Shown here: piece by piece, positions 1 through 64,000 of the stretch | How positions within the stretch are numbered: the first letter of the stretch is position 1 | How the letters are laid out: each line of letters opens with the position of its first letter | Source of the DNA: a virus | DNA: 64,000 nt | Reading direction: 5' to 3' (one strand) | IMG/VR virus record: IMGVR_UViG_3300009503_000030 | Location: 6,542 to 70,541 of that record | Made by a program: the position numbers and the translations under genes | Notes under the pieces: model-generated | Seen by the model: only the letters and a program-made list of their open reading frames with translations | Databases searched by the model: none | What the model was told of the DNA's origin: nothing

Positions 1-607
1 CCCAGTAGGCGATGCACTCCATCGCATCCTTGCTATCGAGGAACACGCGGGAGATGCGGTCGTGGAAGCGGAGGAGCGCCGCGATGTGAGAGCGCCACGT
101 GCCCACGTGCATAACCATTCCGCCACGAGCCATGAAGTTGCGGCCCCAACAACCTGGACTACGCGCGGCCCCAGAAATGGCCTGGTTCTGCGAGACGAAC
201 ACGGCCCATGCCCTCTCGACTGGACCGGCGTTCGGATCGGCGAGGAGTCGAAGCGCGCGCGTGAACTCTGCTTGCGAGTACGGCGTCCAGATGAGGCGAT
301 GGAGGAGGTCGCGGAAGAGCGTGGGGTCTTGAAGGACGCGGTACAGGTTGATGATGCGGTCATCCAGATCGTTCAGCACCTCGACGGGATACGGGTGCGG
401 CAGCCGCCAGAAGACGGAGGCGCCGCCAGCGAACGGTTCGCAATAGACCTGGGCCGGTGGTAGAAAGCGCATGATCCAGTGTGCCAAGAGTCCCTTCCCA
501 CCGTACCAGACGACTGGTGCATTCTTTCGCGCGACTGGCCCGAGAGACCGCAGGAGTTCCGTGTCGATCTCCTCGGCGATCTGCTCGATGTCGTGGGTCT
601 CTGTCAC
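1..607 (-). CDS. Dam-family (D12 class) DNA adenine methyltransferase, runs off window edge
   Basis: Manual translation from GTG at 607 gives WYGGKG, YCEPFAGGASVF, EVLNDLD and RISRVFLDSKDA. Absent from the ORF track because it has no stop in the window. Confidence 0.88.
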   Translation of the reverse strand, partial: MTETHDIEQIAEEIDTELLRSLGPVARKNAPVVWYGGKGLLAHWIMRFLPPAQVYCEPFAGGASVFWRLPHPYPVEVLNDLDDRIINLYRVLQDPTLFRDLLHRLIWTPYSQAEFTRALRLLADPNAGPVERAWAVFVSQNQAISGAARSPGCWGRNFMARGGMVMHVGTWRSHIAALLRFHDRISRVFLDSKDAMECIAYW

Positions 608-1377
608 AGGAGGTCTCCTCGTGGGAAGATGCGCCGTCTCGCGATGTCCGAGTACTCCGGTTCGATCTCGATCCCGATGAACCGCCGGCCTTCAAGGACC
701 GAGACGACGCCGCTGGTTCCCGAGCCGAGGAACAGGTCGAGGATGAGGTCCCCTGGGTTCGACGAGTACTCGACGAACTGCTGAAAGCAGGCCCACGGCT
801 TCTGCGTTGGGTGGCCGGTTTTCGAATGGTTCCCATGACGGATGGTCGCCGACACGATGAGATTCGGGACGATCCCTGCGTGTGGGCCGTTCCATGTCCG
901 GCCTTGGGGGTAGGCGTAGAGGCAGAGCTCGACGGCAGAAGACCATCCCGTCCCAGGCGGAATCGGGGGTGGGGTCGTCTTGTGCCAGGCGAGGAACCGT
1001 GTGGAGTATCCGGCGTCCTCGTACACCTGGGCGATGAGCGATATTTGCCGATGGGAGCACCACCAGTACGCGGAGCCGTGTGGCTTCAGGAGGCGCAGCG
1101 TCTCGCGGACAGCGGGCAGAACGAGATCATGGATCATGGACCGCCAATCGGTGTCCCCAGGGAAAAAGTCCAGCGTGCGGCGGTTTCCTTTTGGCCCCCA
1201 GACTACAGACCCTGGTTCGCTCACGGCATAGGGCGGGTCCGTGAGCACGAGGTCCACGCAGCGATCAGGCATCTCCCGCATGACCTGTAGGCAGTCGCCG
1301 GTGATGACAGTGGCACGGGCGGACCCATCGAGCACGGCGCGCCAATCAGCGGGCTCTTGGATCGCAGCCTCCATCAT
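604..1377 (-). CDS. N4/N6 DNA methyltransferase (beta class)
   Basis: GDCL, TDPPY, HPTQKP, DLFLGSGT, FIGIEIE motifs. Confidence 0.93.
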   Translation of the reverse strand: MMEAAIQEPADWRAVLDGSARATVITGDCLQVMREMPDRCVDLVLTDPPYAVSEPGSVVWGPKGNRRTLDFFPGDTDWRSMIHDLVLPAVRETLRLLKPHGSAYWWCSHRQISLIAQVYEDAGYSTRFLAWHKTTPPPIPPGTGWSSAVELCLYAYPQGRTWNGPHAGIVPNLIVSATIRHGNHSKTGHPTQKPWACFQQFVEYSSNPGDLILDLFLGSGTSGVVSVLEGRRFIGIEIEPEYSDIARRRIFPRGDLL

Positions 1378-2117
1378 GTCTCCACCGCAATCCAGTGTAG
1401 TGGGTTGAAGCAGCGTCCGGCCACGAGTACCGGCTTCTGCGCTTCTCCGAGGCAGATCATGACCTCATCACCAACGCAGTGCTCCACGGCGTCGCGGAGA
1501 TGGCGGGCCTTGCAGCGAATCGCGAATGGTTCGTCGGCGAGCCCCGGGTGTGGTTGAGCGCCGAACGCGACCGTGTACATGGCGCCCGTATCATCCACGA
1601 ACCAGATGTTGCAGGATGGCGGTCGGTACTCAAGCAAGAAGGAGCCCTTCGTGGACACGGTACATGCGCAGCGAGACGCCGCTACGAGTTGCTTCTTGGG
1701 GAGGATTACGCCGCGTCGGTACTCGTTTTCTGCTGGCAGTACGCGGCGGTACTCGATGTACGCGCGACTCTGAACCGGAATGCGGACGTGCGACTCGTCG
1801 GTTCCGATGTGCAGGGACCCATCGTCGAAACCGACTTCCACGGAACTGCGCGACAGCGCACGCAACCGCTGCGTGATGGACACGAGGTCGTTGCGGGTGA
1901 TCGTGAAACCGGCCTCCGGCTGTTGGCATTCGACCGACCAGGTGAGCGTCACGCGCGTCAGCCGACTGCCATCTGTCGCCACGGCGAACACCGTGGAACC
2001 AGGGCCAGGCTCCAGGTGGACAACATTGGCCCACTCCCTTTCGACATCCACGGGAGGGAAGAGAACGTGGCGCAGGCGTTCGAGCAGGTGATGTGCTTGA
2101 GCGTGGAACCAGGTCAC
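1374..2117 (-). CDS. DNA polymerase III beta-clamp-like protein (short, about 2 domains)
   Basis: VATDGSRL motif, YRRVLP, and C-terminal ARHLRDAV...EV...KPVLV resemble DnaN domains 2-3. Confidence 0.7.
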   Translation of the reverse strand: MTWFHAQAHHLLERLRHVLFPPVDVEREWANVVHLEPGPGSTVFAVATDGSRLTRVTLTWSVECQQPEAGFTITRNDLVSITQRLRALSRSSVEVGFDDGSLHIGTDESHVRIPVQSRAYIEYRRVLPAENEYRRGVILPKKQLVAASRCACTVSTKGSFLLEYRPPSCNIWFVDDTGAMYTVAFGAQPHPGLADEPFAIRCKARHLRDAVEHCVGDEVMICLGEAQKPVLVAGRCFNPLHWIAVET

Positions 2118-2641
2118 GGCTCACCTCCTGTCTCGCGATTTGGCATCCAATGTCCCCATTCATCCCGCCACTTGAGGCGGGTGCGCCCGTCCTTGAGATA
2201 GAAGGTGCAGGCGCAACGCCAGAGGGGCGGGTTGCTGCGGAATGGTTCTGCCCAGACGATGTGCGTCTTGTAGCGCGCGATCCGCTCCCCGCAGCGAGAG
2301 CAGACCGACGGGGGTCGTGGTGTGGGTGGCTTCTTGTGCGCGAGTCGCCACTCCTCACGGGCCTCCTTGTTCATGCGCACCTGCGCATCGAGCGCGGCGA
2401 AGTACTTGGGGCTCTGGCAGTAGATGCCCTGCAGCTCCGCCGGTAGCAGGCTGTCCACGGCGTACACCTGGTAGTGCGCCGGGGCCTGGTCTGTGGCATC
2501 GCGGACGAGAATCACGACGTACTCCCGTTGGCGGCCCGTTCCGCGGCAGTCGCGGCACTTGCCTCCGCGCGGCTTCTGCGGGTCCTTGCCCGTGCCGTTG
2601 CACTGGGGGCACGGATGGGGCTCATAACTCAACGGATTCAT
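2114..2641 (-). CDS. Zinc-finger protein (DnaJ-type CxxCxGxG repeats)
   Basis: CPQCNGTG and CRDCRGTG, plus CSRC and CAC; ATGA overlap with the upstream gene. Confidence 0.7.
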   Translation of the reverse strand: MNPLSYEPHPCPQCNGTGKDPQKPRGGKCRDCRGTGRQREYVVILVRDATDQAPAHYQVYAVDSLLPAELQGIYCQSPKYFAALDAQVRMNKEAREEWRLAHKKPPTPRPPSVCSRCGERIARYKTHIVWAEPFRSNPPLWRCACTFYLKDGRTRLKWRDEWGHWMPNRETGGEP

Positions 2642-3033
2642 GCGAGACCTCCTTCTGCCTCCGGCCACAAGGACAGCGCGTGTGCTTTCCCGATCAAGGT
2701 GCGCACCGACAACATCCACTCCCCAGGGTCCTCGTCGTAGGAGAGGAGGAACGATATCTCTCCCGAGTTCGGGTAGACCCACGCTTCCAGCGTGGACCTG
2801 ACGGCCACGACCCAGGGCGGCGCGCAGTGAATCTCGAACCGCGAGACCGGAACGCGCGGGACGATCTGCAACCCAACACCACAGCCGTCTCGGCGCGCGT
2901 AGCGCATGAGCGCCGCGTGGTTGTCCGCGTCGAGGCGCGCCCAGAAGTGCAGGTGCACAGCCACCCAATGGGGATGCGAATCATGGAACGTGATGTTTGC
3001 GCTGACCAGCCAGGCTTTGGGGAAGCGGATCAT
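2638..3033 (-). CDS. hypothetical protein
   Basis: Overlap-coupled ORF in the minus-strand operon. Confidence 0.65.
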   Translation of the reverse strand: MIRFPKAWLVSANITFHDSHPHWVAVHLHFWARLDADNHAALMRYARRDGCGVGLQIVPRVPVSRFEIHCAPPWVVAVRSTLEAWVYPNSGEISFLLSYDEDPGEWMLSVRTLIGKAHALSLWPEAEGGLA

Positions 3034-3749
3034 GACTCCTCCGACTCATGGACCCATAGGGTAATTGGCAACCGCAACCGTTTCCGCAGTCCATTGATGA
3101 CCATGTAGAAGCCGTCCCACGGGCGGTATTCGATGCCCAGGTCGGTCCGCAGGCATTCGCAGAACGCGGCCACCTCGTGTTCCTTCCGGTGGGCCTCTTC
3201 GCGGTCCGCGCGTGCCTGGGATACCATGTCGCGGACGTGGCGCGCGACGAACTCCGCGAGACGCCCACGGGCCTCCGCCTCCTCGACCATCTGCTGCCGC
3301 GTGCGGACCCCATCAAGGTCACGCGGTGGCCGTGAGTGCGCCGGAACCCGCCACATGAGGATGTAGGCCATCAGCCGCATCAGCCGTGCAGGGTCTGGCT
3401 CGTGCCAGGGTGCGGTCACCTTGCGACGGAGGCGCGGACCGGCCCAGATCAGGCCAGCGCCGTCCGGCACCTCGTCTGTGCGGATCAGACCGGCGGGGCA
3501 CACGAAGTAGAACTCGTGGCAGTAGGGCAGGTAGCGCCGCCACTTCCTGTCTCGCGTGAAATCGCTCCGCGAGACCTTGACCTCGTACCCGATGCACCGC
3601 CAATCGGTCCAGGACTTGCGCATCGCCCAGGCGTCCAGGCGCAAGGCATCGCCGGTGGAGGTCCAGGTGCCGCCGACCTTGCACTCAGGGACAAACAGGT
3701 CCACCCCGTGTCGGGCGGCAAGCAGTTCGATGATCGTAGAAGCGGTCAC
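3030..3749 (-). CDS. MmcB-like PD-(D/E)XK endonuclease
   Basis: FVPEC, RLDAWAM, GYEVKVSRSDF, KWRRY, FYFVCP. Confidence 0.82.
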   Translation of the reverse strand: MTASTIIELLAARHGVDLFVPECKVGGTWTSTGDALRLDAWAMRKSWTDWRCIGYEVKVSRSDFTRDRKWRRYLPYCHEFYFVCPAGLIRTDEVPDGAGLIWAGPRLRRKVTAPWHEPDPARLMRLMAYILMWRVPAHSRPPRDLDGVRTRQQMVEEAEARGRLAEFVARHVRDMVSQARADREEAHRKEHEVAAFCECLRTDLGIEYRPWDGFYMVINGLRKRLRLPITLWVHESEES

Positions 3750-4093
3750 GCCGCAGCCTCCGCGCGCAAGGTCAAGACGCCTACCCTGCCGAGGTGGTGC
3801 CAGACGGACAGCATCCCCGGAACAGGTCCATCTTCGTATTCGATTCGGATGGACATCCGCTCACTTTTGATATCCGCCCCAAACAGTTTCCATCGCGTTC
3901 TGTTGATGGTCAACGTAGGGCGGTCGCCAAACACCGCCCGCGCTTCCTGCCATTGATAGGTGTAGCGCATCAACTTCTCGCGCCACGGCACATCGAAGGT
4001 CAGAGCGACCTTCAACTGCCGTGCCTCCGGCTGTTTCTGCCGGAAACCGGCGGCGATCCCTACCAACCGCGCATCACTGATGGTGAGTGCCAT
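3746..4093 (-). CDS. hypothetical protein
   Basis: RBS AAAGGAGG; coupled to the next gene. Confidence 0.65.
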   Translation of the reverse strand: MALTISDARLVGIAAGFRQKQPEARQLKVALTFDVPWREKLMRYTYQWQEARAVFGDRPTLTINRTRWKLFGADIKSERMSIRIEYEDGPVPGMLSVWHHLGRVGVLTLRAEAAA

Positions 4094-4430
4094 GCTTGCC
4101 TCCTTTCAAGAGATTCCATGGCTGCCGTCCTTTCCGGCTGGTGAACTCCCGCCGATATTTTGGCAACGAGAAGCGGGGATACCACTCGCGGGATTGGTCG
4201 TCTGGTATCGGCGGCGCGTCCCACTCGTTGCCAGAGAGCCATTGTTTGAGCGGCAAGACGGACCACGCAGGGAAACACGCCCATGCGTCATCATCGATCT
4301 TGTCCCCGCGCGCGATCCATGCCAAGAGAACATCCTTGCATGCCTCGTACACCGCCCAACGTGGAGCCTCGGGATTCTTGATGATGGCCCACGCGCGCTT
4401 CTTGAGCCATTCACGCTCGGAATACGTCAT
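4074..4430 (-). CDS. hypothetical protein
   Basis: AAGGAGGT RBS before MTYSERE. Confidence 0.6.
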   Translation of the reverse strand: MTYSEREWLKKRAWAIIKNPEAPRWAVYEACKDVLLAWIARGDKIDDDAWACFPAWSVLPLKQWLSGNEWDAPPIPDDQSREWYPRFSLPKYRREFTSRKGRQPWNLLKGGKHGTHHQ

Positions 4431-4822
4431 CGTGACCTCCTTCTGGCCGCAATCGCTCTCGGATGCGACGGGCCGTACTGATAACAGACCTTCCATGCGC
4501 GCCCGCAGCGCGCCTCCATCCGGCGCTTCACGTGCAAGGCGAGCGCGACAGAGTGGAGGGGCCGCGTCCGCAGCGCATCACACGTCGTGTCCCAGACGGA
4601 GGGCCGGACCTGCCAGAGCCCGCAGGCGCCAGAAGGGGAGATGGCCGCGGGGTTCCATCTGGACTCCATCCAGGCAAGCCGTTCCATCGCGCGGACCTCA
4701 TGGGTGTCTCGCGCGTACAGGTAGAGCGCGGCCTGCGCAACCGCGCGATGGGCGTCTCCTTCCAACGGCAGCCGAGGTAGGAGCGCGATGGTCCAGAGAA
4801 GCGCGTGGGCGAGGGTCGTCAT
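4427..4822 (-). CDS. Lytic transglycosylase (SLT)-like protein
   Basis: Hydrophobic N-terminus; MESRWNPAAISPSGACGLWQV. Confidence 0.8.
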   Translation of the reverse strand: MTTLAHALLWTIALLPRLPLEGDAHRAVAQAALYLYARDTHEVRAMERLAWMESRWNPAAISPSGACGLWQVRPSVWDTTCDALRTRPLHSVALALHVKRRMEARCGRAWKVCYQYGPSHPRAIAARRRSR

Positions 4823-5115
4823 CGGTGCCTCCGTGTACGCGCGCGGAGCCGCGCAGCGCAACTGGACCTGCGGTCCTGCATCCGGCCAGGTCCAGGGGCG
4901 AAGAGGTCCTGGATCGGGACGCCAAGCGCGGAGGCAAGAGCGCACAGATGGTCCCCTCGTGGGACATGCTGTTCGTTCTCCCAGAGGCCGACGATGCTCG
5001 TGCTGAGCGAATGGCCGAGAAGGGCGCCGATGCTCTCTGCGAGACGTTGGCGCGTGAGTCCGCGGGCTTCGCGTGCCGCCGCGATCCGGAACCCGCAGAG
5101 GTGGTCTGTGGTCAT
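4819..5115 (-). CDS. XRE-family HTH regulator
   Basis: RIAAAREARGLTRQRLAE...WEN...P...LASALGV. Confidence 0.88.
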   Translation of the reverse strand: MTTDHLCGFRIAAAREARGLTRQRLAESIGALLGHSLSTSIVGLWENEQHVPRGDHLCALASALGVPIQDLFAPGPGRMQDRRSSCAARLRARTRRHR

Positions 5116-5134
5116 GGGTCACCTCCCGCCGGAC

Positions 5135-5163
5135 ATGGTACTCCGGCGCAATCCAGATGTCAA
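5135..5163 (-). promoter_or_regulatory. sigma70-type leftward promoter
   Basis: TTGACA-17 nt-TACCAT on the minus strand ahead of the HTH gene. Confidence 0.7.
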
Positions 5164-5184
5164 GAGCGCAAAGGCAGGTGCGGG

Positions 5185-5424
5185 AAACCGCGTGGTTGTG
5201 CGAGAATCTTGTGTCCCCAACTCGTAAGTCCGCGATATTACAAGGACAACCGTGGATGTGGAAGTGGAACACCGCGCAAACCGATAGTTCCAGAACACCG
5301 CGATATCATTGATAAAATGAATGGATGAAAAAAAATACTTGCAACGGGTATCCGGTCTTGGTAGCATGGCGATGGAAGGCGGAAGGACCGCCGGACCCCC
5401 ACGCGGCGGGGGTTGAAAGGAGGG
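5185..5424 (+). promoter_or_regulatory. Early promoter island 1 (34-bp conserved box, A-tract, TTGCAA-17-TAGCAT, two-hairpin leader, RBS)
   Basis: Elements shared with 15964-16204 and 25726-25987. Confidence 0.72.
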
Positions 5425-5428
5425 GACC

Positions 5429-5956
5429 GTGAAGATGTTCTGGATCAACCCGTTCCGGGCCAGCACAGGCCTGGATCGTCCCGATCCGCAGGGGTTCGTG
5501 CGGGTCGGGGAACCAGGGCGGGGTCGGCGCGAGGTCCTCGTCCCCACCAGCGGGGACGGGGACTTTGTGCGGGTCGGCCTCGATCCGGAAGGCCGGCCCG
5601 TCCTGTGCCGGACGCACGAGGATGACGGCGACCGGCGGTGTGTCGCCGTCATCTCCACAAACGGGGGGTACTCGCAGTACCCGAAACGACACTACCGGAT
5701 GCCGGACCCTGTGCCGGCGGGGGTCCGGATTCTGGCCTCCGGCGAGGGGGCCTGGGGCGATGCCGGCTACGGCGGGGACTACGAGGTGGTCCTCGCCATC
5801 GTCGAGCCAGGGGCCGAGTTCGTCTTGGCCCGTCGGTTCGGCGGGCCGGTGCTCGTGCGGTGGACCGGCGAGCGCTGGCTCCACCTGGATGAGGCCGCGG
5901 TCGAGGCCGAGAAGGCCGCGGCCTCCATGGAGAAGGGGGAAGTGCAATGGCTCTGA
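5429..5956 (+). CDS. hypothetical early protein
   Basis: Strong RBS; first gene after the island. Confidence 0.72.
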   Translation: MKMFWINPFRASTGLDRPDPQGFVRVGEPGRGRREVLVPTSGDGDFVRVGLDPEGRPVLCRTHEDDGDRRCVAVISTNGGYSQYPKRHYRMPDPVPAGVRILASGEGAWGDAGYGGDYEVVLAIVEPGAEFVLARRFGGPVLVRWTGERWLHLDEAAVEAEKAAASMEKGEVQWL

Positions 5957-6396
5957 CCTTGTATCGGACAAAGGGAAAGGGTCTCCCTGCTCTCTGGGAG
6001 GAGGGCGGGGGGTGGACGAATACCGGCGAGGCCCAGATCGTCTGCGGGCCTCACGGAGAGAAGAAACGGGCGCTGTATGGCGGTCACGGCTACTGCTGTG
6101 GCCGCCATGTCCTGTTCCTCGTGCATCCTGGCGATGTCGTCGTGCGGGCGCGTCATTGGCGGCGCTTCTTCACCATCGCGGTCTACAGACTCGGCTCCAT
6201 CGAGCCAACTGCGGACCAGCAAGGATACAAGGCTGAAACCGAGCTGATCGCGCGGTATCAGGAAGGAGAATGGGCGCCGGAGCTGCCGCCTGAGTTCGCA
6301 GACGCCGTCGAGGCGGCCAAATGGAAGGCAACGTCCTACCACTGTAGGCACGGCATCTACTTTGAGCCGCCTTTTCCGGAGCGAAAGGAGGGATGA
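5947..6396 (+). CDS. hypothetical protein
   Basis: Coupled ORF with RBS. Confidence 0.7.
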   Translation: MALTLYRTKGKGLPALWEEGGGWTNTGEAQIVCGPHGEKKRALYGGHGYCCGRHVLFLVHPGDVVVRARHWRRFFTIAVYRLGSIEPTADQQGYKAETELIARYQEGEWAPELPPEFADAVEAAKWKATSYHCRHGIYFEPPFPERKEG

Positions 6397-6800
6397 CGAT
6401 GACCACATACTACGCACGCACCATCGAGGATGAGGTCCTTGAGATTCAGGCGGACTCCGCCCAGGAGGCCGCCGAAGAGTACGTCCGCTCTGGCGAGTGG
6501 CCGGAGGCGGACGAAACACAGTGGGTGCCTGTCCGCGTCTGGCACGAGGACGCGGATGGGAACGAGATCGAGGATGGGGAGTTCAATATCCCAGTCCATC
6601 CACGCGCTCCGCGCTGCGTTGACGCGCGTGGTCACGAGTGGATCGAGGACGTGCGCCCGCAACTCCACGGGGGAGGGGTCTGGTATCGGTACAGGTGCGC
6701 CCGTTGTGGGTTGCACCGCGCCACCGACACGTACGCCCACGACCCCGCGACTGGGTGCGATGGGTGTGCGGTGACATACTTCTTCGAAATGGAGGGATGA
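6393..6800 (+). CDS. hypothetical Zn-binding protein, paralogue of 16212-16661
   Basis: EAAEEYVR.gEWP, C...HEW, C.RCG, DT.A.DP.TG shared with the paralogue. Confidence 0.75.
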   Translation: MTMTTYYARTIEDEVLEIQADSAQEAAEEYVRSGEWPEADETQWVPVRVWHEDADGNEIEDGEFNIPVHPRAPRCVDARGHEWIEDVRPQLHGGGVWYRYRCARCGLHRATDTYAHDPATGCDGCAVTYFFEMEG

Positions 6801-6801
6801 C

Positions 6802-7575
6802 ATGGACTTTCGCGAGGTTCTCGGACTTCCGCATGAAAAACGCATCCTTGAGGTAGCGGCCGTGACCCATCATTGGGTTCTTTTCTGCGGCCCTGGGCCA
6901 GGCCGCGACCTCGCACAGGCCGTCGCCGACATGGAGGGACTCCCGTTCGTGGCTGTGGACCCGCAGACGCCCGACCCTGTGGAGGCGATAGAGGATGCCC
7001 AAGAGGGGATCCTCTACCTTGATCAGATCGAGAGGTGCGCGTGGGAGACCCTAGAGGCCATCTTCGCGCAAGCGTCCAGCGTGATGGTGATCGGACGCGG
7101 GGATACGTGTCCCTGCGGCAAGTGGGGGGTGGAAGGCGCGCGCTGCCTCTGCGCGGTGGATGCGTTGCGCGAGCACTACCGCCGCGTGTATCGGATCGCG
7201 GAGTACTTCGACCTGGTGGCCCAACTACCAGCGCAAGGCTGGCGGGACCTGCAACAGCGCCCCGAGGATCAGGAGCCTGCGTCCGCTATCCGACGGCGGG
7301 TCGAGGCGGCGCGCGCGGTCGTCGTGGCCCATCAGCCGACGTGGCGCGAGGGCATCGCACACGATGTGTACGCGCTGTTGGAGGCTGCGACGAGGGTCTT
7401 GGGGCTTACCCTCGAACAGCGTGACCGCATCCTGCGCGTTGCCAGGTCGGTCGCGGCTTTGGAGGGCGATGGCACGCCCCGACCGTACCACGTTTCCGAG
7501 GCCCTACAGTACAGCCTCGGATTTTTCCGCCGGAGCCGTGGGTTCACGCTGCCATCGGCGGAGGTGCAGGCGTGA
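6802..7575 (+). CDS. Degenerate ComM/YifB (Mg-chelatase-like AAA+) homologue
   Basis: RILEVAA...VLFCGP, GILYLDQ, CPCG...C.C, FDL, RILRVARSVAALEG, HVSEALQY; Walker A GKT is missing. Confidence 0.8.
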   Translation: MDFREVLGLPHEKRILEVAAVTHHWVLFCGPGPGRDLAQAVADMEGLPFVAVDPQTPDPVEAIEDAQEGILYLDQIERCAWETLEAIFAQASSVMVIGRGDTCPCGKWGVEGARCLCAVDALREHYRRVYRIAEYFDLVAQLPAQGWRDLQQRPEDQEPASAIRRRVEAARAVVVAHQPTWREGIAHDVYALLEAATRVLGLTLEQRDRILRVARSVAALEGDGTPRPYHVSEALQYSLGFFRRSRGFTLPSAEVQA

Positions 7576-7820
7576 TCGCGGTGCTCGGATACCCAGGGGG
7601 CTCTTGGTTCGCGTGGCGCCGGTTCCGCGACCGGCGCGCCGCGCGACGGTGGCTCGACGACGGATATCGGGCCATCGTCGAACACACGTCTGGTTTGGCA
7701 CATCCCGCGTGCCGCATCCTCTCCGAGGCAGAGGCGCGCCGGTGGCGGTATTCCGATGGGTCCGGCGTCTTCGAGTGGGGAGACGCCGGTGGGAGGTTGC
7801 CATGCGAAAGAAAGACGTGA
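7572..7820 (+). CDS. hypothetical protein
   Basis: GGAGGTG RBS; GTGA overlap. Confidence 0.5.
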   Translation: MIAVLGYPGGSWFAWRRFRDRRAARRWLDDGYRAIVEHTSGLAHPACRILSEAEARRWRYSDGSGVFEWGDAGGRLPCERKT

Positions 7821-8332
7821 AGGTCGGCGGAGTGTACTACGCCGAGGTGTCGCGGCGCACGGCACGTGTCCAGATCGTGCGTGTATCGCCCTACGGGGGA
7901 TGGGACGCGCGGAACCTGGACACAGGCCGCATGGTCTACTTCCACACGGGACGGCGCATCCACCGTCCCGTCGAGGGGAGGTGCCAGATGTTGAAATACG
8001 TCGTTGAACGCGGCTCCGGCGGTGTCGGGGCCTACGTCGAGGACGGTGCGCGGCGGCTGCCGCTCGACCCGCGCCTAGACTTGGCAGACCACTCGCCGAC
8101 CGGATACGGGTACGGATACGGCGGGTCGGGTCCGGCGCAACTGGCGCTCGCGATCCTCGCGGACGCCCTGCGGCGGGCCTACGGTTCGCGTCGGCGGAGG
8201 GCCGCGGACAAGGCAGCCTTGGACCTGTACCTGTGGTTCAAATGGGACGTAATCGCGGTGCAGACCGCGCTGCGATGGGAGATCACGCACGAGGACGTGA
8301 TGCAGTGGGTGATCTCGCACAGTTGCGACTGA
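7802..8332 (+). CDS. DUF6166-like protein (possible second start at 7988)
   Basis: HSPTGYGYGYGGSGPAQLALAIL; RBS before both 7802 and 7988. Confidence 0.7.
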   Translation: MRKKDVKVGGVYYAEVSRRTARVQIVRVSPYGGWDARNLDTGRMVYFHTGRRIHRPVEGRCQMLKYVVERGSGGVGAYVEDGARRLPLDPRLDLADHSPTGYGYGYGGSGPAQLALAILADALRRAYGSRRRRAADKAALDLYLWFKWDVIAVQTALRWEITHEDVMQWVISHSCD

Positions 8333-8376
8333 CAAGGCGATCCGCGCCGCGAAGCGCGGACCAAAGGAGGATTGCG

Positions 8377-10233
8377 ATGGCAACCAGGAACTGCCGGTAC
8401 GGACTCTTGGCTCCCGTTGAGGGGCGGGACGAGGTGATGCGCCAACTGCGGGTCGCGCACGAGGTCTACAATACGCTCGTCCAGTACGAGCGGGAGCGGC
8501 GGAAGGCGGTGGCCGATGCGACCCGCGAGACCGACGCGGAGGTCGCGCGGCTGGAGGCGGAGGTCGAGGGGCTGCTGTCCCGACTGGCGGACCTGCGTGC
8601 TGCGATCCAGGCGGCACGGGCCGGCGGTGGGGACAACGCGCGTCTCGCGGAGGCCCAGGCGGAGGCGCGCGAGTGCCGGCGGCTGCTTGGAGAGGCGAAG
8701 GGCGCGCTCCGAGAAACCAAGCGGGTCGCGCGGCAGAACCCCGCGCTGCGGGAGCGACTCGAGGCCATCAAGGCCGAACACCATCGGCGTCAACTCGCGC
8801 TCTACCATGAGGTCGTAGAGGTGGGCAAACGGCTGTACTGGCCCTCGTGGAACGACACGAAGGCCGCCGTCGAGCAGGCGGCGAAGAAGACGAAGAACGG
8901 CGACCTGCGGTTCCGGCGGTGGACCGGCGAGGGGAGCCTGTACACCCAGGTCCAAGGGAAGCAACCGGTCTGCGAGACGGCGACCTCGCGCTGGGTCCGG
9001 ATCGACCCAGTGCCGCCCGAGGCGCATGATCCCGCGACGCCGCGCGGAGAGCGCCGGCGTCTGTGCCGGACCCGCTTCTATCTGCGCATCGGGAGCACGG
9101 GTCCACGGGAGGACCCTGTGTTCGCGGTGTTTCCGATGGTCTATCACAGGCCGCTGCCGGAGGGCGCCGTGATCTGCGGGGCGCGGATCGTCCGGCGCAA
9201 GAACGCGGACCGCGAGTACTGGCAGGCCGTGGTGACGGTGGACCTGCCGGATGAGGCCGCGCAGAAGAGCGGGCCGCGCGTCTGTGCGCTCGACATTGGA
9301 TGGCGGGACCGGAGGCCCGGGGGCTCCGACGAGCCGCCGCCGCTGCGAGTCGCGGCCTGGTACGACGGGGACCGGACGGGCGAGGTGCTCGTGGACCCGT
9401 CGGTCTTCGAGCGATGTGCGAAGGCGGACGCGATCCGGAGCACGCGGGACCGGATGCTCGATGACCTGCGGGCGTGGCTCTGCGAGGCGCGCAAGGACCT
9501 TCCCGAGCACTTGGCGGAGGCGCTCGCGGGCTGTGGTCTGTGGCGGGCCGCGGGGAAGTTCGCGCGGCTGCGCGGGCTTCTGAGTTCCGGCGATGTGCCG
9601 GCGGAAGTGCGAGACCGGTTCCTCGCGTGGTATCACCGCGACCGGCACCTTTGGCAATACGAGCACGGCATGAGGTTGAACGCGATCCGCGACCGCGACA
9701 ACGCCTATCGGATCGCGGCGAAGCGGTTCGCCCAGGAGTACGACGTGCTGATCGTCGAGGCGACGGGCACGCCGCAGAAGGAGCGGGACCCGAAGGCGCC
9801 GGCGGCGATGGACCTGCGGCCCTTGATCAAGGAGCCGGACCCCGAGGACGCGCCGCCGCGAGACCAGCAGCGCGAAAGGAAAGAGAACAAGGCGCACCAC
9901 CAGCGGTTCATCGCGGCGGCAGGGACGTTCAGGCGCTACCTGTTGGAAGCCGCGGCCAAGTACGGGACGCGCGTGGTGATGGTTCCGTGCGAGCAGACGA
10001 CGTTGGAGTGCTGGGTCTGCGGGGCGAAGTACGAGTTCGACCGGTGGCCGCTGATGCACGAGTGCGAGTCCTGCGGTACGACCTGGGACCAAGACCAGAA
10101 CGCCGCGCGGAACCTGTTTGCGAGGGGCGCTGTGGCGGCGAAAGGGCCAGGGCCGCTCGAAGTGCAAGGAAAACCGCGACTTCCGCGATGGCATAAGCGC
10201 CACAAAGCGTACCGCGAGGGCGGGGCGGGGTGA
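8377..10233 (+). CDS. cas12m: Type V CRISPR effector, Cas12m (V-M/V-U1)-like, 618 aa
   Basis: YGLLAP, QLRVAH, coiled-coil REC region, LYWPSWN, LRFRRWTGEG, HRPLP, RuvC ALDIGWR / LIVE / DQDQNAARN, Zn finger CWVC...CESC; directly upstream of the array. Confidence 0.88.
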   Translation: MATRNCRYGLLAPVEGRDEVMRQLRVAHEVYNTLVQYERERRKAVADATRETDAEVARLEAEVEGLLSRLADLRAAIQAARAGGGDNARLAEAQAEARECRRLLGEAKGALRETKRVARQNPALRERLEAIKAEHHRRQLALYHEVVEVGKRLYWPSWNDTKAAVEQAAKKTKNGDLRFRRWTGEGSLYTQVQGKQPVCETATSRWVRIDPVPPEAHDPATPRGERRRLCRTRFYLRIGSTGPREDPVFAVFPMVYHRPLPEGAVICGARIVRRKNADREYWQAVVTVDLPDEAAQKSGPRVCALDIGWRDRRPGGSDEPPPLRVAAWYDGDRTGEVLVDPSVFERCAKADAIRSTRDRMLDDLRAWLCEARKDLPEHLAEALAGCGLWRAAGKFARLRGLLSSGDVPAEVRDRFLAWYHRDRHLWQYEHGMRLNAIRDRDNAYRIAAKRFAQEYDVLIVEATGTPQKERDPKAPAAMDLRPLIKEPDPEDAPPRDQQRERKENKAHHQRFIAAAGTFRRYLLEAAAKYGTRVVMVPCEQTTLECWVCGAKYEFDRWPLMHECESCGTTWDQDQNAARNLFARGAVAAKGPGPLEVQGKPRLPRWHKRHKAYREGGAG

Positions 10234-10289
10234 ACCGCTCGAAAAGCGGGACGTAGGTCATTGAAAACATTATCTGTGCTGCGGGTGCT
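10234..10289 (+). promoter_or_regulatory. CRISPR leader with small hairpin and IHF-like site
   Basis: CCGCT-CGAAA-AGCGG hairpin; TAGGTCATTGAAA at 10254-10266 resembles the reverse IHF consensus. Confidence 0.45.
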
Positions 10290-11027
10290 GTGGAAAGGGT
10301 ATCTCTGGACCTTACAATCAGAGACAAAAAGCGCAAGTGAAACGCGCCCTCGACCGGCTGCGGGTGGAAAGGGTATCTCTGGACCTTACAATCAGAGACT
10401 CCGGCGACCGCCAGGATCGGGTACGGGTGCGGGCCGAGTGGAAAGGGTATCTCTGGACCTTACAATCAGAGACTCGAGTGCACCCGACGGCCCCGGACCC
10501 GGTACACCCGCGTGGAAAGGGTATCTCTGGACCTTACAATCAGAGACCTCGCGGTCGGACGGCTACACCCCTGGCTACACCCCGTGGAAAGGGTATCTCT
10601 GGACCTTACAATCAGAGACCCGGACTGGCTCTCCGACGCGCTCTGTGCGCTCGCGAGTGGAAAGGGTATCTCTGGACCTTACAATCAGAGACCGGCGCGA
10701 GCCGCACAACGGACACCCCGCCCCCCGTCGCAAGGGTATCTCGACACCTTCGAAGTCGAGACCGAGTGCCCCGGACCCCGTGCACGTGCGGCAAAGGTAT
10801 CTCGACACCTTGGGAGTCGAGACACGCACCGGCACCGGCGCCGCGTCCGGACGCGAGAGTGGCAAAGGTATCTCGGCACCTTTGAAGTCGAGACGGGGTA
10901 GGTCGCGCCGCACACGCCGCACCGCAGCCGCATGGAAAGGGCATCTCGACGCCTTTGAAGACGAGACATGGTGGCGGCGCATCCAGCCTAGGTTGAAAGG
11001 GCATCTCGACGCCTGTGAGGTCGAGAC
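10290..11027 (+). CRISPR. CRISPR array, 11 repeats of 36 bp and 10 spacers of 24-38 bp
   Basis: Six identical GTGGAAAGGGTATCTCTGGACCTTACAATCAGAGAC at 10290, 10364, 10438, 10512, 10584, 10657, then five variant repeats at 10727, 10788, 10859, 10932, 10992. Confidence 0.98.
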
Positions 11028-11063
11028 GAAGTCGAGACGAATCGGTCGTGCGCGACACGCGGA

Positions 11064-11678
11064 TCAGCGCCGTGGATCGGGCCGTAGCAACTCCGTGCCA
11101 TCCGGAAGGGTGATCGCAAGATTGCCATCTGCACGCTTGCGCCACTCCAACTCCTCGACCCGCGCCCGTACCTCTCCCTCCCCAGGGCCGACCACCAGAT
11201 AGACGCTGTCAACCGGACGACCACGGTGGTGCTGGACCAACAGCGTGCCTGGTGGGAGAGGCCCAGTGATCGTGACACGACGTGTTGATGCGTTGTACGC
11301 ATTGAAAGCGGGCATACGCTCATCGCCGAAGTAGGACCAGGAACTCGCTCCAGGCCGCCAGGCCATCCGATACCACTCAGGGCCGTTCCCCTTTGCATTC
11401 TGGTCTCGCACCGCCGCGCGAATCGAGTAGGTGTGCTCGTCTGGTGGTACGCGGCCTTCCCGCGCGTACTGCGTCGCGAGGGTCAATGGGTCGGGCTTCT
11501 GCGGTGCCGGTGCGGGCTCAGGGGGCGGCTCCTCTGGCTGGACAATCTCTTCGCGCATCGGGTGTGGGATGTCGTCGAGCCGCACCCAGTAGGTCCGCGC
11601 AACTCCATCGCGCCCGACGATCTTGACCGGTACGAGACCAGGGCCAGGCCCGGCGTGAAAGGCTTTCTGCGTGTCCAT
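11064..11678 (-). CDS. hypothetical protein with GLVPV..YWV motif, paralogue of 59606-60277
   Basis: AAGGAGGT RBS; LPPGTL and LPD.T shared with the paralogue. Confidence 0.72.
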   Translation of the reverse strand: MDTQKAFHAGPGPGLVPVKIVGRDGVARTYWVRLDDIPHPMREEIVQPEEPPPEPAPAPQKPDPLTLATQYAREGRVPPDEHTYSIRAAVRDQNAKGNGPEWYRMAWRPGASSWSYFGDERMPAFNAYNASTRRVTITGPLPPGTLLVQHHRGRPVDSVYLVVGPGEGEVRARVEELEWRKRADGNLAITLPDGTELLRPDPRR

Positions 11679-11738
11679 GGCCACCTCCTTCCCAACGTGC
11701 CGCCGTTGCGCAGAGGCAGCGGCACCCATCAGGATAAT

Positions 11739-13379
11739 CTATCGCATGTTCTCTGAGGATGAAAGCCCCAGCAGAAGTTCCTCCACCATGTCCTCGGCGC
11801 TTGCACCAGCGCCATCGAGCAGCCTGTCGGAGAGCTCCTGCTTCGCGATCAAGAGGCTTGCGAGACGCTGGTCAATGGTCCCGTCAATCACCAGGTGGTA
11901 GACGTTCACGGGGTCCGTCTGTCCAAGCCGGTGTATCCGGTCTTCGGCCTGCGTGATGTTTGCCGGAACCCAGTCAAGTTCCGCGAACACGGCGACTCGC
12001 GCGGCGGTCAACGTGAGCCCGACACCTGCCGCGGTAATCGAGCCGATGAAAACGCGGGTTCCGGCGGCTGTCTGAAAACGCTCAACGAGGCCGTCCCGCT
12101 CCTTCTGTGGGGTCTCCCCCGTCAAGACCACGGCCCCGTAGTCCCGTAGCCGTTCTGCCAAGATCGCAATCACGTCCTGATGATGCGCGAAGACCACGAC
12201 CTTCCGCTCGGAGTCGAGGATGTCCGCCACCCACTCCGCGACAACCGGCGCCTTCGCGAGGGCCGTGGTGTGGCGGACGCGGCTGATCTCGGTGAGCGCG
12301 ATACGACGGGCCTCCCGAAGGCGCGCGACCGCCTGGGCGTATGCGGTCGTGTCGTCAGGAGCCGCCTGGACCGCCTCCTGGGAAGGGCATCGCGACGCCT
12401 TGAAGAGCGAGACGTGCAGGGTTCGCAAGCAGAGCCCGTGCTTCTCCCAGAGCACCCGTTCGCAAGACAGGTCCACGGAGTCCGGTGGCGAGAGAATGAC
12501 GAGCGACCGGCGCTTCGGGGGGAGTTGCGACAGCACGTCCCTCTTCAGCCGGCGGATCATGATGGTCTCGCGGAGAATGGATGCGAGTTCCTCGATATTG
12601 GAGGCCCCGTCGGCCCTCCAGATCGAGCGCTGCACGCGGCCCTTCGTCCAGATGGTTTCGGTGTGCCCTGCGCAGTAGCGGACCTCGAACTGATGACGGG
12701 ACCGCCAGCGTCCTGGGTCCAGCGCTTGGAGCGTGGTGTAGAGCTCGGCTGGGCGATTGAGGACTGGGGTCCCCGTCAAGAAGATGCGCCGTGATGCGGC
12801 GTGGACGAGGCCGCGTTGTCCGGCGGACGCCGTGTACCAGCGCCCGTATGCGTTCTTGCGGTAGCGCGGCGGGACGCCGCAGATCGCGCGCGTCTGCTGG
12901 GCGTCGGGGTTCTTCAACCGGTGCGACTCGTCCACAATGAGCAGGTCCCAATGCTGCATGAGCATTGACAGTCGCATTGGATCGCGGACCTGCTCGTAGT
13001 TGGTGATGGCGAGGAGATTGCCGTCGGGCGGCACGGGGCCATCCACGATGACCACATCGAAGGGTCGCACGAGCCAACGGCGCGCCTCGTAGGCCCAGTT
13101 GGTCTTGAGCGTCGCGGGGCAGATTACGAGCACCCGTCGGATCGCGGGGTCCGCGTTGACCAGTCCAAGCGCCTGGATGGTCTTGCCCGTGCCCATCTCG
13201 TCGGCGATCAGAGCGTTTTGTCTCGCAAGACAGAAGGCGATGCCCTCCTCCTGGAAGGGGAGGTAGTGCAACCCGTCGGGAGCGGGGATTGGGGGTCGGG
13301 CGGTGGTGAACGCTGGTTGGGGGGAGAACTTGGGAGGTCCGCCCGACCCCGCGGTGGGTCCAGTGGGGTATCCCATCAT
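11739..13379 (-). CDS. SNF2-family (HARP/SMARCAL1-like) helicase
   Basis: DEMGTGKT, DESH, LTGTP, QAEDRIHRLGQ. Confidence 0.95.
   Translation of the reverse strand: MMGYPTGPTAGSGGPPKFSPQPAFTTARPPIPAPDGLHYLPFQEEGIAFCLARQNALIADEMGTGKTIQALGLVNADPAIRRVLVICPATLKTNWAYEARRWLVRPFDVVIVDGPVPPDGNLLAITNYEQVRDPMRLSMLMQHWDLLIVDESHRLKNPDAQQTRAICGVPPRYRKNAYGRWYTASAGQRGLVHAASRRIFLTGTPVLNRPAELYTTLQALDPGRWRSRHQFEVRYCAGHTETIWTKGRVQRSIWRADGASNIEELASILRETIMIRRLKRDVLSQLPPKRRSLVILSPPDSVDLSCERVLWEKHGLCLRTLHVSLFKASRCPSQEAVQAAPDDTTAYAQAVARLREARRIALTEISRVRHTTALAKAPVVAEWVADILDSERKVVVFAHHQDVIAILAERLRDYGAVVLTGETPQKERDGLVERFQTAAGTRVFIGSITAAGVGLTLTAARVAVFAELDWVPANITQAEDRIHRLGQTDPVNVYHLVIDGTIDQRLASLLIAKQELSDRLLDGAGASAEDMVEELLLGLSSSENMR
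12378..12413 (+). repeat. Solitary CRISPR repeat inside the helicase gene (antisense)
   Basis: CTGGGAAGGGCATCGCGACGCCTTGAAGAGCGAGAC. Confidence 0.8.
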
Positions 13380-13687
13380 CCTCCTTTTCGGCGCGTGATG
13401 CAAGCGCCGTCATCACGATGCGTTCCGACGAGTTCATCGAGGCACACGTCGAGGACATGCGCCAGCAGCACCATGTCGGTGGCCGATGGGACGGTGCGCT
13501 CCGTCTCCCAGTTGGCGATGGTATTGATCGAGACGCGCCGACCGGTGTATTCGGCGAAGGCCGCGGCCAGGTCCTTGCGGCGCCAAGAGCGGGCCTCGCG
13601 ATGGTGGCGGAGAAGCACGCCGCAGAAGGTCTCGACTTTGAAGGCGTCGCGATGCCCTTTCCATTTGGGCCTGTGCATCAGAGACAT
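13376..13687 (-). CDS. XRE-family HTH regulator
   Basis: LRHHREAR...DLA...TIANWE...P...LAHVLDVCLDELVG. Confidence 0.85.
   Translation of the reverse strand: MSLMHRPKWKGHRDAFKVETFCGVLLRHHREARSWRRKDLAAAFAEYTGRRVSINTIANWETERTVPSATDMVLLAHVLDVCLDELVGTHRDDGACITRRKGG
13629..13664 (-). repeat. Solitary CRISPR repeat in the 5' end of the HTH gene (sense)
   Basis: ATGGAAAGGGCATCGCGACGCCTTCAAAGTCGAGAC. Confidence 0.9.
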
Positions 13688-13923
13688 TCGTCGGCCTCCA
13701 ACAGTTCCAACGAGCGTAGCGCCGCGGCCCGTTGTGGCGCGAGTCGCGGGTCGTCCTCGTAGGGTGAGGGACGGTACGGCGGGTGTGGGACGACGGAGAG
13801 GACGGGGCGCAAGGCGTCGAGCACCCGACGCGCCGCCGCGATATCGCGGTCGGACGGTGGTCCAGACAGACGGTCGCCGTACCAGTTGAGGATCACGAGA
13901 TACTCTAGGGCGTCTTGAGTCAT
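13678..13923 (-). CDS. hypothetical protein
   Basis: Coupled to the terminase stop; GAGGTG RBS. Confidence 0.55.
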   Translation of the reverse strand: MTQDALEYLVILNWYGDRLSGPPSDRDIAAARRVLDALRPVLSVVPHPPYRPSPYEDDPRLAPQRAAALRSLELLEADECL

Positions 13924-15869
13924 CAGTACACCTCTGCGACTTCATCAAAATCGCTGAGCGCTGGCAACCCGATCTGCCGCGCCAGGTCCCAGGTGAGGCG
14001 CGTCGGGAACGGGTCTGTGGATTCATCACGAGTTTCAATGGGGCCGGCGGGGGTGAATGCCGTTCGGTTCTTCAAGAGGTTTCCCGCGAGCCAGAACAGG
14101 GACACGTAGAAGCGCGTGAGGCGGCCCTTGTTTGCGAGACGCCGTTTCCTCTGAATCCAGTCGGTGAACATCGGGTCTCGGATTCGGATGAGGTCCTGGG
14201 CGTAGGCGGTGGCTGCTTGATGGTCGGTCAGAGCGATCTCGTAGTTGTGGGTGACGAGTTTGTTGCCGTACTGCGATGGGTCTGTGATCTGCGACTCGTA
14301 GGCGACGTAAGCCTCTGGATTCGTGTGGGTCACGGGGTCGTAGAGGGTGACGTACACGATGTCGTCCCGCACGTAGACCGTGGACATGTTGGAGCGGCCC
14401 CAGATGGCGACCACGTAGGGTCCGGTGAAGGACTGCGTGTCGAGGGTGGCGGTGTCGGCCTCCAGGAGCGCTGGGCGGAGTTGGGTAGCAACGCGCCAGG
14501 CGATGAGCATGGCGCTCACGAGGTCGGGGAGGTGCTTCTCGCGGGTCGTGGCGATGAGCGCCTCGATGAGGTGGGAGAGACCGCTTGCGTCTCGCGCGAA
14601 GAAGAGCCGACCGGCGTTCATCTGGTGCGCCGCGATCTCGAGGTCCCCCCCGACGCGATACACGGAGGCGCCGGTGTGGATGGGGATCACGGCTGTACCT
14701 GGCAGGACATCGGAGAGGAAGGAGGCCACCATATCCTGGACGGCGTTGTTCTCGACGCCGATGACGAGCCTGGGGAAGCGCTCGGAGAGCGCCTTGAGGC
14801 GTCCGACGAGTCCGCCGGCGGTCCAGTGTCCGGAGGCGACGGACAGGACGAAGCAGCGGAGGTCGGAGATGCCGAGCACGCAGATCGCGGACTCGGTGGG
14901 GCCGTTGGGCGCCGCGAGGTCCACGCCGGCGATCACCATGTCCTCGCCAAGCGGGGTCCAGATGCGGGCGTTGTACGCCTGACCGCGAGACCTGGCGAGG
15001 GCGATGGACTCGTCGGTGAAGACGCGGGTATCCTCTTCTGGGGGGAGGGTCAGGAGGTACTGGCGCGCCCATTCTTGCGGCGTGGTCTTCGACTGGCGCT
15101 CGGCTACGCGCTCAGGGGTCCAGTGGGAGGGCCAGAGGGGCGTGCCGCTGTCATCCACAACAGGGAAGGTGCGGGCGACGTATCCGAGGTCGCGGACGAG
15201 GCGGTGCAGCACGTCATCCTTGTGCCACTTGACGCCGACGGCGATCACCCGCCCGACCTCGGAGAGGCGGGTGAGGTACGAGGCGTTGACGAACTCCCAG
15301 ATTTTGTCTCGCTGGTACGCGGTGGCGGTGTTCTGAGGGGACAGGATGTCGTCGAGAATGAGAAGGTCCACGCGCGCTCCAAGAATCTGGCCGTTGATGC
15401 CGATGGCCTGGTACGATGGGTCCTTTGAGACGATGGGCCGTGTAATCGTGAACACGCCGTCGGACCACGGGTGCGCGGGCCGCACGTTCGGGAAGACGCG
15501 GTGGTAGATTTTGTTCCTCTCGACGGTTTCCTTGATGAACCGCCCGAACTTGATGGCCTGGCGTTCGGTGGCCGAGACCACAACGATCCGGAGGTTCGGG
15601 TTGCGAGACAGGACCCATAGAGGGATGAGCTGGGAGCAGTGGACGCTCTTTCCATGCTCCGGTGCGGCCCAGATCACGCTGTATTTCTGCGTGGAGAGGA
15701 GGCGCAACCATTCGTATTGGAAGGGGGCCACCTCGAGCATCCGACCGCGCTCGTCGCGGAAGCAGGTGGACACCCAGATCGGGTAGGACCGGCGGGCGGC
15801 GGGCAGGATGCGCGATTCGAACACGTCTGGGGCGACGTGTGGGCGGAGTGGGGCCTTGAGGTGGTGCAT
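13923..15869 (-). CDS. terL: Terminase large subunit with C-terminal extension
   Basis: APEHGKS Walker A, GARVDLLILDD Walker B, WHKDD, AGVDLA nuclease motif, VENN. Confidence 0.92.
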   Translation of the reverse strand: MHHLKAPLRPHVAPDVFESRILPAARRSYPIWVSTCFRDERGRMLEVAPFQYEWLRLLSTQKYSVIWAAPEHGKSVHCSQLIPLWVLSRNPNLRIVVVSATERQAIKFGRFIKETVERNKIYHRVFPNVRPAHPWSDGVFTITRPIVSKDPSYQAIGINGQILGARVDLLILDDILSPQNTATAYQRDKIWEFVNASYLTRLSEVGRVIAVGVKWHKDDVLHRLVRDLGYVARTFPVVDDSGTPLWPSHWTPERVAERQSKTTPQEWARQYLLTLPPEEDTRVFTDESIALARSRGQAYNARIWTPLGEDMVIAGVDLAAPNGPTESAICVLGISDLRCFVLSVASGHWTAGGLVGRLKALSERFPRLVIGVENNAVQDMVASFLSDVLPGTAVIPIHTGASVYRVGGDLEIAAHQMNAGRLFFARDASGLSHLIEALIATTREKHLPDLVSAMLIAWRVATQLRPALLEADTATLDTQSFTGPYVVAIWGRSNMSTVYVRDDIVYVTLYDPVTHTNPEAYVAYESQITDPSQYGNKLVTHNYEIALTDHQAATAYAQDLIRIRDPMFTDWIQRKRRLANKGRLTRFYVSLFWLAGNLLKNRTAFTPAGPIETRDESTDPFPTRLTWDLARQIGLPALSDFDEVAEVY

Positions 15870-15963
15870 CGTACCCTCGCTCCCAATATCTTGACACTAC
15901 GGCGGGCGGTGGTCAAGTGGCGGAGACCGGCCACGGACGCGGGGATGCGCGGCGAGATGCGGA

Positions 15964-16204
15964 AAACCGCATGGTTGGGCCAGATGTGCGTGTCCCCAGG
16001 TTGAAAGATGTGTAATGACGCGGACTTACGGAACACGGCCAGTTGCGGGCGAAAAAATCCGATGGTTGAAAAACGCCCATGATATCGCGTGGTTAGAATA
16101 TCGCGAAAAAAAGTTCTTGCGTACCGCGCGACGGGTGCGAAAATGGGGGTGGAAGGCGGCGCTGCCGCCAGACCCCCGCATGGGGCGGGGGTTGAAAAGG
16201 AGGG
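15964..16204 (+). promoter_or_regulatory. Early promoter island 2
   Basis: 34-bp box, A-tract then TTGCGT...GAAAAT, two-hairpin leader, AAAAGGAGG. Confidence 0.7.
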
Positions 16205-16211
16205 AAGGAAG

Positions 16212-16661
16212 ATGCAGTTCTTCGTGAACGACGGATCGGCTGGCATTTATGTGGACGCGGCCAGTCCACGGGAGGCCGCCGAGGAGTACGTCAGGACCTC
16301 GGAGTGGCCGGAGTCGTCGGCCACCTCGTGGGTCCGCGTCAGGGTTTCGCATCGGGTCCCGTCCAGACGCGGTATCACGGAGATCGATGACGGGGTGTAC
16401 TTTGTCCCCATCGATCCGAAGGAGCCGCCATGCACCGAGGGGCCGCTGGACCCCCACGAGTGGGACCTGCGCTCGGAGGTCGGCCACGGGGCCGGCCTCA
16501 TCGTGACGGAGGTCTGCACGCGGTGCGGGGTCCGCCGCGTGACGGATACCTGGGCGACGGACCCTGAGACGGGGCGCCAAGGGCTGCGCTCCGTCCGGTA
16601 CGAGCCGGCGGACGATGCGTCCCTGGCATGGGTCAAACGAGGAGGTGATTCATGTTTCTGA
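16212..16661 (+). CDS. hypothetical Zn-binding protein, paralogue of 6393-6800
   Basis: EAAEEYVRTSEWP, CTRCG, DTWATDPETG. Confidence 0.75.
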   Translation: MQFFVNDGSAGIYVDAASPREAAEEYVRTSEWPESSATSWVRVRVSHRVPSRRGITEIDDGVYFVPIDPKEPPCTEGPLDPHEWDLRSEVGHGAGLIVTEVCTRCGVRRVTDTWATDPETGRQGLRSVRYEPADDASLAWVKRGGDSCF

Positions 16662-17002
16662 ACATCAGCAACCATCCCGTGCAGAAGTGGGACGCGGCCC
16701 AGCGGCAGGCCGCGGAGGGGATGGCGAGTCCGGTCGTGGACCTGCCGTTTCCGGCGGTCCCGCCCGAGGCGGACGAGGACCTCGTGGCGGCCCTGTGCGA
16801 GCAGGTGCTCGCGCAGGTGCCCGATGCGGCCACGCACGCGATGGTCCAGGGTGAGTTTACCCTGACCTTCGCGCTCGTCAAGGAACTCCAGGCGCGCGGC
16901 GTCGTGTGCGTGGCGGCGACGACCGCGCGGGACGTGGTGGAGGGACCGGACGGGACGAAGATGTCCCGATTCCGGTTCGTCCGGTTTCGGGAGTATCGGT
17001 AG
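16652..17002 (+). CDS. Csx20-like CRISPR-associated Rossmann protein (putative cOA ring nuclease)
   Basis: NISNHP..W...Q, DLPFP.VPP, VQGEF, ATT.R, F.FVRFREY match the remembered family pattern. Confidence 0.72.
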
Positions 17003-17137
17003 ATGCGGACCGTAATCGCGTTGGCCCTGTTCGCCGGCACCTTTGTGGCGCCGCGCTGGGTGGGGCCGCTGAATCTGCCTGTGACCCTGCTTTCTGCGGC
17101 GGTCATCTTGGCCGTCTGGCAGGCGAGCAGGGTGTAG
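17003..17137 (+). CDS. small membrane protein (44 aa)
   Basis: [12 protein letters not shown]...[12 protein letters not shown], two hydrophobic segments. Confidence 0.45.
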
Positions 17138-17229
17138 GGGGCGCGCCAGGGGCGGGTTGTCCCTCCTTTTCCCGCCAGCGCGACGCCCGCCTTGCCCTGG
17201 CCAGGGCGGGCACACAAAGGAGGTCTAAG

Positions 17230-17679
17230 GTGTCTGTCAACAAGGTGTTCCTGATCGGCCATCTCGGGGCGGACCCCGAGCTCGCCTACACGCAGGGCGG
17301 CGAGCCCGTGGCCCACTTCAACGTGGCGACGAACGAGGTCTGGGTGGACCGCGACGGCAAGCGCCAGGAGCGGGCCGAATGGCATCGCATCGTGGTCTGG
17401 GGCAAGATGGCGCTGAGTTGCAAGGAGTACCTCTGCAAGGGGCGCCAGGTCTTCGTCGAGGGCCGGCTGCGCACGCGGCAATGGGAGGATCGGCAGGGAC
17501 AGAGGCGGACAACGACCGAGGTCATTGCGCAGAACGTGCAGTTCATCGGGGGGGAGGCGCCGAGCGCGCGAGGCGCCGGGAAGCCACGCCCGACCGTGCC
17601 AGAACCGTCGTTTGTCGAACCGCCGACGACCGACACGATGGAGCCGGCGCCCATCGAGGATGACCAAGTGCCGTTCTAG
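17230..17679 (+). CDS. ssb: Single-stranded DNA-binding protein
   Basis: [38 protein letters not shown] tail. Confidence 0.97.
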
Positions 17680-17687
17680 GAGGTCCC

Positions 17688-18149
17688 GTGTTGCAAGATT
17701 TCTTCAATGCAATAGCACCGCTGATCGCACGGATGGTGCAAGAGGCGGGGATGCTCCCACCAGCGGCGTTCTTGCTGCGCGGGGACGATGTTGCGATCCT
17801 CCCTTTCGTGCCGTTTCGTAGCGACGCTGACAAGGACACGGCGGTCGAGGCCGTCCGCACGGTGGTGCGGCTGAGTCGGGCGCGGTGTGTCCTGTTTGTC
17901 GGCGAGGCATGGGTCGTGAACGTTGCGGGCGAGGTCGAGGACATCGGGAGCATCCAGCCATCCGAGGACCCGCGCCGGCAAGAGATCGTGTTCGTGATCG
18001 GCGAGTCGCCATCGGAGCGCTGTGACTGGGCGGCCCCGATCATCCGCGATGAGCAGGGGGTCCGGCTGGGCGAGTTCGCGGCGTTCCCTGGCGGCGGAGA
18101 GGGCCGGTTTGGCGGCTTTTTCCCGCCGCGTCAAACGGACATCAACTAG
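17688..18149 (+). CDS. hypothetical protein
   Basis: GGAGG RBS; EAW...PSEDP.R.E pattern. Confidence 0.7.
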   Translation: MLQDFFNAIAPLIARMVQEAGMLPPAAFLLRGDDVAILPFVPFRSDADKDTAVEAVRTVVRLSRARCVLFVGEAWVVNVAGEVEDIGSIQPSEDPRRQEIVFVIGESPSERCDWAAPIIRDEQGVRLGEFAAFPGGGEGRFGGFFPPRQTDIN

Positions 18150-18222
18150 GTCGGGGAGGCCGGGCTCGAACCGGCGACATCCTGCTCCCAAAGCAGGCGC
18201 GCTACCACTGCGCTACTCCCCG
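18149..18222 (-). tRNA. tRNA-Pro(UGG), genomic 3' end A-CC-T
   Basis: Acceptor CGGGGAG/CTCCCCG, D-arm GCGC, anticodon arm CCTGC-TT-TGG-GA-GCAGG, T-loop TTCGAGC. Confidence 0.95.
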
Positions 18223-18283
18223 TGCGACGCGCTTGCGCGCACCCACGAACCAGGCCATAATACCAGAGACGGCTGCGGAGGGC

Positions 18284-19690
18284 ATGGTGGTCGTCCGATT
18301 GGTCATCCGAGCGTCTCGCAACCTCACGAAGGCGTTCGTCCCGTCGCCCGATGTGCAGCCAGTCTGGCTCGTCCGGTCCGATGGGCGGGTCCAGCGCTAC
18401 TGGGTGAAGATGGACCGTCTTCAGGCATTGGAGCGCCACCCGATCCCAGTCGGCGTGAAGGGCTACGCGGCGCTGACGCTTCCGAAAGGCGATGCCGTGT
18501 TCGAGGGGGCGCGGAAGGTGGTGCGGACGCTCCGAGACGCCGGATACGAGTGTTGGATCACGGGCGGCGCCGTGCGCAACATGCTGATGGGCCGTCCGGT
18601 GCATGACTACGACATCGTGACCTCCGCGAGACCAGAAGAGGTGCAGAAGGTCTTTCCGAAGACCGTGCCTGTTGGTGCGAAGTTCGGGGTGATCGTTGTG
18701 CATCTACCAGGGCACGGCGACTACGAGGTGGCGACGTATCGAACGGAGTTCGGGTACGCCGATGGACGGCGGCCCGGGGAAGTGCGGTATGCGACCTCCC
18801 TGAAAGAGGACCACGACCGCCGCGACTTCACGATGAACTCGCTGGTCATGGACCCAGAGACGGGCCTCGTCCTGGATATGGCGGGGGGGCTAGAGGACAT
18901 ACGGCGCCACACGATCCGGACCATTGGGGACCCGCGACTCCGGTTCGCAGAGGACCATCTGCGTGCGATGCGCGCGATCCGGTTCGCGGCACAGTTCGGA
19001 TTCGAAATCGAGAAGAGGACGTGGGAGGCGGTGCGGGAGTACGCGCCGGCGCTGCGGCGGATATCGCGCGAGCGGATCAGAGACGAGGTGGGGAAAATCC
19101 TCGACTCGGCGCGGCCAGGACTGGGCTTGCAGTTGCTGGTGCAGTCCGGCGTTCTTGATGTCATCGCGCCGGAGGTTGCGCAGAACATCCAGGGGCGGGT
19201 CAAGGAGGTGGCGGACGCTCTGGATGCGCTGCGAGACGCGGGACCGCTTGCGCGATGGGCCGTGCTTGCATGGCACACAGCGGACCCGCGGCGGTTCATG
19301 CATGGGCTGAAACATGCGGGGGATGCTCGGGAGCGCGTTGGGGCCACGGTGGACACAGCGCACGCGATCCAACACCTGCCTGATCCGGACATGGCGGTCG
19401 AGAAGCGTGTCCTGAGGCGCGACGAGGCGCGTGATGCGCTGGCCGTGCTGCGGGCGCTCGGTCTCAGTCCGGAGGCCGTGAAACATGCAGAGGAGCGGTT
19501 GAGGCGCTGGACGCGGGAGTCCATGTTCCCGCCACGGCTGGTGACGGGGGATGATCTGATTGCCGCCGGCATGAAGCCTGGGCCGGCCATCGGCGAGGCT
19601 CTGCGGCGCGTAGAGGACGAGTGGCTGCGGGGGCACATCCGGACCCGCGCAGAGGCGATGCACATGCTTTTCGATTCGGAAGGTACTTGA
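18284..19690 (+). CDS. cca: Class II tRNA nucleotidyltransferase (CCA/A-adding) with N-terminal extension
   Basis: GGAVRN..DYD, EVATYRTE..Y.DGRRP loop, RRDFTMN, EDHLR, ISRERI.DE, TGDDL..G..PGP.IG. Confidence 0.92.
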   Translation: MVVVRLVIRASRNLTKAFVPSPDVQPVWLVRSDGRVQRYWVKMDRLQALERHPIPVGVKGYAALTLPKGDAVFEGARKVVRTLRDAGYECWITGGAVRNMLMGRPVHDYDIVTSARPEEVQKVFPKTVPVGAKFGVIVVHLPGHGDYEVATYRTEFGYADGRRPGEVRYATSLKEDHDRRDFTMNSLVMDPETGLVLDMAGGLEDIRRHTIRTIGDPRLRFAEDHLRAMRAIRFAAQFGFEIEKRTWEAVREYAPALRRISRERIRDEVGKILDSARPGLGLQLLVQSGVLDVIAPEVAQNIQGRVKEVADALDALRDAGPLARWAVLAWHTADPRRFMHGLKHAGDARERVGATVDTAHAIQHLPDPDMAVEKRVLRRDEARDALAVLRALGLSPEAVKHAEERLRRWTRESMFPPRLVTGDDLIAAGMKPGPAIGEALRRVEDEWLRGHIRTRAEAMHMLFDSEGT

Positions 19691-19715
19691 CAAGTCCGCG
19701 AGACATTGTGAGAAT
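19687..19715 (+). promoter_or_regulatory. sigma70-type promoter for the head operon
   Basis: TTGACA-17-GAGAAT with extended TG; overlaps the AAGTCCGCG motif. Confidence 0.6.
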
Positions 19716-19721
19716 GGTGGT

Positions 19722-20990
19722 ATGGACGGTGCGGCGCTACAGCACAGCACGTCGGAGAGCCTGATGCTCGTGCTTGAGTCGCGGCCAGACATCCGGCTCC
19801 CACAGACGAAAGTGCCCCTCGTGCCTATCGTCGGGATCGCCTCGACCGATGTGGTGGATATCGAGGGGGAGAAGATTCCGCAGGACGCGCTGGATTGGTC
19901 CTACTTCCTGCGGATGGGCCGGATCACCGACAACCACGGGCGGTCTGCGGGCGATGTCATCGGGTATCCGACGAAGGTGGAACCAATCACCCTTCCGAAC
20001 GGCGTGAAGGGCACGTGGATCGAGGGGTATCTGTATGGGGATGATCGGACGCTCCCGATCATCGAGCGGATGCGGGCATCGCAAGCCGTGGGTCGTCCAT
20101 ACGGCCTGTCCATCGAGGCGGGGAACGCGCAGTACGACGAGACGGAGACACCGAAGCGCCTGATCAAGGCGGACGTGATCAACGTGGCGTTGACGCCGTA
20201 CCCGATCAACCCAGCGACGTTCGCGGCGGTTATGCGGTCCGTCCTCAAAAAAAAGGGGCTTGACAAGAGTCTCGCATTTGGAGACCCTTCAAGTGTGAAG
20301 TTCGAGGGCGGGGCGGCGCTCGTGCCGCAGGACCTCGGAACAAGGTGGTTGCGTCACGGAGGTGTAGCGATGGGAAGCATCAATGAGGAAGCCGTCGGGA
20401 AGTTCCTCGCGGGGCTTTCGGAGGAGGAAAAGGCGTGCCTCCGGAAGGCGCTGACCGAAGAGGACACCGAGGGCGAGCCGAGCGGCCTGACGGTCGCAGA
20501 TGTGCTGAAGGAGGAGAAGGACGAGGCGGAGGGCCTGGAGAAGGGCGTCGCGGAGGTCGCCCACGGCGTGGACGCCGTGGAGATCGATGTGACCGAGTTC
20601 CTGAACAACCTGAACCAGGCGATCCAGCAGGGGTTCGGGGACCTCAAGGCGCTCCTGGAGCAGGTGTCGCGGGCCGTCGAGAAGTTCACGGCGGCGCCGC
20701 AGGCAGCCGCGATCCCCGAGGCCGTGCTCTCGGACATCAGCGAGATCAAGGGGATGCTCGCGAAGTTCGGGGCGGAGCCGGTGGTGAAGGGCGTCGCCCA
20801 CGGTCTGCCAGGGCAGCCCTCGGTCTCGCAGGGCAAGTCGCCGGCGGTGATCAAGGGCCTGCTCCTCGGGAAGGCGAACGACCCCAGCCTGGACATGAAG
20901 GTCCGGTACGGCGCGGCGCAGTTGGCGGCGAAGGTCGAGTGCGGGTACATGCCGACCGCAGTCGAGCTCGCCACCTATGGGATTTCGTGA
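19722..20990 (+). CDS. Prohead protease with nested scaffold (internal start 20370)
   Basis: GIAST..VDIEGE, DNH, GLSIE, NVALT..P.NP.T; acidic helical C-half with a GGAGGT RBS. Confidence 0.85.
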   Translation: MDGAALQHSTSESLMLVLESRPDIRLPQTKVPLVPIVGIASTDVVDIEGEKIPQDALDWSYFLRMGRITDNHGRSAGDVIGYPTKVEPITLPNGVKGTWIEGYLYGDDRTLPIIERMRASQAVGRPYGLSIEAGNAQYDETETPKRLIKADVINVALTPYPINPATFAAVMRSVLKKKGLDKSLAFGDPSSVKFEGGAALVPQDLGTRWLRHGGVAMGSINEEAVGKFLAGLSEEEKACLRKALTEEDTEGEPSGLTVADVLKEEKDEAEGLEKGVAEVAHGVDAVEIDVTEFLNNLNQAIQQGFGDLKALLEQVSRAVEKFTAAPQAAAIPEAVLSDISEIKGMLAKFGAEPVVKGVAHGLPGQPSVSQGKSPAVIKGLLLGKANDPSLDMKVRYGAAQLAAKVECGYMPTAVELATYGIS

Positions 20991-21001
20991 GGAGGTGAGC
21001 G

Positions 21002-22396
21002 ATGAACATCCAAGAAGGATTCGGGTCGATCAGCCCAAGCGAACTGATCGAGTTGCGCAAGGCGCTCGCCTTCAACACGCCGACGCCGGCGACTGGGGGC
21101 GAGGGGTACGGATGGCCGCTCGTCCCACAGGACATCGAGGCGGTCCTCGCGATGGCCACGATCCGCGCGAAGCAGATTCGCTTCTACCAAGCCATCCCGA
21201 AGCCCGATGAACTGCTCGGGAGTGCGGTGTACGAGTACACCCGCCAGCAGGAGATCGGCTACGACGTGGAGCCGTTCGTGACGGAGGGGGTGCTGCCCTT
21301 CGAGCACGTCTCGCAGTACAAGCGCGAGTTCACCCGCGCGAAGTACATGGCGACGCTCCGGCGGGTGACGGACGTGATGGCCTCGGTGAACACCATCGGG
21401 GGCGCCGACGCGGTGACGAGGGAGAGCGTCAACGGGACGATTCACCTGTTGGCCCAGGTCGAGCGTGGACTGTTCCACGCCGACGAGAGCCTCAATCCCG
21501 CGGCGTTCAACGGAGTGTTCGCGACGATCCGCAACCAGTTCGCCGAGAACATCGTGGACCTGCGGGGGGCCGAGATGAGCGTGGACACCTGTCTCGAGCT
21601 CACGGCCCAACTCGTGAACCCGCCGCGCTACGCCTTCCCCCAGGCGATGTGGCTGTCGCCGTCGGCGCTGGTCTCGCTCGGGAAGGAATCCACGAGCCAG
21701 CTCCTCTACTTCGCGGACCCGACGAACCCACAGCAGTATCGTCCGGCGGTGGGCGCGCTGCCTCGGGGGTTCATGGGGGCGCATGGGGAGATGGTGGTGT
21801 ACGAGCCGGACATCTTCCTGGAGCCGGAGTTCCCGCGGTCGGAAGCCTCCGTCGGGGACGCGCCCGAGCAGACGTTCAGCGTGACGCCTGCGGTGGTGGA
21901 CCCAGGCCCTGGCGAGACGTCGCAGTTCGCGGCGGGCGATGCGGGTGACTACATCTACGGAGTGGCGGCAGTCGGCCCAGGTGGGCGGTCGGCCATCGCG
22001 AAGACCGCGGCCCAGACCGTAGCCGCTGGCAAGAAGGTCACCCTGACCATCGCGAAGACTGGTGGGTCGGTCAATGACATCACCTACTACCAGGTCTTCC
22101 GCACGCGGAAGGGCGAGACGAAACTCTGGCTGATCGGGGGTATCGCGTACAACGGGGGCGTCGCGTCCGTCACCTTCAGTGATCTCAACGACGAGATTGC
22201 GGGGACGAGCAAGGCGCTGATCTTGGAGTACGACCCGACGGTCATCCAGTTCAAGCGCCTCCTGCCCCTGATCCGCATCCCGTTCGCGAAGATCGACCTG
22301 TCGGTGCGCTTCGCGGTGGCCCTGTTCGGGATGCCGGTCATCGAAACGCCGACGAAGATTCTCTGCATCAAGAACATCGCCTCGACGCAGAAGTGA
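21002..22396 (+). CDS. Major capsid protein (Twort/SPO1-like)
   Basis: Follows the protease; LRKAL, LVPQDIE, E..LF.AD, FNG, IVDLRG, Ig-like insertion. Confidence 0.88.
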   Translation: MNIQEGFGSISPSELIELRKALAFNTPTPATGGEGYGWPLVPQDIEAVLAMATIRAKQIRFYQAIPKPDELLGSAVYEYTRQQEIGYDVEPFVTEGVLPFEHVSQYKREFTRAKYMATLRRVTDVMASVNTIGGADAVTRESVNGTIHLLAQVERGLFHADESLNPAAFNGVFATIRNQFAENIVDLRGAEMSVDTCLELTAQLVNPPRYAFPQAMWLSPSALVSLGKESTSQLLYFADPTNPQQYRPAVGALPRGFMGAHGEMVVYEPDIFLEPEFPRSEASVGDAPEQTFSVTPAVVDPGPGETSQFAAGDAGDYIYGVAAVGPGGRSAIAKTAAQTVAAGKKVTLTIAKTGGSVNDITYYQVFRTRKGETKLWLIGGIAYNGGVASVTFSDLNDEIAGTSKALILEYDPTVIQFKRLLPLIRIPFAKIDLSVRFAVALFGMPVIETPTKILCIKNIASTQK

Positions 22397-22540
22397 TGAC
22401 GGATGGCCGGTGAGCGGCGCGACGGCCCCAGCGTATCGGTTGGGGTAGTCGCGAGCCGGTCCTAGTCCTACCGAGCAGGCGGTGGCGGTCATCGCGCAGC
22501 CCCGCGCGATTGCCACGCAGTTCAGGCGCCTGTCATGTGG

Positions 22541-22576
22541 GCGTTGAGGGTATCTCTGGACCTACGAAGCAGAGAC
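22541..22576 (+). repeat. Solitary CRISPR repeat downstream of the capsid gene
   Basis: GCGTTGAGGGTATCTCTGGACCTACGAAGCAGAGAC; TCTCTG/CAGAGA stem intact. Confidence 0.85.
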
Positions 22577-22614
22577 GCCGCGAGACACGGAGCCGACCCC
22601 GTTAGCCTGTCTCA

Positions 22615-23046
22615 TCAGGTAGCCGCAGAGCCACGGACGGCGCGGCGTTGGCGCGTCGTTGGAACGTGTTGGAATGCCTCTGCCGATTGAGCGGTGATCA
22701 TTGCAGTAATCAGTGGGGGCGGAAGTGACATGGAGTTCGCGAGGAGCTGTGAAAGGTATTTTCCGAGGGCCGCCGCGGTGTAGTGGCGGCGTCCCGTGGC
22801 TGTTGCTGCGTCTTCTGCTTTCTGCGACAGCTCCTGGTTGCGCTGCTTGATGACACGGTACGCATCGCGCAACCATCCTGGCACGCTCTCTAGATGGGCG
22901 CGTACCCAGCGGGTGCGCTGGGTGGGCGTGGGGGGGTCGTTGCGAGGATCGGTGTATGCTTCGACTTCCGCTATCGTTGCAAGTTCCTTCGTGGCACCTC
23001 CTGCTGTGGACATTCTATCGCGAATCACATCCACGTCAAGACTCAA
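22615..23046 (-). CDS. hypothetical protein
   Basis: Last ORF of the neck operon; start uncertain. Confidence 0.5.
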   Translation of the reverse strand: MSLDVDVIRDRMSTAGGATKELATIAEVEAYTDPRNDPPTPTQRTRWVRAHLESVPGWLRDAYRVIKQRNQELSQKAEDAATATGRRHYTAAALGKYLSQLLANSMSLPPPLITAMITAQSAEAFQHVPTTRQRRAVRGSAAT

Positions 23047-23671
23047 CCGTCACCTTGCCGCGTACACCTGGCCGCACCTCTTCGATATCGAGCCCGACGA
23101 GGGCCGGCGGGTGCAAGACGGCGGCGTCCCATGTGGCAACCGCCGCGATCACGCCGGAGAACGTCCAGGATTGCGCGCGTGCCCACAGGTCTTCTGGGAG
23201 ATACTGGGGCATTGGCATCAGATCGCGGGAGCCGGTGTACACCAGGCCCGCGATCCCAGAGGAGAGAAACGCATCGCGTCCAGCGAGGACCGCACCCATC
23301 GCAAGCGCATGGAGGACGCGGATCAGGGTGGCATTCCGTCCGACAGACCAGATGTCCACCGTCTGCGAGACGAGGATACAGTGCTCCTCGTCTGGGTGGT
23401 CCATCGGGGCGCCGATGAGGCCAATCGGCTGGACTTCTGGGCGCTCGGCATTCAGAAACACGGCCCAGATGGGGTAGGCGCCCAACTCGCGCGGGTATCC
23501 AAGGACGATCTGTGGGTTCTGTGTGCGTAGGAGGTCGCGGACCTTCACGCGAGTCGCCGCATCCAGGTCCGGCAGCAGCCGTTCCCACGCGGCATCGTCC
23601 GTCTGCAAGATGGCCCAGGTGGCACGCAGAAGGTTGTGGACGAGGACATCCGAACCGAAGGAGAAGGACAT
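23036..23671 (-). CDS. putative tail-terminator/neck protein
   Basis: Position in neck operon; GYPRE...P pattern. Confidence 0.55.
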   Translation of the reverse strand: MSFSFGSDVLVHNLLRATWAILQTDDAAWERLLPDLDAATRVKVRDLLRTQNPQIVLGYPRELGAYPIWAVFLNAERPEVQPIGLIGAPMDHPDEEHCILVSQTVDIWSVGRNATLIRVLHALAMGAVLAGRDAFLSSGIAGLVYTGSRDLMPMPQYLPEDLWARAQSWTFSGVIAAVATWDAAVLHPPALVGLDIEEVRPGVRGKVTVES

Positions 23672-23674
23672 CGG

Positions 23675-23953
23675 TCACCTCAGCAGTTGCCTGAACACCT
23701 CTTTTGGCCGGAGCGTCCGGCCCCAGACGGCCTTGTACCGGTCGCGGTCTCCGTGATGGACGAGTAGTGCGGTGAGCGGTCCGATGATGCGGATGTCTGG
23801 GCCGCGCAGCCGTTGGAAGCCCCAACGAAAGGCGCCAGCGGATTGGTACTCCAAGGCGTACTGCGCCTCGCGGATCAGGTGATTCATCACGGTGCGCGCC
23901 GCGAGACGCGGCAGTTCTGCAAGGAGGTTCGTGTAGTAGTCGTTGACCGTCAC
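23675..23953 (-). CDS. putative neck/tail-completion protein
   Basis: GTGA overlap and position in operon. Confidence 0.45.
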   Translation of the reverse strand: MTVNDYYTNLLAELPRLAARTVMNHLIREAQYALEYQSAGAFRWGFQRLRGPDIRIIGPLTALLVHHGDRDRYKAVWGRTLRPKEVFRQLLR

Positions 23954-24747
23954 GTCAGCAACTCCATCGCGAGGTGCTCCAGGCGGCACATCACCTGCAC
24001 GGGGGTGATGACCTGGTAATCCTCTGGGCTCTTCTTCTGCCCGCGCGTCTGGCGGACGGTGTGGGGATACGAGATCACGCGGAACGCTGGACGGCAGATG
24101 TAGTAGATGGAGAAGCGCTCCCCTGGGCGAGGGGCGGTGCCGGCGGCATCGCCGATGGACCAGTCAATGCGCCCGCTTGCGTCAATCGTGAAGTCGGTTC
24201 CGCGTTTCAACTCTGGGCCAGCGACACCATTCGCTTCACGTCTCGCGAACAGGACGCTCTGCTTGATGGTGCCTGTTGCGGTGGTCACGTCGATCTCGGT
24301 GATCGCGTAGCGCAGGCGCTGGACCGGACCCGCGGTGCGTGTGGTGGTCTCCGACATCCGCATGGTGGCGTCGATCAGTGTCATGCGGTCTCCGTAGGCA
24401 GGGGCGTGCTCAGGGCGCATGGACATGAGCACGGTCCCGACTTCAAAGGGACCCATGCGGTCGTAGTAGAGGACGTCGCGGTGGAAACCGACGACGACCG
24501 CTCGGACCTCCTGGATAAGGGGTCCGAACTCCCATCCAGTTCCGCCGCAGATGGGGCACGAGATGGCGGCGGCCTGGGAGCCAGTCGCGCCGCCACATGG
24601 GCAGCGGATCGCGACCTCCCACAGGACCCGCTGGCCGTGGGTTCCGAGGAGGCGGTTGAACAGCCGCAGGTCGAGGTCCACGCGCGGTTGGAGTTTTGGG
24701 GGCCAGGGGAGTGGAAGGAATCCTGTGTCTTGGGAGGGATGCGGCAT
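23950..24747 (-). CDS. Head completion/neck protein
   Basis: VLWE.AI.CPC...C..CGGTGW, DR.T, SIYY pattern seen in Twort-like neck genes. Confidence 0.7.
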   Translation of the reverse strand: MPHPSQDTGFLPLPWPPKLQPRVDLDLRLFNRLLGTHGQRVLWEVAIRCPCGGATGSQAAAISCPICGGTGWEFGPLIQEVRAVVVGFHRDVLYYDRMGPFEVGTVLMSMRPEHAPAYGDRMTLIDATMRMSETTTRTAGPVQRLRYAITEIDVTTATGTIKQSVLFARREANGVAGPELKRGTDFTIDASGRIDWSIGDAAGTAPRPGERFSIYYICRPAFRVISYPHTVRQTRGQKKSPEDYQVITPVQVMCRLEHLAMELLT

Positions 24748-25535
24748 CAGGCGACCTCGACGCCGATGGCTCCGCCCTGATACTTCGCTTTCAGGGCAGG
24801 CGCCAACACCTTGATATCCTTCCAATACTGGATGATGCGCGCGCCGTAGCCGGCGTTCGTCGCGGACGACGTGGTCCCGATGGACTGAGACAGGCCGTCC
24901 AGCGAGACGGAGAGATTCGCGATACCGGCCCCGACGATGAGATCGCCGGCGACGTTGAGCATCATCATGGACTGGACCATCCCCGCGAGGTGCGTCAGGT
25001 CGCCTGGGAGGTCCTCGATGCTGTAGCCGGCCTTGTACCGGAAGCGGATGAAGTCAGGGAGGTACGGGCCGTACTGCGAGACGAAGTATCCCATCCACGC
25101 GAACCCGACGAGGGCCATCTGATCAATCTTGCCGGTGACCGGCACGATGCGCACGTGGCCGGAGAGCGGGTCGCGGACGTTGATCCATTCGCGCGGCACG
25201 TCGTACAACTTCATGGTGCCGTAGTACAAGGAGGCGGACATCACCTCGACGACGGGGCGCTCGGGCAACTTCACGTGAATCCAGCGGTTCCATTCAAAGG
25301 CGCGGTAGTCCTCTTTGTGCTCGAACTCCTGGACGGGGCAGCGGACGCCGATCTCGGTATGGAGGAAGGCGAGTGCGTAGTCTCGCGCGACCTCGTACAT
25401 GGTGCCTGGGAAGGTGGTGAAGGTATCGTCGGTGTCCGAGACGCCGAACAGGTAGGAGGCGTCGAGCCATTCCTTTGTGAATCGCGCGGACTTCGGGAGC
25501 GGTGGGGCCGGCGGGGGTGCTCCAGGGTCGGCCAT
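24747..25535 (-). CDS. Head-tail connector/adaptor
   Basis: YLFGV, RPV, Y.AG, GDLIVGAGIA..S.S.DG.S.SI.TT.SA...GYGARI. Confidence 0.75.
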   Translation of the reverse strand: MADPGAPPPAPPLPKSARFTKEWLDASYLFGVSDTDDTFTTFPGTMYEVARDYALAFLHTEIGVRCPVQEFEHKEDYRAFEWNRWIHVKLPERPVVEVMSASLYYGTMKLYDVPREWINVRDPLSGHVRIVPVTGKIDQMALVGFAWMGYFVSQYGPYLPDFIRFRYKAGYSIEDLPGDLTHLAGMVQSMMMLNVAGDLIVGAGIANLSVSLDGLSQSIGTTSSATNAGYGARIIQYWKDIKVLAPALKAKYQGGAIGVEVA

Positions 25536-25725
25536 CGCTTGACCTCCGTGTCGGCGAGGGGTCACGAGCCCCTTCTGGGGTTAGTGTACCACGCGAGTCG
25601 CGCACGTTCCACTGGGGGCGCGCGCGGTGGCCCTGGTCTGGCGGTGTAGTCGGGTCTGCGGTGCACGATGCGGCACGCCGCGTGCCGCGCTGGTGTCGCG
25701 GCGCCAGAGGCGGCGGGCGGTTCGC

Positions 25726-25987
25726 AAGTCCGCGTAATGACGCGCGATGTGCAAATACCCGCATGGTTGCGCGAGATGAGCGTGTCCCTGGCGCGCAACT
25801 GCGCGATATCACGGCACAATGTGACATCGTGGGACGGCGGCCCCGTGAGTCCGCGACTTCGCGAAACGCCTATGATATCGCGGACTTGTGAAATCGTGGA
25901 AACAAACCTTTGTGACCGGCGGTAGGATGGGGGCAGAGGCGCGGACGAAGCGCCATCCCGCCGATGGGCGGCGGGTGAAAAGGAGGG
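25726..25987 (+). promoter_or_regulatory. Early promoter island 3
   Basis: 34-bp box at 25756-25789, AAGTCCGCG motifs, TAGGAT, two-hairpin leader, AAAAGGAGG. Confidence 0.65.
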
Positions 25988-26109
25988 AACCAGCCATGAT
26001 AGGTTGGGAGGTGGGTGGTCTCCGCTGTGCGTAGGGGTCGGCGGAGGGTCCGCTACACGGCGACCGGCGAGGTCACGGGGGTCGAAGAACCCCCACATGG
26101 GAGGTACGT

Positions 26110-27321
26110 ATGACCATCAACGGGAAGGACGGGGGGCTTCCGGCGCGCCCGAAGACGGCGCCGGAGAAGGCTGTGGTACAGGCCGCGCCGCAGGCGGCAC
26201 AGGCTCCGCAGGCGGCGGTGGCTGTGGCCGGAGGGGAGGCACGGTCCATCGTGCGGGCCGCCAAGCGCGATCAGCGGGTCGCGTATGAGCGGGTCCTGGC
26301 GGACGCGCGGCGGGCCGGAAAGGCGTACTACTGGGCCTGGACGGTCAAGACGCGGGACGGCGGGCGGCAGTTGGTCAAGGGGCCGTCCGTCTGGTGTACG
26401 CTGGCCTGCGCGCGGCTATGGGGCGCGCTCGACGTGCAGACGGCGGTCGAGAGCGAGGACCTCGAAACCTGGACGATCCGGGCAACGGCGCTCGACCTCG
26501 AGTCGGGGTTCTCCACCTCAACCCTGTTCCGACAGCGGAAGCGGGTCGGGGGGTTGGAGGCGCTGGGTGAGGGCCGCGCGCTCGACGCGGCGTTTCAGAT
26601 CGGGCAGTCGAAGGCGCTCAGGAACGCGCTCGCGCGCGTGCTTCCGCGGTGGCTGCTCGACGAGGCGGTGGCCGCGGCGTGGGAAGGCGAGCGGAACCGC
26701 GCGGCTGGGGGCTCCGAGGAGGCGGTCGTGGCGCCAGGGACTCTGGCGAATCCACGCGCGCGCCAGGCGGTGCTCGCGGCGCTCGCCGCACACGGTGTGA
26801 CGCCGCAGCAGGTGGAGGCGCGCGTCGGGCACAGCCTCGATACGCTGACCGTGGACGAGGTCGCGGACCTCGGGGCGATTGCGACGGCCCTTGACGAGGG
26901 CCAGACGAGCGTGTTCAACGAGTTCGGGGGGGAGACCGCGGCGCGGCCCGATGTCGCGGAGGCGCTCGCGCGCGAACACGCGGCGCGGGAGGCGGAGGTC
27001 GTGACCGCACCGCCGGCGGCGGCTCCGGCGCCGCAACCAGAACGTCCGGCGCCGGCGCAGCGCGCGAAGGCGCCGAAGGCCGGTCCGACGGCGCCTACGC
27101 AGAAGGCGGAGAGTGCTCCGGCGGCGGCTCCGGCTCCGGCGGCGGGGGCAGCGAACGAAGCGCCGCGCCCGAACCCGATGCGCCAGAGGGCGCTGAACCT
27201 GGCGCGTGCCCTGGGGATCGCGGAGACCACCGTGGAGCAGGTCGCGCGGGGGCTGGGCCTTGACCTGGACAACCTGGACGCGGCGGGCTTCGCGAAGTTG
27301 GCCGATACCTTGTCGCGGTGA
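26110..27321 (+). CDS. Putative ssDNA-annealing/recombination protein with Pro/Ala linker
   Basis: GPSV...AR.WG.L and SKALRNA...LP; adjacent to an exonuclease. Confidence 0.55.
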   Translation: MTINGKDGGLPARPKTAPEKAVVQAAPQAAQAPQAAVAVAGGEARSIVRAAKRDQRVAYERVLADARRAGKAYYWAWTVKTRDGGRQLVKGPSVWCTLACARLWGALDVQTAVESEDLETWTIRATALDLESGFSTSTLFRQRKRVGGLEALGEGRALDAAFQIGQSKALRNALARVLPRWLLDEAVAAAWEGERNRAAGGSEEAVVAPGTLANPRARQAVLAALAAHGVTPQQVEARVGHSLDTLTVDEVADLGAIATALDEGQTSVFNEFGGETAARPDVAEALAREHAAREAEVVTAPPAAAPAPQPERPAPAQRAKAPKAGPTAPTQKAESAPAAAPAPAAGAANEAPRPNPMRQRALNLARALGIAETTVEQVARGLGLDLDNLDAAGFAKLADTLSR

Positions 27322-27335
27322 TGTGGAGGTGCGCC

Positions 27336-28118
27336 ATGGATACGGTTGACGAACTCTCTGTGAGTCCGAGCACCATCGAGGCAATCGGGCGGTGTGCGTA
27401 CAAATGGCGCTGGCTCAAGGACCATCGCTACCCGCCGTCGTTGCAGTTCGCGGCGGGTCGCGCCGTGCATCAGGCCGCAGAGACCTACTTTGCGGCGTTT
27501 ACGGGCGGCGTGCGTCTGCCGCCGAAGGCCGTCGAGGCGGTCGCCATCGAAGCGTACCACACGATCCACAAGACCGAGGGCGTCTGGCTCCCGCCATCCA
27601 AGCGGGACAAGGAGAGCGAGGAGATCGCGGCGAAGGAGGCCGATGTGCGGGCCTACACGGCGAGTTTCCTCGCGTGGGTCGAGGGCCTTGAGGAGGCGCC
27701 GCGGCTTGTGGAGGGCACGGTGGCCGCGACCGTGGCGCCAGGTGTCGTTCTGCGGGGGAGGCTCGACATGGTCTATCGTGGCGCCATCCTGGACCTCAAG
27801 ACGGGGGCGCGCGCGTGGACGCAGACCGACGCTGACCAGTCGATCCAGATGTCTGCGTATGCCTGCCTAGCGCGGGCGAACGGGCTGGTGACCGATGATG
27901 AGGTGCGCATCGAGATCGTACACCTCGGGGCGAAGGGGCCGAAGGTGGTCGAGACGCGCCGGACCGTGGCGGACGATGTGCGGGTCCGCTACCGCGCGGT
28001 GGCCGTCGCCGATCAGATTCGGGCCGGGGTCTATCCGCCGGCGACTGACGGGTGGTGGCATTCGCCGGAGTGGTGTGAGGCCTGGTACGATTGCCCGTAT
28101 GGCGGGGGGATGCCATGA
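27336..28118 (+). CDS. RecB/Cas4-like PD-(D/E)XK exonuclease
   Basis: SPS...C...W, G..VH, GRLD, ILDLKTG, Q...Y, C-terminal C..WYDC. Confidence 0.85.
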   Translation: MDTVDELSVSPSTIEAIGRCAYKWRWLKDHRYPPSLQFAAGRAVHQAAETYFAAFTGGVRLPPKAVEAVAIEAYHTIHKTEGVWLPPSKRDKESEEIAAKEADVRAYTASFLAWVEGLEEAPRLVEGTVAATVAPGVVLRGRLDMVYRGAILDLKTGARAWTQTDADQSIQMSAYACLARANGLVTDDEVRIEIVHLGAKGPKVVETRRTVADDVRVRYRAVAVADQIRAGVYPPATDGWWHSPEWCEAWYDCPYGGGMP

Positions 28119-28933
28119 CCGTTGGATTCGAGGTCGAGGCGTTCGGTCTGGGGTACGAGGAAGTCTTGCGCGCGCAAGAGGCAGACGGGATATTCGATGT
28201 TTCGTACTGGCAGCCGGACCGGAGTACGGGGCCGCGCGTGAAGAAGTCCTTCGAACTCAACTCGCGACCGGTGCGCAGCCTGTCCGAGGCGCGCGAGCGT
28301 CTGCGGCTGATCCATGCGTGCCTTGTGCGGCACGGCGCGCGTTTCACGGACACCTGTGGGTTCCATGTGCATGTCGGGAATCTCTACGACACGCCAGAAC
28401 CAGAAGCGCCGCGTGATATGAGCGACTACCCACGGTGGCATACGGCACTACAGTTCTGGCGGATGAACGTCGCGCAGATCGCACGGGAGGGCCGCGAGTT
28501 GCTTGTCGCGGCGGCGATCATAGATTGGATGCTCTGCAACACGCAGACACGCTTTCTTGAGGCGGCATATGGGCCGGATTGGGAGAAGGACCGGCGCTGG
28601 CTGAAACGGGCTCAGTTCGCGCGACCGGACACCTGGGCGTATCTGCGGGCGGTGATCGAGAGGCGTACCGTGTACAACGACCGGTATCACGCGCTGAACT
28701 TCGTGGATAGCCATGCGGCGGCGGAGTTCCGGCTGTTTCCGGCGGTCGAGGATGTGGAGGCGATGGAACGGTGGCTCACGATGGCCGTCGAGTGGGTCGA
28801 ACGGGTCCTCTTGGACAAGAAAGTCCAGAGGCTTGGAAAGTGGATTGGGGCAAGGATGCGCGATCCGCAGGCCGATGTGCGACCGCATCCGAGCGTGCGG
28901 CACTACGCGCGCTTGATGACGGAGGTGTGGTGA
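28115..28933 (+). CDS. Putative amidoligase (COOH-NH2 ligase)
   Basis: GFEVE, ELNS, TCGFHVHV, RYHALN, EFR. Confidence 0.8.
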   Translation: MTVGFEVEAFGLGYEEVLRAQEADGIFDVSYWQPDRSTGPRVKKSFELNSRPVRSLSEARERLRLIHACLVRHGARFTDTCGFHVHVGNLYDTPEPEAPRDMSDYPRWHTALQFWRMNVAQIAREGRELLVAAAIIDWMLCNTQTRFLEAAYGPDWEKDRRWLKRAQFARPDTWAYLRAVIERRTVYNDRYHALNFVDSHAAAEFRLFPAVEDVEAMERWLTMAVEWVERVLLDKKVQRLGKWIGARMRDPQADVRPHPSVRHYARLMTEVW

Positions 28934-30543
28934 TGCGAGTGCATGGAAGGTGGCGAGGGCAGCAGGTTGATGACACGCTCACGGGGCATCACGTCCTGAC
29001 TGGGCCGAACGGGGCAGGCAAGACGACCCGCCTGGACATGATGGCGCTCGCGTTGCACGGAACGCGCGCCGACGGCACGTCGTTGGACCGTGCGACGTGC
29101 GCAGCGGCGCCAGGGGCCTGGGAGGTCCTCGGCATCGAGTGGGCGCGGCGCGTGACGGTGGACGCGCGCGGAGTGCATCGGAGCGGGTCCGGTGGTCCGA
29201 AGGTCCTGCTCGTGGGTGGGCCGGATGTGACGGCGCTCCGAGGGCCGTTCCTGCGCACGCTGGGCGCGGCGTTGACTGGCCGTGGCACGGAGTCCCGTGA
29301 CCTTCTCGCGGAGATCGCCGCGCGGGTCAACGAGTCGCGGGAGGCGGTGACCCAGGTGCTCGGGCCGTGTGATCCGGAGGCCGATCAGACCGAGTGGCTC
29401 ACGCAGATCGAGGCGCGTCTGTCGGGCCAGATCGAGGCGCTACGCAGGATGCGGCGGGGCCTGGCTGGGTCATCGGATGGGCCGTCTGTCGCGGAGCTCA
29501 AGGCGGAGGTCGAGCGTCTGGAGGCGGCATATCGCGCGCTCCCAGAGATCAAGGACTACGAGGTCGCGATAGCCATGGCGCATGGGGCCGTGGACAGCGC
29601 GCAGCGCGCGCTCGCCCGCGCTGGGGGTGTCTCCCCTCCTGATGCTCCGCGACCGGAGACCGTGCCAGACCTGTCGGAGCTCGCGAACCAGTTGCACGAG
29701 GCGCAACGGGAGGCCGCGGTCTTGGAGTCGCGGCTCAAGGGATACGCGGGGGTCCGCCAGCTGATCGAGGCGGGCCGGTGCCCGAAGTGCCGCCAGAAGG
29801 TGGACGCGGGGCTCTTTGCGGATACGCTGCGGGAGGCCGAGGAGGTCGAGGCGGAGTATCTGGCGGCGCGCGCAACGGCGGAGGCGTTGCAGCGGCTGTA
29901 CCACCAGCAGCGGCAGGTCGCGGAGTTGGCCGCGGAGTGGCGGCGCTACGACGAGGCACAGGCGCGACTACGGGGGTATGAGGAGGCATACCGTCGGGCG
30001 CAGGTGGCTTACGAGGCCGTCTTGGGGGAGGCCGCGCAACACGAGGAAGAGACCGCCGATCTGCGCGAGCAGAAGGCACGGCTCGAGGCCGCGTTGACCG
30101 AAGCGCGACAGCGGTTGCAGGGGGCCGTAGAGCGCGAGGAACGGCGGAAACAGCACAAGGCTGTGGACGCCGAGTGCAAGCGGATGGAGGCTCTGGCAGA
30201 GGCGGTGCGGGCGTTGGCACCAGGGGCCGCGGATGACGCGGGCGTGCGGGCGGTCTGCCAGGCGTTGTCCGAGTGTGGGATCGGGACGGTGCAGGTAGAC
30301 CAAGGGCGGCTCGTGATCGTGCGGGATGGCAGCGTGATCGAGCCAAGCCTGCTATCGTCGGGCGAATCCCGTGTCTGGGCGCTGAACGCGGCGATCCTGG
30401 TGGCACGCGCCAGGCCGTCGGAAGCCTACATGCTGATTGCGGACAATCTCGAGGTGATGGACGCGGCGGCGCGAGGGCGGTGGGATGCCGCGGTGCACCG
30501 GCGTCCGGACAACCTGACGATTCTGGCCGCGGAGACCACGTGA
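28933..30543 (+). CDS. Rad50/SbcC-like ABC ATPase
   Basis: GPNGAGKT, coiled coil with CPKC zinc hook, LSSGE, IADNLE. Confidence 0.85.
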   Translation: MRVHGRWRGQQVDDTLTGHHVLTGPNGAGKTTRLDMMALALHGTRADGTSLDRATCAAAPGAWEVLGIEWARRVTVDARGVHRSGSGGPKVLLVGGPDVTALRGPFLRTLGAALTGRGTESRDLLAEIAARVNESREAVTQVLGPCDPEADQTEWLTQIEARLSGQIEALRRMRRGLAGSSDGPSVAELKAEVERLEAAYRALPEIKDYEVAIAMAHGAVDSAQRALARAGGVSPPDAPRPETVPDLSELANQLHEAQREAAVLESRLKGYAGVRQLIEAGRCPKCRQKVDAGLFADTLREAEEVEAEYLAARATAEALQRLYHQQRQVAELAAEWRRYDEAQARLRGYEEAYRRAQVAYEAVLGEAAQHEEETADLREQKARLEAALTEARQRLQGAVEREERRKQHKAVDAECKRMEALAEAVRALAPGAADDAGVRAVCQALSECGIGTVQVDQGRLVIVRDGSVIEPSLLSSGESRVWALNAAILVARARPSEAYMLIADNLEVMDAAARGRWDAAVHRRPDNLTILAAETT

Positions 30544-30929
30544 TGGGACCGTTTGCGAAGGCGGTGTACGCAGACGATCCGTATCAGGCGGACTGTCCGT
30601 TCTGCGGCGCCTACACGGATATCGAGGGACACCTAGACTGCCCTGTCGGCCCGTGGGTACGGCTACCTGCGGGTCTGGAGATTGACGCCTTGCGGGAGCG
30701 GCCTGCGGCGCTCCTCTGTCTCGCAATCCGGATGCGAAGCCTGGCGCTCCGCGCGAAGATCGCGGGGCGTTGGTTGTGGACCGATGCGGCGATCAAGCAG
30801 GAGTTCGTAGGTCTGCCAGGAGGCCCCGCGGTGCTTGCGTGGTACGATCAGCATGGGCCGTGGACGCTCGAAGACCTCGTACCAGTGCCTCTAGACGAAC
30901 ATCCCACGGATGCGGACGCCAGCGGGTGA
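30543..30929 (+). CDS. hypothetical protein
   Basis: TGATG coupling; CPFCG. Confidence 0.55.
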   Translation: MGPFAKAVYADDPYQADCPFCGAYTDIEGHLDCPVGPWVRLPAGLEIDALRERPAALLCLAIRMRSLALRAKIAGRWLWTDAAIKQEFVGLPGGPAVLAWYDQHGPWTLEDLVPVPLDEHPTDADASG

Positions 30930-32474
30930 TGCGGGCGTTGGCAGCGTGAACGGCGCGATGCACGTCCAGTCGGGGCTTGTCTGTCCGGCGGCGCGCGGTG
31001 CCAATACTCCCCCGAGATCATCCATGTCCGGCGGGACCCCTGCGGACCGAGGCCGCAGGACGAAGGTCCCGATGTGGATTGGGGGCGTGATCAGAACGAG
31101 GAAGCCTGGACGCCGCGCGGTGTAGCGCGATGCGCTGGTCCCAAGAGCGATGGTTGGAAGTGCGCCGCCATCCGTATCGAGGGTTCCCAGAGCGCCCTCG
31201 ATGCGTGCCTGCGAGACCAGCGGAACGTTGTTGGCAAGGGCCGCTCCACGAATCATCAGAAAGCCGATGGACAGGGTGATCGCGAAGGCCCCGATCTCCC
31301 AATCCAGGTTCTCCTGACCGGCGGCGAACGGAGAGGGGAGGGTGGGGTATCCGGCGAGTCGCCGAAGACGGATGACGAGACCATCCTCGGTGAGCGCGGA
31401 ACCCTCGATAATCGCGCGGGTATTCACGTCTGTGAGAACGCGGTCCGTGATCCCGACTTCGCGCCCAACCAGGCACGCTACGTGCCAGGTGTACAGCAGG
31501 TACTGCGGGAGCCGGTCTGTGGGGATGACAAGGGTCCCGTCATCCGAGAGCCGCGCTCCATGTCCACGGATGCTGAGGCTTGCGAAGATGGCGCGGCAGA
31601 TGGCGCGGACCGCGCCCCACTCCCCTTGTGGACGGGAGAGGAGTGCGACGGCCAGGTCCTGGATGTCTGCGAGACCCATCCACGTGTACGGCTCGATGGC
31701 CTCCAGTTCAGTTGCCAGGAGGTACGCCGCAAGATCGCGGCGGGGGGCGGCGGCAGGGGACATGGACTCGATGGCCGCGGTGCGATAGCACTCCGTCGCG
31801 CCTGGCATGGCACGCACCAGGGTGCCTGGTGGGTAGGAGGTTGTGGCGGATCGGATGACGCGGAAGGTGGTGTCCGATGCGCTCTCGTATTGCATGATCT
31901 CGTCGCCGATCCGAATGGTCCCAGCAGGGCGAAACCCGTAGGTGGATACGACGTGGAGCGTGGTGTCGGGGCCATCGCACTGCGTGACGAGCGCGGTGTA
32001 CGCGGTGCCAGCGATTTCGCGGGCTGCCGAGGCGAACGCCTCGATCAGCGATTCGAGGAGGCCGCGTGGAGGGAGGGGTGCTGGGTCGAACAAGGGGATG
32101 AAGCAGAGGACCGTGGTGCCGTCGGTTGCGAACGGGCGATTGCCGATGTCTCGCAGGCCCTCTGGGGCCGTGAACATGTAGAAGAGGCCGGAGGTCAGGG
32201 GCGCGGAGAGTTCCAAGAAGACATCGGATGTACCTGCGGTGAACGCCACGTTGACCACCGTCGGGTTTGGGTCTCCGGCCCCGAACGGGGTGAGCACCCA
32301 TCCGTCCACTGGCACCACGGAGAGGGGCTGGGAGGCGGTAAGTCGCACCAGCCGTGTGGCAAGGCACGTAGCGGACGCCCAGCGCGCCGGTGGAACTGCC
32401 GGCTCGAAGAGCCAGCGGCTCGCAGACGGGGCGCCGAAGTAGCGGCCGATTCCTGGTGCAAGGAAAGCATCCAT
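30891..32474 (-). CDS. putative baseplate/tail protein
   Basis: End of tail operon; V.ST.GF...GTI.IG.E...Y domain. Confidence 0.6.
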   Translation of the reverse strand: MDAFLAPGIGRYFGAPSASRWLFEPAVPPARWASATCLATRLVRLTASQPLSVVPVDGWVLTPFGAGDPNPTVVNVAFTAGTSDVFLELSAPLTSGLFYMFTAPEGLRDIGNRPFATDGTTVLCFIPLFDPAPLPPRGLLESLIEAFASAAREIAGTAYTALVTQCDGPDTTLHVVSTYGFRPAGTIRIGDEIMQYESASDTTFRVIRSATTSYPPGTLVRAMPGATECYRTAAIESMSPAAAPRRDLAAYLLATELEAIEPYTWMGLADIQDLAVALLSRPQGEWGAVRAICRAIFASLSIRGHGARLSDDGTLVIPTDRLPQYLLYTWHVACLVGREVGITDRVLTDVNTRAIIEGSALTEDGLVIRLRRLAGYPTLPSPFAAGQENLDWEIGAFAITLSIGFLMIRGAALANNVPLVSQARIEGALGTLDTDGGALPTIALGTSASRYTARRPGFLVLITPPIHIGTFVLRPRSAGVPPDMDDLGGVLAPRAAGQTSPDWTCIAPFTLPTPASPAGVRIRGMFV

Positions 32475-32475
32475 A

Positions 32476-33399
32476 TCATGGCTTTGACGGGACGAGGAGT
32501 CCCGAGACTACCATCCACTTGCCATCGGCGGTCTTGAGGCCGGTCGAGAGGTTGTAATCGCACTTGTACACCTCGACAAGCCGGCCCTTGACGCGCTGGG
32601 CGGCTGCATTGTACACGCGATACTCCTCGCCGTAGATGCCGCCGCCATCGTCCGTCAGGAACCAGTTGGTCTGCTCGTAGGTGCCGACGGCAGGCAAACC
32701 GCACATCTTGTTGAGCGTTGCGTTATCCGATGCGAGACACCCACCGTTCGCGTTGCCGGCGTTGTAGTACGCCCAGTTGTTGCTGGTGGACGAGGCGGAT
32801 GGCGCCCCGACGAGAACCACTGTCGGGCGGGCGACGGCGCTGTTCGCGGGGTGGATGGTGCCAGCGTACACGCCGGAGTCCCACGTGCCATCCTTCAAGT
32901 TGTCGCCGATCCAGATGAAGGCGACGTCGAGGACCGCGCCTGTCGTTGCGGAGAGTCGCTCGACGACCGCCATCTCCATGTTGAACGGTCCCATGTTGGC
33001 TGCCGCCGCGCGATCCACCTTGACCGGTCCGCCGAAGAGGTCGTAGAGGCGGAGGCCCGTGAACTTCCCTTGCGCGGAGCTCCAGGACCCGTCCCACGAG
33101 AAATCCACGTAGAGCCCGTTGTAGGAGCCGGTCATCCCCGGCGTGAGGTTTCCGGCTGTGGAGCGGCCTCCGATGAACAGTTGCCAGCGAGACCCGCCTA
33201 CCGTGTACGCGGATTGCAGGACGAGGTAGGCGCCGTCCCCGACGTTGGCCTCGGAATCCCATGACCCTCCGGCGGCTGATGAGTCCACGATGGTGATGTG
33301 CGCAGGATTCAACCCGAGGATGAAGTTGCGGATGTGGTAGAGCGCGCGCTGTGAGTTGATCGCCGTGGTCTGTACGCGGCCCGACGCTTGGATTGCCAT
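32476..33399 (-). CDS. putative virion/receptor-binding protein
   Basis: G/S/T/N-rich beta-type composition in the tail operon; GGAGG RBS. Confidence 0.6.
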   Translation of the reverse strand: MAIQASGRVQTTAINSQRALYHIRNFILGLNPAHITIVDSSAAGGSWDSEANVGDGAYLVLQSAYTVGGSRWQLFIGGRSTAGNLTPGMTGSYNGLYVDFSWDGSWSSAQGKFTGLRLYDLFGGPVKVDRAAAANMGPFNMEMAVVERLSATTGAVLDVAFIWIGDNLKDGTWDSGVYAGTIHPANSAVARPTVVLVGAPSASSTSNNWAYYNAGNANGGCLASDNATLNKMCGLPAVGTYEQTNWFLTDDGGGIYGEEYRVYNAAAQRVKGRLVEVYKCDYNLSTGLKTADGKWMVVSGLLVPSKP

Positions 33400-33408
33400 C
33401 TAAGCCTC

Positions 33409-33492
33409 CTACTCCTCCAGGTGACCAGGCGCGACGAGTCCGGCGGGTCCGCCGAAGTAGTCGCCAATACCTGTTGCGAGATCAGCCGTCAT
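33409..33492 (-). CDS. 27-aa peptide MTADLATGIGDYFGGPAGLVAPGHLEE
   Basis: ATGA-coupled, fills the gap; resembles the N-terminus of 30891-32474. Confidence 0.5.
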   Translation of the reverse strand: MTADLATGIGDYFGGPAGLVAPGHLEE

Positions 33493-33950
33493 TTCCACGA
33501 CCTCGTTCCGTATCGTAGCAGATCATCTGGCGCCCGTGGACCGGTCGTGTAGGGTGGAGTCGGGAACAGTGCCCGCAGGTCATCCGCCTGTATGGAGCCT
33601 GCCGGCGGCAGCACGCGGAACACGGGGCTTTCGAGCACCAGCCCCGCATCAGCACCATCCAAGAAGACGCGGAGTCCGTAGGCGGCCATTGGGATGAGCG
33701 GCGGCAGATATCCTATGACGAGTCGCAGGTCCTCTGGCGCCTCGCTTGGAAGTCCGAGCCCATAGATCGGCAGGTCGAGATCGGAGAGGTAGCCGCGACA
33801 ATACGCCACCGGTTCCCATGTGCCCGCGTCTGCCAGGCGCTCGACGCGGATGCGGACGGACTTGGCGGTGAGCACGGAATCCGAGAGGACGCCGAACTGG
33901 GTTCCGCCAAGCGCATCTACGGTCTCGCGCCCGAGGTACTCGAAGGTCAT
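33489..33950 (-). CDS. hypothetical tail-operon protein
   Basis: Coupled ORF. Confidence 0.6.
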   Translation of the reverse strand: MTFEYLGRETVDALGGTQFGVLSDSVLTAKSVRIRVERLADAGTWEPVAYCRGYLSDLDLPIYGLGLPSEAPEDLRLVIGYLPPLIPMAAYGLRVFLDGADAGLVLESPVFRVLPPAGSIQADDLRALFPTPPYTTGPRAPDDLLRYGTRSWK

Positions 33951-35074
33951 GTCGCGCTCCCGAACGCCAGGAAGTCAACGGTCCATGCTCCGCCGAGCGA
34001 CGGGATCAGTGCCCAGGCGGTGCCGTTCCAATAGTACACCCCGACCGATACCACTGTTGCGGACTGGCGCCAGAGTCGTAGGTAGATAGGCCCATCAGGA
34101 TGTGGGTCGCTGTTGTTCTGCGCAACGAGTTGTGCGCTGAACCAGCGGGCGTCGGTGGTCAGCGTGATCTGCCACCACGAGTCATCCGTCTTGGTGACCG
34201 CATCGATCCCCATGCCCTCGGTGTAGTAGGGAGGGGTTTGCGTGAGGCGGCAGGCTGCTTTCAGGGACCGTGCGGCAACATCCTCTGCGAGGGACGCCAG
34301 GCTGGTTTGCGGTGCGATGAGCCAGTTGGCCGTGCCCGATGGCGCCAAGCCTGGTGCGGAGCCATCAATGATGCGCGCGATCTGGGAGACGAGTCCCCAT
34401 AGGACCTGCGAGACCGAAGACGGGTAGCGTGCGGGCGGAGTGTCCTGCTCCTCGTAGAACGGGGGGAGGACGGAGAAGAGCTCGTAGGTGCCGGCGGGTT
34501 GACCGTCGGTCCACAGGAGCCACCGGTATCCGGCGGCTTCGAGCGCCACGATTGCATCAGCCCACCATCCGCCGATGGGCACCACGTTTACGACGGTTGC
34601 CAGCAGACCCGTCAGGCGATTGCGAGTCGCGATGGAGGTCTGCGTGAAGACGCCGGTATCCGGATCGCCAATCATCCGGCTGGCGGTGGCCGTGTCCGCC
34701 CACTGCGGCTTGAGGAGGACCAGTCGGTTCTGGCCCGACACCCAGCCGTTTCCGATCACAAGGGTCCCCGTCCAGTCCTCGACCTGTCCTGGGGTTCCGT
34801 CGGACGCGAACGCGAAGCGCCAGGTGCCGGAGAGGGTGACATCTCCGGTCACGGTGTTGACGGAGACGGTGCCAGGTTGCAGGACGCATCCACGGGCGAA
34901 GGTGAGCGGGAGCCATGCGGCGGCAGGTATGGTGCCGATCTGGCGGCCCTTGCGGATCGCATCGAGTAGCGCCTGGATGTACCGGCTCCCAGCGGCGGAG
35001 CACAGGGATTCCATCGCCGCGACATCCACCTTCTCCAGGCGTTCCCAGTCGTTGAAGAGCACGGTCTCGCGCAT
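33947..35074 (-). CDS. putative tail fibre/baseplate protein
   Basis: N-terminal similarity to 35078-36259 (MRE..F.....D, R...DP.TG, LPP.Y). Confidence 0.6.
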   Translation of the reverse strand: MRETVLFNDWERLEKVDVAAMESLCSAAGSRYIQALLDAIRKGRQIGTIPAAAWLPLTFARGCVLQPGTVSVNTVTGDVTLSGTWRFAFASDGTPGQVEDWTGTLVIGNGWVSGQNRLVLLKPQWADTATASRMIGDPDTGVFTQTSIATRNRLTGLLATVVNVVPIGGWWADAIVALEAAGYRWLLWTDGQPAGTYELFSVLPPFYEEQDTPPARYPSSVSQVLWGLVSQIARIIDGSAPGLAPSGTANWLIAPQTSLASLAEDVAARSLKAACRLTQTPPYYTEGMGIDAVTKTDDSWWQITLTTDARWFSAQLVAQNNSDPHPDGPIYLRLWRQSATVVSVGVYYWNGTAWALIPSLGGAWTVDFLAFGSAT

Positions 35075-35077
35075 GGA

Positions 35078-36259
35078 CTACTCCTTCGGAGCGAAGCCGA
35101 TGATCGTCAGGCTTGCGGTCAATGTGGCGGAGCTGCCTGTCGTGGATGAGACGGATGCGGCAAGCGTCGTACTGGTATCGCTGGCCCGCAGAATCGTGAC
35201 CTCTGTGTATCCTTCCGATGGCAGGCCGTGTGCGTAAAGCACGGGATTGCCGCCGCCGGTTGGTGAGAGCGCGTAGTCCCAGTCCCCAGCATTCCCCCCC
35301 CAGTAGAAGGTGGCGATCAGCAGATACGATCTCCCAGCAGGTAGCGTGAACTCTGAGACGAAGGCATTCGTCCCGATGCCCTGGAGGTCAAAACCACCAT
35401 CGTAGGAGAAGGGGAAGGTGCCGTTGCCGGAAAGCGCTGTCGCGCCAAGCGTCTTGAACCGACCCCAGCGCGGCGCGATCTTCGCGGTGATCGCGGCAAC
35501 CGATGCCTCCAGGGCGCTGATACGCGAGTCCAGCGAGACGATGGAACCTGCTGGGGGATACCTCCACCACTCCTCGCCTCGTGTGGCACCAAGAGAGAGG
35601 GCCAGTGCATTGACGGCAAGGGCGAGGGACGGCGCCGCGTCGCCATCGGCGTTGTATGGTGGTAGAGCAGAGATCACGTCGATCCCCGCGTCTCCCAGGT
35701 AGAATGCCTTCTGCCAGCCGTCTTCGATGAGCCCGCGCCAGTCGCCGGTCGTGACCTGCAAGGCGCGTTTCTGCATGACCTGGACCTGTGCGGAATATCG
35801 GGTCCCTGTCCCAGGGTCCAGAAAGACGCGGGTCTGCGTATCGCCGGACGGCGCATACGAGGGGGCCAGACGCACGAGTACGTAGGTGGGGTCTGCAAGG
35901 GAACGCGAGGTGATGGTCACGTCATCTGCGAGACGGACGATGGTGCCATCGTGCGTCGTATCGGCGGGGTTGGACAGCGCAAACACCCAACCCGCCTTGA
36001 GCCAGAGGGTGCCGGTTCCGGAGCCTGGGTCCCGTGTCCAGAGGATGTCGTTCTTGCCAATCGGGTCTGGGCGGTCGAGGACCGCGCCAAGAGGAAAATC
36101 AAGTCCTCCGAACGCTGGGTAGGATGTGTGTCCGCGGAACGTCGAGCGGAACATCGCGCGGGCGAGGAGCGAACCGTACCTCTGGCACGCATCCTGATCT
36201 GCGATCAGGTCCTCGACGGCCACGATCATGTACGGTTCGAATCGGGTTCCTTCTCTCAT
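35078..36259 (-). CDS. putative tail fibre protein
   Basis: Follows baseplate J; coiled stretch RISALEA and beta-rich C-terminus. Confidence 0.6.
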   Translation of the reverse strand: MREGTRFEPYMIVAVEDLIADQDACQRYGSLLARAMFRSTFRGHTSYPAFGGLDFPLGAVLDRPDPIGKNDILWTRDPGSGTGTLWLKAGWVFALSNPADTTHDGTIVRLADDVTITSRSLADPTYVLVRLAPSYAPSGDTQTRVFLDPGTGTRYSAQVQVMQKRALQVTTGDWRGLIEDGWQKAFYLGDAGIDVISALPPYNADGDAAPSLALAVNALALSLGATRGEEWWRYPPAGSIVSLDSRISALEASVAAITAKIAPRWGRFKTLGATALSGNGTFPFSYDGGFDLQGIGTNAFVSEFTLPAGRSYLLIATFYWGGNAGDWDYALSPTGGGNPVLYAHGLPSEGYTEVTILRASDTSTTLAASVSSTTGSSATLTASLTIIGFAPKE

Positions 36260-37602
36260 CGGACGAACTCCAGCGAGACGTTGTTCTCGTCGGTCCGGAT
36301 GATCTCGTGCGGGGCGGCGATGACCGGTGCCTCCGCGCCGTTCAGCAGGACCGTGCAGTCCACGGTGGCCGGTTCGGCGCGGACGGTGGCAACGATGGAA
36401 GACGGGTAGAGCGCCACGCCCATCGGCGTGCCATTGACCGTCTGTGCGATCCGACGCACAAGGCGGCTTTCAAGGCGCGCGTCGCTGCTCCCCGTGACGC
36501 GGACCAAGGCGCTGATCGCAACGGTGATGCGGGTGGCGGGACGAACCGCGATGACCGAGCCGGCAGGAACCACGCCCAGGTCCGTGGTGACGCCGTCAAT
36601 CGCATCCTGGACCGCCGCAACCAGGCCCGTGTAGTACTCGTATGGCACAGGAACAGTGACCCGCCAGTATTGCGGCGGCGGGTCCGCGAGTCGCAGGACC
36701 CCCCACGGATGCACGAGGTAGCAGGGGATGACCTGTGTCTCTGGTACGCTCCCTGGACTTGTGGCAAGGAGATAGGTGATCGCGCTCTGCGGAGTGATCG
36801 CGCGGTGCGGCAGTTGCAACTCGCGCTCGTTGCCAAGCGCCGACTCCACGAGCACCTGCAAGGCTTCGACGGACGCGCGCTGGTCCAGGAGCCCCGCGGC
36901 GTCCGACACATAGAGGATGGCCGCCTGGTCATCATAGACCGCGTAGGCGACGCGCTGGCCCTCGTACTCGGTCGAGTAGGCGACAGCCTTGAGACCGGTT
37001 GGTGTCGCGGAGCGGAACCCAGAGCGCCAGGCGCGGATACGGGCACGGACCTGTTCGGCGGTCTCCGCAACGTCCCCACCGAGAGCGTCGGCGGTCTGAA
37101 CGAAGCCCGTGACCCCCGCCGGCGGCGCAACAACCTTCCAGGTGCCGGCCTGCGAGACAGCCAGGTTCCCGTCGGGTCCGAGGATGGTGCAGCGGAAGGG
37201 CACATCCGAGGACTCCGTGTCTGTGGGTGCGAAGTAGGCAGAGGCCAGCGTCTCGTAGATCATGCCGCCCTCCGCCTGGACCTTCTGCCCAGCCTCGACT
37301 ATGAGCGCCTCACCTGGGATATCCCGCAGGAAGTGTCCCTGGCCGACTGCGGCGACCGGACCCTTGCGGCCAGTTCCCGTGTACTCCCGTGCGAGGACCG
37401 ACAGCCCCTCGATGTCCGCTGTCTCGACGAGGCGCGCATCGCGCAATGCCCAGACCTGGCGTTCAAGGGCCGCGAGTTCGTGGCCGATGGCAAGCGCCAG
37501 TTGGTCCAGTACTCCCCCAGGCCGGACCCCGACTGGCGGATTCGGTTGGGAGAGAAGCATCCTGTTGAGGATGAGGCCGGCGATGTCGCGGTAGTCTCGC
37601 AT
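36256..37602 (-). CDS. Baseplate J-like wedge protein
   Basis: PGGVL, C...G..GN, GG...ET....R.R. Confidence 0.85.
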   Translation of the reverse strand: MRDYRDIAGLILNRMLLSQPNPPVGVRPGGVLDQLALAIGHELAALERQVWALRDARLVETADIEGLSVLAREYTGTGRKGPVAAVGQGHFLRDIPGEALIVEAGQKVQAEGGMIYETLASAYFAPTDTESSDVPFRCTILGPDGNLAVSQAGTWKVVAPPAGVTGFVQTADALGGDVAETAEQVRARIRAWRSGFRSATPTGLKAVAYSTEYEGQRVAYAVYDDQAAILYVSDAAGLLDQRASVEALQVLVESALGNERELQLPHRAITPQSAITYLLATSPGSVPETQVIPCYLVHPWGVLRLADPPPQYWRVTVPVPYEYYTGLVAAVQDAIDGVTTDLGVVPAGSVIAVRPATRITVAISALVRVTGSSDARLESRLVRRIAQTVNGTPMGVALYPSSIVATVRAEPATVDCTVLLNGAEAPVIAAPHEIIRTDENNVSLEFVR

Positions 37603-37611
37603 TTCGGTGCC

Positions 37612-39243
37612 CTACACGCCCCAAGATACTCTCAGGGCCTCCCCATGCGAATCTACGCCGATATCGAGGACGAGTCCATTGCCACCATCCGACAGGGCCA
37701 GTGAGCGGATGGCGGTGACGCGGTCGTCTGCGAGCACGGTTTCGCGTGCGGAGATCGCGAGGTCCGCGGCGCGATCAGCGGTCAGCGCGCTCCCTGGTTG
37801 CACGGACAGACCAAGCCGTGGGTAGAACGGGTTGGTGCCACGTTGGGTGGAAAGCCGCACGAGCAACGACTGGAGCAGTGCATCGCGCCCGTCAACCAAC
37901 GCCAGGTCACCCGCCGCATCGAGGACAAGGTCGCCATCCGCGAGACGGAGGTCGCGTCCGTAGTCGCGGTTCTCAGGCGCCCTTTCTCCTTCCTCTGGGG
38001 ACGGCGCTGTGATCACCTCCTCGGTCTGCCTCCCACGCTTTGGGATCACAAGGGTCATCCCTGGGATGAGCCCGTAGGTGCGGAGCGCTTCGTTCGCATC
38101 GAGGATGTCTGTCTCCCCGTCCGTGGACCCGTAGTACCTCAGGCTGATGTGCGCAAGGCTCTCGCCGGAAGCAACGCGGTGGATTTCGTATGGGCGGACC
38201 GTGCGGATCGCGGCATCCCACATTGTGCCTGCCATATTCGGGGCCACGTCAAGAAGGTTCAGAACGTCTACAAAGGCAAGCCTCTGTGGGTCTGTGGCCG
38301 ACAGTGGGCGTGGGATGGACTCTGGCGACCGCGGACCGTAGTGCAGGTCCGCGAAACCGAACGCGGAGCGCCACAGTCGGATGAGGCTGTAGGCGATGGA
38401 AACGGACTGCGTCTGAATCTGGTAGACCGTGTCGAGGACGCGCTGGACCGTGCGTGCTGGGGCGTAGAGGAGCCCGATTCCCGTCTGCACGAGGTGCGCG
38501 ATGTCCTGAACGGCACCCTGGATCGTGTAGATGGCCATCGTCGCGCGGTCCACGACGGCCTGGACCTTCCGCAGGGCTTCCTGAGCCTTTGCGATGGCAT
38601 CACGCGCTGTATTGAGCGCATCTTGGGCGCGCTCATACCAGGCCCGCTCGCGCGCTTGCCTCTGCGGTGTGGTCTCTTGCGGGGTTTGGAGGTCGAACGC
38701 AACGACCCCGACAACCTGCAATGTGATCTGGTAGGAGATTCCCATCCGATTCGCGTTCTGGCGCGGCGTGATCCACGTCTGGGGGACGACCTCCCACGCG
38801 AGCCCCTCGGTGATCCCATAGAGGCGTAGGCGTTGCCCTGTTTTAGCCGCGTCCTGAAGCATCGTGAACACGTCTCGCAGATACTGGACGGTCGGATGCT
38901 CGATGACCCCGTTGCCGGAGGTGCCCTGCGTCACGAGGTTCGCGTATCCGACCTCCCCGACGATCTGCACCTGCCCAATCCGGTAGCCGGCGGATTCGAC
39001 GACGATCTGGGCCATTGTCGGGGTCACGGCGACCGCGGCCTGGAGTTGCCACTGGACGCCCGTGACCCAAGGGAGCACGGTGAACGCACGGACCGCCGTG
39101 GTGTCTGGCGCCATCAACGGCTGGTATCCTTGAAGGGATTTGCTTCCCGTGCGCATGGCGCGGGGAAAGGCATAACCCCCCTGTGTTGCCAGCACGTAGT
39201 GGATCGGGATCAGGTCTGTGGGTTGCGGATCGCTCATGGCCAT
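37612..39243 (-). CDS. Tail-tube-initiator / LysM / gp25-like baseplate fusion protein
   Basis: LysM HRVASGESLAHIS...YG; C-terminal GDLALVDG...QSL..RL.T.RG...D.RV. Confidence 0.75.
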   Translation of the reverse strand: MAMSDPQPTDLIPIHYVLATQGGYAFPRAMRTGSKSLQGYQPLMAPDTTAVRAFTVLPWVTGVQWQLQAAVAVTPTMAQIVVESAGYRIGQVQIVGEVGYANLVTQGTSGNGVIEHPTVQYLRDVFTMLQDAAKTGQRLRLYGITEGLAWEVVPQTWITPRQNANRMGISYQITLQVVGVVAFDLQTPQETTPQRQARERAWYERAQDALNTARDAIAKAQEALRKVQAVVDRATMAIYTIQGAVQDIAHLVQTGIGLLYAPARTVQRVLDTVYQIQTQSVSIAYSLIRLWRSAFGFADLHYGPRSPESIPRPLSATDPQRLAFVDVLNLLDVAPNMAGTMWDAAIRTVRPYEIHRVASGESLAHISLRYYGSTDGETDILDANEALRTYGLIPGMTLVIPKRGRQTEEVITAPSPEEGERAPENRDYGRDLRLADGDLVLDAAGDLALVDGRDALLQSLLVRLSTQRGTNPFYPRLGLSVQPGSALTADRAADLAISARETVLADDRVTAIRSLALSDGGNGLVLDIGVDSHGEALRVSWGV

Positions 39244-39425
39244 TTACACGGCCCGCCCCCCGTTCCTGGCGGCGCGATGGGCGGGTTCTGGTCAAGGGCC
39301 TTGAGGATCGCGGCGATCAGCGTGCGTATCCCATCGGCCCCCCCAACGTTGATGTCTTTCGCTTTCAACTCGTTGACCACCTGCGAGACGACCTGCTCGG
39401 TCTTCGATGCGAGCGCCACGGCCAC
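39234..39425 (-). CDS. small hypothetical protein
   Basis: GGAGGT RBS, follows the spike gene. Confidence 0.45.
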   Translation of the reverse strand: MAVALASKTEQVVSQVVNELKAKDINVGGADGIRTLIAAILKALDQNPPIAPPGTGGGPCKWP

Positions 39426-39428
39426 CTC

Positions 39429-40463
39429 CTACTTGGCGCGTACACGGTCCTGGGTGGCACGATGCGTGCCGCCCGTGTACCAGCATGTTGCGTCCTCGGT
39501 CAGCACCTTCTTGCCGCCCTCTGCACCAAGGTCCACACGGTCGCATTGTACCACGACCTGCCCGTTCTCGATGGTGACCACGGTCTCCCCGACGATGATC
39601 TTGAGGGCGCCTTGTACCCGTACAACGCCCTGCGAGTCGCGCGCATCTATCAGGACACCGGACCGGTCCACGCGGACCCGCACGCCCTGAACCTCCAAGT
39701 AGTGCGTGTCCGGCTCCTGAGGTGCGGCACGCTCCGTGCCGCCCTCGGTATCGGTGCTTGCGCTGTCCTCGCGCTCGTATCCGTCCACGGGCGCCGTCGT
39801 CTCTGGCGGCGGTGGAAGGGTCGCTCCATACCCGTCCTTGACGCCTTGTGACCAGGCCCGCCCATACACGGTCAACGTCTGTGTCGTCCCATCCCAGCGC
39901 TGATCTTGGGCGAGGGAGCAGAGGTCCTCGAGGTCCCGTTCCGATGGTTCGGGTTCTCCCGCGAAACGCCGCGATACGCCGTCGGAGTAGCCAGACGTGT
40001 AGAAGGCCGTGTAGAGGTCGCGGTCAGCGTCCGCTGGCGGCTCCGGAACCTGTTCTGGGACGGCATCGAGCGGCAAGGTCGGGGGCACGGATGTGACCTG
40101 GGGCACGCTCTCCTCTGGCTCCGGAATCGTGTCTCGCGGGGCCATTGGATGGCGCAACACCTGGACGATGACATACTGCGCCGTGCGCTGGACTTCGGCA
40201 ACGAGGACAAAGGCCCCGGACGCTCGGTACACGTCGGGATTCTCCCCCCGCTCCAGCGCCGCCATGATCGCCTTCCTCTCCGACTCCTGGCACTGAGCCA
40301 GGGCCATGAACCCCGACTGCCACGGGCCACCCCCACCGATATCGGGGACCAGAACCTTCCGGAGTATCTGGCGGTCAAGGGTCAGAACATCGGCGACTCG
40401 CCCAGAGTAGTCGGAGGCGGGGGCACGGTAGATGCGAAGCACGACACCAAGAACGAGGTTCAT
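39429..40463 (-). CDS. Baseplate spike (gpV/Gp138-like)
   Basis: OB-type N-terminus, beta-repeat C-terminus ending C..TG..H. Confidence 0.65.
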   Translation of the reverse strand: MNLVLGVVLRIYRAPASDYSGRVADVLTLDRQILRKVLVPDIGGGGPWQSGFMALAQCQESERKAIMAALERGENPDVYRASGAFVLVAEVQRTAQYVIVQVLRHPMAPRDTIPEPEESVPQVTSVPPTLPLDAVPEQVPEPPADADRDLYTAFYTSGYSDGVSRRFAGEPEPSERDLEDLCSLAQDQRWDGTTQTLTVYGRAWSQGVKDGYGATLPPPPETTAPVDGYEREDSASTDTEGGTERAAPQEPDTHYLEVQGVRVRVDRSGVLIDARDSQGVVRVQGALKIIVGETVVTIENGQVVVQCDRVDLGAEGGKKVLTEDATCWYTGGTHRATQDRVRAK

Positions 40464-42529
40464 GTCTGCCCCCACGACTGCTTGAGCATCTTCGCGAACT
40501 CTTCCCACCAGTGCCCGCGCGTCTCGAACGTCGTCTTCGGGAGGCACGGGTCCCAGCGGTCATCGGCCAGTTGGTTGTGGGCGTAGACGCCTGGCACCTG
40601 GAGGATCGGGAAGCCCGCGAGACCCGCAAACTTTCGCCACTGCTGCGTCGGGATTCCGTTGCGGTAATATGGGATCACCATGCGAATTCCTTCAACATCG
40701 TTCATCTCCGTGGCCGGCTGCGTGATCAGGTAGTTGATCAGCACGATCAGGGCTTCGCGTTGCACCGCCGTGAACTCCACGCCTGGGCCATCCGCCTCCG
40801 CTGGGCCACCGACGAGATCGATCCCGATGCTGCGGGGGTTGTAATGCCCCGCATGATGCGCCACGTAGTACACGGGGTCGAGCAGTTGATAGATGGCCCC
40901 GTCAAGACCAACGATGAAATGCGTGGATACGTTGCGTCCGATCAGCGCATCGAGAGTGGTGTCTGCGCTGGCCGCCGCGGAATGATGCACGACGATTCCT
41001 TGAAGCGGATGTGTAATCGTCGTGGTGCGCGCGTGGAATCCCGTGAACCCAGGCACCGCATCACGATTCAGTTCGTAGATCACCGCGAATGGCGCCGGAT
41101 ACCGCGTGCCGGCGAGCACGATTCCGTTCACCGGCTTCCATCGCACACTGGTAGGCTGCGTGGTCACAACGACCTTCGGTACGCTTGGTACGGGGAGGGC
41201 TGCATCAGGGCTCCCGTGCTGGTACTCGATGCGCGTCTCGCTGATCACCTTGCCATCAGGCAGGACGGAGAACGCCTGGCGGACGGAGGTCGCGTACACG
41301 AGCATCGCGTCCGTTCTCATGAAGGTGTACCGCTCGCGCCCCTTGCGGTATTCGGAGGTGTCCTGCGCGCGGAACTGCACGGGCCGCGACAACCGGACCC
41401 TGTACCAGTTCCCAGGCTGGACCGGCTGGGCCGCTTTCAGTGTCACCGCCCCGCTGGGCCGCTCAGCGTCGTACCAATGGGCCTCCCGCGACTCCAACAT
41501 TCGACGGAGCGCCGCCGCGAACAGGTCCGCGATCCCCGCCTTCGTCCCTGCGCTCGCAAACAGCGGGTCCTGGTTCTGGCGCATGTGGAACCCGTACCGG
41601 TTCAAGAGCGGCGTCTCGACGACAGGCATCAAGGACCCCATCCCAAGCGTGGTCATCAGGTTGCTCGAATAGATGAAGGATGCAAGGCCGGCTGGCGCCC
41701 AGGCCGTTGGGCGGTCTACTGCCGGACGCGCGATCTGCATCGCGCGGATGACATCCAATGGGAGCTCCGTGACCTCGCGCGGGCGCCGACGGACCAGTGG
41801 ATGCGCGCGGAAGACGGGTGCCGGACGCTCCCCATCGTAATCCCAGAAGAACTCGTGAAGGTCTGGGGAGATCACGCGAGACAAGAGCTCGGAGAGCGTG
41901 AAGCCTGGACCGGCAATGTTGCCGGCGTCGTAGGACAGGCCGCGTACTGGCGCGATGCGTCCAAAGGACATCAGCGCGAGTAGGGGTGTCTGATCAACGG
42001 GATACAGACCCTCCAAGAGTTCTTGAAGGATACCACGGACGAACCCCGACAGATCACCATCGCGGACCGTCTGCACGAAGCGCTGCGGTAGGCCCTCCTG
42101 CCATTCGACGTATGGGAGTATCCCTGGATGACGCCCATCCACCATCCCCGTCGGGAGGTAGAACGTGGTCTCGTCAAGGACCTCCCCATATCCGCGCGCA
42201 TCGAGTCGGTAGGTCCAGGTGATCGCCCCGTTCTGTAGTGCTTGGTCCGCACGGGTCACCTGGGTGACGAATCCCAAGAAGGTGACGAGGCGCTGATCGC
42301 CGCGACTCGCGGTGAACCGCACGCAGTCCATCGGGCGCACGGACTCCATCTGCGTGATACCATCGGCGTCCTGCGGATCGAAGCGGAGTTCGCAGGAGAA
42401 CGACGACCGGTATCCGACGGCGACATCCGCGCGGACGATCTGCCCCACGAAGGAACGGACGCTGCTCGGTGGCTCCGCGCCATTACCGATGCGCAGGGCA
42501 AGGATAGGCTGCTGTGGGTATTCGGCCAT
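40460..42529 (-). CDS. Baseplate hub protein fused to an N-acetylmuramoyl-L-alanine amidase
   Basis: Hub-type N-terminus (HEFF.D, RYG); C-terminal VVHHSA, STHFIV, HAG..N..SIGI, H...R.DP. Confidence 0.78.
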   Translation of the reverse strand: MAEYPQQPILALRIGNGAEPPSSVRSFVGQIVRADVAVGYRSSFSCELRFDPQDADGITQMESVRPMDCVRFTASRGDQRLVTFLGFVTQVTRADQALQNGAITWTYRLDARGYGEVLDETTFYLPTGMVDGRHPGILPYVEWQEGLPQRFVQTVRDGDLSGFVRGILQELLEGLYPVDQTPLLALMSFGRIAPVRGLSYDAGNIAGPGFTLSELLSRVISPDLHEFFWDYDGERPAPVFRAHPLVRRRPREVTELPLDVIRAMQIARPAVDRPTAWAPAGLASFIYSSNLMTTLGMGSLMPVVETPLLNRYGFHMRQNQDPLFASAGTKAGIADLFAAALRRMLESREAHWYDAERPSGAVTLKAAQPVQPGNWYRVRLSRPVQFRAQDTSEYRKGRERYTFMRTDAMLVYATSVRQAFSVLPDGKVISETRIEYQHGSPDAALPVPSVPKVVVTTQPTSVRWKPVNGIVLAGTRYPAPFAVIYELNRDAVPGFTGFHARTTTITHPLQGIVVHHSAAASADTTLDALIGRNVSTHFIVGLDGAIYQLLDPVYYVAHHAGHYNPRSIGIDLVGGPAEADGPGVEFTAVQREALIVLINYLITQPATEMNDVEGIRMVIPYYRNGIPTQQWRKFAGLAGFPILQVPGVYAHNQLADDRWDPCLPKTTFETRGHWWEEFAKMLKQSWGQT

Positions 42530-42530
42530 G

Positions 42531-44387
42531 TCATTCCGTCCTCGGGCGTATAGTGCCCTCCCGCACGCTCTCAAGGCGTCTTGCGAGACGGGCCAGCTCC
42601 CCAAAGCCAGCCCGCACATCGTCCGCCGCGAACTCCCGCATGATCGCGATCACCATGGCCATCGTAGCGCTCAACTGCTCCGTGTAGGTACGCACCTGGT
42701 CCCAGGCAACGGCGGTCTGCTGCATGGATTCCACCAGTGCCCGACGCTCCATTGCCGCTGGTGCGGCTTCTGGGAGCACGCGCGCAACGAGACTCGTGAA
42801 TGCTTCTTGTAGCGCTACACCGACATCCCGTGGTTCTGTGGGTGGTGGGGCCACGCGCTCTGGCACCTCTGGTGCCGCCGCCCAGCGCCGTCCAAGCGAT
42901 GGGGCCACCTGCAAGGCCCCGGCGTAGAAGAATGGAGCGAGAGGCCCTACCCTCCGCCCCGCGCGACGGATGATCTCGTTGACCGCCCGTGGGTCCTCTG
43001 CGAGCGCGGCCATCTGCTCAAGGTTCCCGCCTGCCTCTGTCGCCAGTTCGCCCATGAGCATCGCCTGAATCGTATCCTGGGGCATGACCATGCCCGTCAC
43101 GCGCTGTAGAAGGCCCATTTGTGCCTGCTGGATCGCGCCTGGCAGGCCCATCGCCGCCCGCCCCTGGATTCCGCCTGCCGCCGCCTGTTGCAGGACGTTC
43201 GTCACGAAGTACGGCGAGACACTCATCCCCATCTGGGCCGCACGCTCCGTGATCCGCACCTGCTCCTGGAGCATCCGGGGCATTTCGCTCGATGCGAGTC
43301 CCGCCGCGGTCCCCGCGCGCACGGCCTCTTGCAAGATCAGGGTCGGAGCGCTGCGCAGGTCCAGCCCCGTCGTTTCGTATCCGTACCCTGGCCGGAAACC
43401 GCGCGTGAAGGCCCCAAGTTCTCCGGCATTGATTCCCCAGACCCGCTCAAAATACCCAAGCGCCTGGACTGGCACCGGCAATCCACCTTGCGCCGCGGCC
43501 TGGGCCTGTCGTTGCAACACGTCCTGGTAGGTCAAGTAGAATGGTGCGCCGCCACCAATGATCTCAGGCTCGGTCCCAGGGAGGTTGTAGCGATACCCAC
43601 CGCGCGCCGCGACAAGCATCGGCTCGACGGTCCCGTATCGGGCCGTGATCGCCTGTTCGTAGCGCTCGACCGCCGACCGGCGCACTTGCGCCTCTTCTTC
43701 GGCGAGCGCGCTGAACCGCTGCGTCAGGAGATTCGTGACGACCGATGTTATGATGCTGGCCGCCGCAAGCGCTCCGGCGACCGGCAGGGCGCCTGATGCC
43801 GCCGCGACGCCGGCGCCGGTCATCAGCCCAGCGGACGCCACGCCTCCGGCCCCAGCGCCCATCTGAATGTATGCCTGGCGCTCCACGAGTCGGGCCTGGA
43901 TCAGTCCGATGGTGAGCCCCGCGGGGGTCCCAGCCATGAGCCCGCCGGCCTCGACGGGGATGGCGGCGAACATCCCGCGCCCCCAGGCCTCCGCTGTCTG
44001 CTCGATCAGCCGGTTGATCACGTAGCCCGCGGCGTAGGCTACACCTTGATCCAGCCGCCGAACGCCAACCCCCCCCAAGAAGCGTTCGAGCGCAGAGCGC
44101 TGCCTCTCAGGTGCCGTGGCTCCCTCCGCTACGCCCGTGGGTTCCGTGGGCGTCGTCAGAGTGGGGGTCGGGGCCGGCGTCGGCGCCGGCGCAGGGGGCG
44201 GCGTGACGGTCGGCGCTGTCGTCGGCGCCGGTGTCGGCGCCGGTGTCGGCGCCGGCGTCGGTGGTTGCACTGGCGTGACGTTGATCCGATTGATGCGCGT
44301 CTCGATGTCTCGCAGAAGGTCGAGGATTCGCTGAAGATTCCGTGGGTCGGCCTCGACGGCGACCGTTGTCTGAAAGTCAGCGGGCAT
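42531..44387 (-). CDS. Tape-measure-like protein
   Basis: Ala/Gly-rich helical protein between the chaperone and hub genes; PTPA repeat; GGGAGG RBS. Confidence 0.65.
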   Translation of the reverse strand: MPADFQTTVAVEADPRNLQRILDLLRDIETRINRINVTPVQPPTPAPTPAPTPAPTTAPTVTPPPAPAPTPAPTPTLTTPTEPTGVAEGATAPERQRSALERFLGGVGVRRLDQGVAYAAGYVINRLIEQTAEAWGRGMFAAIPVEAGGLMAGTPAGLTIGLIQARLVERQAYIQMGAGAGGVASAGLMTGAGVAAASGALPVAGALAAASIITSVVTNLLTQRFSALAEEEAQVRRSAVERYEQAITARYGTVEPMLVAARGGYRYNLPGTEPEIIGGGAPFYLTYQDVLQRQAQAAAQGGLPVPVQALGYFERVWGINAGELGAFTRGFRPGYGYETTGLDLRSAPTLILQEAVRAGTAAGLASSEMPRMLQEQVRITERAAQMGMSVSPYFVTNVLQQAAAGGIQGRAAMGLPGAIQQAQMGLLQRVTGMVMPQDTIQAMLMGELATEAGGNLEQMAALAEDPRAVNEIIRRAGRRVGPLAPFFYAGALQVAPSLGRRWAAAPEVPERVAPPPTEPRDVGVALQEAFTSLVARVLPEAAPAAMERRALVESMQQTAVAWDQVRTYTEQLSATMAMVIAIMREFAADDVRAGFGELARLARRLESVREGTIRPRTE

Positions 44388-45028
44388 CCGGCCCTCCCGT
44401 ATCGCGCCTTTCAAGGTGTCGCGATACCCTTTCCACCAGACCATACCTTTCGCGGAACTCCCGCTCAAGTCGGGCGATCTCGGGGTCCGTGATCGCCTCC
44501 AACGGGGGCACGATCTCCTCCGCCGGCGGAGGCTCCGATGCGTATCGTTCCGCGAGCCTGTAGAGCATCAGGAGGCCGATGGGGACCCGTGGCGCCTGGT
44601 CAACGGGGATTCTGCACGGGCTGAACCACCACGATCTGGCGACTCTCTTCGCCGCCTTGTCTATACCGGCGAAAAAAGTCGGCTTCGAACCGCGCCACCT
44701 CCTCCGATACCGCGACGAAGATTTCGGGTCCGAGCTGGTCAAGCGGACGCTTGAACCAGTCTGGCGACTCCTCCACGAGCACTGCGCATCGGGCCATCGC
44801 CAGGAGCAGCGTCTGGATGTCTGCGGGCAACGATTGCCACGCGGCCCCCCGCGCCAGTCCAGAGAGGGCCACCGCCAGTTGCCGCACGTCTTCTGCTGTC
44901 GGTAGCCGCGCGACGAACGTCCCTTCGAGGTCCTCTCCCTTCGGAGACCGGTAGCGGACGGCGAACCGATGCTTTCCATCTGGGATGGCCTCCGCGGTCT
45001 CGCGAACGATGTCCTGGATGGAGGGCAT
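44377..45028 (-). CDS. Tail assembly chaperone (44600-45028) with probable frameshifted extension to 44377
   Basis: Lies between tube and tape measure; slippery TTTTTTC at 44677-44671 with an overlapping +1 ORF. Confidence 0.65.
44401..44436 (-). repeat. Solitary CRISPR repeat 13 nt before the tape-measure start
   Basis: GTGGAAAGGGTATCGCGACACCTTGAAAGGCGCGAT; compensatory GTATCGCG/CGCGATAC stem. Confidence 0.88.
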
Positions 45029-45036
45029 TGGTCACC

Positions 45037-45468
45037 TCACTGTTCCCACCGATGCCGGATGCGGGTGGCCTGGATCGCGACGTTCTGCATGACGAAGGAC
45101 CGCGCCTGCACCTGCATCGTGTAGTTGACAAGCACCGCGTCCTCGATCACAAAGATCGGTTTGTCATCGTGCGGATTCGCCGCATAGACCGCGATCTGGA
45201 ACGGAGGGAAGTTCACGAACTCCGCTGGATGTTCCCCGTCCATCGGGGGGAGAATCTCCTTGAGATCGTCCTCCAGGAGGCGGACGAAGCCGACGCGGCC
45301 ATCAATGATATAGCCCACCTTCAGCAAGGCGGCAGGCTCAGGCCGCCCGATCACCTCGACAGGCAGCACGCGAGACTGGATGGTGCCTTGAAAGTCGGTC
45401 CCCCAACCGACCTTCTTGCCAGCCACGTGAATCTCCACGCGCGCACCATGCAGGACTGTCTCTGGCAT
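45037..45468 (-). CDS. Tail tube protein
   Basis: 143 aa directly after the sheath; HGA.V.I...G..VG, V..IG. Confidence 0.78.
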   Translation of the reverse strand: MPETVLHGARVEIHVAGKKVGWGTDFQGTIQSRVLPVEVIGRPEPAALLKVGYIIDGRVGFVRLLEDDLKEILPPMDGEHPAEFVNFPPFQIAVYAANPHDDKPIFVIEDAVLVNYTMQVQARSFVMQNVAIQATRIRHRWEQ

Positions 45469-45479
45469 GGTTCACCTCC

Positions 45480-47843
45480 TCACGCAGCCATGCGTACGAC
45501 GTGCAGGGTTGTCGTGATCCAGTAGAGGGTTTCCAAGACGGCCACCTTGTACCCGACGTTCATCGCGTTTCCCAGGTCCTCGACCTCGATGGACCTTGGG
45601 TCGAACGCCTTGATCTCGTTGTCCCGCACCTGGCGGGCGAGCTCTTCGCGGACCCGCAGCCGGACCTGCGACGGCAGGATACCCGTCACCTGCTTCCCGA
45701 TGAATGCCTCAAGCGCGCGGCGCATGGACTCGTTCGACCGGTTCACCGACTCGTTCGCGGTGACCGATGAGAACACGGGGTTGTTGTCCACGGCATACGT
45801 GGTCACATCGCGAGACCACCGGAAGCCCGTCGGGCGCTTCTCGATCACGAAGATGCCGGTGGCGATCAGGTCTTCGAGATCGTCCACAACCGCCCACCTG
45901 TCGGCCCCTGAGAGGCTGGCACCGTCCCGCGCATCCACGATGGACACGTAGCGCCAGGTGACACCCTCCCCAGGCGCGCGCCCCGCATCGCACGCCGCCG
46001 CCAGGAGCGCCGTGTAATAGGGGGGCAGTTCCAAGACCTCCCCGTTCTCGTCGAACACGCTGATCGCCTGAGCGAGGAGCGCCACGTTCCGCGAGTTGAG
46101 GAGGGCGCGGCGCTCGGCCAGTTCCCCCCGCGTCGGGACCGACCCGAAACCGAGGTAGGCGTTGCGCGCCACGCCGCCATAGGCCCCGCTCATATAGTCC
46201 ACGTGATCGCGAGTCGCCGCGTGGACTGCCGCCGACCCAGTCAGAGGAACCACGTGCTGAATCTCGAGGTCTGGTGCTTTCAGCAAGTCGAGTGCCGCCG
46301 TCCAGTCGGAGGCCGCCGCAGGGATATTGTCGCTGCCCCCCAGCAGGTACTGGGCCACGGCCATCGGCGCGGGCAGGTCCTTCGCTCCATCCGCGCGCGT
46401 CGCCGTGATATACGTGGAAAGGGCGTTGTTCACGCCGTCCACGAGCGCCTTCAGATTGGCGGTCAGCCCGATCCCATCCGACGAAATCTGCACGGTCTCG
46501 GTCCCCAGGCTTCCGGTCTTGACGATGCTCGTGACCGAGGCCCACGCGATGCTCCCTGCCCCATAGAGCGAGCCTGCCTTGATCGTCACGGTCTCGCTGG
46601 CGGCCTCGTTCGTATCGCGGGCCGTCCCGCTGATCGCGAACGATACGTCGTTCCCAAGAGCCCCAGAAAGCAGGAACGCAAGGCGTCCGGCCCACGCGAA
46701 GGGTGCGGCAACCGGCCCATTGGCCCCCCAGCCCGCCTCGCCCACCGACATCCGCGTGCGGAGCTCCCGTCCAGACACGTGCGGCCAGCTGTCCGGATCG
46801 TAGACCCCCTCCTGGTCCAGGTCGGATACCGGCGCCGTCGAGGTTCCAAGGAGAAGGGCATGATACGAGTCGCCCGCCCCTGTGTAGCGCCCGACGAGGT
46901 GTTGCAGTTCGCTCGTCGTCGTATCCGCCAGGTGCGAGAGGGCCGAAATCCGCAGTTGGGTCGCCGTGGCCCCGAAGTTCCCACTGATCGTGATCGCATC
47001 CACATGTGACCACTGCTTTGTCGTGACCCCGCGCGTGCTGGCACCAGAGATCGTGACGGTCTCCGTATCGGCCTTGCCCGTCTCGCGGTTGACCCCCTGG
47101 ACCTGGATGGACACGGTGTTCCCAGCCCCAGGTGGAGCCAGCGTCCCTGCGTTGTCCGTCGTCTCGAAGACGATGGCCGAGGTGAAGGCTACGCCCGATG
47201 GGAGCCACGCCTTCGACGGCCCTGTGGGTTTGGGGGTGCGTAGCCGCCACTCGATGGCGAACATCGCGCCGTCCAGCGCCACCTGGCAAGACTCGTACAC
47301 GTCATCCTCAGGGATGTCTCCGTCGTATCCAAGACGGACCTTCTGCTGGTTGTACCCAAGGTTGTCCACGGCGGCGCTTTCCGACCGGTAGGCGACGGTG
47401 ACCTTCCGGCCCGCGCCGGCATACCGCGAGGATGCGAGCACCTGGACCTTGATCTCGTTCCCGAAGGCGCCGGCGTCCGCCGCCTTCAGGATGATGCTGT
47501 CCTGATCGCCATCATCCTGCACGGTGAGCGCGGCGTAATCGGCCTTGTTGACACGGACCAGGATCAGGCGGTTGGCACCATTCGGTATCCGTGGGTCCGA
47601 GGACGGGCGAAAGGCCAGTTGACCGATGATCGCCGCGTCCCGCGCCGTGAGAAGACGCCGCAGCGCAGATGCAGAGCGCACGATGATCGGGGTCTGTGGC
47701 GGCCCGCCCCGCACGAACTCCCCAAGCACCGCAATCGTCCCTGTGATGGCCGGACCGAGCCCCGCAAGCGCCTCGGCATCCACCAATGGGAAGACGCCTG
47801 GGCGGAACGTTGTCTGTCCTTGCACGCGAATGGAATCAGGCAT
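45480..47843 (-). CDS. Contractile tail sheath protein
   Basis: RPGV, G....GG.P, GA.GN.I.V, L.GG.D, W..AL..L, VTTY, FIG. Confidence 0.9.
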   Translation of the reverse strand: MPDSIRVQGQTTFRPGVFPLVDAEALAGLGPAITGTIAVLGEFVRGGPPQTPIIVRSASALRRLLTARDAAIIGQLAFRPSSDPRIPNGANRLILVRVNKADYAALTVQDDGDQDSIILKAADAGAFGNEIKVQVLASSRYAGAGRKVTVAYRSESAAVDNLGYNQQKVRLGYDGDIPEDDVYESCQVALDGAMFAIEWRLRTPKPTGPSKAWLPSGVAFTSAIVFETTDNAGTLAPPGAGNTVSIQVQGVNRETGKADTETVTISGASTRGVTTKQWSHVDAITISGNFGATATQLRISALSHLADTTTSELQHLVGRYTGAGDSYHALLLGTSTAPVSDLDQEGVYDPDSWPHVSGRELRTRMSVGEAGWGANGPVAAPFAWAGRLAFLLSGALGNDVSFAISGTARDTNEAASETVTIKAGSLYGAGSIAWASVTSIVKTGSLGTETVQISSDGIGLTANLKALVDGVNNALSTYITATRADGAKDLPAPMAVAQYLLGGSDNIPAAASDWTAALDLLKAPDLEIQHVVPLTGSAAVHAATRDHVDYMSGAYGGVARNAYLGFGSVPTRGELAERRALLNSRNVALLAQAISVFDENGEVLELPPYYTALLAAACDAGRAPGEGVTWRYVSIVDARDGASLSGADRWAVVDDLEDLIATGIFVIEKRPTGFRWSRDVTTYAVDNNPVFSSVTANESVNRSNESMRRALEAFIGKQVTGILPSQVRLRVREELARQVRDNEIKAFDPRSIEVEDLGNAMNVGYKVAVLETLYWITTTLHVVRMAA

Positions 47844-49347
47844 GTCCACCCTCCTCCGCTTCTTCGGTTATCCTACCTGGACCGGCGGCAGTGCGCAATG
47901 GGGCACCAGCGCCGTGTTCCAGACCACCAGCGAGACCACCCAGACCACCCAGACCACCGAGGCCCTGTGGTTGCCCGCCACCAAACAGGCTCGCCGCGTC
48001 AATGAACCCCATTCCAACGCCCAGCTGGATGATCTGGAGCAGGGATGGGTTGGCCGGCAGTTTCCCAAGCCCGCTTGGCAATGGCTGCAACCCGTGCTCC
48101 GCGCGTATCTCGTCCACCGTCATGTAGGCTCGGACCCGCTTGTCGTCAAAATCAGCGCGGTCCCGCTCCGCGAAATCCGCAAGCCCCTGAAACCGAATCA
48201 CGAAGTCAGGATTCAACTGGTTGACGATGTAATGGTTGAGCCACGATTCAAGGTCTCGCAGCAGTGGCCGCAGGCCCTTGTCCCGCCCGATCTGCACCCG
48301 CGTCTCAGGGCTCGATTGAAACACAGCACCCCGCTGGCCCTCCGCCCCAAACTGAAACCCGATCTCCGCAGGATCAATCAGATAGATGCCGCACAAAACC
48401 TTCATCAACCAGTTCATCCACTCGCGGTACTCCATGTCGGAGTTGGCGCGCCCGAGGGAGAGCCACTGGATGTTCGACTTCTCGGTCTTCGGATTCAGAA
48501 TCGGGATACGATGGGCGCTCCCAACGCCCGTGGCGACCGCCTGGAGTTCGCGGCGGAACGCCTGTAGTTGCTCCGGCAGCATCCCGCCTGGCACCACGAG
48601 GATACCCTTCGTGTTCATGCCCTGCCGGAAGTAGTTGGCGTTGTACTGGTAGCCCCAGAGGAACGCCGTCAAGATGTCCACGACCTCGATCAGCTCAGGG
48701 TAGCCGTATCCCATAGACTGGAGGTCGGTACGAGGACGCCGGATTCCGAAGAGCATCTCCTCCGGCGCGAACTCCGCAACGATCTCGTACTCCTCAAGCA
48801 CCTGCACGTAGCCGGATGCATCCTCGTTGATTCGGATGGTTGCCGCATCCACAGGAAGGACACACAACGGTTTGCCGAGTCTGGTGTGGACAATCTGCGC
48901 GCACGCCTGATCGTAGCGCAGAGAGTCTCGCATGAGCGCCCGACAGAGGTACTCGAACGACAGCCTCTGTCGGTAGACGCGGTGCTCCTTGTGCTTGTCG
49001 GCCCATGACCATTCGCCACAGGTCAGCAGCCACCCCTGAATCCGCTCCGCCTCCTTCTCGTCTGCGCGTGTTGGGGACTTCCCATCGCGCCGCACGACCT
49101 TGAAGCCGGTTTCGCGGGGATCGCGGGGTATCCGCGCGAACTCCGCGATCTGGGCGATCCGCGTTTGCAAGATGACGGCGATGATGTGCTTGCGGGACAG
49201 GTCGCGCAACAACGAGTACGAGACGAGGTTCGCGAAGTGCGGGGGCTCGCGCCACTGGGACGCCTGATACCGCGCGTACCACGGATCGTCGAGTGCAGCG
49301 AGTATCACCTCACCAGGGTCGAACGTCTCGCGGTCGCGGGAGGCCAC
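47836..49347 (-). CDS. Portal protein
   Basis: RDSL.YDQ, PVDAATIR, YGYPE, YF.QG...KGIL, DME..., IDP.EIG, TVDE.R. Confidence 0.92.
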   Translation of the reverse strand: MASRDRETFDPGEVILAALDDPWYARYQASQWREPPHFANLVSYSLLRDLSRKHIIAVILQTRIAQIAEFARIPRDPRETGFKVVRRDGKSPTRADEKEAERIQGWLLTCGEWSWADKHKEHRVYRQRLSFEYLCRALMRDSLRYDQACAQIVHTRLGKPLCVLPVDAATIRINEDASGYVQVLEEYEIVAEFAPEEMLFGIRRPRTDLQSMGYGYPELIEVVDILTAFLWGYQYNANYFRQGMNTKGILVVPGGMLPEQLQAFRRELQAVATGVGSAHRIPILNPKTEKSNIQWLSLGRANSDMEYREWMNWLMKVLCGIYLIDPAEIGFQFGAEGQRGAVFQSSPETRVQIGRDKGLRPLLRDLESWLNHYIVNQLNPDFVIRFQGLADFAERDRADFDDKRVRAYMTVDEIRAEHGLQPLPSGLGKLPANPSLLQIIQLGVGMGFIDAASLFGGGQPQGLGGLGGLGGLAGGLEHGAGAPLRTAAGPGRITEEAEEGGHA

Positions 49348-49350
49348 ACG

Positions 49351-51600
49351 TCACTCTCCCTTCTCGTCCTCGGCGTCCAGTTCCTCGGCGAGTTCCGCGT
49401 AGAGGGTCTCGATGTCCTTCGCATCCGGCAGGAGGTCTGGGTACTCCGAGTAGTCGAAGAACTCTGGGACATCCGCCTCGTCCCATTCCATCTGCGCGAG
49501 GTCCATGTTGATCCCCGTATTCACGACCTGCCACGGCGTGAGCGCCTTCACGATCTCGACCTCCGCACTCACATGACGAAGCGCCAGTTGCCACGCCTCC
49601 GCTGGGATGCGCTGCATGGCATTGTTCGGATTCAGCCCACGCTCCGCGAAGCGCTTCTTGAGCTCGTCGCGGATCGCACGCATGGAGACGCGGGTCCGCC
49701 CCCCAACACCAGGGGCCGGACGCGCGAGGTCAAGCACCGTCCGGTAGAGCATCTTCGAGTACCCGACGATCCGGACATCGTTCAGCCGGACCCGCGTTTC
49801 CGCTGGGGCCAGCCGTTGTGCCAGGTCGAGAAGCCGCTTGTGGGTGCGCGCCACATCCGCGCGGCGGTCCTCCAACGGGGGCTCGAACTGGTCTCGCGCG
49901 CTCAGCGCGTCCATGATGCTCTGAGCCAGTTGCTGCGTCTGGACATCGCCGACATTCCCGATGGGCAGTCGGAAGTTGAGGTCGTTGTCGTACTTCCCGC
50001 GGCCCTTTGCGAGCACGAAAACCGTGCCGCTATCGTCCGATTCGACGGTGACATCCGCCCACGACAGGGCCGTCGCGCCGTAGATGTTCCCTTTCGCCGT
50101 GTGCTCGGGGTCGCCGACATCGAACCCCTCCCCGATCAGCCACAACCGGAACGCGGAGTCCACGTCGCGTGGCCCGCCCATCGCCAGCGAGTCGCGCAGG
50201 TGTTTGAAAAGCCTGTCCCCCTCGACCCATTCGCCCCAAACACGGGTGGTCACGGCGAACGAACGCTGTTCGCCGATCTTCCGGTTCTCCGGTGTGCGCC
50301 CGTACATCGGCGTCGTCCGCAGCGGGCGCTCCCACGTCCATCGGGCGCTCCACGCGCCAGGCCCATGCTGGGCCATGGTCTCCGGCGGCCTCACGAACAT
50401 CCCGATGGCCGTCTGCTTCTTGCCGCTTGGCGAGTGGTCGAGACCCGTGGGATACAGGCTGAGGATGAACGCCTGCCCGAGGTTGTTCAGGCCAATGACA
50501 TCAGCCAGATGCCCCAGTTTTTCGCTTTCCTGCGGATCGTGCTCCTCCGGTGTGCCGCCAGGAGTCACCATGTACCCCACGCCGTATTCGGGGTGTTCTC
50601 CCTTGATGACGGCGCACATCTGCACGCGGCCCGTCAGGTCTCGCTGTGGGAACGTACCCTTCAGGAAGGTGTCGTGCGAGATGCCCAGATCGCGCATGGC
50701 CCGCGCGATCTGTTTCTTGCCAAGCCGCTTGTCCTGGACCTTCCCAACGGTTGGTTCCTGACGCTTGTACTCCTGCTTGACGACCGTCTGGCGCTCTGCA
50801 ACCGGCTCCGCCCGCCCGAAGAACGGCTGGAGCGTGCCGTGTACGGAGTCCACCAAGTAGATACTGGTCTTCTGCGGTGCGTAGTCCTCGTAGCGCGGTA
50901 TCCGTCCAGTCGCCGTGGCAGCCTGCTGGAACTCCGGCCACGCATCGGTGAACGCCTGCGAGACCATGTCCTGGGTGATCTGCTCCGGAGCCGTCACATT
51001 GAGCCTGCGGCGAATCACGCCGCCGTATTCCTTCTGTCCGCGCCGCCCGTAGCCCGTGATGTACCCTCCACGCGGTCCCTGCTCGATCATCGGTTTCGGG
51101 ATCACCACGTAGTAGCCACCATCGGCGCCACGCTCGATGCCGACTGCCTGAGGACCGAGGCGTCGGATGCTTCCCCCAAGACCCAAGTTCTTGGGCCACG
51201 GGCTCCCGCCGCCAACCGGAGCCTTCTCGATGACCGGCACATTGAACGCCTTGAGGACCCAGCGCCCGCGCTCCATGACCGCGACGGCCTTTGCGACCTT
51301 CTCTCCGGCCAGTTTCCGCAGGGTTTCCCCGACCTCGGCCCCAGCCTTTTCCGCCGCATCGAGAATCCTGCGGGCGACGGTCCTGCGCTCGTCCGGAGGG
51401 TACTTCTTGTAGTTTTCTGGCTTGCAGAAGTACCCGATGGCCGCACGGATGAACTCGTAGGTCTCGCGTTCATTCTTCCCGTGGATCGGATACTTGCAGT
51501 TGCGCGGGTCCGCGTAGTGCTCGGGCTTCGTGGCCCCGCGCTCCGCGTACTCCTTCGGAGGGCTCTTGTGCCCGCCCTCATGCTCCTTCGGGAGTGGCAT
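49351..51600 (-). CDS. Large putative head-associated protein
   Basis: N-terminal YADP...KYPI...RAA..YF domain, repeated KA motifs; adjacent to the portal gene. Confidence 0.6.
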   Translation of the reverse strand: MPLPKEHEGGHKSPPKEYAERGATKPEHYADPRNCKYPIHGKNERETYEFIRAAIGYFCKPENYKKYPPDERRTVARRILDAAEKAGAEVGETLRKLAGEKVAKAVAVMERGRWVLKAFNVPVIEKAPVGGGSPWPKNLGLGGSIRRLGPQAVGIERGADGGYYVVIPKPMIEQGPRGGYITGYGRRGQKEYGGVIRRRLNVTAPEQITQDMVSQAFTDAWPEFQQAATATGRIPRYEDYAPQKTSIYLVDSVHGTLQPFFGRAEPVAERQTVVKQEYKRQEPTVGKVQDKRLGKKQIARAMRDLGISHDTFLKGTFPQRDLTGRVQMCAVIKGEHPEYGVGYMVTPGGTPEEHDPQESEKLGHLADVIGLNNLGQAFILSLYPTGLDHSPSGKKQTAIGMFVRPPETMAQHGPGAWSARWTWERPLRTTPMYGRTPENRKIGEQRSFAVTTRVWGEWVEGDRLFKHLRDSLAMGGPRDVDSAFRLWLIGEGFDVGDPEHTAKGNIYGATALSWADVTVESDDSGTVFVLAKGRGKYDNDLNFRLPIGNVGDVQTQQLAQSIMDALSARDQFEPPLEDRRADVARTHKRLLDLAQRLAPAETRVRLNDVRIVGYSKMLYRTVLDLARPAPGVGGRTRVSMRAIRDELKKRFAERGLNPNNAMQRIPAEAWQLALRHVSAEVEIVKALTPWQVVNTGINMDLAQMEWDEADVPEFFDYSEYPDLLPDAKDIETLYAELAEELDAEDEKGE

Positions 51601-51603
51601 GGC

Positions 51604-52428
51604 TCACCTCCACCAGACGGTGATCGTCAGAAACAGTCGGCCAATCACGGTCCCAGGGTCACCCGACGCCTTCGCGTAGACCTGCGATCCGCCGAGTCCC
51701 TCCTCAGCAGGGAACGGCGTCTTGACGAATGCGTGGTCCGACGCGACGAGGATCGCGATCTCGGAGCCCATGTTCCCCAGCGTCAGGACGCTGTTCACGG
51801 CATCCCAGCCGGGCGCCAGTTCGACCGGCCCCTGAGCGGAGGCATCCGCCGCAGAGAAGATTTCGTCTGCGTTCGTGCCGCCCCCGATACTGATCGTGGA
51901 GCCCGCCGGTCCTGGGGTCTCGATTGCGAGGAGCGCATCATGGATGATGGCGCCTGATGGCAGCACCCCGATCTGCACCGGCGTCGTGGGCACCGTGACC
52001 GTGAAAGCGATGTTGTAGAGTTGGAGTCTCGCGTTCAGTGCGGTGTCAAGATAGGCCTTGCCGTAGTACGCATCGTCGTGATTGTGGAGGGGCTTCGCCG
52101 CCAGCCGGATGAAGCGCCCCGTCTCTGGCGCCGAGTTGTGGGCGACGATGTAATCCTCGTCGGCCACCGCCGTGGAGTCGGCATCCCAGACATACACACG
52201 CGGGGCTTCCCCGGCGCTGCCCGCGACGACATACACCTGCTCGTCCGCCAGTTTGGAGAAGGTCAGGGACTTCAAGGCAGACAGGCTGTTGACCTTCGCT
52301 CCGATCCGTGTGGCGATCTCGGTGATGCTCGTACCCTCAGAGGCGAGGGCAGATTCAAGTGCCTGCAACTTGTCGAGGAGGCCCGCCCGAATCAATCGGA
52401 ACGGGTTGCGGGTCTTGTACAGGTCCAT
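51604..52428 (-). CDS. putative virion structural protein
   Basis: AAGGAGGT RBS; H.HD..YY; beta-rich C-terminus. Confidence 0.6.
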   Translation of the reverse strand: MDLYKTRNPFRLIRAGLLDKLQALESALASEGTSITEIATRIGAKVNSLSALKSLTFSKLADEQVYVVAGSAGEAPRVYVWDADSTAVADEDYIVAHNSAPETGRFIRLAAKPLHNHDDAYYGKAYLDTALNARLQLYNIAFTVTVPTTPVQIGVLPSGAIIHDALLAIETPGPAGSTISIGGGTNADEIFSAADASAQGPVELAPGWDAVNSVLTLGNMGSEIAILVASDHAFVKTPFPAEEGLGGSQVYAKASGDPGTVIGRLFLTITVWWR

Positions 52429-52433
52429 GACGC

Positions 52434-52469
52434 ACCTCCTTGTCAAAGGTGTCAAAACACCCTTTCCAC
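52434..52469 (-). repeat. Degenerate solitary CRISPR repeat overlapping the MTase stop and the next RBS
   Basis: GTGGAAAGGGTGTTTTGACACCTTTGACAAGGAGGT; 24 of the first 27 nt match the repeat consensus and the 3' arm is replaced by the RBS. Confidence 0.65.
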
Positions 52470-53390
52470 ATCGCAATCTTCTGCGGATGCACGCTCCATG
52501 TCAAGCCCCTCTTTGAGCGCGTGCCAGCCGCTCTGAAACAGGTGCTCCAGGTGCCGCCGGTTGTTCGGATGAAAGAGCCAGAACCTTGCGAGACGCCGTT
52601 CGGCGAGTGTTTCAGAAAGGGAGTAGTTCGCGTACACGGCCTCGACCTTGCGCGCGGCGCTGCCCATCTTGCGCATCCTCACGCGCGTCCGACGCTCGAA
52701 TCCCAGGGCGTCCAGATACGGATGCTGGTAGTGCGAGAGCAGAACCCGCGCCTTCGCCTCCCGCATCCACTGCACCAGGTCGTGAAAATCGTCTTCGGTC
52801 CAGGTACTGCCGTACTGGTTCGTGCTCTCGTAGTACGGCGGGTCCAGATAGAAGAAGTATCCTTCGCGGTCGTAGTCGCGCGCGACGGCGCGCCAGTCGC
52901 GGCACATCAGCACCGCGCGCCTCAGTTTCGCGGAGATCAGTGCGGCGGTGCGGTACGAGAAGGGTACGGCGGTCCCGCGCGACGCGCGATGCCCGAGGAT
53001 ACCGAAGTAGGCGCACGAGTATCCCGCAAGGACGGCGTAGGCCGCCTCCACCGATGGTCTGTCGTGATGGCGGAGGCTCCCAAGTATCCGTCGCACCACA
53101 TGTTCATCCTCATCGGAGTTGGACTGCTCGCGGAGTCGCCGCGCCAGGTCACGCGCCAGGTCTGGGGCGGCCATGACCCGCCAAACGTTCACCACCATTG
53201 GTGACACGTCGTTCAAGATCAGGTTCTTCGGGTCAACGTTCCTCACGTTGAGGTACACCGTCAGCATCCCCCCGAACGGCTCGACGTAGAACCGATGGTC
53301 TGGGAACCACCGATAAATCCAGGGGATGAGGGCGTATTTGCCGCCAGGGTATTTCACAAGGACCAGCGCGTCTCGCAGTTGCGCGTCCAT
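52452..53390 (-). CDS. Dam-family (D12 class) DNA adenine methyltransferase
   Basis: KYPGGK, YVEPFGG, ILND, FYLDPPY. Confidence 0.92.
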   Translation of the reverse strand: MDAQLRDALVLVKYPGGKYALIPWIYRWFPDHRFYVEPFGGMLTVYLNVRNVDPKNLILNDVSPMVVNVWRVMAAPDLARDLARRLREQSNSDEDEHVVRRILGSLRHHDRPSVEAAYAVLAGYSCAYFGILGHRASRGTAVPFSYRTAALISAKLRRAVLMCRDWRAVARDYDREGYFFYLDPPYYESTNQYGSTWTEDDFHDLVQWMREAKARVLLSHYQHPYLDALGFERRTRVRMRKMGSAARKVEAVYANYSLSETLAERRLARFWLFHPNNRRHLEHLFQSGWHALKEGLDMERASAEDCDVERVF

Positions 53391-53437
53391 CGTGCTGATG
53401 GTATCATGATCTTGGGTTTTGACAAGGTGGCACAACG

Positions 53438-54220
53438 ATGGAGGTCGTCGAGATCAAGGTTGCGGACATCCGGCTGCCTGATTGGAATCCACGATACATG
53501 CCTGAGACCGAGAAAGCGGCCCTCCGACGGTCCATCGAGGAATACGGGTTCGTCGAGCCTGTCGTGGTCAACCGCCCGACGATGGAAGTCCTCGGTGGGA
53601 ATCAGCGGGTGATGGTTGCGCGGGAGATGGGGCTTGATGTCGTCCCTGCCGTGATCGTGGAACTGGACGTGGCGCGCGCGAAGGCGCTGAACGTTGCGCT
53701 GAACCGGATTCACGGCGACTGGGATATGGCCCGCCTCCAGGCACTCCTCGCCGAGATCGCGGATGACTCCACGCTTCTCGAAACCACCGGCTTCCGCGAG
53801 GATGAACTTGAGGAACTTCTCGGCGAGATCGCGGCTGATGAAGAGGATGCAGCGGAAGCGGCGGACCTCGGAACGACACTCCCGATGATTTCCAATCGCG
53901 AGACCGACGATGCGACCGACACTTCGGACGATCCGTTCGTGTCCTTCCGATTCGGCGCGTACAAGGACCAGGTCCCACGTATCACCTACGAGCGGTTCTC
54001 TGCGTCGTACGCCGCATGGCGCATGGGCGCAGAAGCCCCTGTCATGGGGCATTTCCTTGAACACCTCATGGAAAGTCTTTCGCGCACACCTGAAAACCAA
54101 GACGGAGGCGATCATGGTGACGGTAGCGGCGATCCAGAGGTATCTGGATCAGAGGCGACAGGTAAGGGGGCACGTGCCTCCCGCGCTCGACGCGGAGCTC
54201 GCGCCCCTCGTTCCGAATGA
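53438..54220 (+). CDS. ParB-like domain protein
   Basis: WNPR, L..SI.EYGFVEP, GGNQR, LNVALNRI.G.WD. Confidence 0.85.
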   Translation: MEVVEIKVADIRLPDWNPRYMPETEKAALRRSIEEYGFVEPVVVNRPTMEVLGGNQRVMVAREMGLDVVPAVIVELDVARAKALNVALNRIHGDWDMARLQALLAEIADDSTLLETTGFREDELEELLGEIAADEEDAAEAADLGTTLPMISNRETDDATDTSDDPFVSFRFGAYKDQVPRITYERFSASYAAWRMGAEAPVMGHFLEHLMESLSRTPENQDGGDHGDGSGDPEVSGSEATGKGARASRARRGARAPRSE

Positions 54221-54779
54221 TGCGGTGATCCTGTTTGACGATGGACGCCAGGCCCTTGCGAAGGACGCGCGGGGGCGGATTCTGGTGGCGCCCGTGGTCA
54301 CGGAGGTTCCGCGGCGTCTGGCGGAGGCATTACGTGCAGTCGCCACAGGCGTGCAGGCCCCCAACTACCTTCTGCGGTTCATCTGGCCACCGCACCAGAT
54401 GGTGGTGGCGGAGGGCCTCGCGGTTCTCTCGACCGGTCCGCTGCGGACGCTTGTCTGGCCGCGGGTGGTCAAGGCGCTTGAGGAGGCCGAAGCCCCCACG
54501 GAGCCCACAGCCACTGCCCCAGCAGAGGCGCCAGACGCAGAGGACACTCCGAACGCGGCGGTAGCGGGGCTGGCTGCGAACGGCGGGATGGCTGCCCTGA
54601 GCGTGCGGGAGGCCGCCGATGCGCTTGGTATCACGTACCAGCGACTCGCGCGGCTCCTTGAGACACAGGTGCCCACCATCTACTGGTTCCGCGACAAGGA
54701 CAACCGGCGATGGGTGCGCAGACAGGCTATCCCTGTTCTGCAAGGTCTGCTAGAATCGGAGGCGGGAACGGAGGTCTGA
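54114..54779 (+). CDS. protein with C-terminal HTH
   Basis: LSVREAADALGITYQRL; GGAGG RBS. Confidence 0.6.
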   Translation: MVTVAAIQRYLDQRRQVRGHVPPALDAELAPLVPNDAVILFDDGRQALAKDARGRILVAPVVTEVPRRLAEALRAVATGVQAPNYLLRFIWPPHQMVVAEGLAVLSTGPLRTLVWPRVVKALEEAEAPTEPTATAPAEAPDAEDTPNAAVAGLAANGGMAALSVREAADALGITYQRLARLLETQVPTIYWFRDKDNRRWVRRQAIPVLQGLLESEAGTEV

Positions 54780-54780
54780 A

Positions 54781-55062
54781 ATGGCCGCCCGCACGAAGAC
54801 CGTCGCCTTCGTTCTTGACACGCAAATCCGCGCGCTTTCCAAACTGCGCGACATGGTGCTCGCGGCTGGGGAGGTGGACCCTGAGACCGCGAAGACCATC
54901 GCCGCGTTGTCTCGCGGCATCCTTGTCGCCGTAGAGACCCAGATGGAGGTCGAGCGGTTCGATGGTGTCGAGCACGCGGATGTCGAGTTCTCCCAAGATG
55001 AACTGGGGCGGCTACTGGCGCTTGTCGGGGAGCAGGAGAGCGCGGAGGAACCGGTCGCATGA
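54781..55062 (+). CDS. hypothetical protein (possible small terminase)
   Basis: Helical 93-aa ORF with RBS; function is a guess. Confidence 0.5.
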   Translation: MAARTKTVAFVLDTQIRALSKLRDMVLAAGEVDPETAKTIAALSRGILVAVETQMEVERFDGVEHADVEFSQDELGRLLALVGEQESAEEPVA

Positions 55063-55469
55063 GCAGTGGAACGCTGACCCAGCATTTCGCGATCCACGAG
55101 TTTCAGTGCGCCCACGGGCTCATTGGGAATATCGAGGCGGCGCGCGTCGTCTGCGCGCAGTTGGAAGCCCTCCGCGCGGAGGTGGGGAAACCCATCGTTA
55201 TCATCTCCGGATACCGGTGCCCTGAGTGCAACAGGGCGGCCCAGGGGGCCACGCACTCCCAGCATCTCTTGTCTCGCGCCGCGGACATCGTGATCGAGGG
55301 ACTGGCGCCTGATGCGGTGGCCGCGATCATCGCCAAGTTGATCAACGATGGCCGGATGCAACAGGGTGGGATCGGCATCTACTACGCGGAGCGCGGCACC
55401 CGTCGGCGCCCGTTTACCCATTACGATATTCGTGGGTATCCGGCTCGTTGGAGCGTACCACGGAGGTGA
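55059..55469 (+). CDS. Peptidase M15A endolysin
   Basis: HF...EF.C, SGYRC...N, SQH...AADI, GIGIY, H.DIRG...RW. Confidence 0.9.
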   Translation: MSSGTLTQHFAIHEFQCAHGLIGNIEAARVVCAQLEALRAEVGKPIVIISGYRCPECNRAAQGATHSQHLLSRAADIVIEGLAPDAVAAIIAKLINDGRMQQGGIGIYYAERGTRRRPFTHYDIRGYPARWSVPRR

Positions 55470-55472
55470 AAG

Positions 55473-55844
55473 ATGGCGGCGACCGACGATGGAATCCTCT
55501 TGGGGCGGATCGAGGATATCTGCCGGCGCCTCGAGACGGTGGATAACCGGCTCGATGCCATGAGGCGGGAGTTCGCGGACTTCCGGGCCACGATCAGCGC
55601 GTGGCGCGGCGAGACCGAGCAGCGCCTGGAGCAAGGCACAAAGACCTTCGCGGCGCAAGGACGGAGGCTCGACCGCCTCGAGGCTGTCGCGGACGCGGCG
55701 AAGGTCGGTTGCGCAGCCGAGAAGCGGATTGCGGACTCGGCGCGCGAACGGCGAGACCTGATGCGAACGGTTGCCACGATCCTGACGGCGGCGGCGGCGT
55801 TCACCTCGCTGGCGGTCACGCTCTGGTATCAGGTGATCCGATGA
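55473..55844 (+). CDS. Coiled-coil protein with C-terminal TM helix (holin-like)
   Basis: Follows the endolysin; hydrophobic C-terminus. Confidence 0.6.
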   Translation: MAATDDGILLGRIEDICRRLETVDNRLDAMRREFADFRATISAWRGETEQRLEQGTKTFAAQGRRLDRLEAVADAAKVGCAAEKRIADSARERRDLMRTVATILTAAAAFTSLAVTLWYQVIR

Positions 55845-56134
55845 GACACGTCGAGCGGGAGCCGCGATTGCGGATCGTCCTGCACAAGGACGAGCATGAC
55901 GGCGAGACATTCTACACGATCTCGCTGACCGCTCGTGGCTTCACGGGTGTCATACCGGATACATGGATCGAGCCACGGCAGAAGTTCGCAACTACTGACG
56001 CCGCACGGGTTTTCGCGGTCAACAGGCTTGCGGACCTGCGGCGCGATGTGGAGAATCTGATCGAGCGGGCCAGGAAGGCACTGGACGTGCTCGACAAGGC
56101 CCGCCAGGAGGTGCTCGATGGGAAGGACGTTTGA
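55841..56134 (+). CDS. hypothetical protein
   Basis: ATGA-coupled. Confidence 0.55.
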   Translation: MRHVEREPRLRIVLHKDEHDGETFYTISLTARGFTGVIPDTWIEPRQKFATTDAARVFAVNRLADLRRDVENLIERARKALDVLDKARQEVLDGKDV

Positions 56135-56591
56135 ACGGGCGGGTGCGTGGAACACGGTGCGCGGCCTCGAGTGGGCGGCGCTCGTCGTGGCGGCGCTGCT
56201 CGGGGTCGGAGAGGCGATCCTGGGACACGGGGCCGGACTCGTTCCTCCGGCGGTGATCGCGGCAGTAGCCGTCGCGGTCAAGGCGCTGCGCGCGGTGCTC
56301 GCGGTGACCGCCGACGTGCGGTCCTCGACGGTGTCCCCGGCGTCCTGGGCTGTCGCCGTGGTCCTCGCGCTCGTCGGGAGTCTCGCGGGCGAGGTGGCTG
56401 GACAGAAGCAGGAGGTGGTCCATGAAATCACCGTCATCGTGGGTCCGGATGTTGCTGGCGGTGCCGTTCGTGATGCTCTTGACGCCGCTGGTGATCCTGG
56501 TCCAGTGGATCATCTGGGCGGCGGGGACCCTGTAGAAAGATATCTCGACACCTTGGAAGGCGAGACATGCTCCGGCGGGTCCGGAGATTGA
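56118..56591 (+). CDS. Membrane protein (about 3 TM, holin candidate)
   Basis: Three hydrophobic segments; GGAGGT RBS. Confidence 0.6.
   Translation: MGRTFERAGAWNTVRGLEWAALVVAALLGVGEAILGHGAGLVPPAVIAAVAVAVKALRAVLAVTADVRSSTVSPASWAVAVVLALVGSLAGEVAGQKQEVVHEITVIVGPDVAGGAVRDALDAAGDPGPVDHLGGGDPVERYLDTLEGETCSGGSGD
56531..56566 (+). repeat. Solitary CRISPR repeat (variant type)
   Basis: TGTAGAAAGATATCTCGACACCTTGGAAGGCGAGAC. Confidence 0.8.
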
Positions 56592-56639
56592 CATTGGCGG
56601 GGGCCAATGGCGCGAGACACGGGGTGGCAACCGTGACCG

Positions 56640-56675
56640 CGCATGAGGGTATCTCTGGACCTTCAGACCAGAGAC
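56640..56675 (+). repeat. Solitary CRISPR repeat (major type) 23 nt before the lipoprotein start
   Basis: CGCATGAGGGTATCTCTGGACCTTCAGACCAGAGAC; TCTCTGG/CCAGAGA stem. Confidence 0.87.
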
Positions 56676-56698
56676 GATGCCGCCAGAGGAGGTACCAG

Positions 56699-56923
56699 AT
56701 GAGGCTGTTGATCGTGCTCGTGCTTTCGTGCGTCTTCTTGGCGTGCGGCACCATCACGCCGGCGATCAAGGAGGCCACGGACGTGATAGCCTGCCGGTAC
56801 GCGGCCTACGTCTCGCGAGACGAGGCGCTCAAGCCGGACGAGCAGGCGCTGCGGCGGGAAATGGCCGAGAACCTGCGGCATCAGGTCGGGCTGACCGGCG
56901 CCTGTCCCGACTACGGGAGGTGA
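56699..56923 (+). CDS. Small lipoprotein (spanin-like candidate)
   Basis: MRLLIVLVLSCVFLAC lipobox. Confidence 0.7.
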   Translation: MRLLIVLVLSCVFLACGTITPAIKEATDVIACRYAAYVSRDEALKPDEQALRREMAENLRHQVGLTGACPDYGR

Positions 56924-56926
56924 GCC

Positions 56927-57301
56927 ATGCCATTGGCCGTCCTGGACAAGGACGCGCTGAACGCCCTGCTCGTCGAGGCGCTCGGTGCTGCCCCTGAGGA
57001 CCCCGAGGTCATTCTTGGTGACACGCTGCGGCTCGTTGCGGTAGAGGACGTTCCGCGCATCCTGGAGATTTGGACGCGAGTCGCGCGGTACACGGCGGAA
57101 TGGCTCGCGCTCCTCGCTACCTCTGAGGACCAGTTGGCGATTTCCATCGCGCGCGGGAACGTGGTCACGGCGGTCGTCGTGATGCACCAGCGGACCGAGG
57201 AGGCCCTGCGCAAGCGCGGGGTTGAGGCGGCGCGGCGCGCGGCGATCTCGTTCGTCTCGGCGGCTGTCCGGTTCATCGCGCGCGCGGTGCTTGGGGCCTG
57301 A
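56927..57301 (+). CDS. hypothetical protein
   Basis: GGAGGT RBS. Confidence 0.65.
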   Translation: MPLAVLDKDALNALLVEALGAAPEDPEVILGDTLRLVAVEDVPRILEIWTRVARYTAEWLALLATSEDQLAISIARGNVVTAVVVMHQRTEEALRKRGVEAARRAAISFVSAAVRFIARAVLGA

Positions 57302-57702
57302 TGACGGAGGAGAAGATGCGGTACATCTTGAAGGGCACGTCAGGACGGTACAAAGCAGAGGCCGTTGTGGACCTGCCGTCGGTTGCTGTCTCGAAGAAGA
57401 TGCTGACGAAGCGTCTGCGAGACATACTGAAGGATGTCCCAGACGATGCGATCCAGGCCACGCAGGCGGAGACCGCCATGTTGACGCGGGGCCTCATCTA
57501 CGGCAACCTCGCGCGCCTCTACAGCCACGACGGCGACTCCTTGTTGGAGATCACGGACCATCTCCAAGAACAACCGTCGGAGATCAGGGTGCCTCGTCAC
57601 GGTTTCCTGCTCTACCTTGAGTATGGGGCGCATCCATACGCCGTCTTCTACTTCCACCCTGATGCGTTCGGATATGGCGCTGGGTTGGTCGAGGGAGAGT
57701 GA
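57301..57702 (+). CDS. hypothetical protein
   Basis: TGATG coupling. Confidence 0.6.
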   Translation: MTEEKMRYILKGTSGRYKAEAVVDLPSVAVSKKMLTKRLRDILKDVPDDAIQATQAETAMLTRGLIYGNLARLYSHDGDSLLEITDHLQEQPSEIRVPRHGFLLYLEYGAHPYAVFYFHPDAFGYGAGLVEGE

Positions 57703-59153
57703 ATGTCTCCATGGGGCGATCCGAACAGATCAGGATGCTACCCACGGAGCCACGCATTGTCCGTGACCCGCGATCCGGACGTGTGTTCATGCGTCTCTAC
57801 CACGTCGCGCCACCGCAGGCGGCGGCACTGGCTCCTCGTGCAAAGGTCGTTGTGGACCCACGGACAGGCCGGCTGACTGTCCAGCGGATTCCGTCAACAA
57901 CAGAACCGCCGCGTCCGGCACCAGCACCAGCGCCGGCACCAGCTCCGAAGCCTGCGCCGAAGCCTGCGCCGAAGCCTGCACCGAAGCCACAGCCTGAGCC
58001 ACGGCCAGCGCCAAAGCCTGCACCAGAACCTGCACCAGAACCAGAACCAGAACCGCGCCCTGAACCACAGCCCACGCCGCAGCCACCAGCAGAACCCACA
58101 ACAGGACCACGGGAGGTCCTGCGAGAAATCGCAGAAAAAGCAGTGTCCGTCATGGAGGCGATGGCCCAGACCGACGAGCGCGGACCAGGACGACATCACG
58201 ATATGCAGGAACGGCGAGAACGCCTGAGGCGTGTAGCGCAGGGACTAGAAATGCGCGGCAAACACGTCGAAGCGCAGACCACTCGTGATGTGGTTGCGGC
58301 CATGGGTATCGTCCTCCCAATGGAGGAGATGCCGAGTTTTCTGCGAGACGCAGAGGCGAAATTGCGCGCTGTTCTGACCCGCCTGAACGACCCCGATGAT
58401 GAGGCCACGCGACGCTTCCACACGGAAACAGCGGACCGGATTCGGATGCTGGCGGACGAATACGAAACAATCGTGCGGGAGTACCACGATACCGAGCGGA
58501 TGCTCTCCGCCATCCGCTGGACGAACCAGGTAGAGGTGTCCGTGAGATACAGCCATTTGCACGGTCTCGCTGCGGATATCCGTCGTGGGAGGCTACCCGC
58601 ACTCTGTGGTCTCATTGAAACTGCCTACAGACAGAAGTACCTCCTGACAATAACTTTGGCATCAGGGTTCGGTTCCGCGGACGGCTGTTATGTGGATGGC
58701 TTTTTCTCTGGGGCAGGCACGACGCCCAGTCCAGGCGAATACAATGTATTAGCAAACTCCCATTCCGTCCTCTGGCACGAACTCGGCCACGCATTGGAAG
58801 CGGCCCTCCCAGATAGGATGCTTGAGTACGTCTTGCGATGGAGGGGTAATCGTGGTGCCATGGCAAACTCTGATCTCGGGTCCTATTATGTTGGGGATTT
58901 CGCGAGTACCTACGTCGGAAAGGCTTACAAGGCGAGAGCAACATTTCCCTATGATGCTGATACACCCGAGAAGCGGAGTAGGGAACGTTCCGCGACCGAG
59001 GTCATATCCACCGCCCTCGAATGGGCCTTCGGCGAGAGGACCTGGGATGGTCTCGCAAACACCCAGATTCGCCTGGCACTCGCCGCAGTGCGCTACGCGG
59101 CGAGCCAAGTCATGACCGACGAAGAAGCCGCCGCCTACCAGGAATCTCGATGA
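57699..59153 (+). CDS. Zincin-like metallopeptidase with Pro-rich linker
   Basis: PAP/PKP/PEP repeat at about 57905-58100; HELGHALE and distal EVIS..LE. Confidence 0.75.
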   Translation: MNVSMGRSEQIRMLPTEPRIVRDPRSGRVFMRLYHVAPPQAAALAPRAKVVVDPRTGRLTVQRIPSTTEPPRPAPAPAPAPAPKPAPKPAPKPAPKPQPEPRPAPKPAPEPAPEPEPEPRPEPQPTPQPPAEPTTGPREVLREIAEKAVSVMEAMAQTDERGPGRHHDMQERRERLRRVAQGLEMRGKHVEAQTTRDVVAAMGIVLPMEEMPSFLRDAEAKLRAVLTRLNDPDDEATRRFHTETADRIRMLADEYETIVREYHDTERMLSAIRWTNQVEVSVRYSHLHGLAADIRRGRLPALCGLIETAYRQKYLLTITLASGFGSADGCYVDGFFSGAGTTPSPGEYNVLANSHSVLWHELGHALEAALPDRMLEYVLRWRGNRGAMANSDLGSYYVGDFASTYVGKAYKARATFPYDADTPEKRSRERSATEVISTALEWAFGERTWDGLANTQIRLALAAVRYAASQVMTDEEAAAYQESR

Positions 59154-59273
59154 CTGTCACAATCGTTCCCAAGCATGGCGTACCGTCAAAGCACCTTGTA
59201 AACGGTGCCTGAAAGCCCCATAATCCAGATGCAGACCGTCCACGCCAAAAGGCGTGGACTACAAGGAGGTGTC

Positions 59274-59576
59274 ATGGCTGAAAAACCCTACGCGCAAGCC
59301 GTCGTGGTCCTCGACGGGCAGGTGATCGCGGAGTTCACCTGGCCCACCATCAGCTCCGAACCAACGGTCACTGGACCGCTTGGACCGGTTCTCCGCAAGA
59401 TGGTGGACCAGCAGGCCGCCCTCTCCTACGCCCCCTTCGGGCACCGCACAATCGCAGGACTCACCGACCTCTTCTATCCCGTGATCCGCGACTCCAAGTT
59501 CGCGCGCCCACCAGAACTCCAATGGGTCATCCAACCATCGCCCCCTGAGGATTACGACCCCAACATGATCTACTGA
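59274..59576 (+). CDS. hypothetical protein
   Basis: AAGGAGGT RBS. Confidence 0.65.
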   Translation: MAEKPYAQAVVVLDGQVIAEFTWPTISSEPTVTGPLGPVLRKMVDQQAALSYAPFGHRTIAGLTDLFYPVIRDSKFARPPELQWVIQPSPPEDYDPNMIY

Positions 59577-59605
59577 GGCGCACGAGGAGCTGGCCGACTA
59601 CCTCT

Positions 59606-60277
59606 CTACGACGGGCTCTCCCCCCTGAGACCCCGTGGATTCCGCCGTGCCGCCTCCGCGGCGGCCCTCTGCACCACCTCCGGCTTTGGATACGGCAGCG
59701 TGACAAGCGTCCTGTCGGGCAGCGCCACATCCAGCCCATCCCCAGGGTCCGCAAAATCCACCCCCACGACCCGCGCCATCCCGCCAGCGTCTCGCGGTGG
59801 AACCATCATCTGGACCTTCTTCACCTTCCCATCAGACCCAAGGTCCGCGATCAACGTGCCTGGCGGCAACGCCGTCAGCGTGCCGTGATACCCCCTCCCA
59901 GCCAGCCTCTGCGGCTCCCGCCAGTTCAACCGCCCAGGGTAGAACACGACCCGCAGCGACCCGTCCTCTGCCTCCGCATGGACCGTGTAGGTGTCCCCGT
60001 CTAACGGCAGCCGCTTCCTACCCGTGAAGTAGTCACACGCCGCCCGCTCCTCCCGCGTCAACCGTGGTATCTCCGCGCGACTCGCGTACCCGACACCAGG
60101 CGCCCCAGCACGCACCCACACCCGCTTCTGGTACGGCGCCCCACGCGACGGATGCACCGTCTGAATCACTGGCACCAACCCAGGACGCCCAGCAATCACG
60201 CCACTGTCTCGACTTTCAAGGCGCCGAGATGTCCCTTTCATCCGGAGCGCGGACACGAAGTACAATGGCCTGCTCAT
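59606..60277 (-). CDS. hypothetical protein with GLVPV..WV motif, paralogue of 11064-11678
   Basis: GGAGGTG RBS; LPPGTL, LPD.T. Confidence 0.65.
   Translation of the reverse strand: MSRPLYFVSALRMKGTSRRLESRDSGVIAGRPGLVPVIQTVHPSRGAPYQKRVWVRAGAPGVGYASRAEIPRLTREERAACDYFTGRKRLPLDGDTYTVHAEAEDGSLRVVFYPGRLNWREPQRLAGRGYHGTLTALPPGTLIADLGSDGKVKKVQMMVPPRDAGGMARVVGVDFADPGDGLDVALPDRTLVTLPYPKPEVVQRAAAEAARRNPRGLRGESPS
60206..60241 (-). repeat. Solitary CRISPR repeat as codons 13-24 of the gene (sense)
   Basis: ATGAAAGGGACATCTCGGCGCCTTGAAAGTCGAGAC. Confidence 0.87.
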
Positions 60278-60292
60278 CAGCAGCACCTCCAC

Positions 60293-60321
60293 TTGACACG
60301 ATACCCCATCCCGAATACCCT
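60293..60321 (+). promoter_or_regulatory. sigma70-type promoter
   Basis: TTGACA-17-TACCCT. Confidence 0.6.
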
Positions 60322-60348
60322 CGTCAACGGACTCGGTGGGAGACCCCC

Positions 60349-60729
60349 ATGACCCAAAACTCCCGTCTCGCAGAACTTGCCAGCGCCATCTACGAAGCCA
60401 CGCGCCTCGAAGCCTCATGGTCACAACGCCCCATCGTCCCGCCGCCCTGGTCCGAGCGCGAACCCGACTTCCAACGGCAGTTCATTTCGATCATCGGCCA
60501 GTATCTCACGGCCCAACGCCTCCCAACCCCAGAAGAAGCCCACCAGTCGTGGGTCGAAGCGTACACCGCAATGGGATGGAAATACGGTCCAACCCGTGAC
60601 CCAGTAGCCAAGACCCACCCCGACATGCTCCCGTTCGCCGAACTCCCCAAAGACGAGCGAGACAAGGACGCCATCTTCCTCGCCTTCGTCTGGCTCGCCC
60701 GCCAGGTCCTCGCCTCCGTACTCCGCTGA
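60349..60729 (+). CDS. RyR-domain protein
   Basis: H.SW......GWKYGP.RD...KTHP..LPF.ELP..E..KD. Confidence 0.85.
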   Translation: MTQNSRLAELASAIYEATRLEASWSQRPIVPPPWSEREPDFQRQFISIIGQYLTAQRLPTPEEAHQSWVEAYTAMGWKYGPTRDPVAKTHPDMLPFAELPKDERDKDAIFLAFVWLARQVLASVLR

Positions 60730-60936
60730 TGTCAGAAAGTCCGCACCCTGCGCGTCCTCGCATCGGACCGGTAGGAGCGCCGGCCCGCCCCCGTTATCCC
60801 CCCGACAACCCCCAACCCAGGGCGCCACACGGCGCCCCCCGCCTATCGCGCACCGCGACCTGTCAGAAACCACGCGCCCCACACGTCCATCATGTGGAGA
60901 GGCCGGAATGGGCCGGCCCCCACAGGGAGGCGCACC

Positions 60937-61275
60937 GTGAAACTCGCCCACGTGGGGTTCCACCCGTTGAAGGAGAAAAGCAAAGCGGCTCTCGCCGCCA
61001 TCGGGATCACCGAGGTCATTGAGGTCAAGATGCCGGACCTCCCGACCTTCCACATGAGCAGTGAACAACTGGCGGACGCCGTCGCCGCCTTCGCGGCGAC
61101 CCTCCCGCCAGCGGACTGTGCCCTCATCGAGGGGGACTGCCTCATCGCGTTCCCCTTGATGCAGTGGCTCTATCTGAAAGGCATCACCATCGTCTGCCCC
61201 GTTCATACGGGGGACGAGGACGGCGGTGAAACCACGTTCGTCGCCCTTCCCTCTTGGCATGAGGTGACAACATGA
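60937..61275 (+). CDS. Divergent Csx20/Csx15-like Rossmann protein
   Basis: FHPL....AAL..IGI.EVI...ALIEGD...L..KGI.IV.P. Confidence 0.5.
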   Translation: MKLAHVGFHPLKEKSKAALAAIGITEVIEVKMPDLPTFHMSSEQLADAVAAFAATLPPADCALIEGDCLIAFPLMQWLYLKGITIVCPVHTGDEDGGETTFVALPSWHEVTT

Positions 61276-61985
61276 TGCTCGTCTTCATCGGGCCTGGACA
61301 CGTCAACCCGCTCACGAAGGCGGCCCTCGCCGCCGAACTCGACATCCACGAGATCGTCGAGTTGTCCCCGTCCACAGACATCACCGACCTGTCCCTGTTC
61401 TTGGCCGCCATCCCCAAGGCCGACTACGCTCTCGTGGACTGGCCGTCGCCCCTTGAACTCACGCTGATCATCGCCCTCCAACAGAAGGGCGTGAAGGTTC
61501 TCTGGTACAAGACCATCGGCCCAGGCAATCCGTACATCCAGGGCGTCAACATCAAGAACCCGTGCAGCGGCTTCTACGTCCTGCCCGACCTCATACAACT
61601 CACGGCGGATGGCACCGCCAACGGGCACGGCGCCGCGACCGCCTGCATCGTCTCCGACGGGAAGGTCCAGACCAAGACGAAGGCGGCGCTGGCCGCCGAA
61701 CTCGGGGCCGCGAAGGTCATCGTCATCCAGCCCCCGCAGATCGATCCGCATGACATCGCGGGTCCGACGGTCGCCTTCGTCCAATCCCTCCCGAAGACGG
61801 ATTACGTCTTCTTCGATTGGCACTCGCCCGCCGCGTTCCTCGCGGCTACCCTGCTCCAAGCCGCCGGCGTCAAGATCGTCCATCCGAAAATCTTTGGACA
61901 TGGTGACGACCCCCACGTGGGAAACGCCTACTGGGGCTTCATCACCCTTCCCAATGTCAACGGCATTCAAAAGGAGGTCCCATGA
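61272..61985 (+). CDS. Two-repeat protein related to 60937-61275
   Basis: Internal duplication TKAALAAEL...PK.DY..DW.SP...LQ..GVK. Confidence 0.65.
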   Translation: MMLVFIGPGHVNPLTKAALAAELDIHEIVELSPSTDITDLSLFLAAIPKADYALVDWPSPLELTLIIALQQKGVKVLWYKTIGPGNPYIQGVNIKNPCSGFYVLPDLIQLTADGTANGHGAATACIVSDGKVQTKTKAALAAELGAAKVIVIQPPQIDPHDIAGPTVAFVQSLPKTDYVFFDWHSPAAFLAATLLQAAGVKIVHPKIFGHGDDPHVGNAYWGFITLPNVNGIQKEVP

Positions 61986-62569
61986 ATACCTGCACCTTCA
62001 CCATTCCAAAGCCCCCGACCGCCCGCATCATGCGGTCCATCAAGGACCCCTGGCTCCGCCAGGAAGTCCGCAGGTACGCCGGAGACCCCTGGACCCGCCT
62101 GATCGGCGCCGGCGTCGCCCTCCGCTACTACTCCCCGCCACGCTCCCTCCACCGGCGCATCCTCGCCGGCTACAAGCCCGCGATCCATCGCGCCGTCGAG
62201 GCATGGGTCGCCGGCCTCAGCCCCGAGGAACTCCGCACCATCCACGACCTGTTTCACGCAATGGTCTTCGCCCTCCGCCTCGACCTCGCCGACCTCGAGG
62301 CCCAGTTCACCGTCGAACCTGAATGGCAGGCCCAATGGCTCTACGCCTGCCAGACCCGCGACGACCTCGAGGCCCTCCGCGAACTCCTCGCGACAGACGG
62401 GTCCTACGACTACGACTCCGACCTCCGCGACCTTGACGCCGACGCCTGGGCCTTCGCCCTCACCGTACCCCCCTTCTCCGACGATCTCCGGCTTTCCGCC
62501 GCCTCCACCTTCGACCCAAACGCCTGGTGGACCTTCCCACTCCGAGACCATGGCACCACCCTTCCGTGA
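61982..62569 (+). CDS. hypothetical protein
   Basis: AAAGGAGG RBS. Confidence 0.65.
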   Translation: MNTCTFTIPKPPTARIMRSIKDPWLRQEVRRYAGDPWTRLIGAGVALRYYSPPRSLHRRILAGYKPAIHRAVEAWVAGLSPEELRTIHDLFHAMVFALRLDLADLEAQFTVEPEWQAQWLYACQTRDDLEALRELLATDGSYDYDSDLRDLDADAWAFALTVPPFSDDLRLSAASTFDPNAWWTFPLRDHGTTLP

Positions 62570-62629
62570 TCTGTCATGGAACCACACCGTCAAACGTATC
62601 TGTTGATGGAAGGTTGAAAAGGAGCCCGT

Positions 62630-63286
62630 ATGGACGACAACATCCGCGACCTGATCCGACGCTTCTACGAACTGAAGCAGAAACACCATCTCGCACCCGT
62701 CACCCAACCGACCACGCAACCCGCCCAACCGACCGCCCCCGAACACCTCCTCTCCGACCTGCGGCGGTCCCTCGCCCCCTCCGTCACCGAGATCATCGAG
62801 GACTACATCCACCACTGGGCGGAGGACATCCCCCTGCCCCCCGACGAACACGGCAACCCCCGCGTGATTCCTGGCCGCCGATGGAACGGCCTCCGCCACC
62901 CGCGCTACTGGTACTGCTCGTGCGACGCCGACAACCTCTTCTGGCGCTGCGGCGCGGACGAAAGCACCCTCGACTCCTGCCGCCTCGTCTCCAACGCCCG
63001 CAATCCAGACGACGGCGAGGACGACGACGGCCTCGACCCCAACGACCCCCAAGCCCTCGACCGACGCGCCGCCAAACTCCTGCGCGGCGCCGGCCCGTCC
63101 GTCCGAACCGTCCTCGCCCACGAACTCCGGCGCCTCGGATACAACGGCCTCCGCAACCCGTCGCCCCGCTGGCAGGGCTGCTCCTGTACCCTTGACGCCC
63201 TCATGCCCTGCCTCGTCGGCGGCGGCGCCCCCTACGCCGTCCACTGCGTCGCCGCCATTGACGCCCACCGTCCCTCCGACGCCTAA
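62630..63286 (+). CDS. hypothetical Cys-rich protein
   Basis: Duplicated (W/Y)NGLR.P...C.C.D motif. Confidence 0.62.
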   Translation: MDDNIRDLIRRFYELKQKHHLAPVTQPTTQPAQPTAPEHLLSDLRRSLAPSVTEIIEDYIHHWAEDIPLPPDEHGNPRVIPGRRWNGLRHPRYWYCSCDADNLFWRCGADESTLDSCRLVSNARNPDDGEDDDGLDPNDPQALDRRAAKLLRGAGPSVRTVLAHELRRLGYNGLRNPSPRWQGCSCTLDALMPCLVGGGAPYAVHCVAAIDAHRPSDA

Positions 63287-63306
63287 CCCTCCATCGAACA
63301 TCCCCC

Positions 63307-63335
63307 TTGACTCGCCCCCATACCCTCGCTATCGT
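63307..63335 (+). promoter_or_regulatory. sigma70-type promoter
   Basis: TTGACT-17-TATCGT. Confidence 0.6.
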
Positions 63336-63516
63336 CTCCACAACGGGTCGGGTGCCGGCTTGGCCAGCCGCCAACCTGATCCAGGGAGCAGAGGCTCCCT
63401 CGTGGCAGGTAGGCCCCCCACCGAGGCGCAAGCCTCGACCCCCACAGCCTGCCACCTGGGCGCCAAAGGCCCGGCCCGCCACTCTCATGTGGGGGTCTGC
63501 GGCCATGCCGCGCCTC

Positions 63517-63550
63517 GTGGAAAGGGCATCTCGACCTTCGCGGTCGAGAC
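63517..63550 (+). repeat. Solitary CRISPR repeat (34 bp) directly before the RBS of the replication gene
   Basis: GTGGAAAGGGCATCTCGACCTTCGCGGTCGAGAC then GAAGAAAGGAGAAAGCC-ATG. Confidence 0.9.
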
Positions 63551-63567
63551 GAAGAAAGGAGAAAGCC

Positions 63568-64000
63568 ATGATCACACCCGATTTCCGTGTCTCCGCCGAC
63601 TTCGTCACCCACTGGAAGACCACCGCGCTCCGCAACGCCTGCGGCGATGCCGGCGTCTTCTCCCTCCTCTGCCTCTGGTCCTACGCCACATGCAACCGAC
63701 CAGATGGTTGTCTCGCTGGTCTCTCCGATGACGACATCGAGCACATCGCCCGATGGTCAGGGCCACGCGGTCTCCTCGTCAACACGCTCATCCAACTCCG
63801 CTTCCTCGACCGAGACCCAAACAACACACTCATCATCCACGAGTGGTCCGAGCGCCAACCATTCATTCAGAAACTATACGCCGCGCGCGCAAGAGGCACT
63901 GTATGCAAATCCGAACATCGCCGCGGTATGCACCGAACGCTAAAATATACCGCCCCCCCTGGGACTCCGCCCCCCACACCCCCCACCTCTTCTACCCCCC
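63568..64000 (+). CDS. Phage replication initiator/replisome-organiser-like protein, runs off window edge
   Basis: Manual translation: F.TH.KT..L, LL.LWSYA, PDG, IE.IA.W.G, L....FLD, IHEW.E.Q; open to the end of the window. Confidence 0.7.
   Translation, partial: MITPDFRVSADFVTHWKTTALRNACGDAGVFSLLCLWSYATCNRPDGCLAGLSDDDIEHIARWSGPRGLLVNTLIQLRFLDRDPNNTLIIHEWSERQPFIQKLYAARARGTVCKSEHRRGMHRTLKYTAPPGTPPPTPPTSSTP

Follow-up and report, generated by a model that had tools for sequence, protein, structure and literature searches.

A tailed phage encodes a type V-M CRISPR effector and its array, and carries solitary copies of the array repeat dispersed through its genome

The complete virus IMGVR_UViG_3300009503_000030 carries a gene for a type V-M effector (Cas12m, formerly V-U1), a CRISPR array immediately downstream of this gene and ten solitary copies of the array repeat scattered over the rest of the genome. 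The assignment of the effector is based on a full-length sequence match and on the fold. The protein probably acts as a non-cutting, RNA-guided DNA-binding silencer, and repeat-tagged phage transcripts would be additional ligands for it. The window analysed here is a stretch of 64,000 nucleotides (positions 6,542 to 70,541 of the record), and all coordinates refer to it. The record itself is 70,541 bp long, with direct terminal repeats and a completeness rating of 100%. Genes for the large terminase, portal, major head protein, tail sheath, baseplate and endolysin of a tailed phage are present in the window, and, together with the complete terminally repeated record, they confirm that the effector is phage-borne, as an earlier note on this DNA had stated. 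The same note had found neither cas1 nor cas2 in the window; Cas1 and Cas2 profile searches, for which the positive controls fired, extended this absence to the whole genome. A tyrosine integrase was also missing from the phage genome.

The source runs of the phage carry the label hot-springs metagenome. The locus was recovered identically in two metagenome runs, with the assembly breaking within the array. A third run contained a relative at about 90%, at low depth, with a different sequence between its repeats, which gives a weak hint of spacer turnover. The only capsid relatives were two short contigs with 54% identity. A scan of a genome collection returned 25 Cas12m relatives with at most 32% identity, distributed among many phyla and providing no clue to the host.

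The cas12m gene and its product

The coding sequence of cas12m (8377..10233, plus strand) corresponds to 618 amino acids and a stop codon. It is preceded by a Shine-Dalgarno sequence, AGGAGG (8365..8370, plus strand), read from the sequence at a 6-nt spacing from the ATG, and its GC3 is 0.87. The ATG at 8377 was favoured over the database start at M21 because homologues align beginning at residues 1–7. An antisense ORF (8179–10203), preferred by GC3-based gene calling, was rejected because all the homology lies on the plus strand. The PADLOC Cas12u1 profile matched the protein over its full length (residues 6–584, E=1.7e-85). The best PDB sequence match was the solved Cas12m chain 23vw_A (residues 7–583, E=1.8e-56), and further solved Cas12m chains were found at 2e-20 (Cas12m2) and 1e-18; a paper accompanying entries 23vu, 23vv and 23vw was not found in the literature search. 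A total of 831 cluster representatives matched at E<1e-30.

A structure prediction, which the earlier note had suggested as a check, produced an AlphaFold2 model with a pLDDT of 92.4 and a pTM of 0.90. The four best Foldseek matches of this model were Cas12m cryo-EM structures and not TnpB. Three of these chains had TM-scores of 0.75–0.82, and the fourth gave 0.66/0.78. No other match, Cas12f and TnpB included, exceeded a query-normalised TM of 0.44. The model thus has the Cas12m fold, which is characterised by a REC lobe made of long helices, a WED domain and a split RuvC with the zinc-ribbon TNB. The ORF is real, and the full-length profile and the fold support its earlier reading as Cas12m-like. 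Cas-phi (Cas12j) of huge phages is also a compact type V effector accompanied by an array and devoid of an adaptation module; it is an active nuclease and represents a separate Cas12 branch. Its structures gave query-normalised TM values of about 0.23–0.31 with the phage model. The characterised proteins MmCas12m/Cas12m2 (8hhl, 8hio), GoCas12m (8pm4), MsCas12m and PmCas12m resemble the phage protein in size (approximately 600 amino acids), in their bilobed fold and in the association of RuvC with a zinc-ribbon TNB, the identity to the solved Mm and Go proteins being about 22–23%.

The three catalytic positions that the earlier note had read as an intact RuvC D-E-D triad in the ALDIG, LIVE and DQD motifs were recovered by alignment as D306, E461 and D573. 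The RuvC-I aspartate (codon 9292..9294, plus strand; ALDIG, residues 304–308) falls in a column with 122 D, 19 N and 2 H among the 143 aligned family members. The RuvC-II glutamate (codon 9757..9759, plus strand; LIVE, residues 458–461) is conserved in 130/143, and the RuvC-III aspartate (codon 10093..10095, plus strand; DQD, residues 571–573, in the context DQD-QNAARN) is invariant. The TNB zinc-ribbon cysteines (10009..10074, plus strand) form two CxxC pairs at residues 545–548 and 563–566, each of the four being kept in at least 90% of the family, and the Pfam model Cas12f1-like_TNB matched the protein at 5.1e-13. The charged insertion noticed after the glutamate (residues 462–511; 9760..9909, plus strand; defined by alignment and model) is indeed present. 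It measures 50 amino acids between E461 and residue 512, compared to a family median of 28, and ranks second in length among the 143 proteins. Its residues from about 463 to 480 were modelled with low confidence (pLDDT of about 66 over residues 461–480). Characterised Cas12m proteins likewise have an insertion after RuvC-II, and that of the phage protein is longer. The basic C-terminal tail could also be read from the sequence, with an ordinary length of 45 amino acids beyond D573 (family median 53).

The tally of the triad states among the same 143 members gave DED 121, NED 9, NDD 7, NGD 2 and one each of HSD, HDD, DKD and NAD. In the FastTree phylogeny, another check suggested earlier, the phage protein was placed within a clade of 12 sequences, all D-E-D, with a support of 0.91; the substituted triads formed 10 separate derived groups. 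The protein was therefore nested in the D-E-D majority, not basal, and it did not cluster with ordinary TnpB. MmCas12m has the triad H-D-D (PMC11013384, consulted in part), and its substituted RuvC-I, stated in the earlier note, was also seen in the alignment to the Cas12m2 chains 8hio and 8hhl.

We consider it next to impossible that the protein is an ordinary transposon TnpB with neighbouring repeats unconnected to it. Weak matches to TnpB models do exist in the C-terminal RuvC/TNB part (NF040570 at 5.4e-11, PHROG 'transposase' at 1.3e-11), but matches of this type span just 80–145 residues or so, and NF040570 scored 42.4 bits where the cut-off is 100, over residues 501–582 only. The Cas12m matches, by contrast, are full-length both in sequence and in fold. 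Downstream of the gene lies an array in the same orientation, whose repeats form a covarying pseudoknot of the crRNA type, and the Rfam search of the locus, from 7600 to 14000, gave no omega-RNA or other family. A TnpB identity is refuted by the Cas12m matches in sequence and fold and by the score below the cut-off. The length of 618 amino acids as compared to about 400 and a CRISPR array in place of an omega-RNA do not fit TnpB either.

The array, the repeat handle and the spacers

The array consists of 11 repeats between 10290 and 11027, co-oriented with cas12m, with a period of 72–74 nt. A leader of 56 nt (10234..10289, plus strand) separates the cas12m stop codon from the first repeat, and a similar one exists in a sister phage. 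The proximal array (10290..10692, plus strand) is composed of six identical 36-nt type-1 repeats with spacers S1–S5 of 36–38 nt, and is followed by S6 (34 nt). The distal array (10727..11027, plus strand) contains five diverged type-2 repeats, R7–R11, with spacers S7–S10 of 25, 35, 37 and 24 nt, respectively. The changes in the stems of the type-2 repeats are compensatory. Over 14 repeat sequences, 92.2% of the cells of the repeat pseudoknot were paired, compared to 27–47% when the partners were slid. Compensatory changes affected 5 of the 12 pairs, and the observed covariation score was reached by none of 500 shuffles. The handle shows the same interleaved two-stem topology as the crRNA of PmCas12m, described in the accessible part of a preprint (bioRxiv 10.64898/2026.03.26.714355). 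Characterised Cas12m systems also have a 36-nt repeat with a two-stem handle and a co-oriented downstream array.

The type-1 repeats fit a sigma-70-like pattern, TGGAAA-N16-TACAAT. The -10-like element is missing from the type-2 units and from the type-1 repeat of the sister phage; given its absence there, a promoter inside the type-1 repeats was judged incidental.

No convincing protospacer for the 10 spacers was found in the whole phage genome with blastn-short, the best match being 20 nt with one mismatch near the genome end. Every blastn match of the array region to GenBank phages and PLSDB plasmids, in the 'distant' mode, had an E-value of at least 0.2. Seed-anchored matches elsewhere in the genome were also searched with 20 sequences (the flanks of nine units, the 10 spacers and the sequence following the last repeat). 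They were not enriched overall, with 35 observed and 26 +/- 7.7 in shuffles. Guides of the crlRNA type were defined by a flanking pseudo-spacer that matches the gene under control, or its promoter, at no fewer than 9–11 PAM-proximal positions. The 3' flank of the solitary unit U1 has a 14-nt seed-anchored, PAM-proximal match within codons 461–468 of cas12m, with the 5' flank CGCTC. This match is marginal: P was 0.011 when shuffled guides served as the control and 0.071 with random 24-mers of the genome.

Solitary repeat units and their counterparts in other viruses

An nhmmer profile made from the array repeats alone detected 10 solitary copies outside the array, with scores from 11.9 to 28.5 bits; the maximum in 20 shuffled genomes was 8.9 bits, and none reached 10. 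The highest-scoring unit, U1 (13629..13664, minus strand, 28.5 bits), is intergenic and in sense, 14 nt past a small gene and 253 nt ahead of the start of a helicase gene. U2 (56531..56566, plus strand, 25.6 bits) lies 73 nt upstream of U7 (56640..56675, plus strand, 16.8 bits), a type-1 unit itself located 23 nt upstream of the Shine-Dalgarno-supported ATG at 56699, and the two share one leader. U4 (63515..63550, plus strand, 23.7 bits) and U5 (44401..44436, minus strand, 22.0 bits) are situated 17 and 13 nt, respectively, upstream of a supported ATG, that of a 618-residue tail-module gene in the case of U5. U6, also of type 1 (22541..22576, plus strand, 21.9 bits), occupies the gap following the major head protein gene. 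The context of U3 (60206..60241, minus strand, 24.0 bits), inside a weak ORF call, is uncertain, and U8 (12378..12413, plus strand, 16.1 bits) is antisense within a SNF2-type helicase gene. The partial U10 (52434..52469, minus strand), the weakest at 11.9 bits, overlaps the 3' end of a methyltransferase gene; a Shine-Dalgarno sequence replaces its 3' part, and an ATG follows 5 nt further on.

The placement of the units is strongly biased to sense-strand gaps. Five of them (U4, U5, U7, U9 and U10) are on the sense strand, 5–23 nt upstream of a Shine-Dalgarno-supported ATG, and with U2 a total of six units occupy the sense-strand leaders of five genes. The non-coding status of U2, U5, U7 and U10 depends on the supported starts, as maximal-ORF calls overlap these units. 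A type V-M system is expected to need no tracrRNA; the reverse-oriented copies U1, U3, U5 and U10 are in sense orientation relative to minus-strand genes. The solitary units are closer to the diverged distal repeats R7–R11 than to the proximal ones. Both stems are preserved in them by compensation, with a U-A to C-G change at the closing pair of stem I and the pair TCGC/GCGA in U8.

The sister phage has one solitary unit (41.5 bits), syntenic with U2. Its cas12m is split by a frameshift, so that the gene may be dispensable or the assembly in error. An unrelated virus with 39% GC has four to five repeat units near its own cas12m; they follow -10-like elements, and one is located 28 nt ahead of the cas12m ATG. 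A motif scan for the phage repeat matched only the sister phage in the viral collection. The scan of the metagenome collection returned six short contigs, including two array fragments and one array beside a distant cas12m fragment.

Virus-borne Cas12m was found in 73 IMG/VR loci and in one GenBank virus. A review from 2024 and a preprint from 2026 mention the association, which is therefore already known and not new. Among the other viral loci, 48/72 have the gene-then-array layout with related 36-nt repeats. Within 4 kb on either side of most of these loci, profiles built from each own array revealed array extensions, and no solitary units were seen. The sensitivity of this survey is low, because the divergent units of locus L066, found with the model R1, were missed.

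Proposed function and relation to known systems

By analogy with characterised members, Cas12m would cut its own pre-crRNA within the repeat and retain the 5' handle, which would be the two-stem pseudoknot. A guide of approximately 17–20 nt would then direct the binding of PAM-flanked double-stranded DNA without a cut, and transcription or replication of the bound target would be blocked. The likeliest targets on a phage would be competing mobile elements, and an action against such elements or host genes, as proposed in the earlier note, is plausible. The solitary copies are putative Cas12m-binding RNA elements. They may yield crRNA-like regulatory guides, or they may tag phage mRNAs so that Cas12m binds or processes them beside the ribosome-binding site.

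We tentatively propose a more specific model, a control circuit in which the phage would use its own Cas12m to recognise crRNA-handle pseudoknots in about 10 transcript leaders beside ribosome-binding sites. Cas12m might process or occlude the leaders and in this way determine when tail, lysis and replication genes are translated. A leader might also, and not exclusively, give rise to a guide RNA that silences its gene in relatives co-infecting the cell. The resident copy would escape such a guide because it is flanked by the repeat and lacks a PAM. The recurrence of units in the unrelated 39%-GC virus suggests that the circuit would not be a one-off.

The intact triad could alternatively belong to a working nuclease which cuts or nicks its target or acts in trans, destroying competitors rather than silencing them. 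D306, E461, D573 and the zinc ribbon are all intact, and the active-site columns are strongly conserved in the family. The published negative assays covered a few orthologues and were performed at 37 °C (PMC11013384), and the phage comes from runs with a hot-springs label. The strong conservation of the triad sits badly with an idle RuvC, and a nuclease activity missed by the published assays may exist. In the part of that study consulted (Bigelyte et al. 2024, PMC11013384), however, orthologues with D-E-D, H-D-D and N-D-D triads all bound double-stranded DNA and none cleaved it. This included the four D-E-D orthologues tested, MsCas12m and three more, which share the triad with the phage protein; purified MsCas12m showed neither target nor collateral cleavage. 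The nested position of the phage protein and a fold resembling non-cutting Cas12m complexes (TM of about 0.8) also argue against cleavage, which we regard as unlikely. The interpretation in the earlier note was borne out as to the Cas12m family, the phage, the triad and the lack of an adaptation module. Its further suggestion of a nuclease-competent intermediate between TnpB and Cas12m is unsupported, because D-E-D is the state of the family majority and the protein nests in an all-D-E-D clade; the tested orthologues with this triad do not cut.

The solitary units might, on the other hand, be RNA decoys or hijacking guides that act on a V-M system belonging to the host or to a rival element, and not partners of the phage's own Cas12m. 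Racr RNA anti-CRISPRs, solitary viral units imitating the repeats of the host, are widespread, intergenic and often located right after a promoter (PMC10651486, accessible part), as are the units behind -10-like elements in the 39%-GC virus. Viral crRNA-like RNAs (Cracr) reprogram the host Cas12a to repress its own gene, according to the portion seen of bioRxiv 10.1101/2024.10.29.618823, and the match of U1 to cas12m would fit such a guide. But Racr and Cracr units are recognised as mimics of host repeats in viruses without the cognate cas gene, and those described in the part seen of PMC10651486 are not cas-associated, whereas here the array that the units match and its effector are both encoded by the phage itself. 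The repeat was found elsewhere in relatives only, namely in the sister phage and in the six short metagenome matches. Most units form part of mRNA leaders, beside ribosome-binding sites, rather than small genes of their own, and the U1 match is marginal. A decoy role appears improbable. It is still less probable that the units have no RNA function and are debris of array recombination, or a DNA motif such as a promoter shared with the distal repeats. Their resemblance to R7–R11 and the sigma-70-like pattern of the type-1 repeats would be in agreement with such an origin. The compensatory changes within the units themselves, their biased placement and the absence of the -10-like element from the type-2 units and the sister-phage repeat speak against it. 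The motif should be considered a CRISPR repeat first, because the same repeat architecture flanks cas12m in unrelated viruses.

A close published case is MvCas12m from the myxophage lineage MV-1, here compared by description from the accessible part of the preprint (bioRxiv 10.64898/2026.09.14.751636). It is likewise a D-E-D Cas12m beside an array on a phage, with no cas1, cas2, cas4, tracrRNA or protospacers reported as found. The protein has 610 amino acids with D305/E463/D555, compared to 618 with D306/E461/D573 here. MV-1 differs by its reported eight spacers and single repeat type, its predicted temperate lifestyle with an integrase and its origin in wastewater biofilm, and that part of the preprint does not mention solitary repeats. 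Relative to the characterised Cas12m systems of plasmids and chromosomes, the gene is on a tailed phage, which carries cognate solitary repeats all over its genome. A stand-alone repeat with a short guide reprograms the effector to repress genes, often cas itself, in the crlRNA, CreR and CreA systems, in V-A units upstream of cas12a and in viral Cracr. The U1 match and the unit 28 nt before the cas12m ATG of the 39%-GC virus recall such guides. The published cases are of type V-A and type I, with V-M not among them in these sources, and their units are in or beside cas loci or on viruses without an effector, whereas those of the present phage are genome-wide in a virus encoding its effector.

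The effector alone is thus one more D-E-D Cas12m, and the dispersed cognate repeats are the unusual feature. The 73 IMG/VR loci indicate that virus-borne V-M is common and was present in databases before the 2026 "first report". It is puzzling that D-E-D is so strongly conserved although the family members tested so far leave DNA uncut, and a hot-spring orthologue is suited to examining this. If Cas12m binds the dispersed repeats, the phage would apply a CRISPR effector to its own transcripts or use them as a built-in source of guides. The protein would then also provide a compact, possibly thermostable regulator of the CRISPRi type, multiplexed by nature and working with defined RNA tags. This would be a new viral use of a CRISPR effector, and would join three fields that are now separate, those of CRISPR systems encoded by viruses, of regulatory crRNA-like RNAs and of anti-CRISPRs made of solitary repeats.

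The cas12m gene and its product

The cas12m ORF (8377–10233, + strand, 618 aa, GC3 of 0.87) is preceded by an AGGAGG, read from the sequence 6 nt before the ATG at 8377. The ORF is real, and the ALDIG (D306), LIVE (E461) and DQD (D573) motifs were found where the earlier note had placed them, together with two CxxC pairs. A GC3-based gene caller favoured instead an antisense ORF (8179–10203, − strand, 674 aa) overlying nearly all of cas12m; this candidate was without homology and was rejected as a high-GC artefact.

The Cas12m architecture ascribed to the product was borne out by both sequence and fold. The PADLOC Cas12u1 model covered the protein over its full length (E = 1.7e-85), and the top PDB sequence match was the solved Cas12m 23vw_A (1.8e-56, residues 7–583), with other solved Cas12m proteins among the best matches (Cas12m2, 2e-20; UnCas12m4a, 1e-18). 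Pfam recognized only a Cas12f1-like TNB domain, and the similarity to TnpB was confined to approximately 80 C-terminal residues. The AlphaFold2 model, computed from a 143-sequence input alignment (pLDDT 92.4, pTM 0.90), was closest to Cas12m complexes and not to Cas12f or TnpB. Such complexes made up the four top Foldseek matches, three chains having TM scores of 0.75–0.82 and the other one 0.66/0.78, whereas the remaining matches, Cas12f and TnpB among them, had query-normalised TM scores of at most 0.44.

The family alignment comprised 143 sequences, the phage protein and 142 of the 150 best cluster representatives; the window's own protein entry and seven short or fragmentary entries were left out. 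The insertion noticed after the Glu is present and unusually long: 50 aa follow Glu461 where the family median is 28, the second-highest value among the 143. The length of the C-terminal tail is ordinary. The D-E-D triad was found in 121 of the 143 members, D573 being invariant. In a FastTree tree built on 589 columns, the phage protein fell within a Cas12m clade of 12 members, all D-E-D (support 0.91), its sister being a metagenomic protein 48% identical to it. Substituted triads formed 10 separate groups. Bigelyte et al. 2024 (PMC11013384) selected eight orthologues, of which four were D-E-D, two were H-D-D and two were N-D-D, and none cleaved dsDNA; for MsCas12m, which is D-E-D, both target and collateral cleavage were absent. 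Because the triad is this common and the tested D-E-D orthologues do not cut, an intact triad is the normal state of the Cas12m family and no predictor of nuclease activity. The D-E-D argument of the earlier note, which had led to the guess of a nuclease-competent form between TnpB and Cas12m, thus fails, and the protein, nested in a D-E-D clade, does not represent a step toward TnpB.

The phage and its CRISPR array

The virus record (70,541 bp) has direct terminal repeats and is rated complete. Encoded in the window are the large terminase, portal, major head protein, protease, tail sheath, baseplate and endolysin. The virus is a tailed phage, and the type V-M locus that it carries is genuine. 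The absence of cas1 and cas2, remarked on from the window, extends to the whole virus record, in which profiles for Cas1, Cas2 and tyrosine integrase found no match while control genomes responded. The locus was recovered nearly entire in two runs labelled hot-springs metagenome. Elsewhere in the window, tRNA-Pro(TGG) (18149–18222, −) adjoins a gene for a CCA-adding-type tRNA nucleotidyltransferase (18233–19690, +), and there are three phage DNA methyltransferase genes (2–607, 604–1377 and 52452–53435, all −). Each of the three runs shows a spike in contig depth at 13025–13225 (35, 23 and 101, compared to about 8–15) with many loose ends, which is likely due to a conserved helicase motif common to other organisms.

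A 56-nt leader separates the cas12m stop codon from the array. The proximal part has six identical 36-nt repeats (type-1) with spacers of 36–38 nt between them and one of 34 nt after the sixth; the distal part has five diverged repeats (type-2) separated by spacers of 25, 35, 37 and 24 nt. In the diverged repeats the main stem is altered on both sides, from TCTCTG/CAGAGA to TCTCGAC/GTCGAGA. A two-stem pseudoknot fitted to 14 repeat sequences had 92.2% of its cells paired, against 27–47% when the partners were slid. Compensatory changes affected five of the 12 pairs, and the observed covariation score was reached in none of 500 shuffles. The interleaved topology is that given for the PmCas12m crRNA in bioRxiv 10.64898/2026.03.26.714355. 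No array target was found in the phage itself, GenBank phages or PLSDB plasmids.

Several other features of the array were observed. Spacers S3 (10474–10511) and S7 (10763–10787) are 79% identical over 29 nt, S7 resembling S3 minus an internal stretch, which may reflect an intra-array duplication or the acquisition of two spacers from variant targets. A sigma-70-like TGGAAA-N16-TACAAT is present in every type-1 repeat (10291–10685), accounting for six of the seven sites in the region, with 0.4 expected; the type-1 repeat of the sister phage is without the −10 element. For window positions 10399–10967, run X3, labelled microbial-mat metagenome, contains a relative approximately 90% identical, at a low depth of about 2.4, with different inter-repeat sequence, such as 37 nt that separate a type-2 repeat from a type-1 repeat. 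An array fragment at 1–374 of a 1.3-kb metagenome contig (L120), 68% identical to the distal array, has six mutually different repeats with the stems kept.

Cas12m loci of other viruses

Scanning IMG/VR showed members of the Cas12m family encoded at 73 distinct loci. Related 36-nt repeats of equal period lie directly downstream of such genes in other viral contigs, and a downstream array was present at 48 of the 72 viral loci examined (seed criterion). In the GenBank Virus Rctr197k, an annotated 1.5-kb CRISPR region adjoins a gene of 31.8% identity that bears the annotation "similar to transposase". A September 2026 preprint (bioRxiv 10.64898/2026.09.14.751636) claims the first phage Cas12m, MvCas12m, a distinct protein of 610 aa (D305/E463/D555) with eight spacers. 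The novelty of a phage-borne Cas12m therefore holds only in part.

Repeat motif scans matched only the sister phage and a few short metagenomic fragments. Between the two phages, cas12m identity is 92% at the protein level and 88% at the DNA level, and both repeat types are shared. The sister gene (44–1904 in contig L002, 39875–41735 in G001) is split by a frameshift into overlapping ORFs (44–1363 and 1251–1904), and is either a pseudogene or an assembly error. One large virus (G005, a 113.7-kb IMG/VR record) has three separate arrays of V-M-type repeats, at about 42084–42547 (−), 56677–57285 (+) and 93670–94573 (+).

Solitary repeat units

An nhmmer profile made from the array repeats only, run over the whole genome, detected ten further units outside the array (U1–U10), scoring 11.9–28.5 bits; in 20 shuffled genomes the top score was 8.9 bits and none reached 10. 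This search is the independent evidence for the units, since the repeat covariance model was trained with eight of them and its scores for them are circular. Both stems are kept, partly through compensatory changes. Nine units lie inside the window, and U9 (4906–4941 of the virus record) about 1.6 kb ahead of its start. U4, U5, U7, U9 and U10 are on the sense strand, 5–23 nt upstream of an ATG supported by a Shine-Dalgarno (SD) sequence. U2 shares the leader of U7, U1 and U6 are sense-oriented in gaps, U8 is antisense within the helicase gene, and U3 falls in a weakly called ORF. With at most 14% of the genome non-coding by maximal-ORF calls, the location of eight of the ten units in gaps has a binomial P of about 5e-6, presuming SD-supported starts for four units. 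That cognate repeats stand alone in the leaders of phage mRNAs is a statistically solid observation.

At the site syntenic with U2/U7, a strong unit is present in the sister phage. An unrelated virus of 39% GC (L066, a 40-kb IMG/VR contig, units at 5033–5068 and 3925–3960) has units directly past −10-like elements. One unit of this virus is within the cas12m coding sequence, with the compensated stem TCCCC/GGGGA; another is 28 nt before the cas12m ATG, directly past a TGnTATGAT-like −10 element. At most other viral Cas12m loci, a low-sensitivity survey within ±4 kb showed array extensions only.

The units are most simply read as additional candidate RNA ligands of the phage's own Cas12m. They might serve as crRNA-like regulatory guides: the 3′ flank of U1 has a 14-nt anchored match to the antisense of cas12m codons 461–468, with the 5′ flank CGCTC. 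This match is of marginal significance, P being 0.011 with shuffled guides as the control and 0.071 with random genomic 24-mers, and anchored matches overall were not enriched (35 compared to 26 ± 7.7). Alternatively, the units could be places next to ribosome-binding sites where the RNA is bound or processed. Known analogues are the regulatory repeat-like RNAs of V-A and type I loci (bioRxiv 10.1101/2023.03.03.530964), viral Cracr RNAs (bioRxiv 10.1101/2024.10.29.618823) and Racr solitary repeats (PMC10651486). The literature text covered by the analysis mentions neither V-M units, for which supplementary tables might hold entries, nor units dispersed through a virus encoding the cognate effector.

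By analogy, the phage Cas12m most likely silences its targets in mobile-element conflicts by RNA-guided DNA binding, without cutting. What the analysis adds beyond the effector itself is the family of solitary repeats.

What the first reader, a model, noticed from the sequence alone, without database searches (positions are those of the whole stretch)
12378..63550. Genome-wide network of solitary CRISPR repeats cognate to the phage's own Cas12m
Seen: outside the array there are at least 9 single copies of the 36-bp repeat, at 12378+, 13629-, 22541+, 44401-, 52434-, 56531+, 56640+, 60206- and 63517+. Most keep the GAAAGGG/GAGGG 5' motif, the stem and the GAGAC end, and both array repeat types are represented. 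Eight of nine are sense to the local transcript. Known: Cas12m binds and processes its own pre-crRNA without tracrRNA, and solitary repeats on mobile elements can act as RNA anti-CRISPRs or regulatory guides. Inference: this many mRNA-embedded repeats next to a cognate effector suggests Cas12m has been repurposed as a phage regulon controller that cuts or occupies marked transcripts, or makes guides from mRNA. I know of no described system like this.
Basis: partly seen in the sequence, partly recalled or inferred. Interest (0 to 1): 0.95.

Follow-up and report, generated by a model that had tools for sequence, protein, structure and literature searches.

The report
Scattered Cas12m repeats in phage mRNAs
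A complete 70-kb phage that carries its own DNA-binding CRISPR protein (Cas12m) also has ten single copies of that protein's RNA handle scattered through its genes, half of them directly in front of ribosome-binding sites, which suggests the phage uses a CRISPR protein to control its own messages.

Summary
All nine reported solitary repeats are real, and a tenth lies in the 6.5 kb of the genome outside the window. A covariance model and an HMM, both built only from the 11 array repeats, recover them. No hit in 50 dinucleotide shuffles of the genome reaches the weakest of them.

The effector is a Cas12m homologue (PDB Cas12m, E 1.8e-56) in a complete myovirus-like genome. The solitary copies keep the stem-plus-pseudoknot scaffold known for Cas12m crRNA, with compensatory changes. 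Nine of ten are sense to the local genes. Eight of ten lie within 75 nt of a gene boundary. In five, the Shine-Dalgarno sequence and start codon fall 5-23 nt after the repeat, where a guide would sit.

A second, unrelated Cas12m phage has 4-5 such copies, one 28 nt upstream of its cas12m start codon. Twenty other Cas12m-bearing viral contigs have essentially none.

My best reading is that these are Cas12m-binding operators or processing sites on phage mRNAs. Binding itself is inferred, not shown. Rival readings (guide production, decoys, recombination scars) are not excluded. I found no description of such a network in the papers I searched.

The parts
8377..10233 (+). cas12m (618 aa from this start; the public protein cluster aa)
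   Evidence: PDB 23vw_A Cas12m, E 1.8e-56 over residues 7-583; Cas12m2 8hio, E 2e-20. Pfam Cas12f1-like TNB domain, E 5.7e-13. D, E and D columns are conserved in the alignments with homologues.
10290..11027 (+). CRISPR array: 6 identical type-1 repeats, then 5 divergent type-2 repeats with irregular spacers (24-38 nt)
12378..12413 (+). solitary repeat, degenerate, antisense inside the SNF2 helicase gene (11739-13376, minus strand), in the linker between its two Pfam domains
   Evidence: R1 15 bits, E 0.005; nhmmer 11.0 bits; Pfam
13629..13664 (-). solitary repeat, sense. It starts 13 nt after the stop of the 81-aa gene. It begins 23 nt after the first ATG (which has a GGAGG) of the HTH-regulator ORF 13376-13687.
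   Evidence: R1 38.3 bits; frames; PHROG transcriptional regulator, E 5.5e-5
22541..22576 (+). solitary repeat (type 1-like), sense, 145 nt after the stop of the major head protein gene, in a convergent intergenic region
   Evidence: R1 31 bits
44401..44436 (-). solitary repeat, sense, with a compensatory change in the pseudoknot helix. An ATG with a GGGAGGG lies 13 nt downstream (637-aa ORF; a tape measure protein by position only).
   Evidence: R1 35.2 bits
52434..52469 (-). half-degenerate solitary repeat, sense. It overlaps the stop of a DNA methyltransferase gene. Its 3' part has become the Shine-Dalgarno sequence of the next gene (ATG 5 nt downstream).
   Evidence: R1 13.5 bits; nhmmer 9.8 bits
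56531..56566 (+). solitary repeat, sense, in the lysis cassette. It overlaps the stop codon of a 37-aa membrane-like ORF. An orthologous copy exists in the relative G001.
   Evidence: R1 34 bits
56640..56675 (+). solitary repeat (type 1-like), sense. A GGAGG and ATG of a 74-aa lipoprotein-like gene lie 23 nt downstream.
   Evidence: R1 30 bits
60206..60242 (-). solitary repeat, sense. It begins 50 nt after the first ATG of ORF 59606-60292 and follows a promoter-like site at 60327-60298.
   Evidence: R1 34.1 bits
63517..63550 (+). solitary repeat, sense, in the 5' leader of a 620-aa replication-initiator-like gene that runs across the ends of the record (ATG 17 nt downstream). A promoter-like site lies at 63307-63335.
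   Evidence: R1 37.8 bits

Best explanation
The ten elements are single CRISPR repeats that keep the fold Cas12m recognises in its own crRNA. That fold is a short stem, a pseudoknot helix and the terminal AC. They are transcribed as parts of phage mRNAs.

Most likely, the phage's Cas12m binds them on the mRNA. As in pre-crRNA, it would cut just upstream of the scaffold and stay bound, holding the next ~17-20 nt as if they were a guide.

In five sites that stretch is the Shine-Dalgarno sequence and start codon of the next gene. Binding there would block or tune translation and uncouple that cistron from the upstream message. At the sites behind the head-protein gene and behind the small lysis ORF, binding would instead define or protect an RNA end.

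In function this resembles a phage translational operator (MS2 coat protein hairpin, T4 RegA) or the intergenic RNase III sites of T7. These analogies are recalled, not taken from a call.

**Shown:** the elements exist, exceed chance, keep the paired structure, and are biased to the sense strand and to gene starts. The cognate effector is encoded 2-53 kb away on the same genome.

**Inferred:** binding, cleavage and the effect on translation.
For: 1. Models built from the array alone recover 10 of 10 copies. None of 50 shuffled genomes reaches the weakest copy.
2. On 19 distinct array and solitary sequences from this phage and G001, 94.4% of cells pair in the stem plus pseudoknot, against 85.5 +/- 1.2% in shuffles (0 of 500). 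Six of 12 pairs show changes on both sides. Slid controls give 27-50%.
3. The same pseudoknot helix is 98.5% paired, with compensatory changes at 5 of 5 pairs, across 39 Cas12m repeat types.
4. This matches the Cas12m2 crRNA structure: pseudoknot, stem, and base-specific contacts to A(-2) and C(-1) (PMC10442227 section 7, read).
5. Nine of ten copies are sense (binomial two-sided p 0.021). Eight of ten lie within 75 nt of a called gene boundary, against 21% of random positions (p 1.3e-4).
6. Four of ten are followed within 3-30 nt by a start codon with a Shine-Dalgarno sequence and an ORF of at least 60 codons, against 6.7% at random (p 0.003). A fifth, 63517, was missed only because its ORF runs across the record's ends.
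7. Cas12m orthologues, including D-E-D ones, process pre-crRNA within the repeat and bind but do not cut DNA (PMC11013384 passages; PMC10442227 passages).
8. Independent replicate: G002 is an unrelated 40% G+C phage with a Cas12m homologue (E 6.8e-61). It has solitary copies 28 nt upstream of the cas12m ATG, inside the cas12m ORF with a compensated stem, and two in the operon leader, all sense.
9. In the metagenome locus L103, a 36-bit solitary copy sits between two same-strand genes, with GGAG and an ATG about 22 nt downstream.
Against: - There is no experimental or RNA evidence of any kind.
- Five of ten copies are not next to a ribosome-binding site. Two lie inside 5' coding sequence, two lie behind genes, and one is antisense.
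- Three copies are degenerate, so some may be dead.
- The downstream genes (replication initiator, HTH regulator, a large tail gene, a lipoprotein, unknowns) share no evident function or timing.
- Minimum-free-energy folds of four sites are no more stable than shuffles (z -0.61 to +0.62).
- The network is not a general trait of Cas12m elements. It was absent from 20 other Cas12m-bearing viral contigs at the sensitivity of model R2, with one weak candidate. Solitary copies were few around 25 metagenome loci.
- The only close relative, G001, has one copy, and none at the site orthologous to 63517.
Confidence: 0.45

Rival explanations
1. **Guide factories.** Each solitary repeat plus the ~20 nt after it is released as a crRNA-like RNA. 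This RNA sends Cas12m, a natural DNA-binding silencer, to a matching DNA site in the host, in a competing phage or in the phage itself. It would work like CreR, crlRNA or mini-array regulators.
For: - Cas12m needs only a repeat and a 17-nt match to bind DNA.
- Standalone repeats upstream of cas12a, and crRNA-like regulators, are documented.
- G002 and L070 have a copy just upstream of cas12m.
- The 20-mer after 13629- has a 14-nt match, anchored at its 5' end, inside the cas12m ORF near 9780 on the minus strand.
Against: - In the phage's own genome and in G001, none of the 10 downstream 20-mers matches another site with fewer than 3 mismatches in 17.
- The 14-nt seed match has a per-guide chance of 0.008, about 8% for ten guides.
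- The five G002 guides have no match longer than 9 nt, which is the chance level.
- In five sites the 'guide' is a generic Shine-Dalgarno/start region.
- No second degenerate repeat follows the copies.
- Host genomes could not be searched for targets.
Confidence: 0.2
2. **Scars or recombination joints.** The copies are remnants of array decay or of repeat-mediated exchange between Cas12m phages. They are tolerated between genes, and at most they serve as 36-bp homology patches for module shuffling.
For: - Nucleotide homology between this phage and G001 ends 3 nt before the repeat at 63517. G001 has no repeat there and a different downstream gene.
- In the lysis cassette, the orthologous copy sits after a small ORF here but in frame inside it in G001.
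- Three of ten copies are degenerate.
- The array tail itself is degenerate.
- Many metagenomic Cas12m arrays have long degenerate tails.
Against: - Neutral scars should not be 9 of 10 sense to transcription.
- They should not keep both helices through compensatory changes.
- They should not end 5-23 nt before start codons in five cases.
- Recombination needs a common orientation along the genome, not along each gene.
Confidence: 0.15
3. **Decoys.** The copies act as RNA anti-CRISPRs (Racr-like), or as a buffer that soaks up a Cas12m, either the host's or the phage's own.
For: Solitary repeat units in phages are shown to work this way for several CRISPR types (PMC10651486, passages). Ten transcribed copies would give a high decoy dose.
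Against: - The phage carries the cognate effector and array, which decoys would also disable. Racr units are described as not associated with cas genes and as small RNAs with their own promoter.
- An exact-pattern scan of one genome for each of 185,579 prokaryote species gave 87 single matches, consistent with my rough estimate of chance and with no control run, and no array. The two best were looked at: one reads as ordinary coding sequence (L126), and the other is a lone copy of unclear status (L149).
- Position next to ribosome-binding sites is not needed for a decoy.
Confidence: 0.1
4. **Recognised by something else.** The hairpins are sites for a host RNase or for another phage protein. 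The likeness to the CRISPR repeat reflects common descent only.
For: Intergenic hairpins as processing sites are common in phages (recalled). No data tie Cas12m to these RNAs.
Against: The copies keep positions that matter specifically for Cas12m: the pseudoknot partner, the 5' purine-rich stem strand and the terminal GAC. Both array repeat types are mirrored among the solitary copies.
Confidence: 0.1

Closest known systems
Solitary repeat units (SRUs) of phages acting as RNA anti-CRISPRs (Racr; PMC10651486, passages read)
   Same: Single CRISPR repeats on a viral genome, outside any array, that keep the repeat's fold and presumably bind a Cas protein.
   Different: Racr units are described as not associated with cas genes, placed right after their own promoter, made as small non-coding RNAs, and matched to the host's CRISPR type. 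Here there are ten copies. The cognate cas12m and array are on the same phage. The copies lie inside mRNAs, half of them at ribosome-binding sites. No host array of this repeat type was found.
crRNA-like regulators: CreR/CreA, crlRNA mini-arrays, standalone repeats upstream of cas12a (bioRxiv 10.1101/2023.03.03.530964, passages; 10.1101/2023.03.10.532045 and 10.1101/2024.12.27.630466, listing abstracts; 10.1101/2024.10.29.618823, abstract)
   Same: Repeat-like elements outside the array with a regulatory role. The G002 copy 28 nt upstream of its cas12m ATG looks like the standalone repeats reported next to cas12a.
   Different: Those act through a pseudo-spacer that partly matches a promoter, and they sit inside or beside the cas locus. 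Here the copies are spread over the whole genome. No trans target was found. The downstream sequence is the cistron's own ribosome-binding site.
Type V-M CRISPR-Cas (Cas12m): PMC10442227, PMC11013384; a phage-borne Cas12m in a myxophage preprint (10.64898/2026.09.14.751636, passages)
   Same: Effector homology, 36-nt repeats with stem and pseudoknot ending in AC, and an array directly after the gene. I found no adaptation genes in the ORFs I scanned.
   Different: The published work treats Cas12m as a DNA-binding silencer guided by array crRNAs. None of the passages I read mentions solitary repeats or an action on mRNA. The preprint calls its Cas12m the first in a phage. One search finds homologues on 28 IMG/VR contigs. 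I cannot tell whether the preprint's phage is this one.
Phage translational operators and intergenic processing sites (MS2 coat protein hairpin, T4 RegA, T7 RNase III sites; recalled, no call)
   Same: Small structured RNA elements at or before ribosome-binding sites or between cistrons of phage mRNAs. They are recognised by one protein that thereby sets the expression of several genes.
   Different: No sequence or protein relation. This is an analogy of mechanism only. Here the protein would be a CRISPR effector and the operator a CRISPR repeat.

Membership tests
[quoted passage not shown] | Effector homologous to Cas12m with RuvC/TNB core | tested here: met
   PDB Cas12m 23vw_A, E 1.8e-56 over residues 7-583; Cas12m2, E 2e-20; Pfam PF07282; D/E/D columns
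[quoted passage not shown] | 36-nt repeats folding into a stem plus pseudoknot and ending in AC | tested here: met
   compared with PMC10442227 section 7
[quoted passage not shown] | No adaptation genes (cas1, cas2, cas4) and no tracrRNA | tested here: inconclusive
   No such family among 81 ORFs scanned against PHROGs or 12 scanned against Pfam. These libraries and this ORF subset are not a full test. tracrRNA was not searched for.
[quoted passage not shown] | RNA-guided DNA binding without cleavage; self-processing of pre-crRNA | not testable with these tools
   Known for orthologues only
Racr-type solitary repeat units | Single repeat not adjacent to other repeats | tested here: met
   No second hit within 100 nt of any copy, except the pair 56531/56640, which are 109 nt apart start to start
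Racr-type solitary repeat units | Not associated with cas genes on the element | tested here: not met
   cas12m and its array are on the same genome
Racr-type solitary repeat units | [quoted passage not shown] | tested here: inconclusive
   In the 12 kb scanned, promoter-like sites lie upstream of 2 of the 5 copies there. The other five copies were not scanned. Five of ten copies are followed directly by a Shine-Dalgarno sequence, start codon and ORF. No RNA data exist.
Racr-type solitary repeat units | Host carries a CRISPR system with the matching repeat | tested here: inconclusive
   An exact-pattern scan of 185,579 species genomes gave 87 single matches and no array. The host is unknown, and diverged repeats would escape the pattern.
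crRNA-like regulators (CreR, crlRNA, mini-arrays) | Pseudo-spacer partly complementary to a target promoter | tested here: not met
   Own genome and G001: no match better than 3 mismatches in 17. The single 14-nt seed match is within chance for ten guides. G002: none longer than 9 nt. Host not searched.
crRNA-like regulators (CreR, crlRNA, mini-arrays) | Located in or next to the cas locus | tested here: not met
   Copies lie 2 to 53 kb from cas12m in this phage. The feature is met by one copy in G002.
Protein-bound translational operators of phage mRNAs (analogy) | Structured element at or just 5' of the ribosome-binding site, sense strand | tested here: met
   Five of ten copies; nine of ten sense
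Protein-bound translational operators of phage mRNAs (analogy) | Binding by the phage protein changes translation | not testable with these tools
   Needs experiments

The most novel reading that the evidence does not exclude
A class 2 CRISPR effector has been taken over by a phage as a sequence-specific RNA-binding regulator of its own genes. Single repeats serve as operators placed so that the ribosome-binding site sits in the guide position. One protein then sets the translation, or cuts the messages, of replication, tail, lysis and regulator genes, and in G002 of cas12m itself. The same protein still carries an array for DNA targets.
Probability: 0.4. Interest if true: 0.9.

Novelty: new variant of a known kind. 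Interest (0 to 1): 0.78.

Why it matters
CRISPR repeats outside arrays are so far known as decoys against host immunity or as guides that switch off promoters. Suppose instead that these copies are cis-acting operators for the phage's own Cas12m. That would be a natural case of a Cas12 protein working on messenger RNA through its repeat handle alone. It would be a new layer of phage gene control.

It would also be a ready-made design for small, orthogonal translational switches: a 36-nt tag plus a ~600-aa protein. The idea is directly testable with reporter fusions and purified protein.

The finding also shows that Cas12m genes are not rare on viral contigs. One search found 28 loci in IMG/VR.

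Tried and rejected
**Dead ends in method**
- Mismatch counting with the array consensus found only 2 of the 10 known copies. I dropped it in favour of the covariance model and nhmmer.
- A home-made pair-aware score also found only 2 of the 10, and was dropped for the same reason.
- nhmmer with each locus's own array HMM covered 44 metagenome loci and G002. It gave solitary hits in 6 loci, and only L091 and L092 were below E 1e-4. The same method found just 1 of 5 copies in G002, so its negatives are weak.
- Minimum-free-energy folding of four sites showed no excess stability over shuffles.
A 7-sequence alignment was used instead.

**Searches that found nothing**
- Rfam: no family matches the repeats, only the tRNA.
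- Array spacers against 50,697 phage records: no match. Against the phage's own genome: only a partial 20-nt match of spacer 2.
- Trans targets of the ten downstream 20-mers: none beyond chance. One search had a bug, and one search stopped with an error after eight sites.
- Host arrays with this repeat: none.
- Sequencing runs: no RNA holder listed. Three DNA runs hold the stretch.
- Close relatives: only G001 through Cas12m, plus two short contigs through the head protein at 54% identity, which have no repeat hit.

**Rejected site**
- The weak extra hit at 25414+ was dropped because nhmmer did not find it.
Full report
**What the window is**

The window is bases 6542-70541 of a 70,541-bp IMG/VR virus record. 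The record has 39-bp terminal repeats and an estimated completeness of 100%.

PHROG matches identify these genes:
- a large terminase (13923-15869, minus strand)
- a major head protein (21002-22396, plus)
- a portal, a tail sheath and baseplate proteins (37612-49347, minus)
- an endolysin (55059-55469, plus)
- a DnaB-like helicase, an SNF2 helicase and three DNA methyltransferases

This is a complete myovirus-like phage with about 65% G+C. A 620-aa replication-initiator-like ORF runs across the ends of the record, so the record is effectively circular or permuted. Three DNA runs hold the stretch. The two best are labelled hot springs metagenome and may be the source of this DNA. No RNA run is listed.

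**The CRISPR locus**

ORF 8377-10233 (plus strand) matches the solved Cas12m 23vw_A at E 1.8e-56 over nearly its whole length, and Cas12m2 at E 2e-20. It carries the Cas12f1-like TNB domain. It keeps the D, E and D columns in alignments with homologues.

The array starts 56 nt after the stop codon. It has six identical 36-nt repeats (type 1), then five divergent ones (type 2) with irregular spacers of 24-37 nt.

According to the passages I read, Cas12m orthologues, including D-E-D ones:
- bind but do not cut DNA
- need no tracrRNA
- cut their pre-crRNA within or just upstream of the repeat scaffold (PMC11013384; PMC10442227)

The Cas12m2 crRNA scaffold is a stem plus a pseudoknot, with base-specific contacts to the last two nucleotides (PMC10442227 section 7).

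**Check of the observation**

I built covariance model R1 from the 11 array repeats only, so that the solitary sites could not shape the model. With filters off it finds all nine reported sites in the window:
- seven at 30-38 bits (E 1e-10 to 7e-8)
- 12378+ at 15 bits
- 52434- at 13.5 bits

It also finds a tenth site at genome 4907-4941+, outside the window (22.4 bits). One more weak hit (25414+, 12.4 bits) was not seen by nhmmer, and I do not count it.

An array-only HMM with nhmmer recovers 10 of 10. In 50 dinucleotide shuffles of the genome the best score was 9.0 bits, below the weakest real copy at 9.8 bits. No Rfam family matches. Three of the ten copies are visibly degenerate.

**Structure**

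I counted pairs on an alignment of 25 array and solitary sequences from this phage and its relative G001 (19 distinct rows). The named stem and pseudoknot pair in 94.4% of cells, against 85.5 +/- 1.2% in shuffles (0 of 500 reach it) and 27-50% when partners are slid. Six of 12 pairs show changes on both sides.

The stem was not part of the model, so its covariation (U-A to C-G in 5 rows) is independent of the alignment method. Much of this covariation separates the two repeat types, which also exist in the array. Single solitary copies add their own compensated changes, for example at 44401.

Across 39 repeat types from Cas12m loci, the pseudoknot helix is 98.5% paired, with compensatory changes at all five pairs.

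Thermodynamic folding alone shows nothing special (z -0.61 to +0.62 for four sites).

**Where the copies lie**

Gene calls came from a codon-bias script, PHROG and Pfam matches, and frame-by-frame reading.

Orientation and placement:
- Nine of ten copies are sense to the local genes (two-sided p 0.021).
- Eight of ten lie within 75 nt of a called gene boundary, against 21% of random positions (p 1.3e-4).
- The genome is about 91% coding by these calls.

Five copies end 5-23 nt before a start codon that has a Shine-Dalgarno sequence:

| Copy | Distance to start codon | Downstream gene |
|---|---|---|
| genome 4907 | 16 nt | 252-aa gene in the replication module |
| 44401 | 13 nt | 637-aa tail gene |
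| 52434 | 5 nt (the repeat's 3' part has become the Shine-Dalgarno sequence) | 274-aa gene of unknown function (51604-52428) |
| 56640 | 23 nt | lipoprotein-like gene in the lysis cassette |
| 63517 | 17 nt | replication initiator |

With an objective rule (start codon with a Shine-Dalgarno sequence, ORF of at least 60 codons, within 3-30 nt), 4 of 10 qualify against 6.7% at random (p 0.003). The fifth was missed only because its ORF crosses the record's ends. In these five sites the ribosome-binding site sits where a crRNA guide would sit.

The other five:
- Two copies lie 23 and 50 nt after the first ATG of their ORFs (13629 in an HTH regulator, and 60206).
- One lies 145 nt behind the head-protein gene (22541).
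- One overlaps the stop of a 37-aa membrane-like ORF (56531).
- One is antisense in the inter-domain linker of the SNF2 helicase (12378).

Promoter-like sites with the same -10 hexamer lie upstream of 60206 and 63517. The terminator scan of that 12-kb region listed none at the copies.

**Relatives and replicates**

The lineage is rare.

*G001.* This is the only close relative through Cas12m (92% identity; a 41.8-kb fragment, 59% complete). It is a mosaic that shares only the Cas12m locus, the lysis cassette and a few other genes. It has one solitary copy, orthologous to 56531. In G001 that copy lies in frame inside the small ORF, whereas here it lies just after the ORF. At the site orthologous to 63517, homology ends 3 nt before the repeat. 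G001 has no repeat there and a different gene. So the copies are gained, lost or moved on a short time scale.

*G002.* This second, unrelated phage fragment (40.2 kb, 40% G+C) was found by a pattern scan. It encodes a Cas12m homologue (E 6.8e-61) and an array. It has solitary copies at four places, plus a weak fifth, all sense to the cas12m operon:
- 28 nt upstream of its cas12m ATG
- inside the cas12m ORF, with a compensated helix
- twice in the leader of the operon

*Other Cas12m loci.* I built a general model, R2, from 39 Cas12m repeat types. In this phage it detects only 5 of the 10 copies, so it is the less sensitive model.

| Set scanned with R2 | Result |
|---|---|
| 25 of the 30 long metagenome loci | Solitary hits in 5: L047, L052, L070 (112 nt upstream of cas12m), L084, L103 |
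| 5 whole Cas12m-bearing viral records | Only arrays, plus one weak solitary candidate |
| 15 further viral loci, +/-10 kb | All 61 hits in arrays |

- The L103 copy scores 36 bits. It lies between two same-strand genes, with GGAG and an ATG about 22 nt downstream.
- Seven apparent duplicate viral loci were not scanned.

The dense network is therefore a trait of this phage, and in part of G002. It is not a general trait of Cas12m elements.

**Tests of the rival readings**

*Guide production.*
- The ten 20-mers after the copies have no other match in the genome or in G001 better than 3 mismatches in 17.
- One has a 14-nt 5'-anchored match inside cas12m. A random 20-mer does this with probability 0.008, about 8% for ten.
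- G002's guides have none.
- Host targets could not be searched.

*Decoys against a host Cas12m.* An exact-pattern scan of one genome for each of 185,579 species gave 87 single matches, consistent with my rough estimate of chance (no control was run), and no array. I looked at the two best. L126 reads as ordinary coding sequence. L149 is a lone 33.7-bit copy whose status I could not settle.

*Scars.* The sense bias, the position at start codons and the kept pairing argue against neutrality. The mosaic joint at 63517 and the degenerate copies show that turnover is real.

**Best explanation and what is known**

The evidence best fits cis-acting Cas12m-binding sites on phage mRNAs. These would work as operators that hide the ribosome-binding site, as processing sites that split polycistronic messages, or both. 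I put this at about 0.45. The steps from 'keeps the scaffold' to 'is bound, cut and regulated' are inference.

The known kinds closest to it are:
- Racr-type solitary repeat units (PMC10651486)
- standalone repeats and mini-arrays that regulate cas genes (listing abstracts; abstract)

It fails defining features of both. It is linked to its own cas gene, it lies inside mRNAs and it has no promoter target.

A September 2026 preprint reports a Cas12m with an array in a myxophage and calls it the first in a phage. The passages I read say nothing of solitary repeats. I could not see its supplements, and I cannot tell whether it is the same genome.

My three full-text searches found no paper describing many repeat copies at ribosome-binding sites of a phage that carries the cognate effector. 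I therefore rate it a new variant of a known kind, with a substantial chance of something more novel.

Noticed in passing
window 10400-10437 (spacer 2) and genome 83-109 (L007): Spacer 2 matches the phage's own genome over 20 nt with 1 mismatch, in its PAM-distal part only. The matched region is a run of CCCGNN hexamers that encodes a Pro-X linker in the replication-initiator-like protein. Spacers 2, 3, 4 and 7 share this hexamer rhythm, and spacers 3 and 7 are 79% alike. The array may therefore target such linkers in related phages.
   Followed up: partly
window 11020-11041; 22577-22586; loci L052, L047, L103: The last 5-8 nt of the repeat (the 3' pseudoknot strand plus AC) recur a few to about 20 nt downstream. 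This is seen after the last array repeat, after the solitary copy at 22541, and after several repeats in other Cas12m loci. Unexplained. It could be slippage, or an alternative pairing partner.
   Followed up: no
window 9767-9780 (minus strand) versus the 20 nt after 13629-: The would-be guide of the solitary copy at 13629 has a 14-nt 5'-anchored match inside the cas12m ORF. It is complementary to the mRNA, and the flank on the PAM side is CGCTC. This is within chance for ten guides (about 8%), but the place is suggestive.
   Followed up: partly
window 63568-64000, continuing at genome 40-1469: One 620-aa ORF (PHROG replication initiation protein at its N-terminus) spans the ends of the record and joins what looked like two genes. 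The 39-bp 'terminal repeat' is probably an assembly overlap of a circular or permuted genome.
   Followed up: yes
G001 14000-14330 (L015), compared with window 56400-56760: In the relative, the 36-nt repeat replaces the hydrophobic middle of a small membrane-like ORF in frame (12 codons). Here the ORF is intact and the repeat follows its stop codon. A remnant of a type-1 repeat end also persists in G001, where this phage has its second copy.
   Followed up: partly
window 44380-45028, minus strand: An ORF in another frame runs from within or after the 142-aa gene through the solitary repeat at 44401 and stops 8 codons later, just before the large tail gene. By position it could be the frameshift extension of a tail assembly chaperone, so the repeat may also be translated there.
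   Followed up: no
window 18149-18222 (minus) and 18287-19690 (plus): The phage carries a tRNA-Pro (TGG), and next to it a CCA-adding tRNA nucleotidyltransferase.
   Followed up: no
loci L036, L037, L040, L075, L103, L211: Many Cas12m arrays in metagenomes have long tails of degenerate repeats with irregular spacing. For example, L040 has 54 hits over 3.4 kb. Some loci have a second small array upstream of cas12m or on the other strand.
   Followed up: partly
IMG/VR loci L203-L229: Cas12m homologues occur on 28 IMG/VR contigs. These include an approximately 36-kb record seen in five samples and records with terminal repeats. Virus-borne Cas12m is therefore not unique to one phage.
   Followed up: partly

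What the first reader, a model, noticed from the sequence alone, without database searches (positions are those of the whole stretch)
13629..13664. CRISPR repeat translated as part of an HTH regulator N-terminus
Seen: the repeat encodes WKGHRDAFKVET at codons 9-20 of an XRE regulator. The repeat is 36 nt and the major type has no stop in any forward frame, so in-frame tolerance is possible. Inference: processing here would remove the start of the regulator/helicase mRNA, placing a transcription factor under Cas control.
Basis: partly seen in the sequence, partly recalled or inferred. Interest (0 to 1): 0.7.

Follow-up and report, generated by a model that had tools for sequence, protein, structure and literature searches.

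The report
Cas12m repeat inside phage regulator gene
A hot-spring phage that carries its own DNA-binding CRISPR protein (Cas12m) has one extra copy of that protein's RNA handle written in frame into the first 20 codons of a small regulator gene, which could let the CRISPR protein cut or block that message, although no RNA data show this yet.

Summary
Window 13629-13664 (- strand) is a real solitary copy of the phage's own type V-M (Cas12m) CRISPR repeat. It differs at 4 of 36 bases from array repeat 10932. It scores 48.2 bits on a repeat model, against 45.5-51.9 for the array repeats, and keeps 11 of 12 pairs of the pseudoknot fold. It lies sense-oriented in an XRE HTH gene. The best-supported start is ATG 13687, which has GGAGG 7 nt upstream. 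The repeat then covers the last base of codon 8 to the second base of codon 20.

The 12 residues sit in an unstructured N-terminal tail before the HTH domain (Pfam aa 23-82; AlphaFold coil, pLDDT 59-70). They are a tolerated extension, not an insertion into the fold.

The copy is one of at least 10 solitary repeats in this 70.5-kb phage, and 7 of the 10 lie within 40 nt of an SD-preceded start codon.

My best reading (about 0.45) is a cis-acting Cas12m handle that punctuates the TerL-gp81-HTH-SNF2 message. A tolerated relic is the main rival (about 0.3).

No RNA data and no relative carrying this gene were found, so cleavage is inferred from published Cas12m biochemistry only.

The scan noted such solitary copies before, in this genome (e1-6179503, e1-6179504) and in a marine Cas12m phage (e1-3508183).

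The parts
13629..13664 (-). Solitary repeat unit (SRU): a variant-type copy of the phage's Cas12m CRISPR repeat, in frame in the HTH gene (last base of codon 8 to second base of codon 20).
   Evidence: 48.2 bits; 11 of 12 pairs; only G15.A33 is unpaired
13376..13687 (-). XRE-family HTH gene, 103 aa plus stop. Residues 1-22 form an unstructured tail; the HTH domain spans 23-87.
   Evidence: Pfam HTH_31 9.4e-08 (aa 23-82) and HTH_3 6.7e-07; AlphaFold2 helices 23-32, 37-48, 54-61, 69-78 and 83-87 at pLDDT 95-98, tail at 70 and 59
13695..13699 (-). Shine-Dalgarno GGAGG, 7 nt before ATG 13687.
   Evidence: 27 of 56 crude gene starts have such an SD against 389 of 5000 random positions
13609..13628 (-). 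The 20 nt that occupy the guide (spacer) position 3' of the repeat. They are HTH codons 20-27 and include GTG 13618.
13678..13923 (-). 81-aa ORF of unknown function. Its stop overlaps the HTH start (ATGTCTCTGA).
   Evidence: no family; weak lead only
13923..15869 (-). Terminase large subunit, first gene of the co-directional block. Its stop overlaps the start of the 81-aa ORF.
   Evidence: phrog_38 E 4.2e-67
11739..13379 (-). SNF2-family helicase. Its ATG 13379 overlaps the HTH stop (ATGA).
   Evidence: Pfam SNF2-rel_dom 3.5e-31 and Helicase_C 3.1e-15; phrog_62 2.3e-105
12378..12413 (+). Sister SRU, antisense to the helicase gene. It shares the 17-mer GGGCATCGCGACGCCTT and the G15.A33 mismatch, is more decayed (9 of 12 pairs), and codes VSLFKASRCPSQ in the helicase linker.
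   Evidence: (41.8 bits)
8233..10233 (+). cas12m. The ORF is open from 8233; the collection's gene call is 598 aa, which would start near 8437.
10290..11027 (+). CRISPR array: six identical major-type repeats followed by five variant repeats.
9767..9780 (-). A 14-nt match to the first 14 nt of the guide-position sequence, inside cas12m on the antisense strand with a CTC 5' flank. Speculative and not significant.

Best explanation
The 36 nt are a solitary, sense-oriented copy of the phage's own type V-M CRISPR repeat, placed 24 nt inside the HTH cistron of a tightly overlapping TerL-gp81-HTH-SNF2 gene block. Read as protein, it contributes 12 residues to a disordered N-terminal tail and is a passenger. 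Read as RNA, it can form the Cas12m handle: a pseudoknot of two helices ending in ...GAGAC. I think it most likely works in cis on the message. Cas12m made by the phage binds the handle and, as it does with array repeats, cuts within or just upstream of it. That would separate the SD and AUG of the HTH gene, and the upstream TerL-gp81 RNA, from the HTH-SNF2 body. It would leave Cas12m sitting on codons 21-27, which include the only downstream in-frame GTG. The expected result is less HTH regulator when Cas12m is abundant. Shown: the identity of the repeat, its fold potential, its orientation, its frame, the best-supported start, its position outside the HTH fold, and the enrichment of the phage's solitary copies at cistron starts. 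Inferred: transcription as one message, binding, cutting, and any effect on HTH or SNF2 levels.
For: (1) It is a true repeat copy: 4 of 36 mismatches to array repeat 10932, and 48.2 bits against 45.5-51.9 for array repeats. (2) Fold: across 15 copies, two helices (columns 7-11 with 20-24, and 13-19 with 29-35) pair in 91% of cells against 24-48% when the partner is slid. Five pairs change on both sides, for example 11-20 UA:9/CG:5 and 17-31 GC:11/UA:3. In 0 of 500 shuffles was the covariation score reached. This copy keeps 11 of 12 pairs, as do array repeats 10932 and 10992. The layout matches the pseudoknot-plus-stem scaffold and the base-read terminal C(-1) of Cas12m2 (PMC10442227 section 7). 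(3) Cas12m enzymes cut pre-crRNA upstream of or within the repeat; for MsCas12m the cut depends on Mg2+ and on the protein. (4) The copy is sense to a gene block without intergenic room: the stops and starts of TerL/gp81, gp81/HTH and HTH/SNF2 overlap. There is no sigma-70-like promoter, and the one terminator-like site on the gene (-) strand, at 12801-12787 inside the SNF2 gene, is within the chance expectation (2 sites found on both strands against 2.4 expected). (5) Class behaviour: 5 of 10 solitary copies are followed within 5-23 nt by an SD plus start of an ORF of at least 50 codons (background 5.3%; binomial P 8.6e-5). Two more, this one and 60206, lie 23 and 36 nt after such a start. 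(6) The two copies inside N-termini are read in different frames (WKGHRDAFKVE here, MKGTSRRLESRD at 60206), so the peptide is not what they share. (7) Both Lys codons inside the repeat are AAA, which makes up 19% of Lys codons in 56 crude genes, and His is CAT (33%). The bases therefore follow the repeat, not codon preference. (8) The SRU at 56531 is kept in the mosaic relative G001 while its flanks have diverged.
Against: There are no RNA data: no RNA run was listed. No relative carries this HTH gene, so conservation of this copy cannot be judged. The copy could simply be young. It has an uncompensated G15.A33 mismatch that it shares with the antisense copy at 12378, whereas copy 44401 compensated the same change (G15-C33). 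The antisense copy sits in a helicase linker where the two closest homologues have a 10-column gap, so copies can land in coding DNA without acting on that message. Translating ribosomes would unfold a handle only 24 nt from the AUG. Minimum-free-energy folds of the 101- and 146-nt context do not isolate the handle and are no more stable than shuffles (z 0.00 and 0.99). RNA processing by this particular Cas12m is untested. Of 5 other Cas12m phage contigs scanned whole, 3 have no solitary copy and 2 have one to three, so a handle network is not a general property of Cas12m phages.
Confidence: 0.45

Rival explanations
1. A tolerated relic. A 36-nt repeat unit was copied into the 5' end of the HTH gene by recombination with the array or with another copy. 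It persists because it adds 12 harmless residues to a disordered tail, and it has no role as RNA.
For: 36 nt is 12 codons, and 54% of 36-mers here lack stops in all forward frames. The tail is coil with pLDDT 59-70 and lies outside the Pfam domain. The sister copy at 12378 is antisense, decayed to 9 of 12 pairs, and coincides with a 10-column gap in the two closest helicase homologues. Both share the uncompensated G15.A33 mismatch. Near-identity to array repeat 10932 fits a recent event.
Against: This copy is as well paired as array repeats (11 of 12) and scores with them. It is sense-oriented and sits at a cistron start like 6 other copies. As a class the copies show compensatory changes, and one is kept in a diverged relative.
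Confidence: 0.3
2. A Racr-like decoy. The copy is transcribed with the message and soaks up a host Cas12m that uses the same repeat, acting as an RNA anti-CRISPR. The small upstream ORF and the HTH gene would then resemble an acr-aca pair.
For: Solitary repeats in phages act as RNA anti-CRISPRs and lie next to acr genes, and one is co-transcribed with an Acr (PMC10651486 passages). The gp81 (81 aa, no family) plus HTH arrangement looks like acr-aca.
Against: The phage carries its own cas12m and an array with the same repeat, which a decoy would also poison. Racrs as described are intergenic small RNAs with their own promoter and are not linked to cas genes. Here the copy is coding, no promoter-like site was found, and gp81 is coupled to the terminase gene. 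No host array with this repeat was found: 106 single matches in genome contigs, of which the 80 listed have one match each.
Confidence: 0.08
3. A source of a guide. After processing, the handle plus HTH codons 21-27 forms a crRNA-like RNA that steers Cas12m to a partly matching site. The best candidate is cas12m itself (9767-9780), giving feedback on the effector.
For: The first 14 nt after the repeat match the antisense strand of cas12m, with a C/T-rich 5' flank (CTC). Cas12m PAMs are T- and C-rich and silencing works inside coding regions. Cas12m2 uses a 17-bp duplex. Cr-like RNAs with partial matches autoregulate cas genes in other types (PMC10120712 passages). 13 of the 14 nt are kept in G001 cas12m.
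Against: An anchored 14-mer recurs for about 1% of positions in this genome (1360 of 141056), so with 21 guide positions tried one hit is not surprising. The site is in the coding region, not at a promoter. The PAM of this enzyme is unknown. None of the other 9 solitary copies showed an anchored match of at least 15 of 18 in cas12m.
Confidence: 0.07
4. A recombination linker. The short conserved repeats at gene borders serve as crossover points for module exchange between related phages, and this copy marks the TerL-gp81 / HTH-SNF2 joint.
For: Homology between this phage and G001 (about 88%) stops exactly at the first base of the solitary copy at 63517, and a different gene follows in G001. 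G001 is a mosaic of shared and unshared blocks.
Against: This is one junction in one relative. G001 has no copy at that junction. No relative is available for the 13629 region. The compensatory stem changes point to selection on RNA, not on DNA identity.
Confidence: 0.07

Closest known systems
Type V-M CRISPR repeat / Cas12m crRNA scaffold (Cas12m2, GoCas12m, MsCas12m; PMC10442227, PMC11013384)
   Same: 36 nt, cognate to a cas12m gene in the same genome, with a pseudoknot-plus-stem layout and a ...AC 3' end. The family's enzymes cut pre-crRNA within or upstream of the repeat.
   Different: It stands alone, 2.6 kb from the array on the other strand, inside a protein-coding gene and read in frame. 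No next repeat bounds a spacer.
Solitary repeat units acting as RNA anti-CRISPRs (Racr; PMC10651486)
   Same: A single CRISPR repeat copy in a phage genome that keeps the repeat's structure. One Racr is co-transcribed with a protein gene.
   Different: Racrs are intergenic, have their own promoter, are not linked to cas genes and match the host's system. The search tool of that study masks ORFs and treats intragenic hits as probable false positives. Here the phage has its own effector and array, and the copy is coding.
Cr-like regulatory RNAs and mini-arrays (tracr-L, CreA-type; PMC10120712, bioRxiv 10.1101/2024.12.27.630466 listing only)
   Same: A repeat-derived RNA reused for gene regulation by the cognate effector, through partial complementarity.
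   Different: Those act in trans on promoters through a degenerate spacer and lie in or by cas loci. Here the proposed action is in cis on an mRNA, and the only partial match found is not significant.
Engineered CRISPR-nuclease sites in mRNAs (Csy4 hairpins; PMC4604432, listing and abstract start only)
   Same: A repeat hairpin placed in a message so that the CRISPR ribonuclease controls its stability and translation.
   Different: That system is man-made. This would be a natural case, with Cas12m rather than Cas6f.
Earlier notes of this scan: e1-6179503 and e1-6179504 (this genome), e1-3508183 (marine Cas12m phage)
   Same: Solitary Cas12m handle copies spread through the transcripts of a phage with its own Cas12m, one of them inside a small ORF.
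   Different: Those are AI notes on other copies or other DNA. I re-tested only the copies of this genome.

Membership tests
Type V-M (Cas12m) CRISPR repeat | Sequence likeness to the repeats of an array next to a cas12m gene | tested here: met
   32 of 36 bases identical to array repeat 10932; 48.2 bits, within the array range; cas12m confirmed
Type V-M (Cas12m) CRISPR repeat | Pseudoknot-plus-stem scaffold with a conserved 3' end (A(-2), C(-1)) | tested here: met
   11 of 12 pairs; the family covaries; the copy ends in GAGAC; layout compared with Cas12m2 section 7
Type V-M (Cas12m) CRISPR repeat | Member of a repeat-spacer array (a next repeat within about 70-75 nt) | tested here: not met
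   No other copy within 1.2 kb; the nearest is 12378 on the other strand
Type V-M (Cas12m) CRISPR repeat | Bound and processed by the cognate Cas12m | not testable with these tools
   No RNA run listed. Only family-level biochemistry is available, from papers
Racr (RNA anti-CRISPR solitary repeat) | Solitary repeat copy on a mobile element | tested here: met
Racr (RNA anti-CRISPR solitary repeat) | Intergenic, expressed as a small RNA from its own promoter | tested here: not met
   Inside a coding gene; 0 promoter-like sites in 11000-16400 (sigma-70 consensus only)
Racr (RNA anti-CRISPR solitary repeat) | Not linked to cas genes on the element; mimics the host's repeat | tested here: not met
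   The phage has cas12m and an array. The host and its arrays were not found, so the host half of this feature is untested
Cr-like regulatory RNA (autoregulatory mini-array type) | Degenerate spacer with a partial, PAM-flanked match at a promoter of a cas or other regulated gene | tested here: inconclusive
   A 14-nt anchored match inside the cas12m coding region with a CTC flank; chance about 1% per guide with 21 tried; the PAM is unknown
XRE-family HTH regulator (the host gene) | HTH_3/HTH_31 domain with a five-helix fold | tested here: met
   Pfam above the gathering scores; five helices at pLDDT 95-98; 61 HMMER hits, nearly all aligning from query residues 16-52 onward

The most novel reading that the evidence does not exclude
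Cas12m of this phage doubles as a sequence-specific factor for the phage's own messages. The handle written into the first 20 codons of the HTH gene is a punctuation mark that cuts the regulator/helicase message off the terminase message and silences the regulator. It also turns the 5' end of that message into a crRNA-like guide whose 14-nt seed matches cas12m's own coding region next to a C/T-rich flank, so a transcription-factor mRNA and the CRISPR effector would regulate each other.
Probability: 0.07. Interest if true: 0.85.

Novelty: new variant of a known kind. Interest (0 to 1): 0.55.

Why it matters
Solitary CRISPR repeats in phages are known as decoys against host immunity, and surveys discard copies inside genes as noise. 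Here a copy that is as intact as the array's own repeats sits in frame in a regulator gene of a phage that brings its own Cas12m. It is part of a set of copies that cluster at translation starts. If Cas12m acts on these messages, that would be a natural case of a DNA-binding CRISPR effector used for post-transcriptional control of phage genes, which is what engineers do with Csy4 and Cas12a sites. It would also mean that intragenic repeat copies deserve a second look in other elements. The test is simple: one protein, one 150-nt RNA and one reporter.

Tried and rejected
Relatives of the locus. Terminase relatives in viral contigs: none confirmed. SNF2 relatives: 9 loci at 29-41% identity; none has this HTH gene upstream (tblastn best E 0.56), and only L015 has an unrelated HTH-like ORF there.

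The HTH protein. The word-indexed search found only itself, 1 of 2 candidates. Exhaustive HMMER gave 61 hits, and apart from itself none lies below 1.7e-11. G001, the one relative with cas12m at 88-93% identity, lacks the HTH gene (0 matches at E up to 10) and is a mosaic.

Sequencing runs. No RNA holder was listed. Of the 4 DNA runs, X1 and X2 carry the identical sequence and may be the source. X3 has low-depth fragments of a relative: 13460-13614 with 21 differences, and 13258-13456 with 22. No listed piece crosses the repeat, and 151 pieces were not shown. This gives no verdict on presence or absence of the repeat in relatives.

Host search by repeat motif. Genome contigs gave 106 stretches; the 80 listed have one match each and none is an array. 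Viral contigs gave 16 single matches, and only G001 and a marginal 24-bit hit in L040 fit the model.

Protospacers. The array was searched against phages (no match) and plasmids (best E 0.7). The PAM was therefore not inferred, and I ran no spacer-by-spacer scans.

Other checks. Searching 11000-16000 against the phage collection gave only 67-71% helicase matches. Guide-position matches within the genome: only the 14-mer in cas12m, judged not significant. A terminator-like hairpin on the + strand formed by the reverse complement of the repeat (13643-13656) is within chance expectation (2 found, 2.4 expected). Minimum-free-energy folds of single repeats show one helix or the other and are not distinguishable from shuffles; pseudoknots are not modelled there.

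Not in print, as far as I searched. Searches (7 papers; 17 papers, 12 listed; 124 papers, 12 listed; 93 papers, 12 listed) were read as listings, plus passages of six papers. None describes a Cas12m repeat inside a coding gene or Cas12m acting on a phage's own mRNAs.
Full report
WHAT IS THERE. The window is bases 6542-70541 of a 70,541-bp virus record with direct terminal repeats. I measured a 39-bp terminal repeat and 65.2% G+C. The two runs that hold it in full are hot-spring metagenomes.

On the + strand lie a Cas12-type gene (8233-10233) and a CRISPR array. The gene has a Cas12f1-like TNB domain. Its best solved relatives are Cas12m proteins: 23vw_A at E 1.7e-56 and Cas12m2 8hhl_A at 2.6e-20. 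The array runs from 10290 to 11027. It holds six identical 36-nt repeats followed by five variant repeats.

The finding's 36 nt (13629-13664, read on the - strand) differ at 4 positions from array repeat 10932 and at 12 from the major type. At up to 3 mismatches the sequence occurs once, against none in 100 shuffles. Its last 21 nt are identical to an array repeat of a related phage record, G001:85-120. The sequence observation is confirmed and is far beyond chance.

THE REPEAT AS RNA. I aligned 15 copies: 6 distinct array repeats and 9 solitary copies. I then counted pairs for a two-helix pseudoknot, columns 7-11 with 20-24 and 13-19 with 29-35.
- 91% of cells pair, against 24-48% when the partner columns are slid.
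- Five pairs change on both sides: 11-20 UA:9/CG:5, 17-31 GC:11/UA:3, 18-30 AU:4/GC:3/GU:2, 15-33 UA:12/GC:1, and 19-29 CG:9/GC:1/GU:1.
- None of 500 shuffles reaches the observed covariation score (single helix).

The sequences are related copies from one genome, so the shuffle count is not a probability. The slid controls and the double changes are the stronger argument.

This layout agrees with the published Cas12m2 scaffold. That scaffold is a pseudoknot stacked on a stem, with a disordered 5' end and a terminal C(-1) read by the protein (PMC10442227, section 7 read in full).

The copy in the HTH gene keeps 11 of 12 pairs. Only G15.A33 is unpaired. That equals array repeats 10932 and 10992. 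A covariance model built from the 15 copies scores it 48.2 bits, inside the array range of 45.5-51.9. It was part of the training set, so this shows rank, not discovery. The model also found one copy that was not in the training set, just outside the window (L007:4907-4941, 21.1 bits). The next best match scores 15.5 bits.

THE REPEAT AS PROTEIN. The ORF 13376..14038(-) holds three possible starts: ATG 13687, ATG 13678 and GTG 13618.
- ATG 13687 has GGAGG 7 nt upstream and overlaps the stop of the preceding 81-aa ORF.
- The other two have no SD core within 3-12 nt.
- Such an SD precedes 27 of 56 crude gene starts in this phage, against 389 of 5000 random positions.
- The public gene call (P0001, 100 aa) starts at the second ATG.

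With either ATG the repeat is translated. Only GTG 13618, 10 nt after the repeat, would leave it untranslated, and nothing supports that start.

From M1 the repeat codes W9-E19 plus two bases of T20.
- Pfam places the HTH domain at residues 23-82 (HTH_31, 9.4e-08).
- An AlphaFold2 model, built with 15 homologues in the alignment, gives five helices between residues 23 and 87 at pLDDT 95-98. Residues 1-22 have no secondary structure and a block-mean pLDDT of 70 and 59.
- The exhaustive HMMER search returned 61 proteins. Apart from the protein itself, the best E-value is 1.7e-11, and nearly all best stretches begin at query residues 16-52.

I aligned 15 of the 60 non-self hits. I chose them because they are short (70-146 aa) and have a single matched stretch. 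Their tails before the conserved F-x-G are 0-13 residues long, against 20 in the query.

The 12 residues are therefore part of an over-long, disordered N-terminal tail. They are not an insertion into the fold.

The absence of stops has little weight, because 54% of all 36-mers of this genome lack stops in all three forward frames.

Both Lys codons inside the repeat are AAA, which makes up 19% of Lys codons in 56 crude genes. His is CAT (33%). This is a weak sign that the bases follow the repeat rather than codon preference.

GENE CONTEXT. The - strand carries, in order:
- the terminase large subunit (phrog_38, 4.2e-67);
- an 81-aa ORF without family;
- the HTH gene;
- an SNF2 helicase (phrog_62, 2.3e-105);
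- a 221-aa ORF.

The first three junctions are overlaps: TGATG, ATGTCTCTGA and ATGA. The simple scans found no promoter-like site in 11000-16400. They found two terminator-like sites, one on each strand, against 2.4 expected by chance. The one on the gene (- strand) is at 12801-12787 inside the SNF2 gene; the one on the + strand is formed by the reverse complement of the repeat itself.

The repeat is sense to this block, and no non-coding room exists between the cistrons. A handle meant to sit at the head of the HTH cistron could only be placed inside coding sequence.

THE OTHER SOLITARY COPIES. The phage has at least 10: 12378+, 13629-, 22541+, 44401-, 52434-, 56531+, 56640+, 60206- and 63517+ in the window, plus L007:4907+.

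I defined a start site as ATG/GTG/TTG with an SD core of at least 5 nt lying 3-12 nt upstream, opening an ORF of at least 50 codons.
- 5 of the 10 copies are followed by such a start within 5-23 nt. The background is 5.3% of strand-specific positions (binomial P 8.6e-5).
- Two more, this copy and 60206, lie 23 and 36 nt after such a start.

At 60206 the copy fills codons 13-24 of an ORF that begins at 60277 behind GGAGG. It is read in a different frame, as MKGTSRRLESRD. That gene has no family hit, and an overlapping + strand ORF has a RyR-domain hit further on, so this second case is probable rather than certain.

The copy at 12378 is the exception. It is antisense to the helicase gene and keeps only 9 of 12 pairs. 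Its peptide VSLFKASRCPSQ lies where the two closest helicase homologues (L008 and L010, of 6 aligned) have a 10-column gap, in a length-variable linker. It shares a 17-mer and the G15.A33 mismatch with the HTH copy.

Repeat units can therefore enter coding DNA in either orientation. The sense copy is intact and the antisense copy is worn. With one case of each, this contrast is suggestive only.

RELATIVES. The only close relative of cas12m in IMG/VR is G001 (41.8 kb, 59% complete). Its cas12m is 88% identical in DNA and 92-93% in protein. It is a mosaic that lacks the HTH gene.

Two of its joints are informative for the class of copies.
- The copy at 56531 is kept in G001 (14152-14187) while the flanks are poorly alignable.
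- The roughly 88% homology upstream of 63517 ends exactly at the first base of that copy, and G001 continues with another gene and no copy.

I also scanned five more distant Cas12m phage contigs whole, ungapped, allowing up to 11 of 36 mismatches to their own repeat. The solitary-copy counts were 0, 1, 0, 0 and 3 candidates (G002-G006). The one in G003 has a compensated stem change. In a further step, 12 of 18 loci had a detectable array and were scanned over about 10 kb each side. Only L158, which is the same record as G003, showed a convincing solo.

It is not a general trait of Cas12m phages.

HOW IT MOST LIKELY WORKS. Published work shows three things.
- MsCas12m, from a thermophile, cuts within the repeat in a Mg2+- and protein-dependent way that does not need RuvC (PMC11013384 passages).
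- Mature crRNAs are 50-60 nt, with the handle at the 5' end.

Applied here, Cas12m binding to the nascent block message would cut at about codons 8-10 of the HTH gene. The 5' product would keep TerL, gp81 and the HTH SD and AUG. The 3' product would begin with the handle, and Cas12m would cover the next 17-20 nt, including GTG 13618.

HTH synthesis from processed RNA would stop. The helicase keeps its own ATG 13379 with AAGGAGG just before it, but would lose any coupling to HTH translation. Even without cutting, a protein-bound pseudoknot 24 nt from the AUG would be a road-block.

All of this is inference. I give it 0.45 because the copy is intact, sense-oriented, placed like most of its sisters, and belongs to a class with structural covariation.

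Several points count against it:
- there are no RNA data;
- there is no relative for this locus;
- the stem mismatch is uncompensated and shared with the worn antisense copy;
- the copy may simply be young;
- ribosomes would unfold the handle;
- context folds do not favour the handle (z 0.00 and 0.99).

RIVALS.
- A harmless relic (0.30).
- A Racr-like decoy (0.08). This is weakened by the phage's own cas12m and array, the coding position and the absence of a promoter-like site.
- A guide source (0.07). The 14 nt after the repeat match the antisense strand of cas12m at 9767-9780 next to CTC. About 1% of positions have such an anchored 14-mer elsewhere in the genome, and I tried 21 guide positions.
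- A recombination linker (0.07). This rests on the single junction at 63517.

COMPARISON AND NOVELTY. As a sequence, it is a member of the type V-M repeat family, except that it is not part of an array. It fails two defining features of Racrs: it is not intergenic with its own promoter, and it is linked to cas genes. It does not meet the promoter-targeting feature of cr-like regulators.

The Racr survey masks ORFs and treats intragenic hits as likely false, so copies like this one would not have been reported. A 2026 preprint calls a myxophage Cas12m the first in a phage (passages), and a 2024 review mentions V-M systems in some prophages (passages). Neither mentions solitary copies.

In four library searches (listings plus passages of six papers) I found no description of a Cas12m repeat inside a gene or of Cas12m acting on phage messages.

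I rate it a new variant of a known kind, the solitary repeat unit. Interest is 0.55. The fact is solid and the proposed use would be new, but the function of this one copy is unproven, and the wider set of copies has already been noted in this scan.

Noticed in passing
L007:4907-4941 (+), genome bases 4907-4941, outside the window: A tenth solitary repeat copy, not used to build the model (21.1 bits, E 0.0065). It is followed after 16 nt, which contain AGGAGG, by an ATG.
   Followed up: partly
window 12378-12413 (+): A solitary copy antisense to the SNF2 helicase gene, read as VSLFKASRCPSQ in the inter-lobe linker where the two closest homologues have a 10-column gap. It keeps 9 of 12 pairs and shares a 17-mer and the G15.A33 mismatch with the HTH copy.
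   Followed up: partly
window 60206-60241 (-), ORF from ATG 60277: A probable second translated copy. It fills codons 13-24 (MKGTSRRLESRD, a different frame) of an ORF with GGAGG 9 nt before its ATG. The gene has no family, and an overlapping + strand ORF has a RyR-domain hit.
   Followed up: partly
window 63400-63640 vs L024:2362-2600 (G001): About 88% homology with the related phage stops exactly at the first base of the solitary copy at 63517. G001 continues with a different gene and has no copy there, so this is a mosaic joint at a repeat copy.
   Followed up: partly
window 56531-56566 vs L024:14152-14187 (G001, - strand): This solitary copy is kept in the relative while the flanks are poorly alignable. 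The second copy at 56640 has no counterpart there.
   Followed up: partly
window 9767-9780 (- strand), inside cas12m: The first 14 nt after the HTH repeat copy recur here, next to a CTC flank, in the insertion after the RuvC-II Glu. 13 of the 14 nt are kept in G001. The match is not significant after multiple testing.
   Followed up: yes
window 10290-11027: The array has two parts: six identical repeats with 34-38-nt spacers, then five diverged repeats with 24-37-nt spacers. The spacer after repeat 7 matches 15 of 18 nt of a stretch of spacer 3 (10485-10502), so the distal half may be an old, decayed duplicate.
   Followed up: no
window 13643-13666 (+): The reverse complement of the HTH repeat copy forms a 5-bp hairpin followed by a T-rich run. 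This is a terminator-like site facing read-through from the array, but it is within chance expectation.
   Followed up: no
runs X3 and X4 laid on window 10000-16000: Microbial-mat runs hold low-depth fragments of a relative at about 86-97% identity. They also hold high-depth (82-85x) contigs that share only about 20 nt of the major repeat, flanked by unrelated DNA, and a loose end at 11608 that looks like another repeat variant. These may be host or sister-phage arrays.
   Followed up: no
G003:C1:38812-38847 (+); G006:C1:1305, 7361, 7800: Other Cas12m phage contigs carry a few solitary copies of their own repeats. The G003 copy has 3 mismatches, two of which compensate each other in the stem. 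G002, G004 and G005 have none.
   Followed up: partly
window 13678-13923 (-): An 81-aa ORF between the terminase and the HTH gene has no Pfam or PHROG family. The atlas gives only a weak DUF7945/CdiI-like lead (score 0.90). Followed by an HTH gene, it looks superficially like an acr-aca pair.
   Followed up: partly
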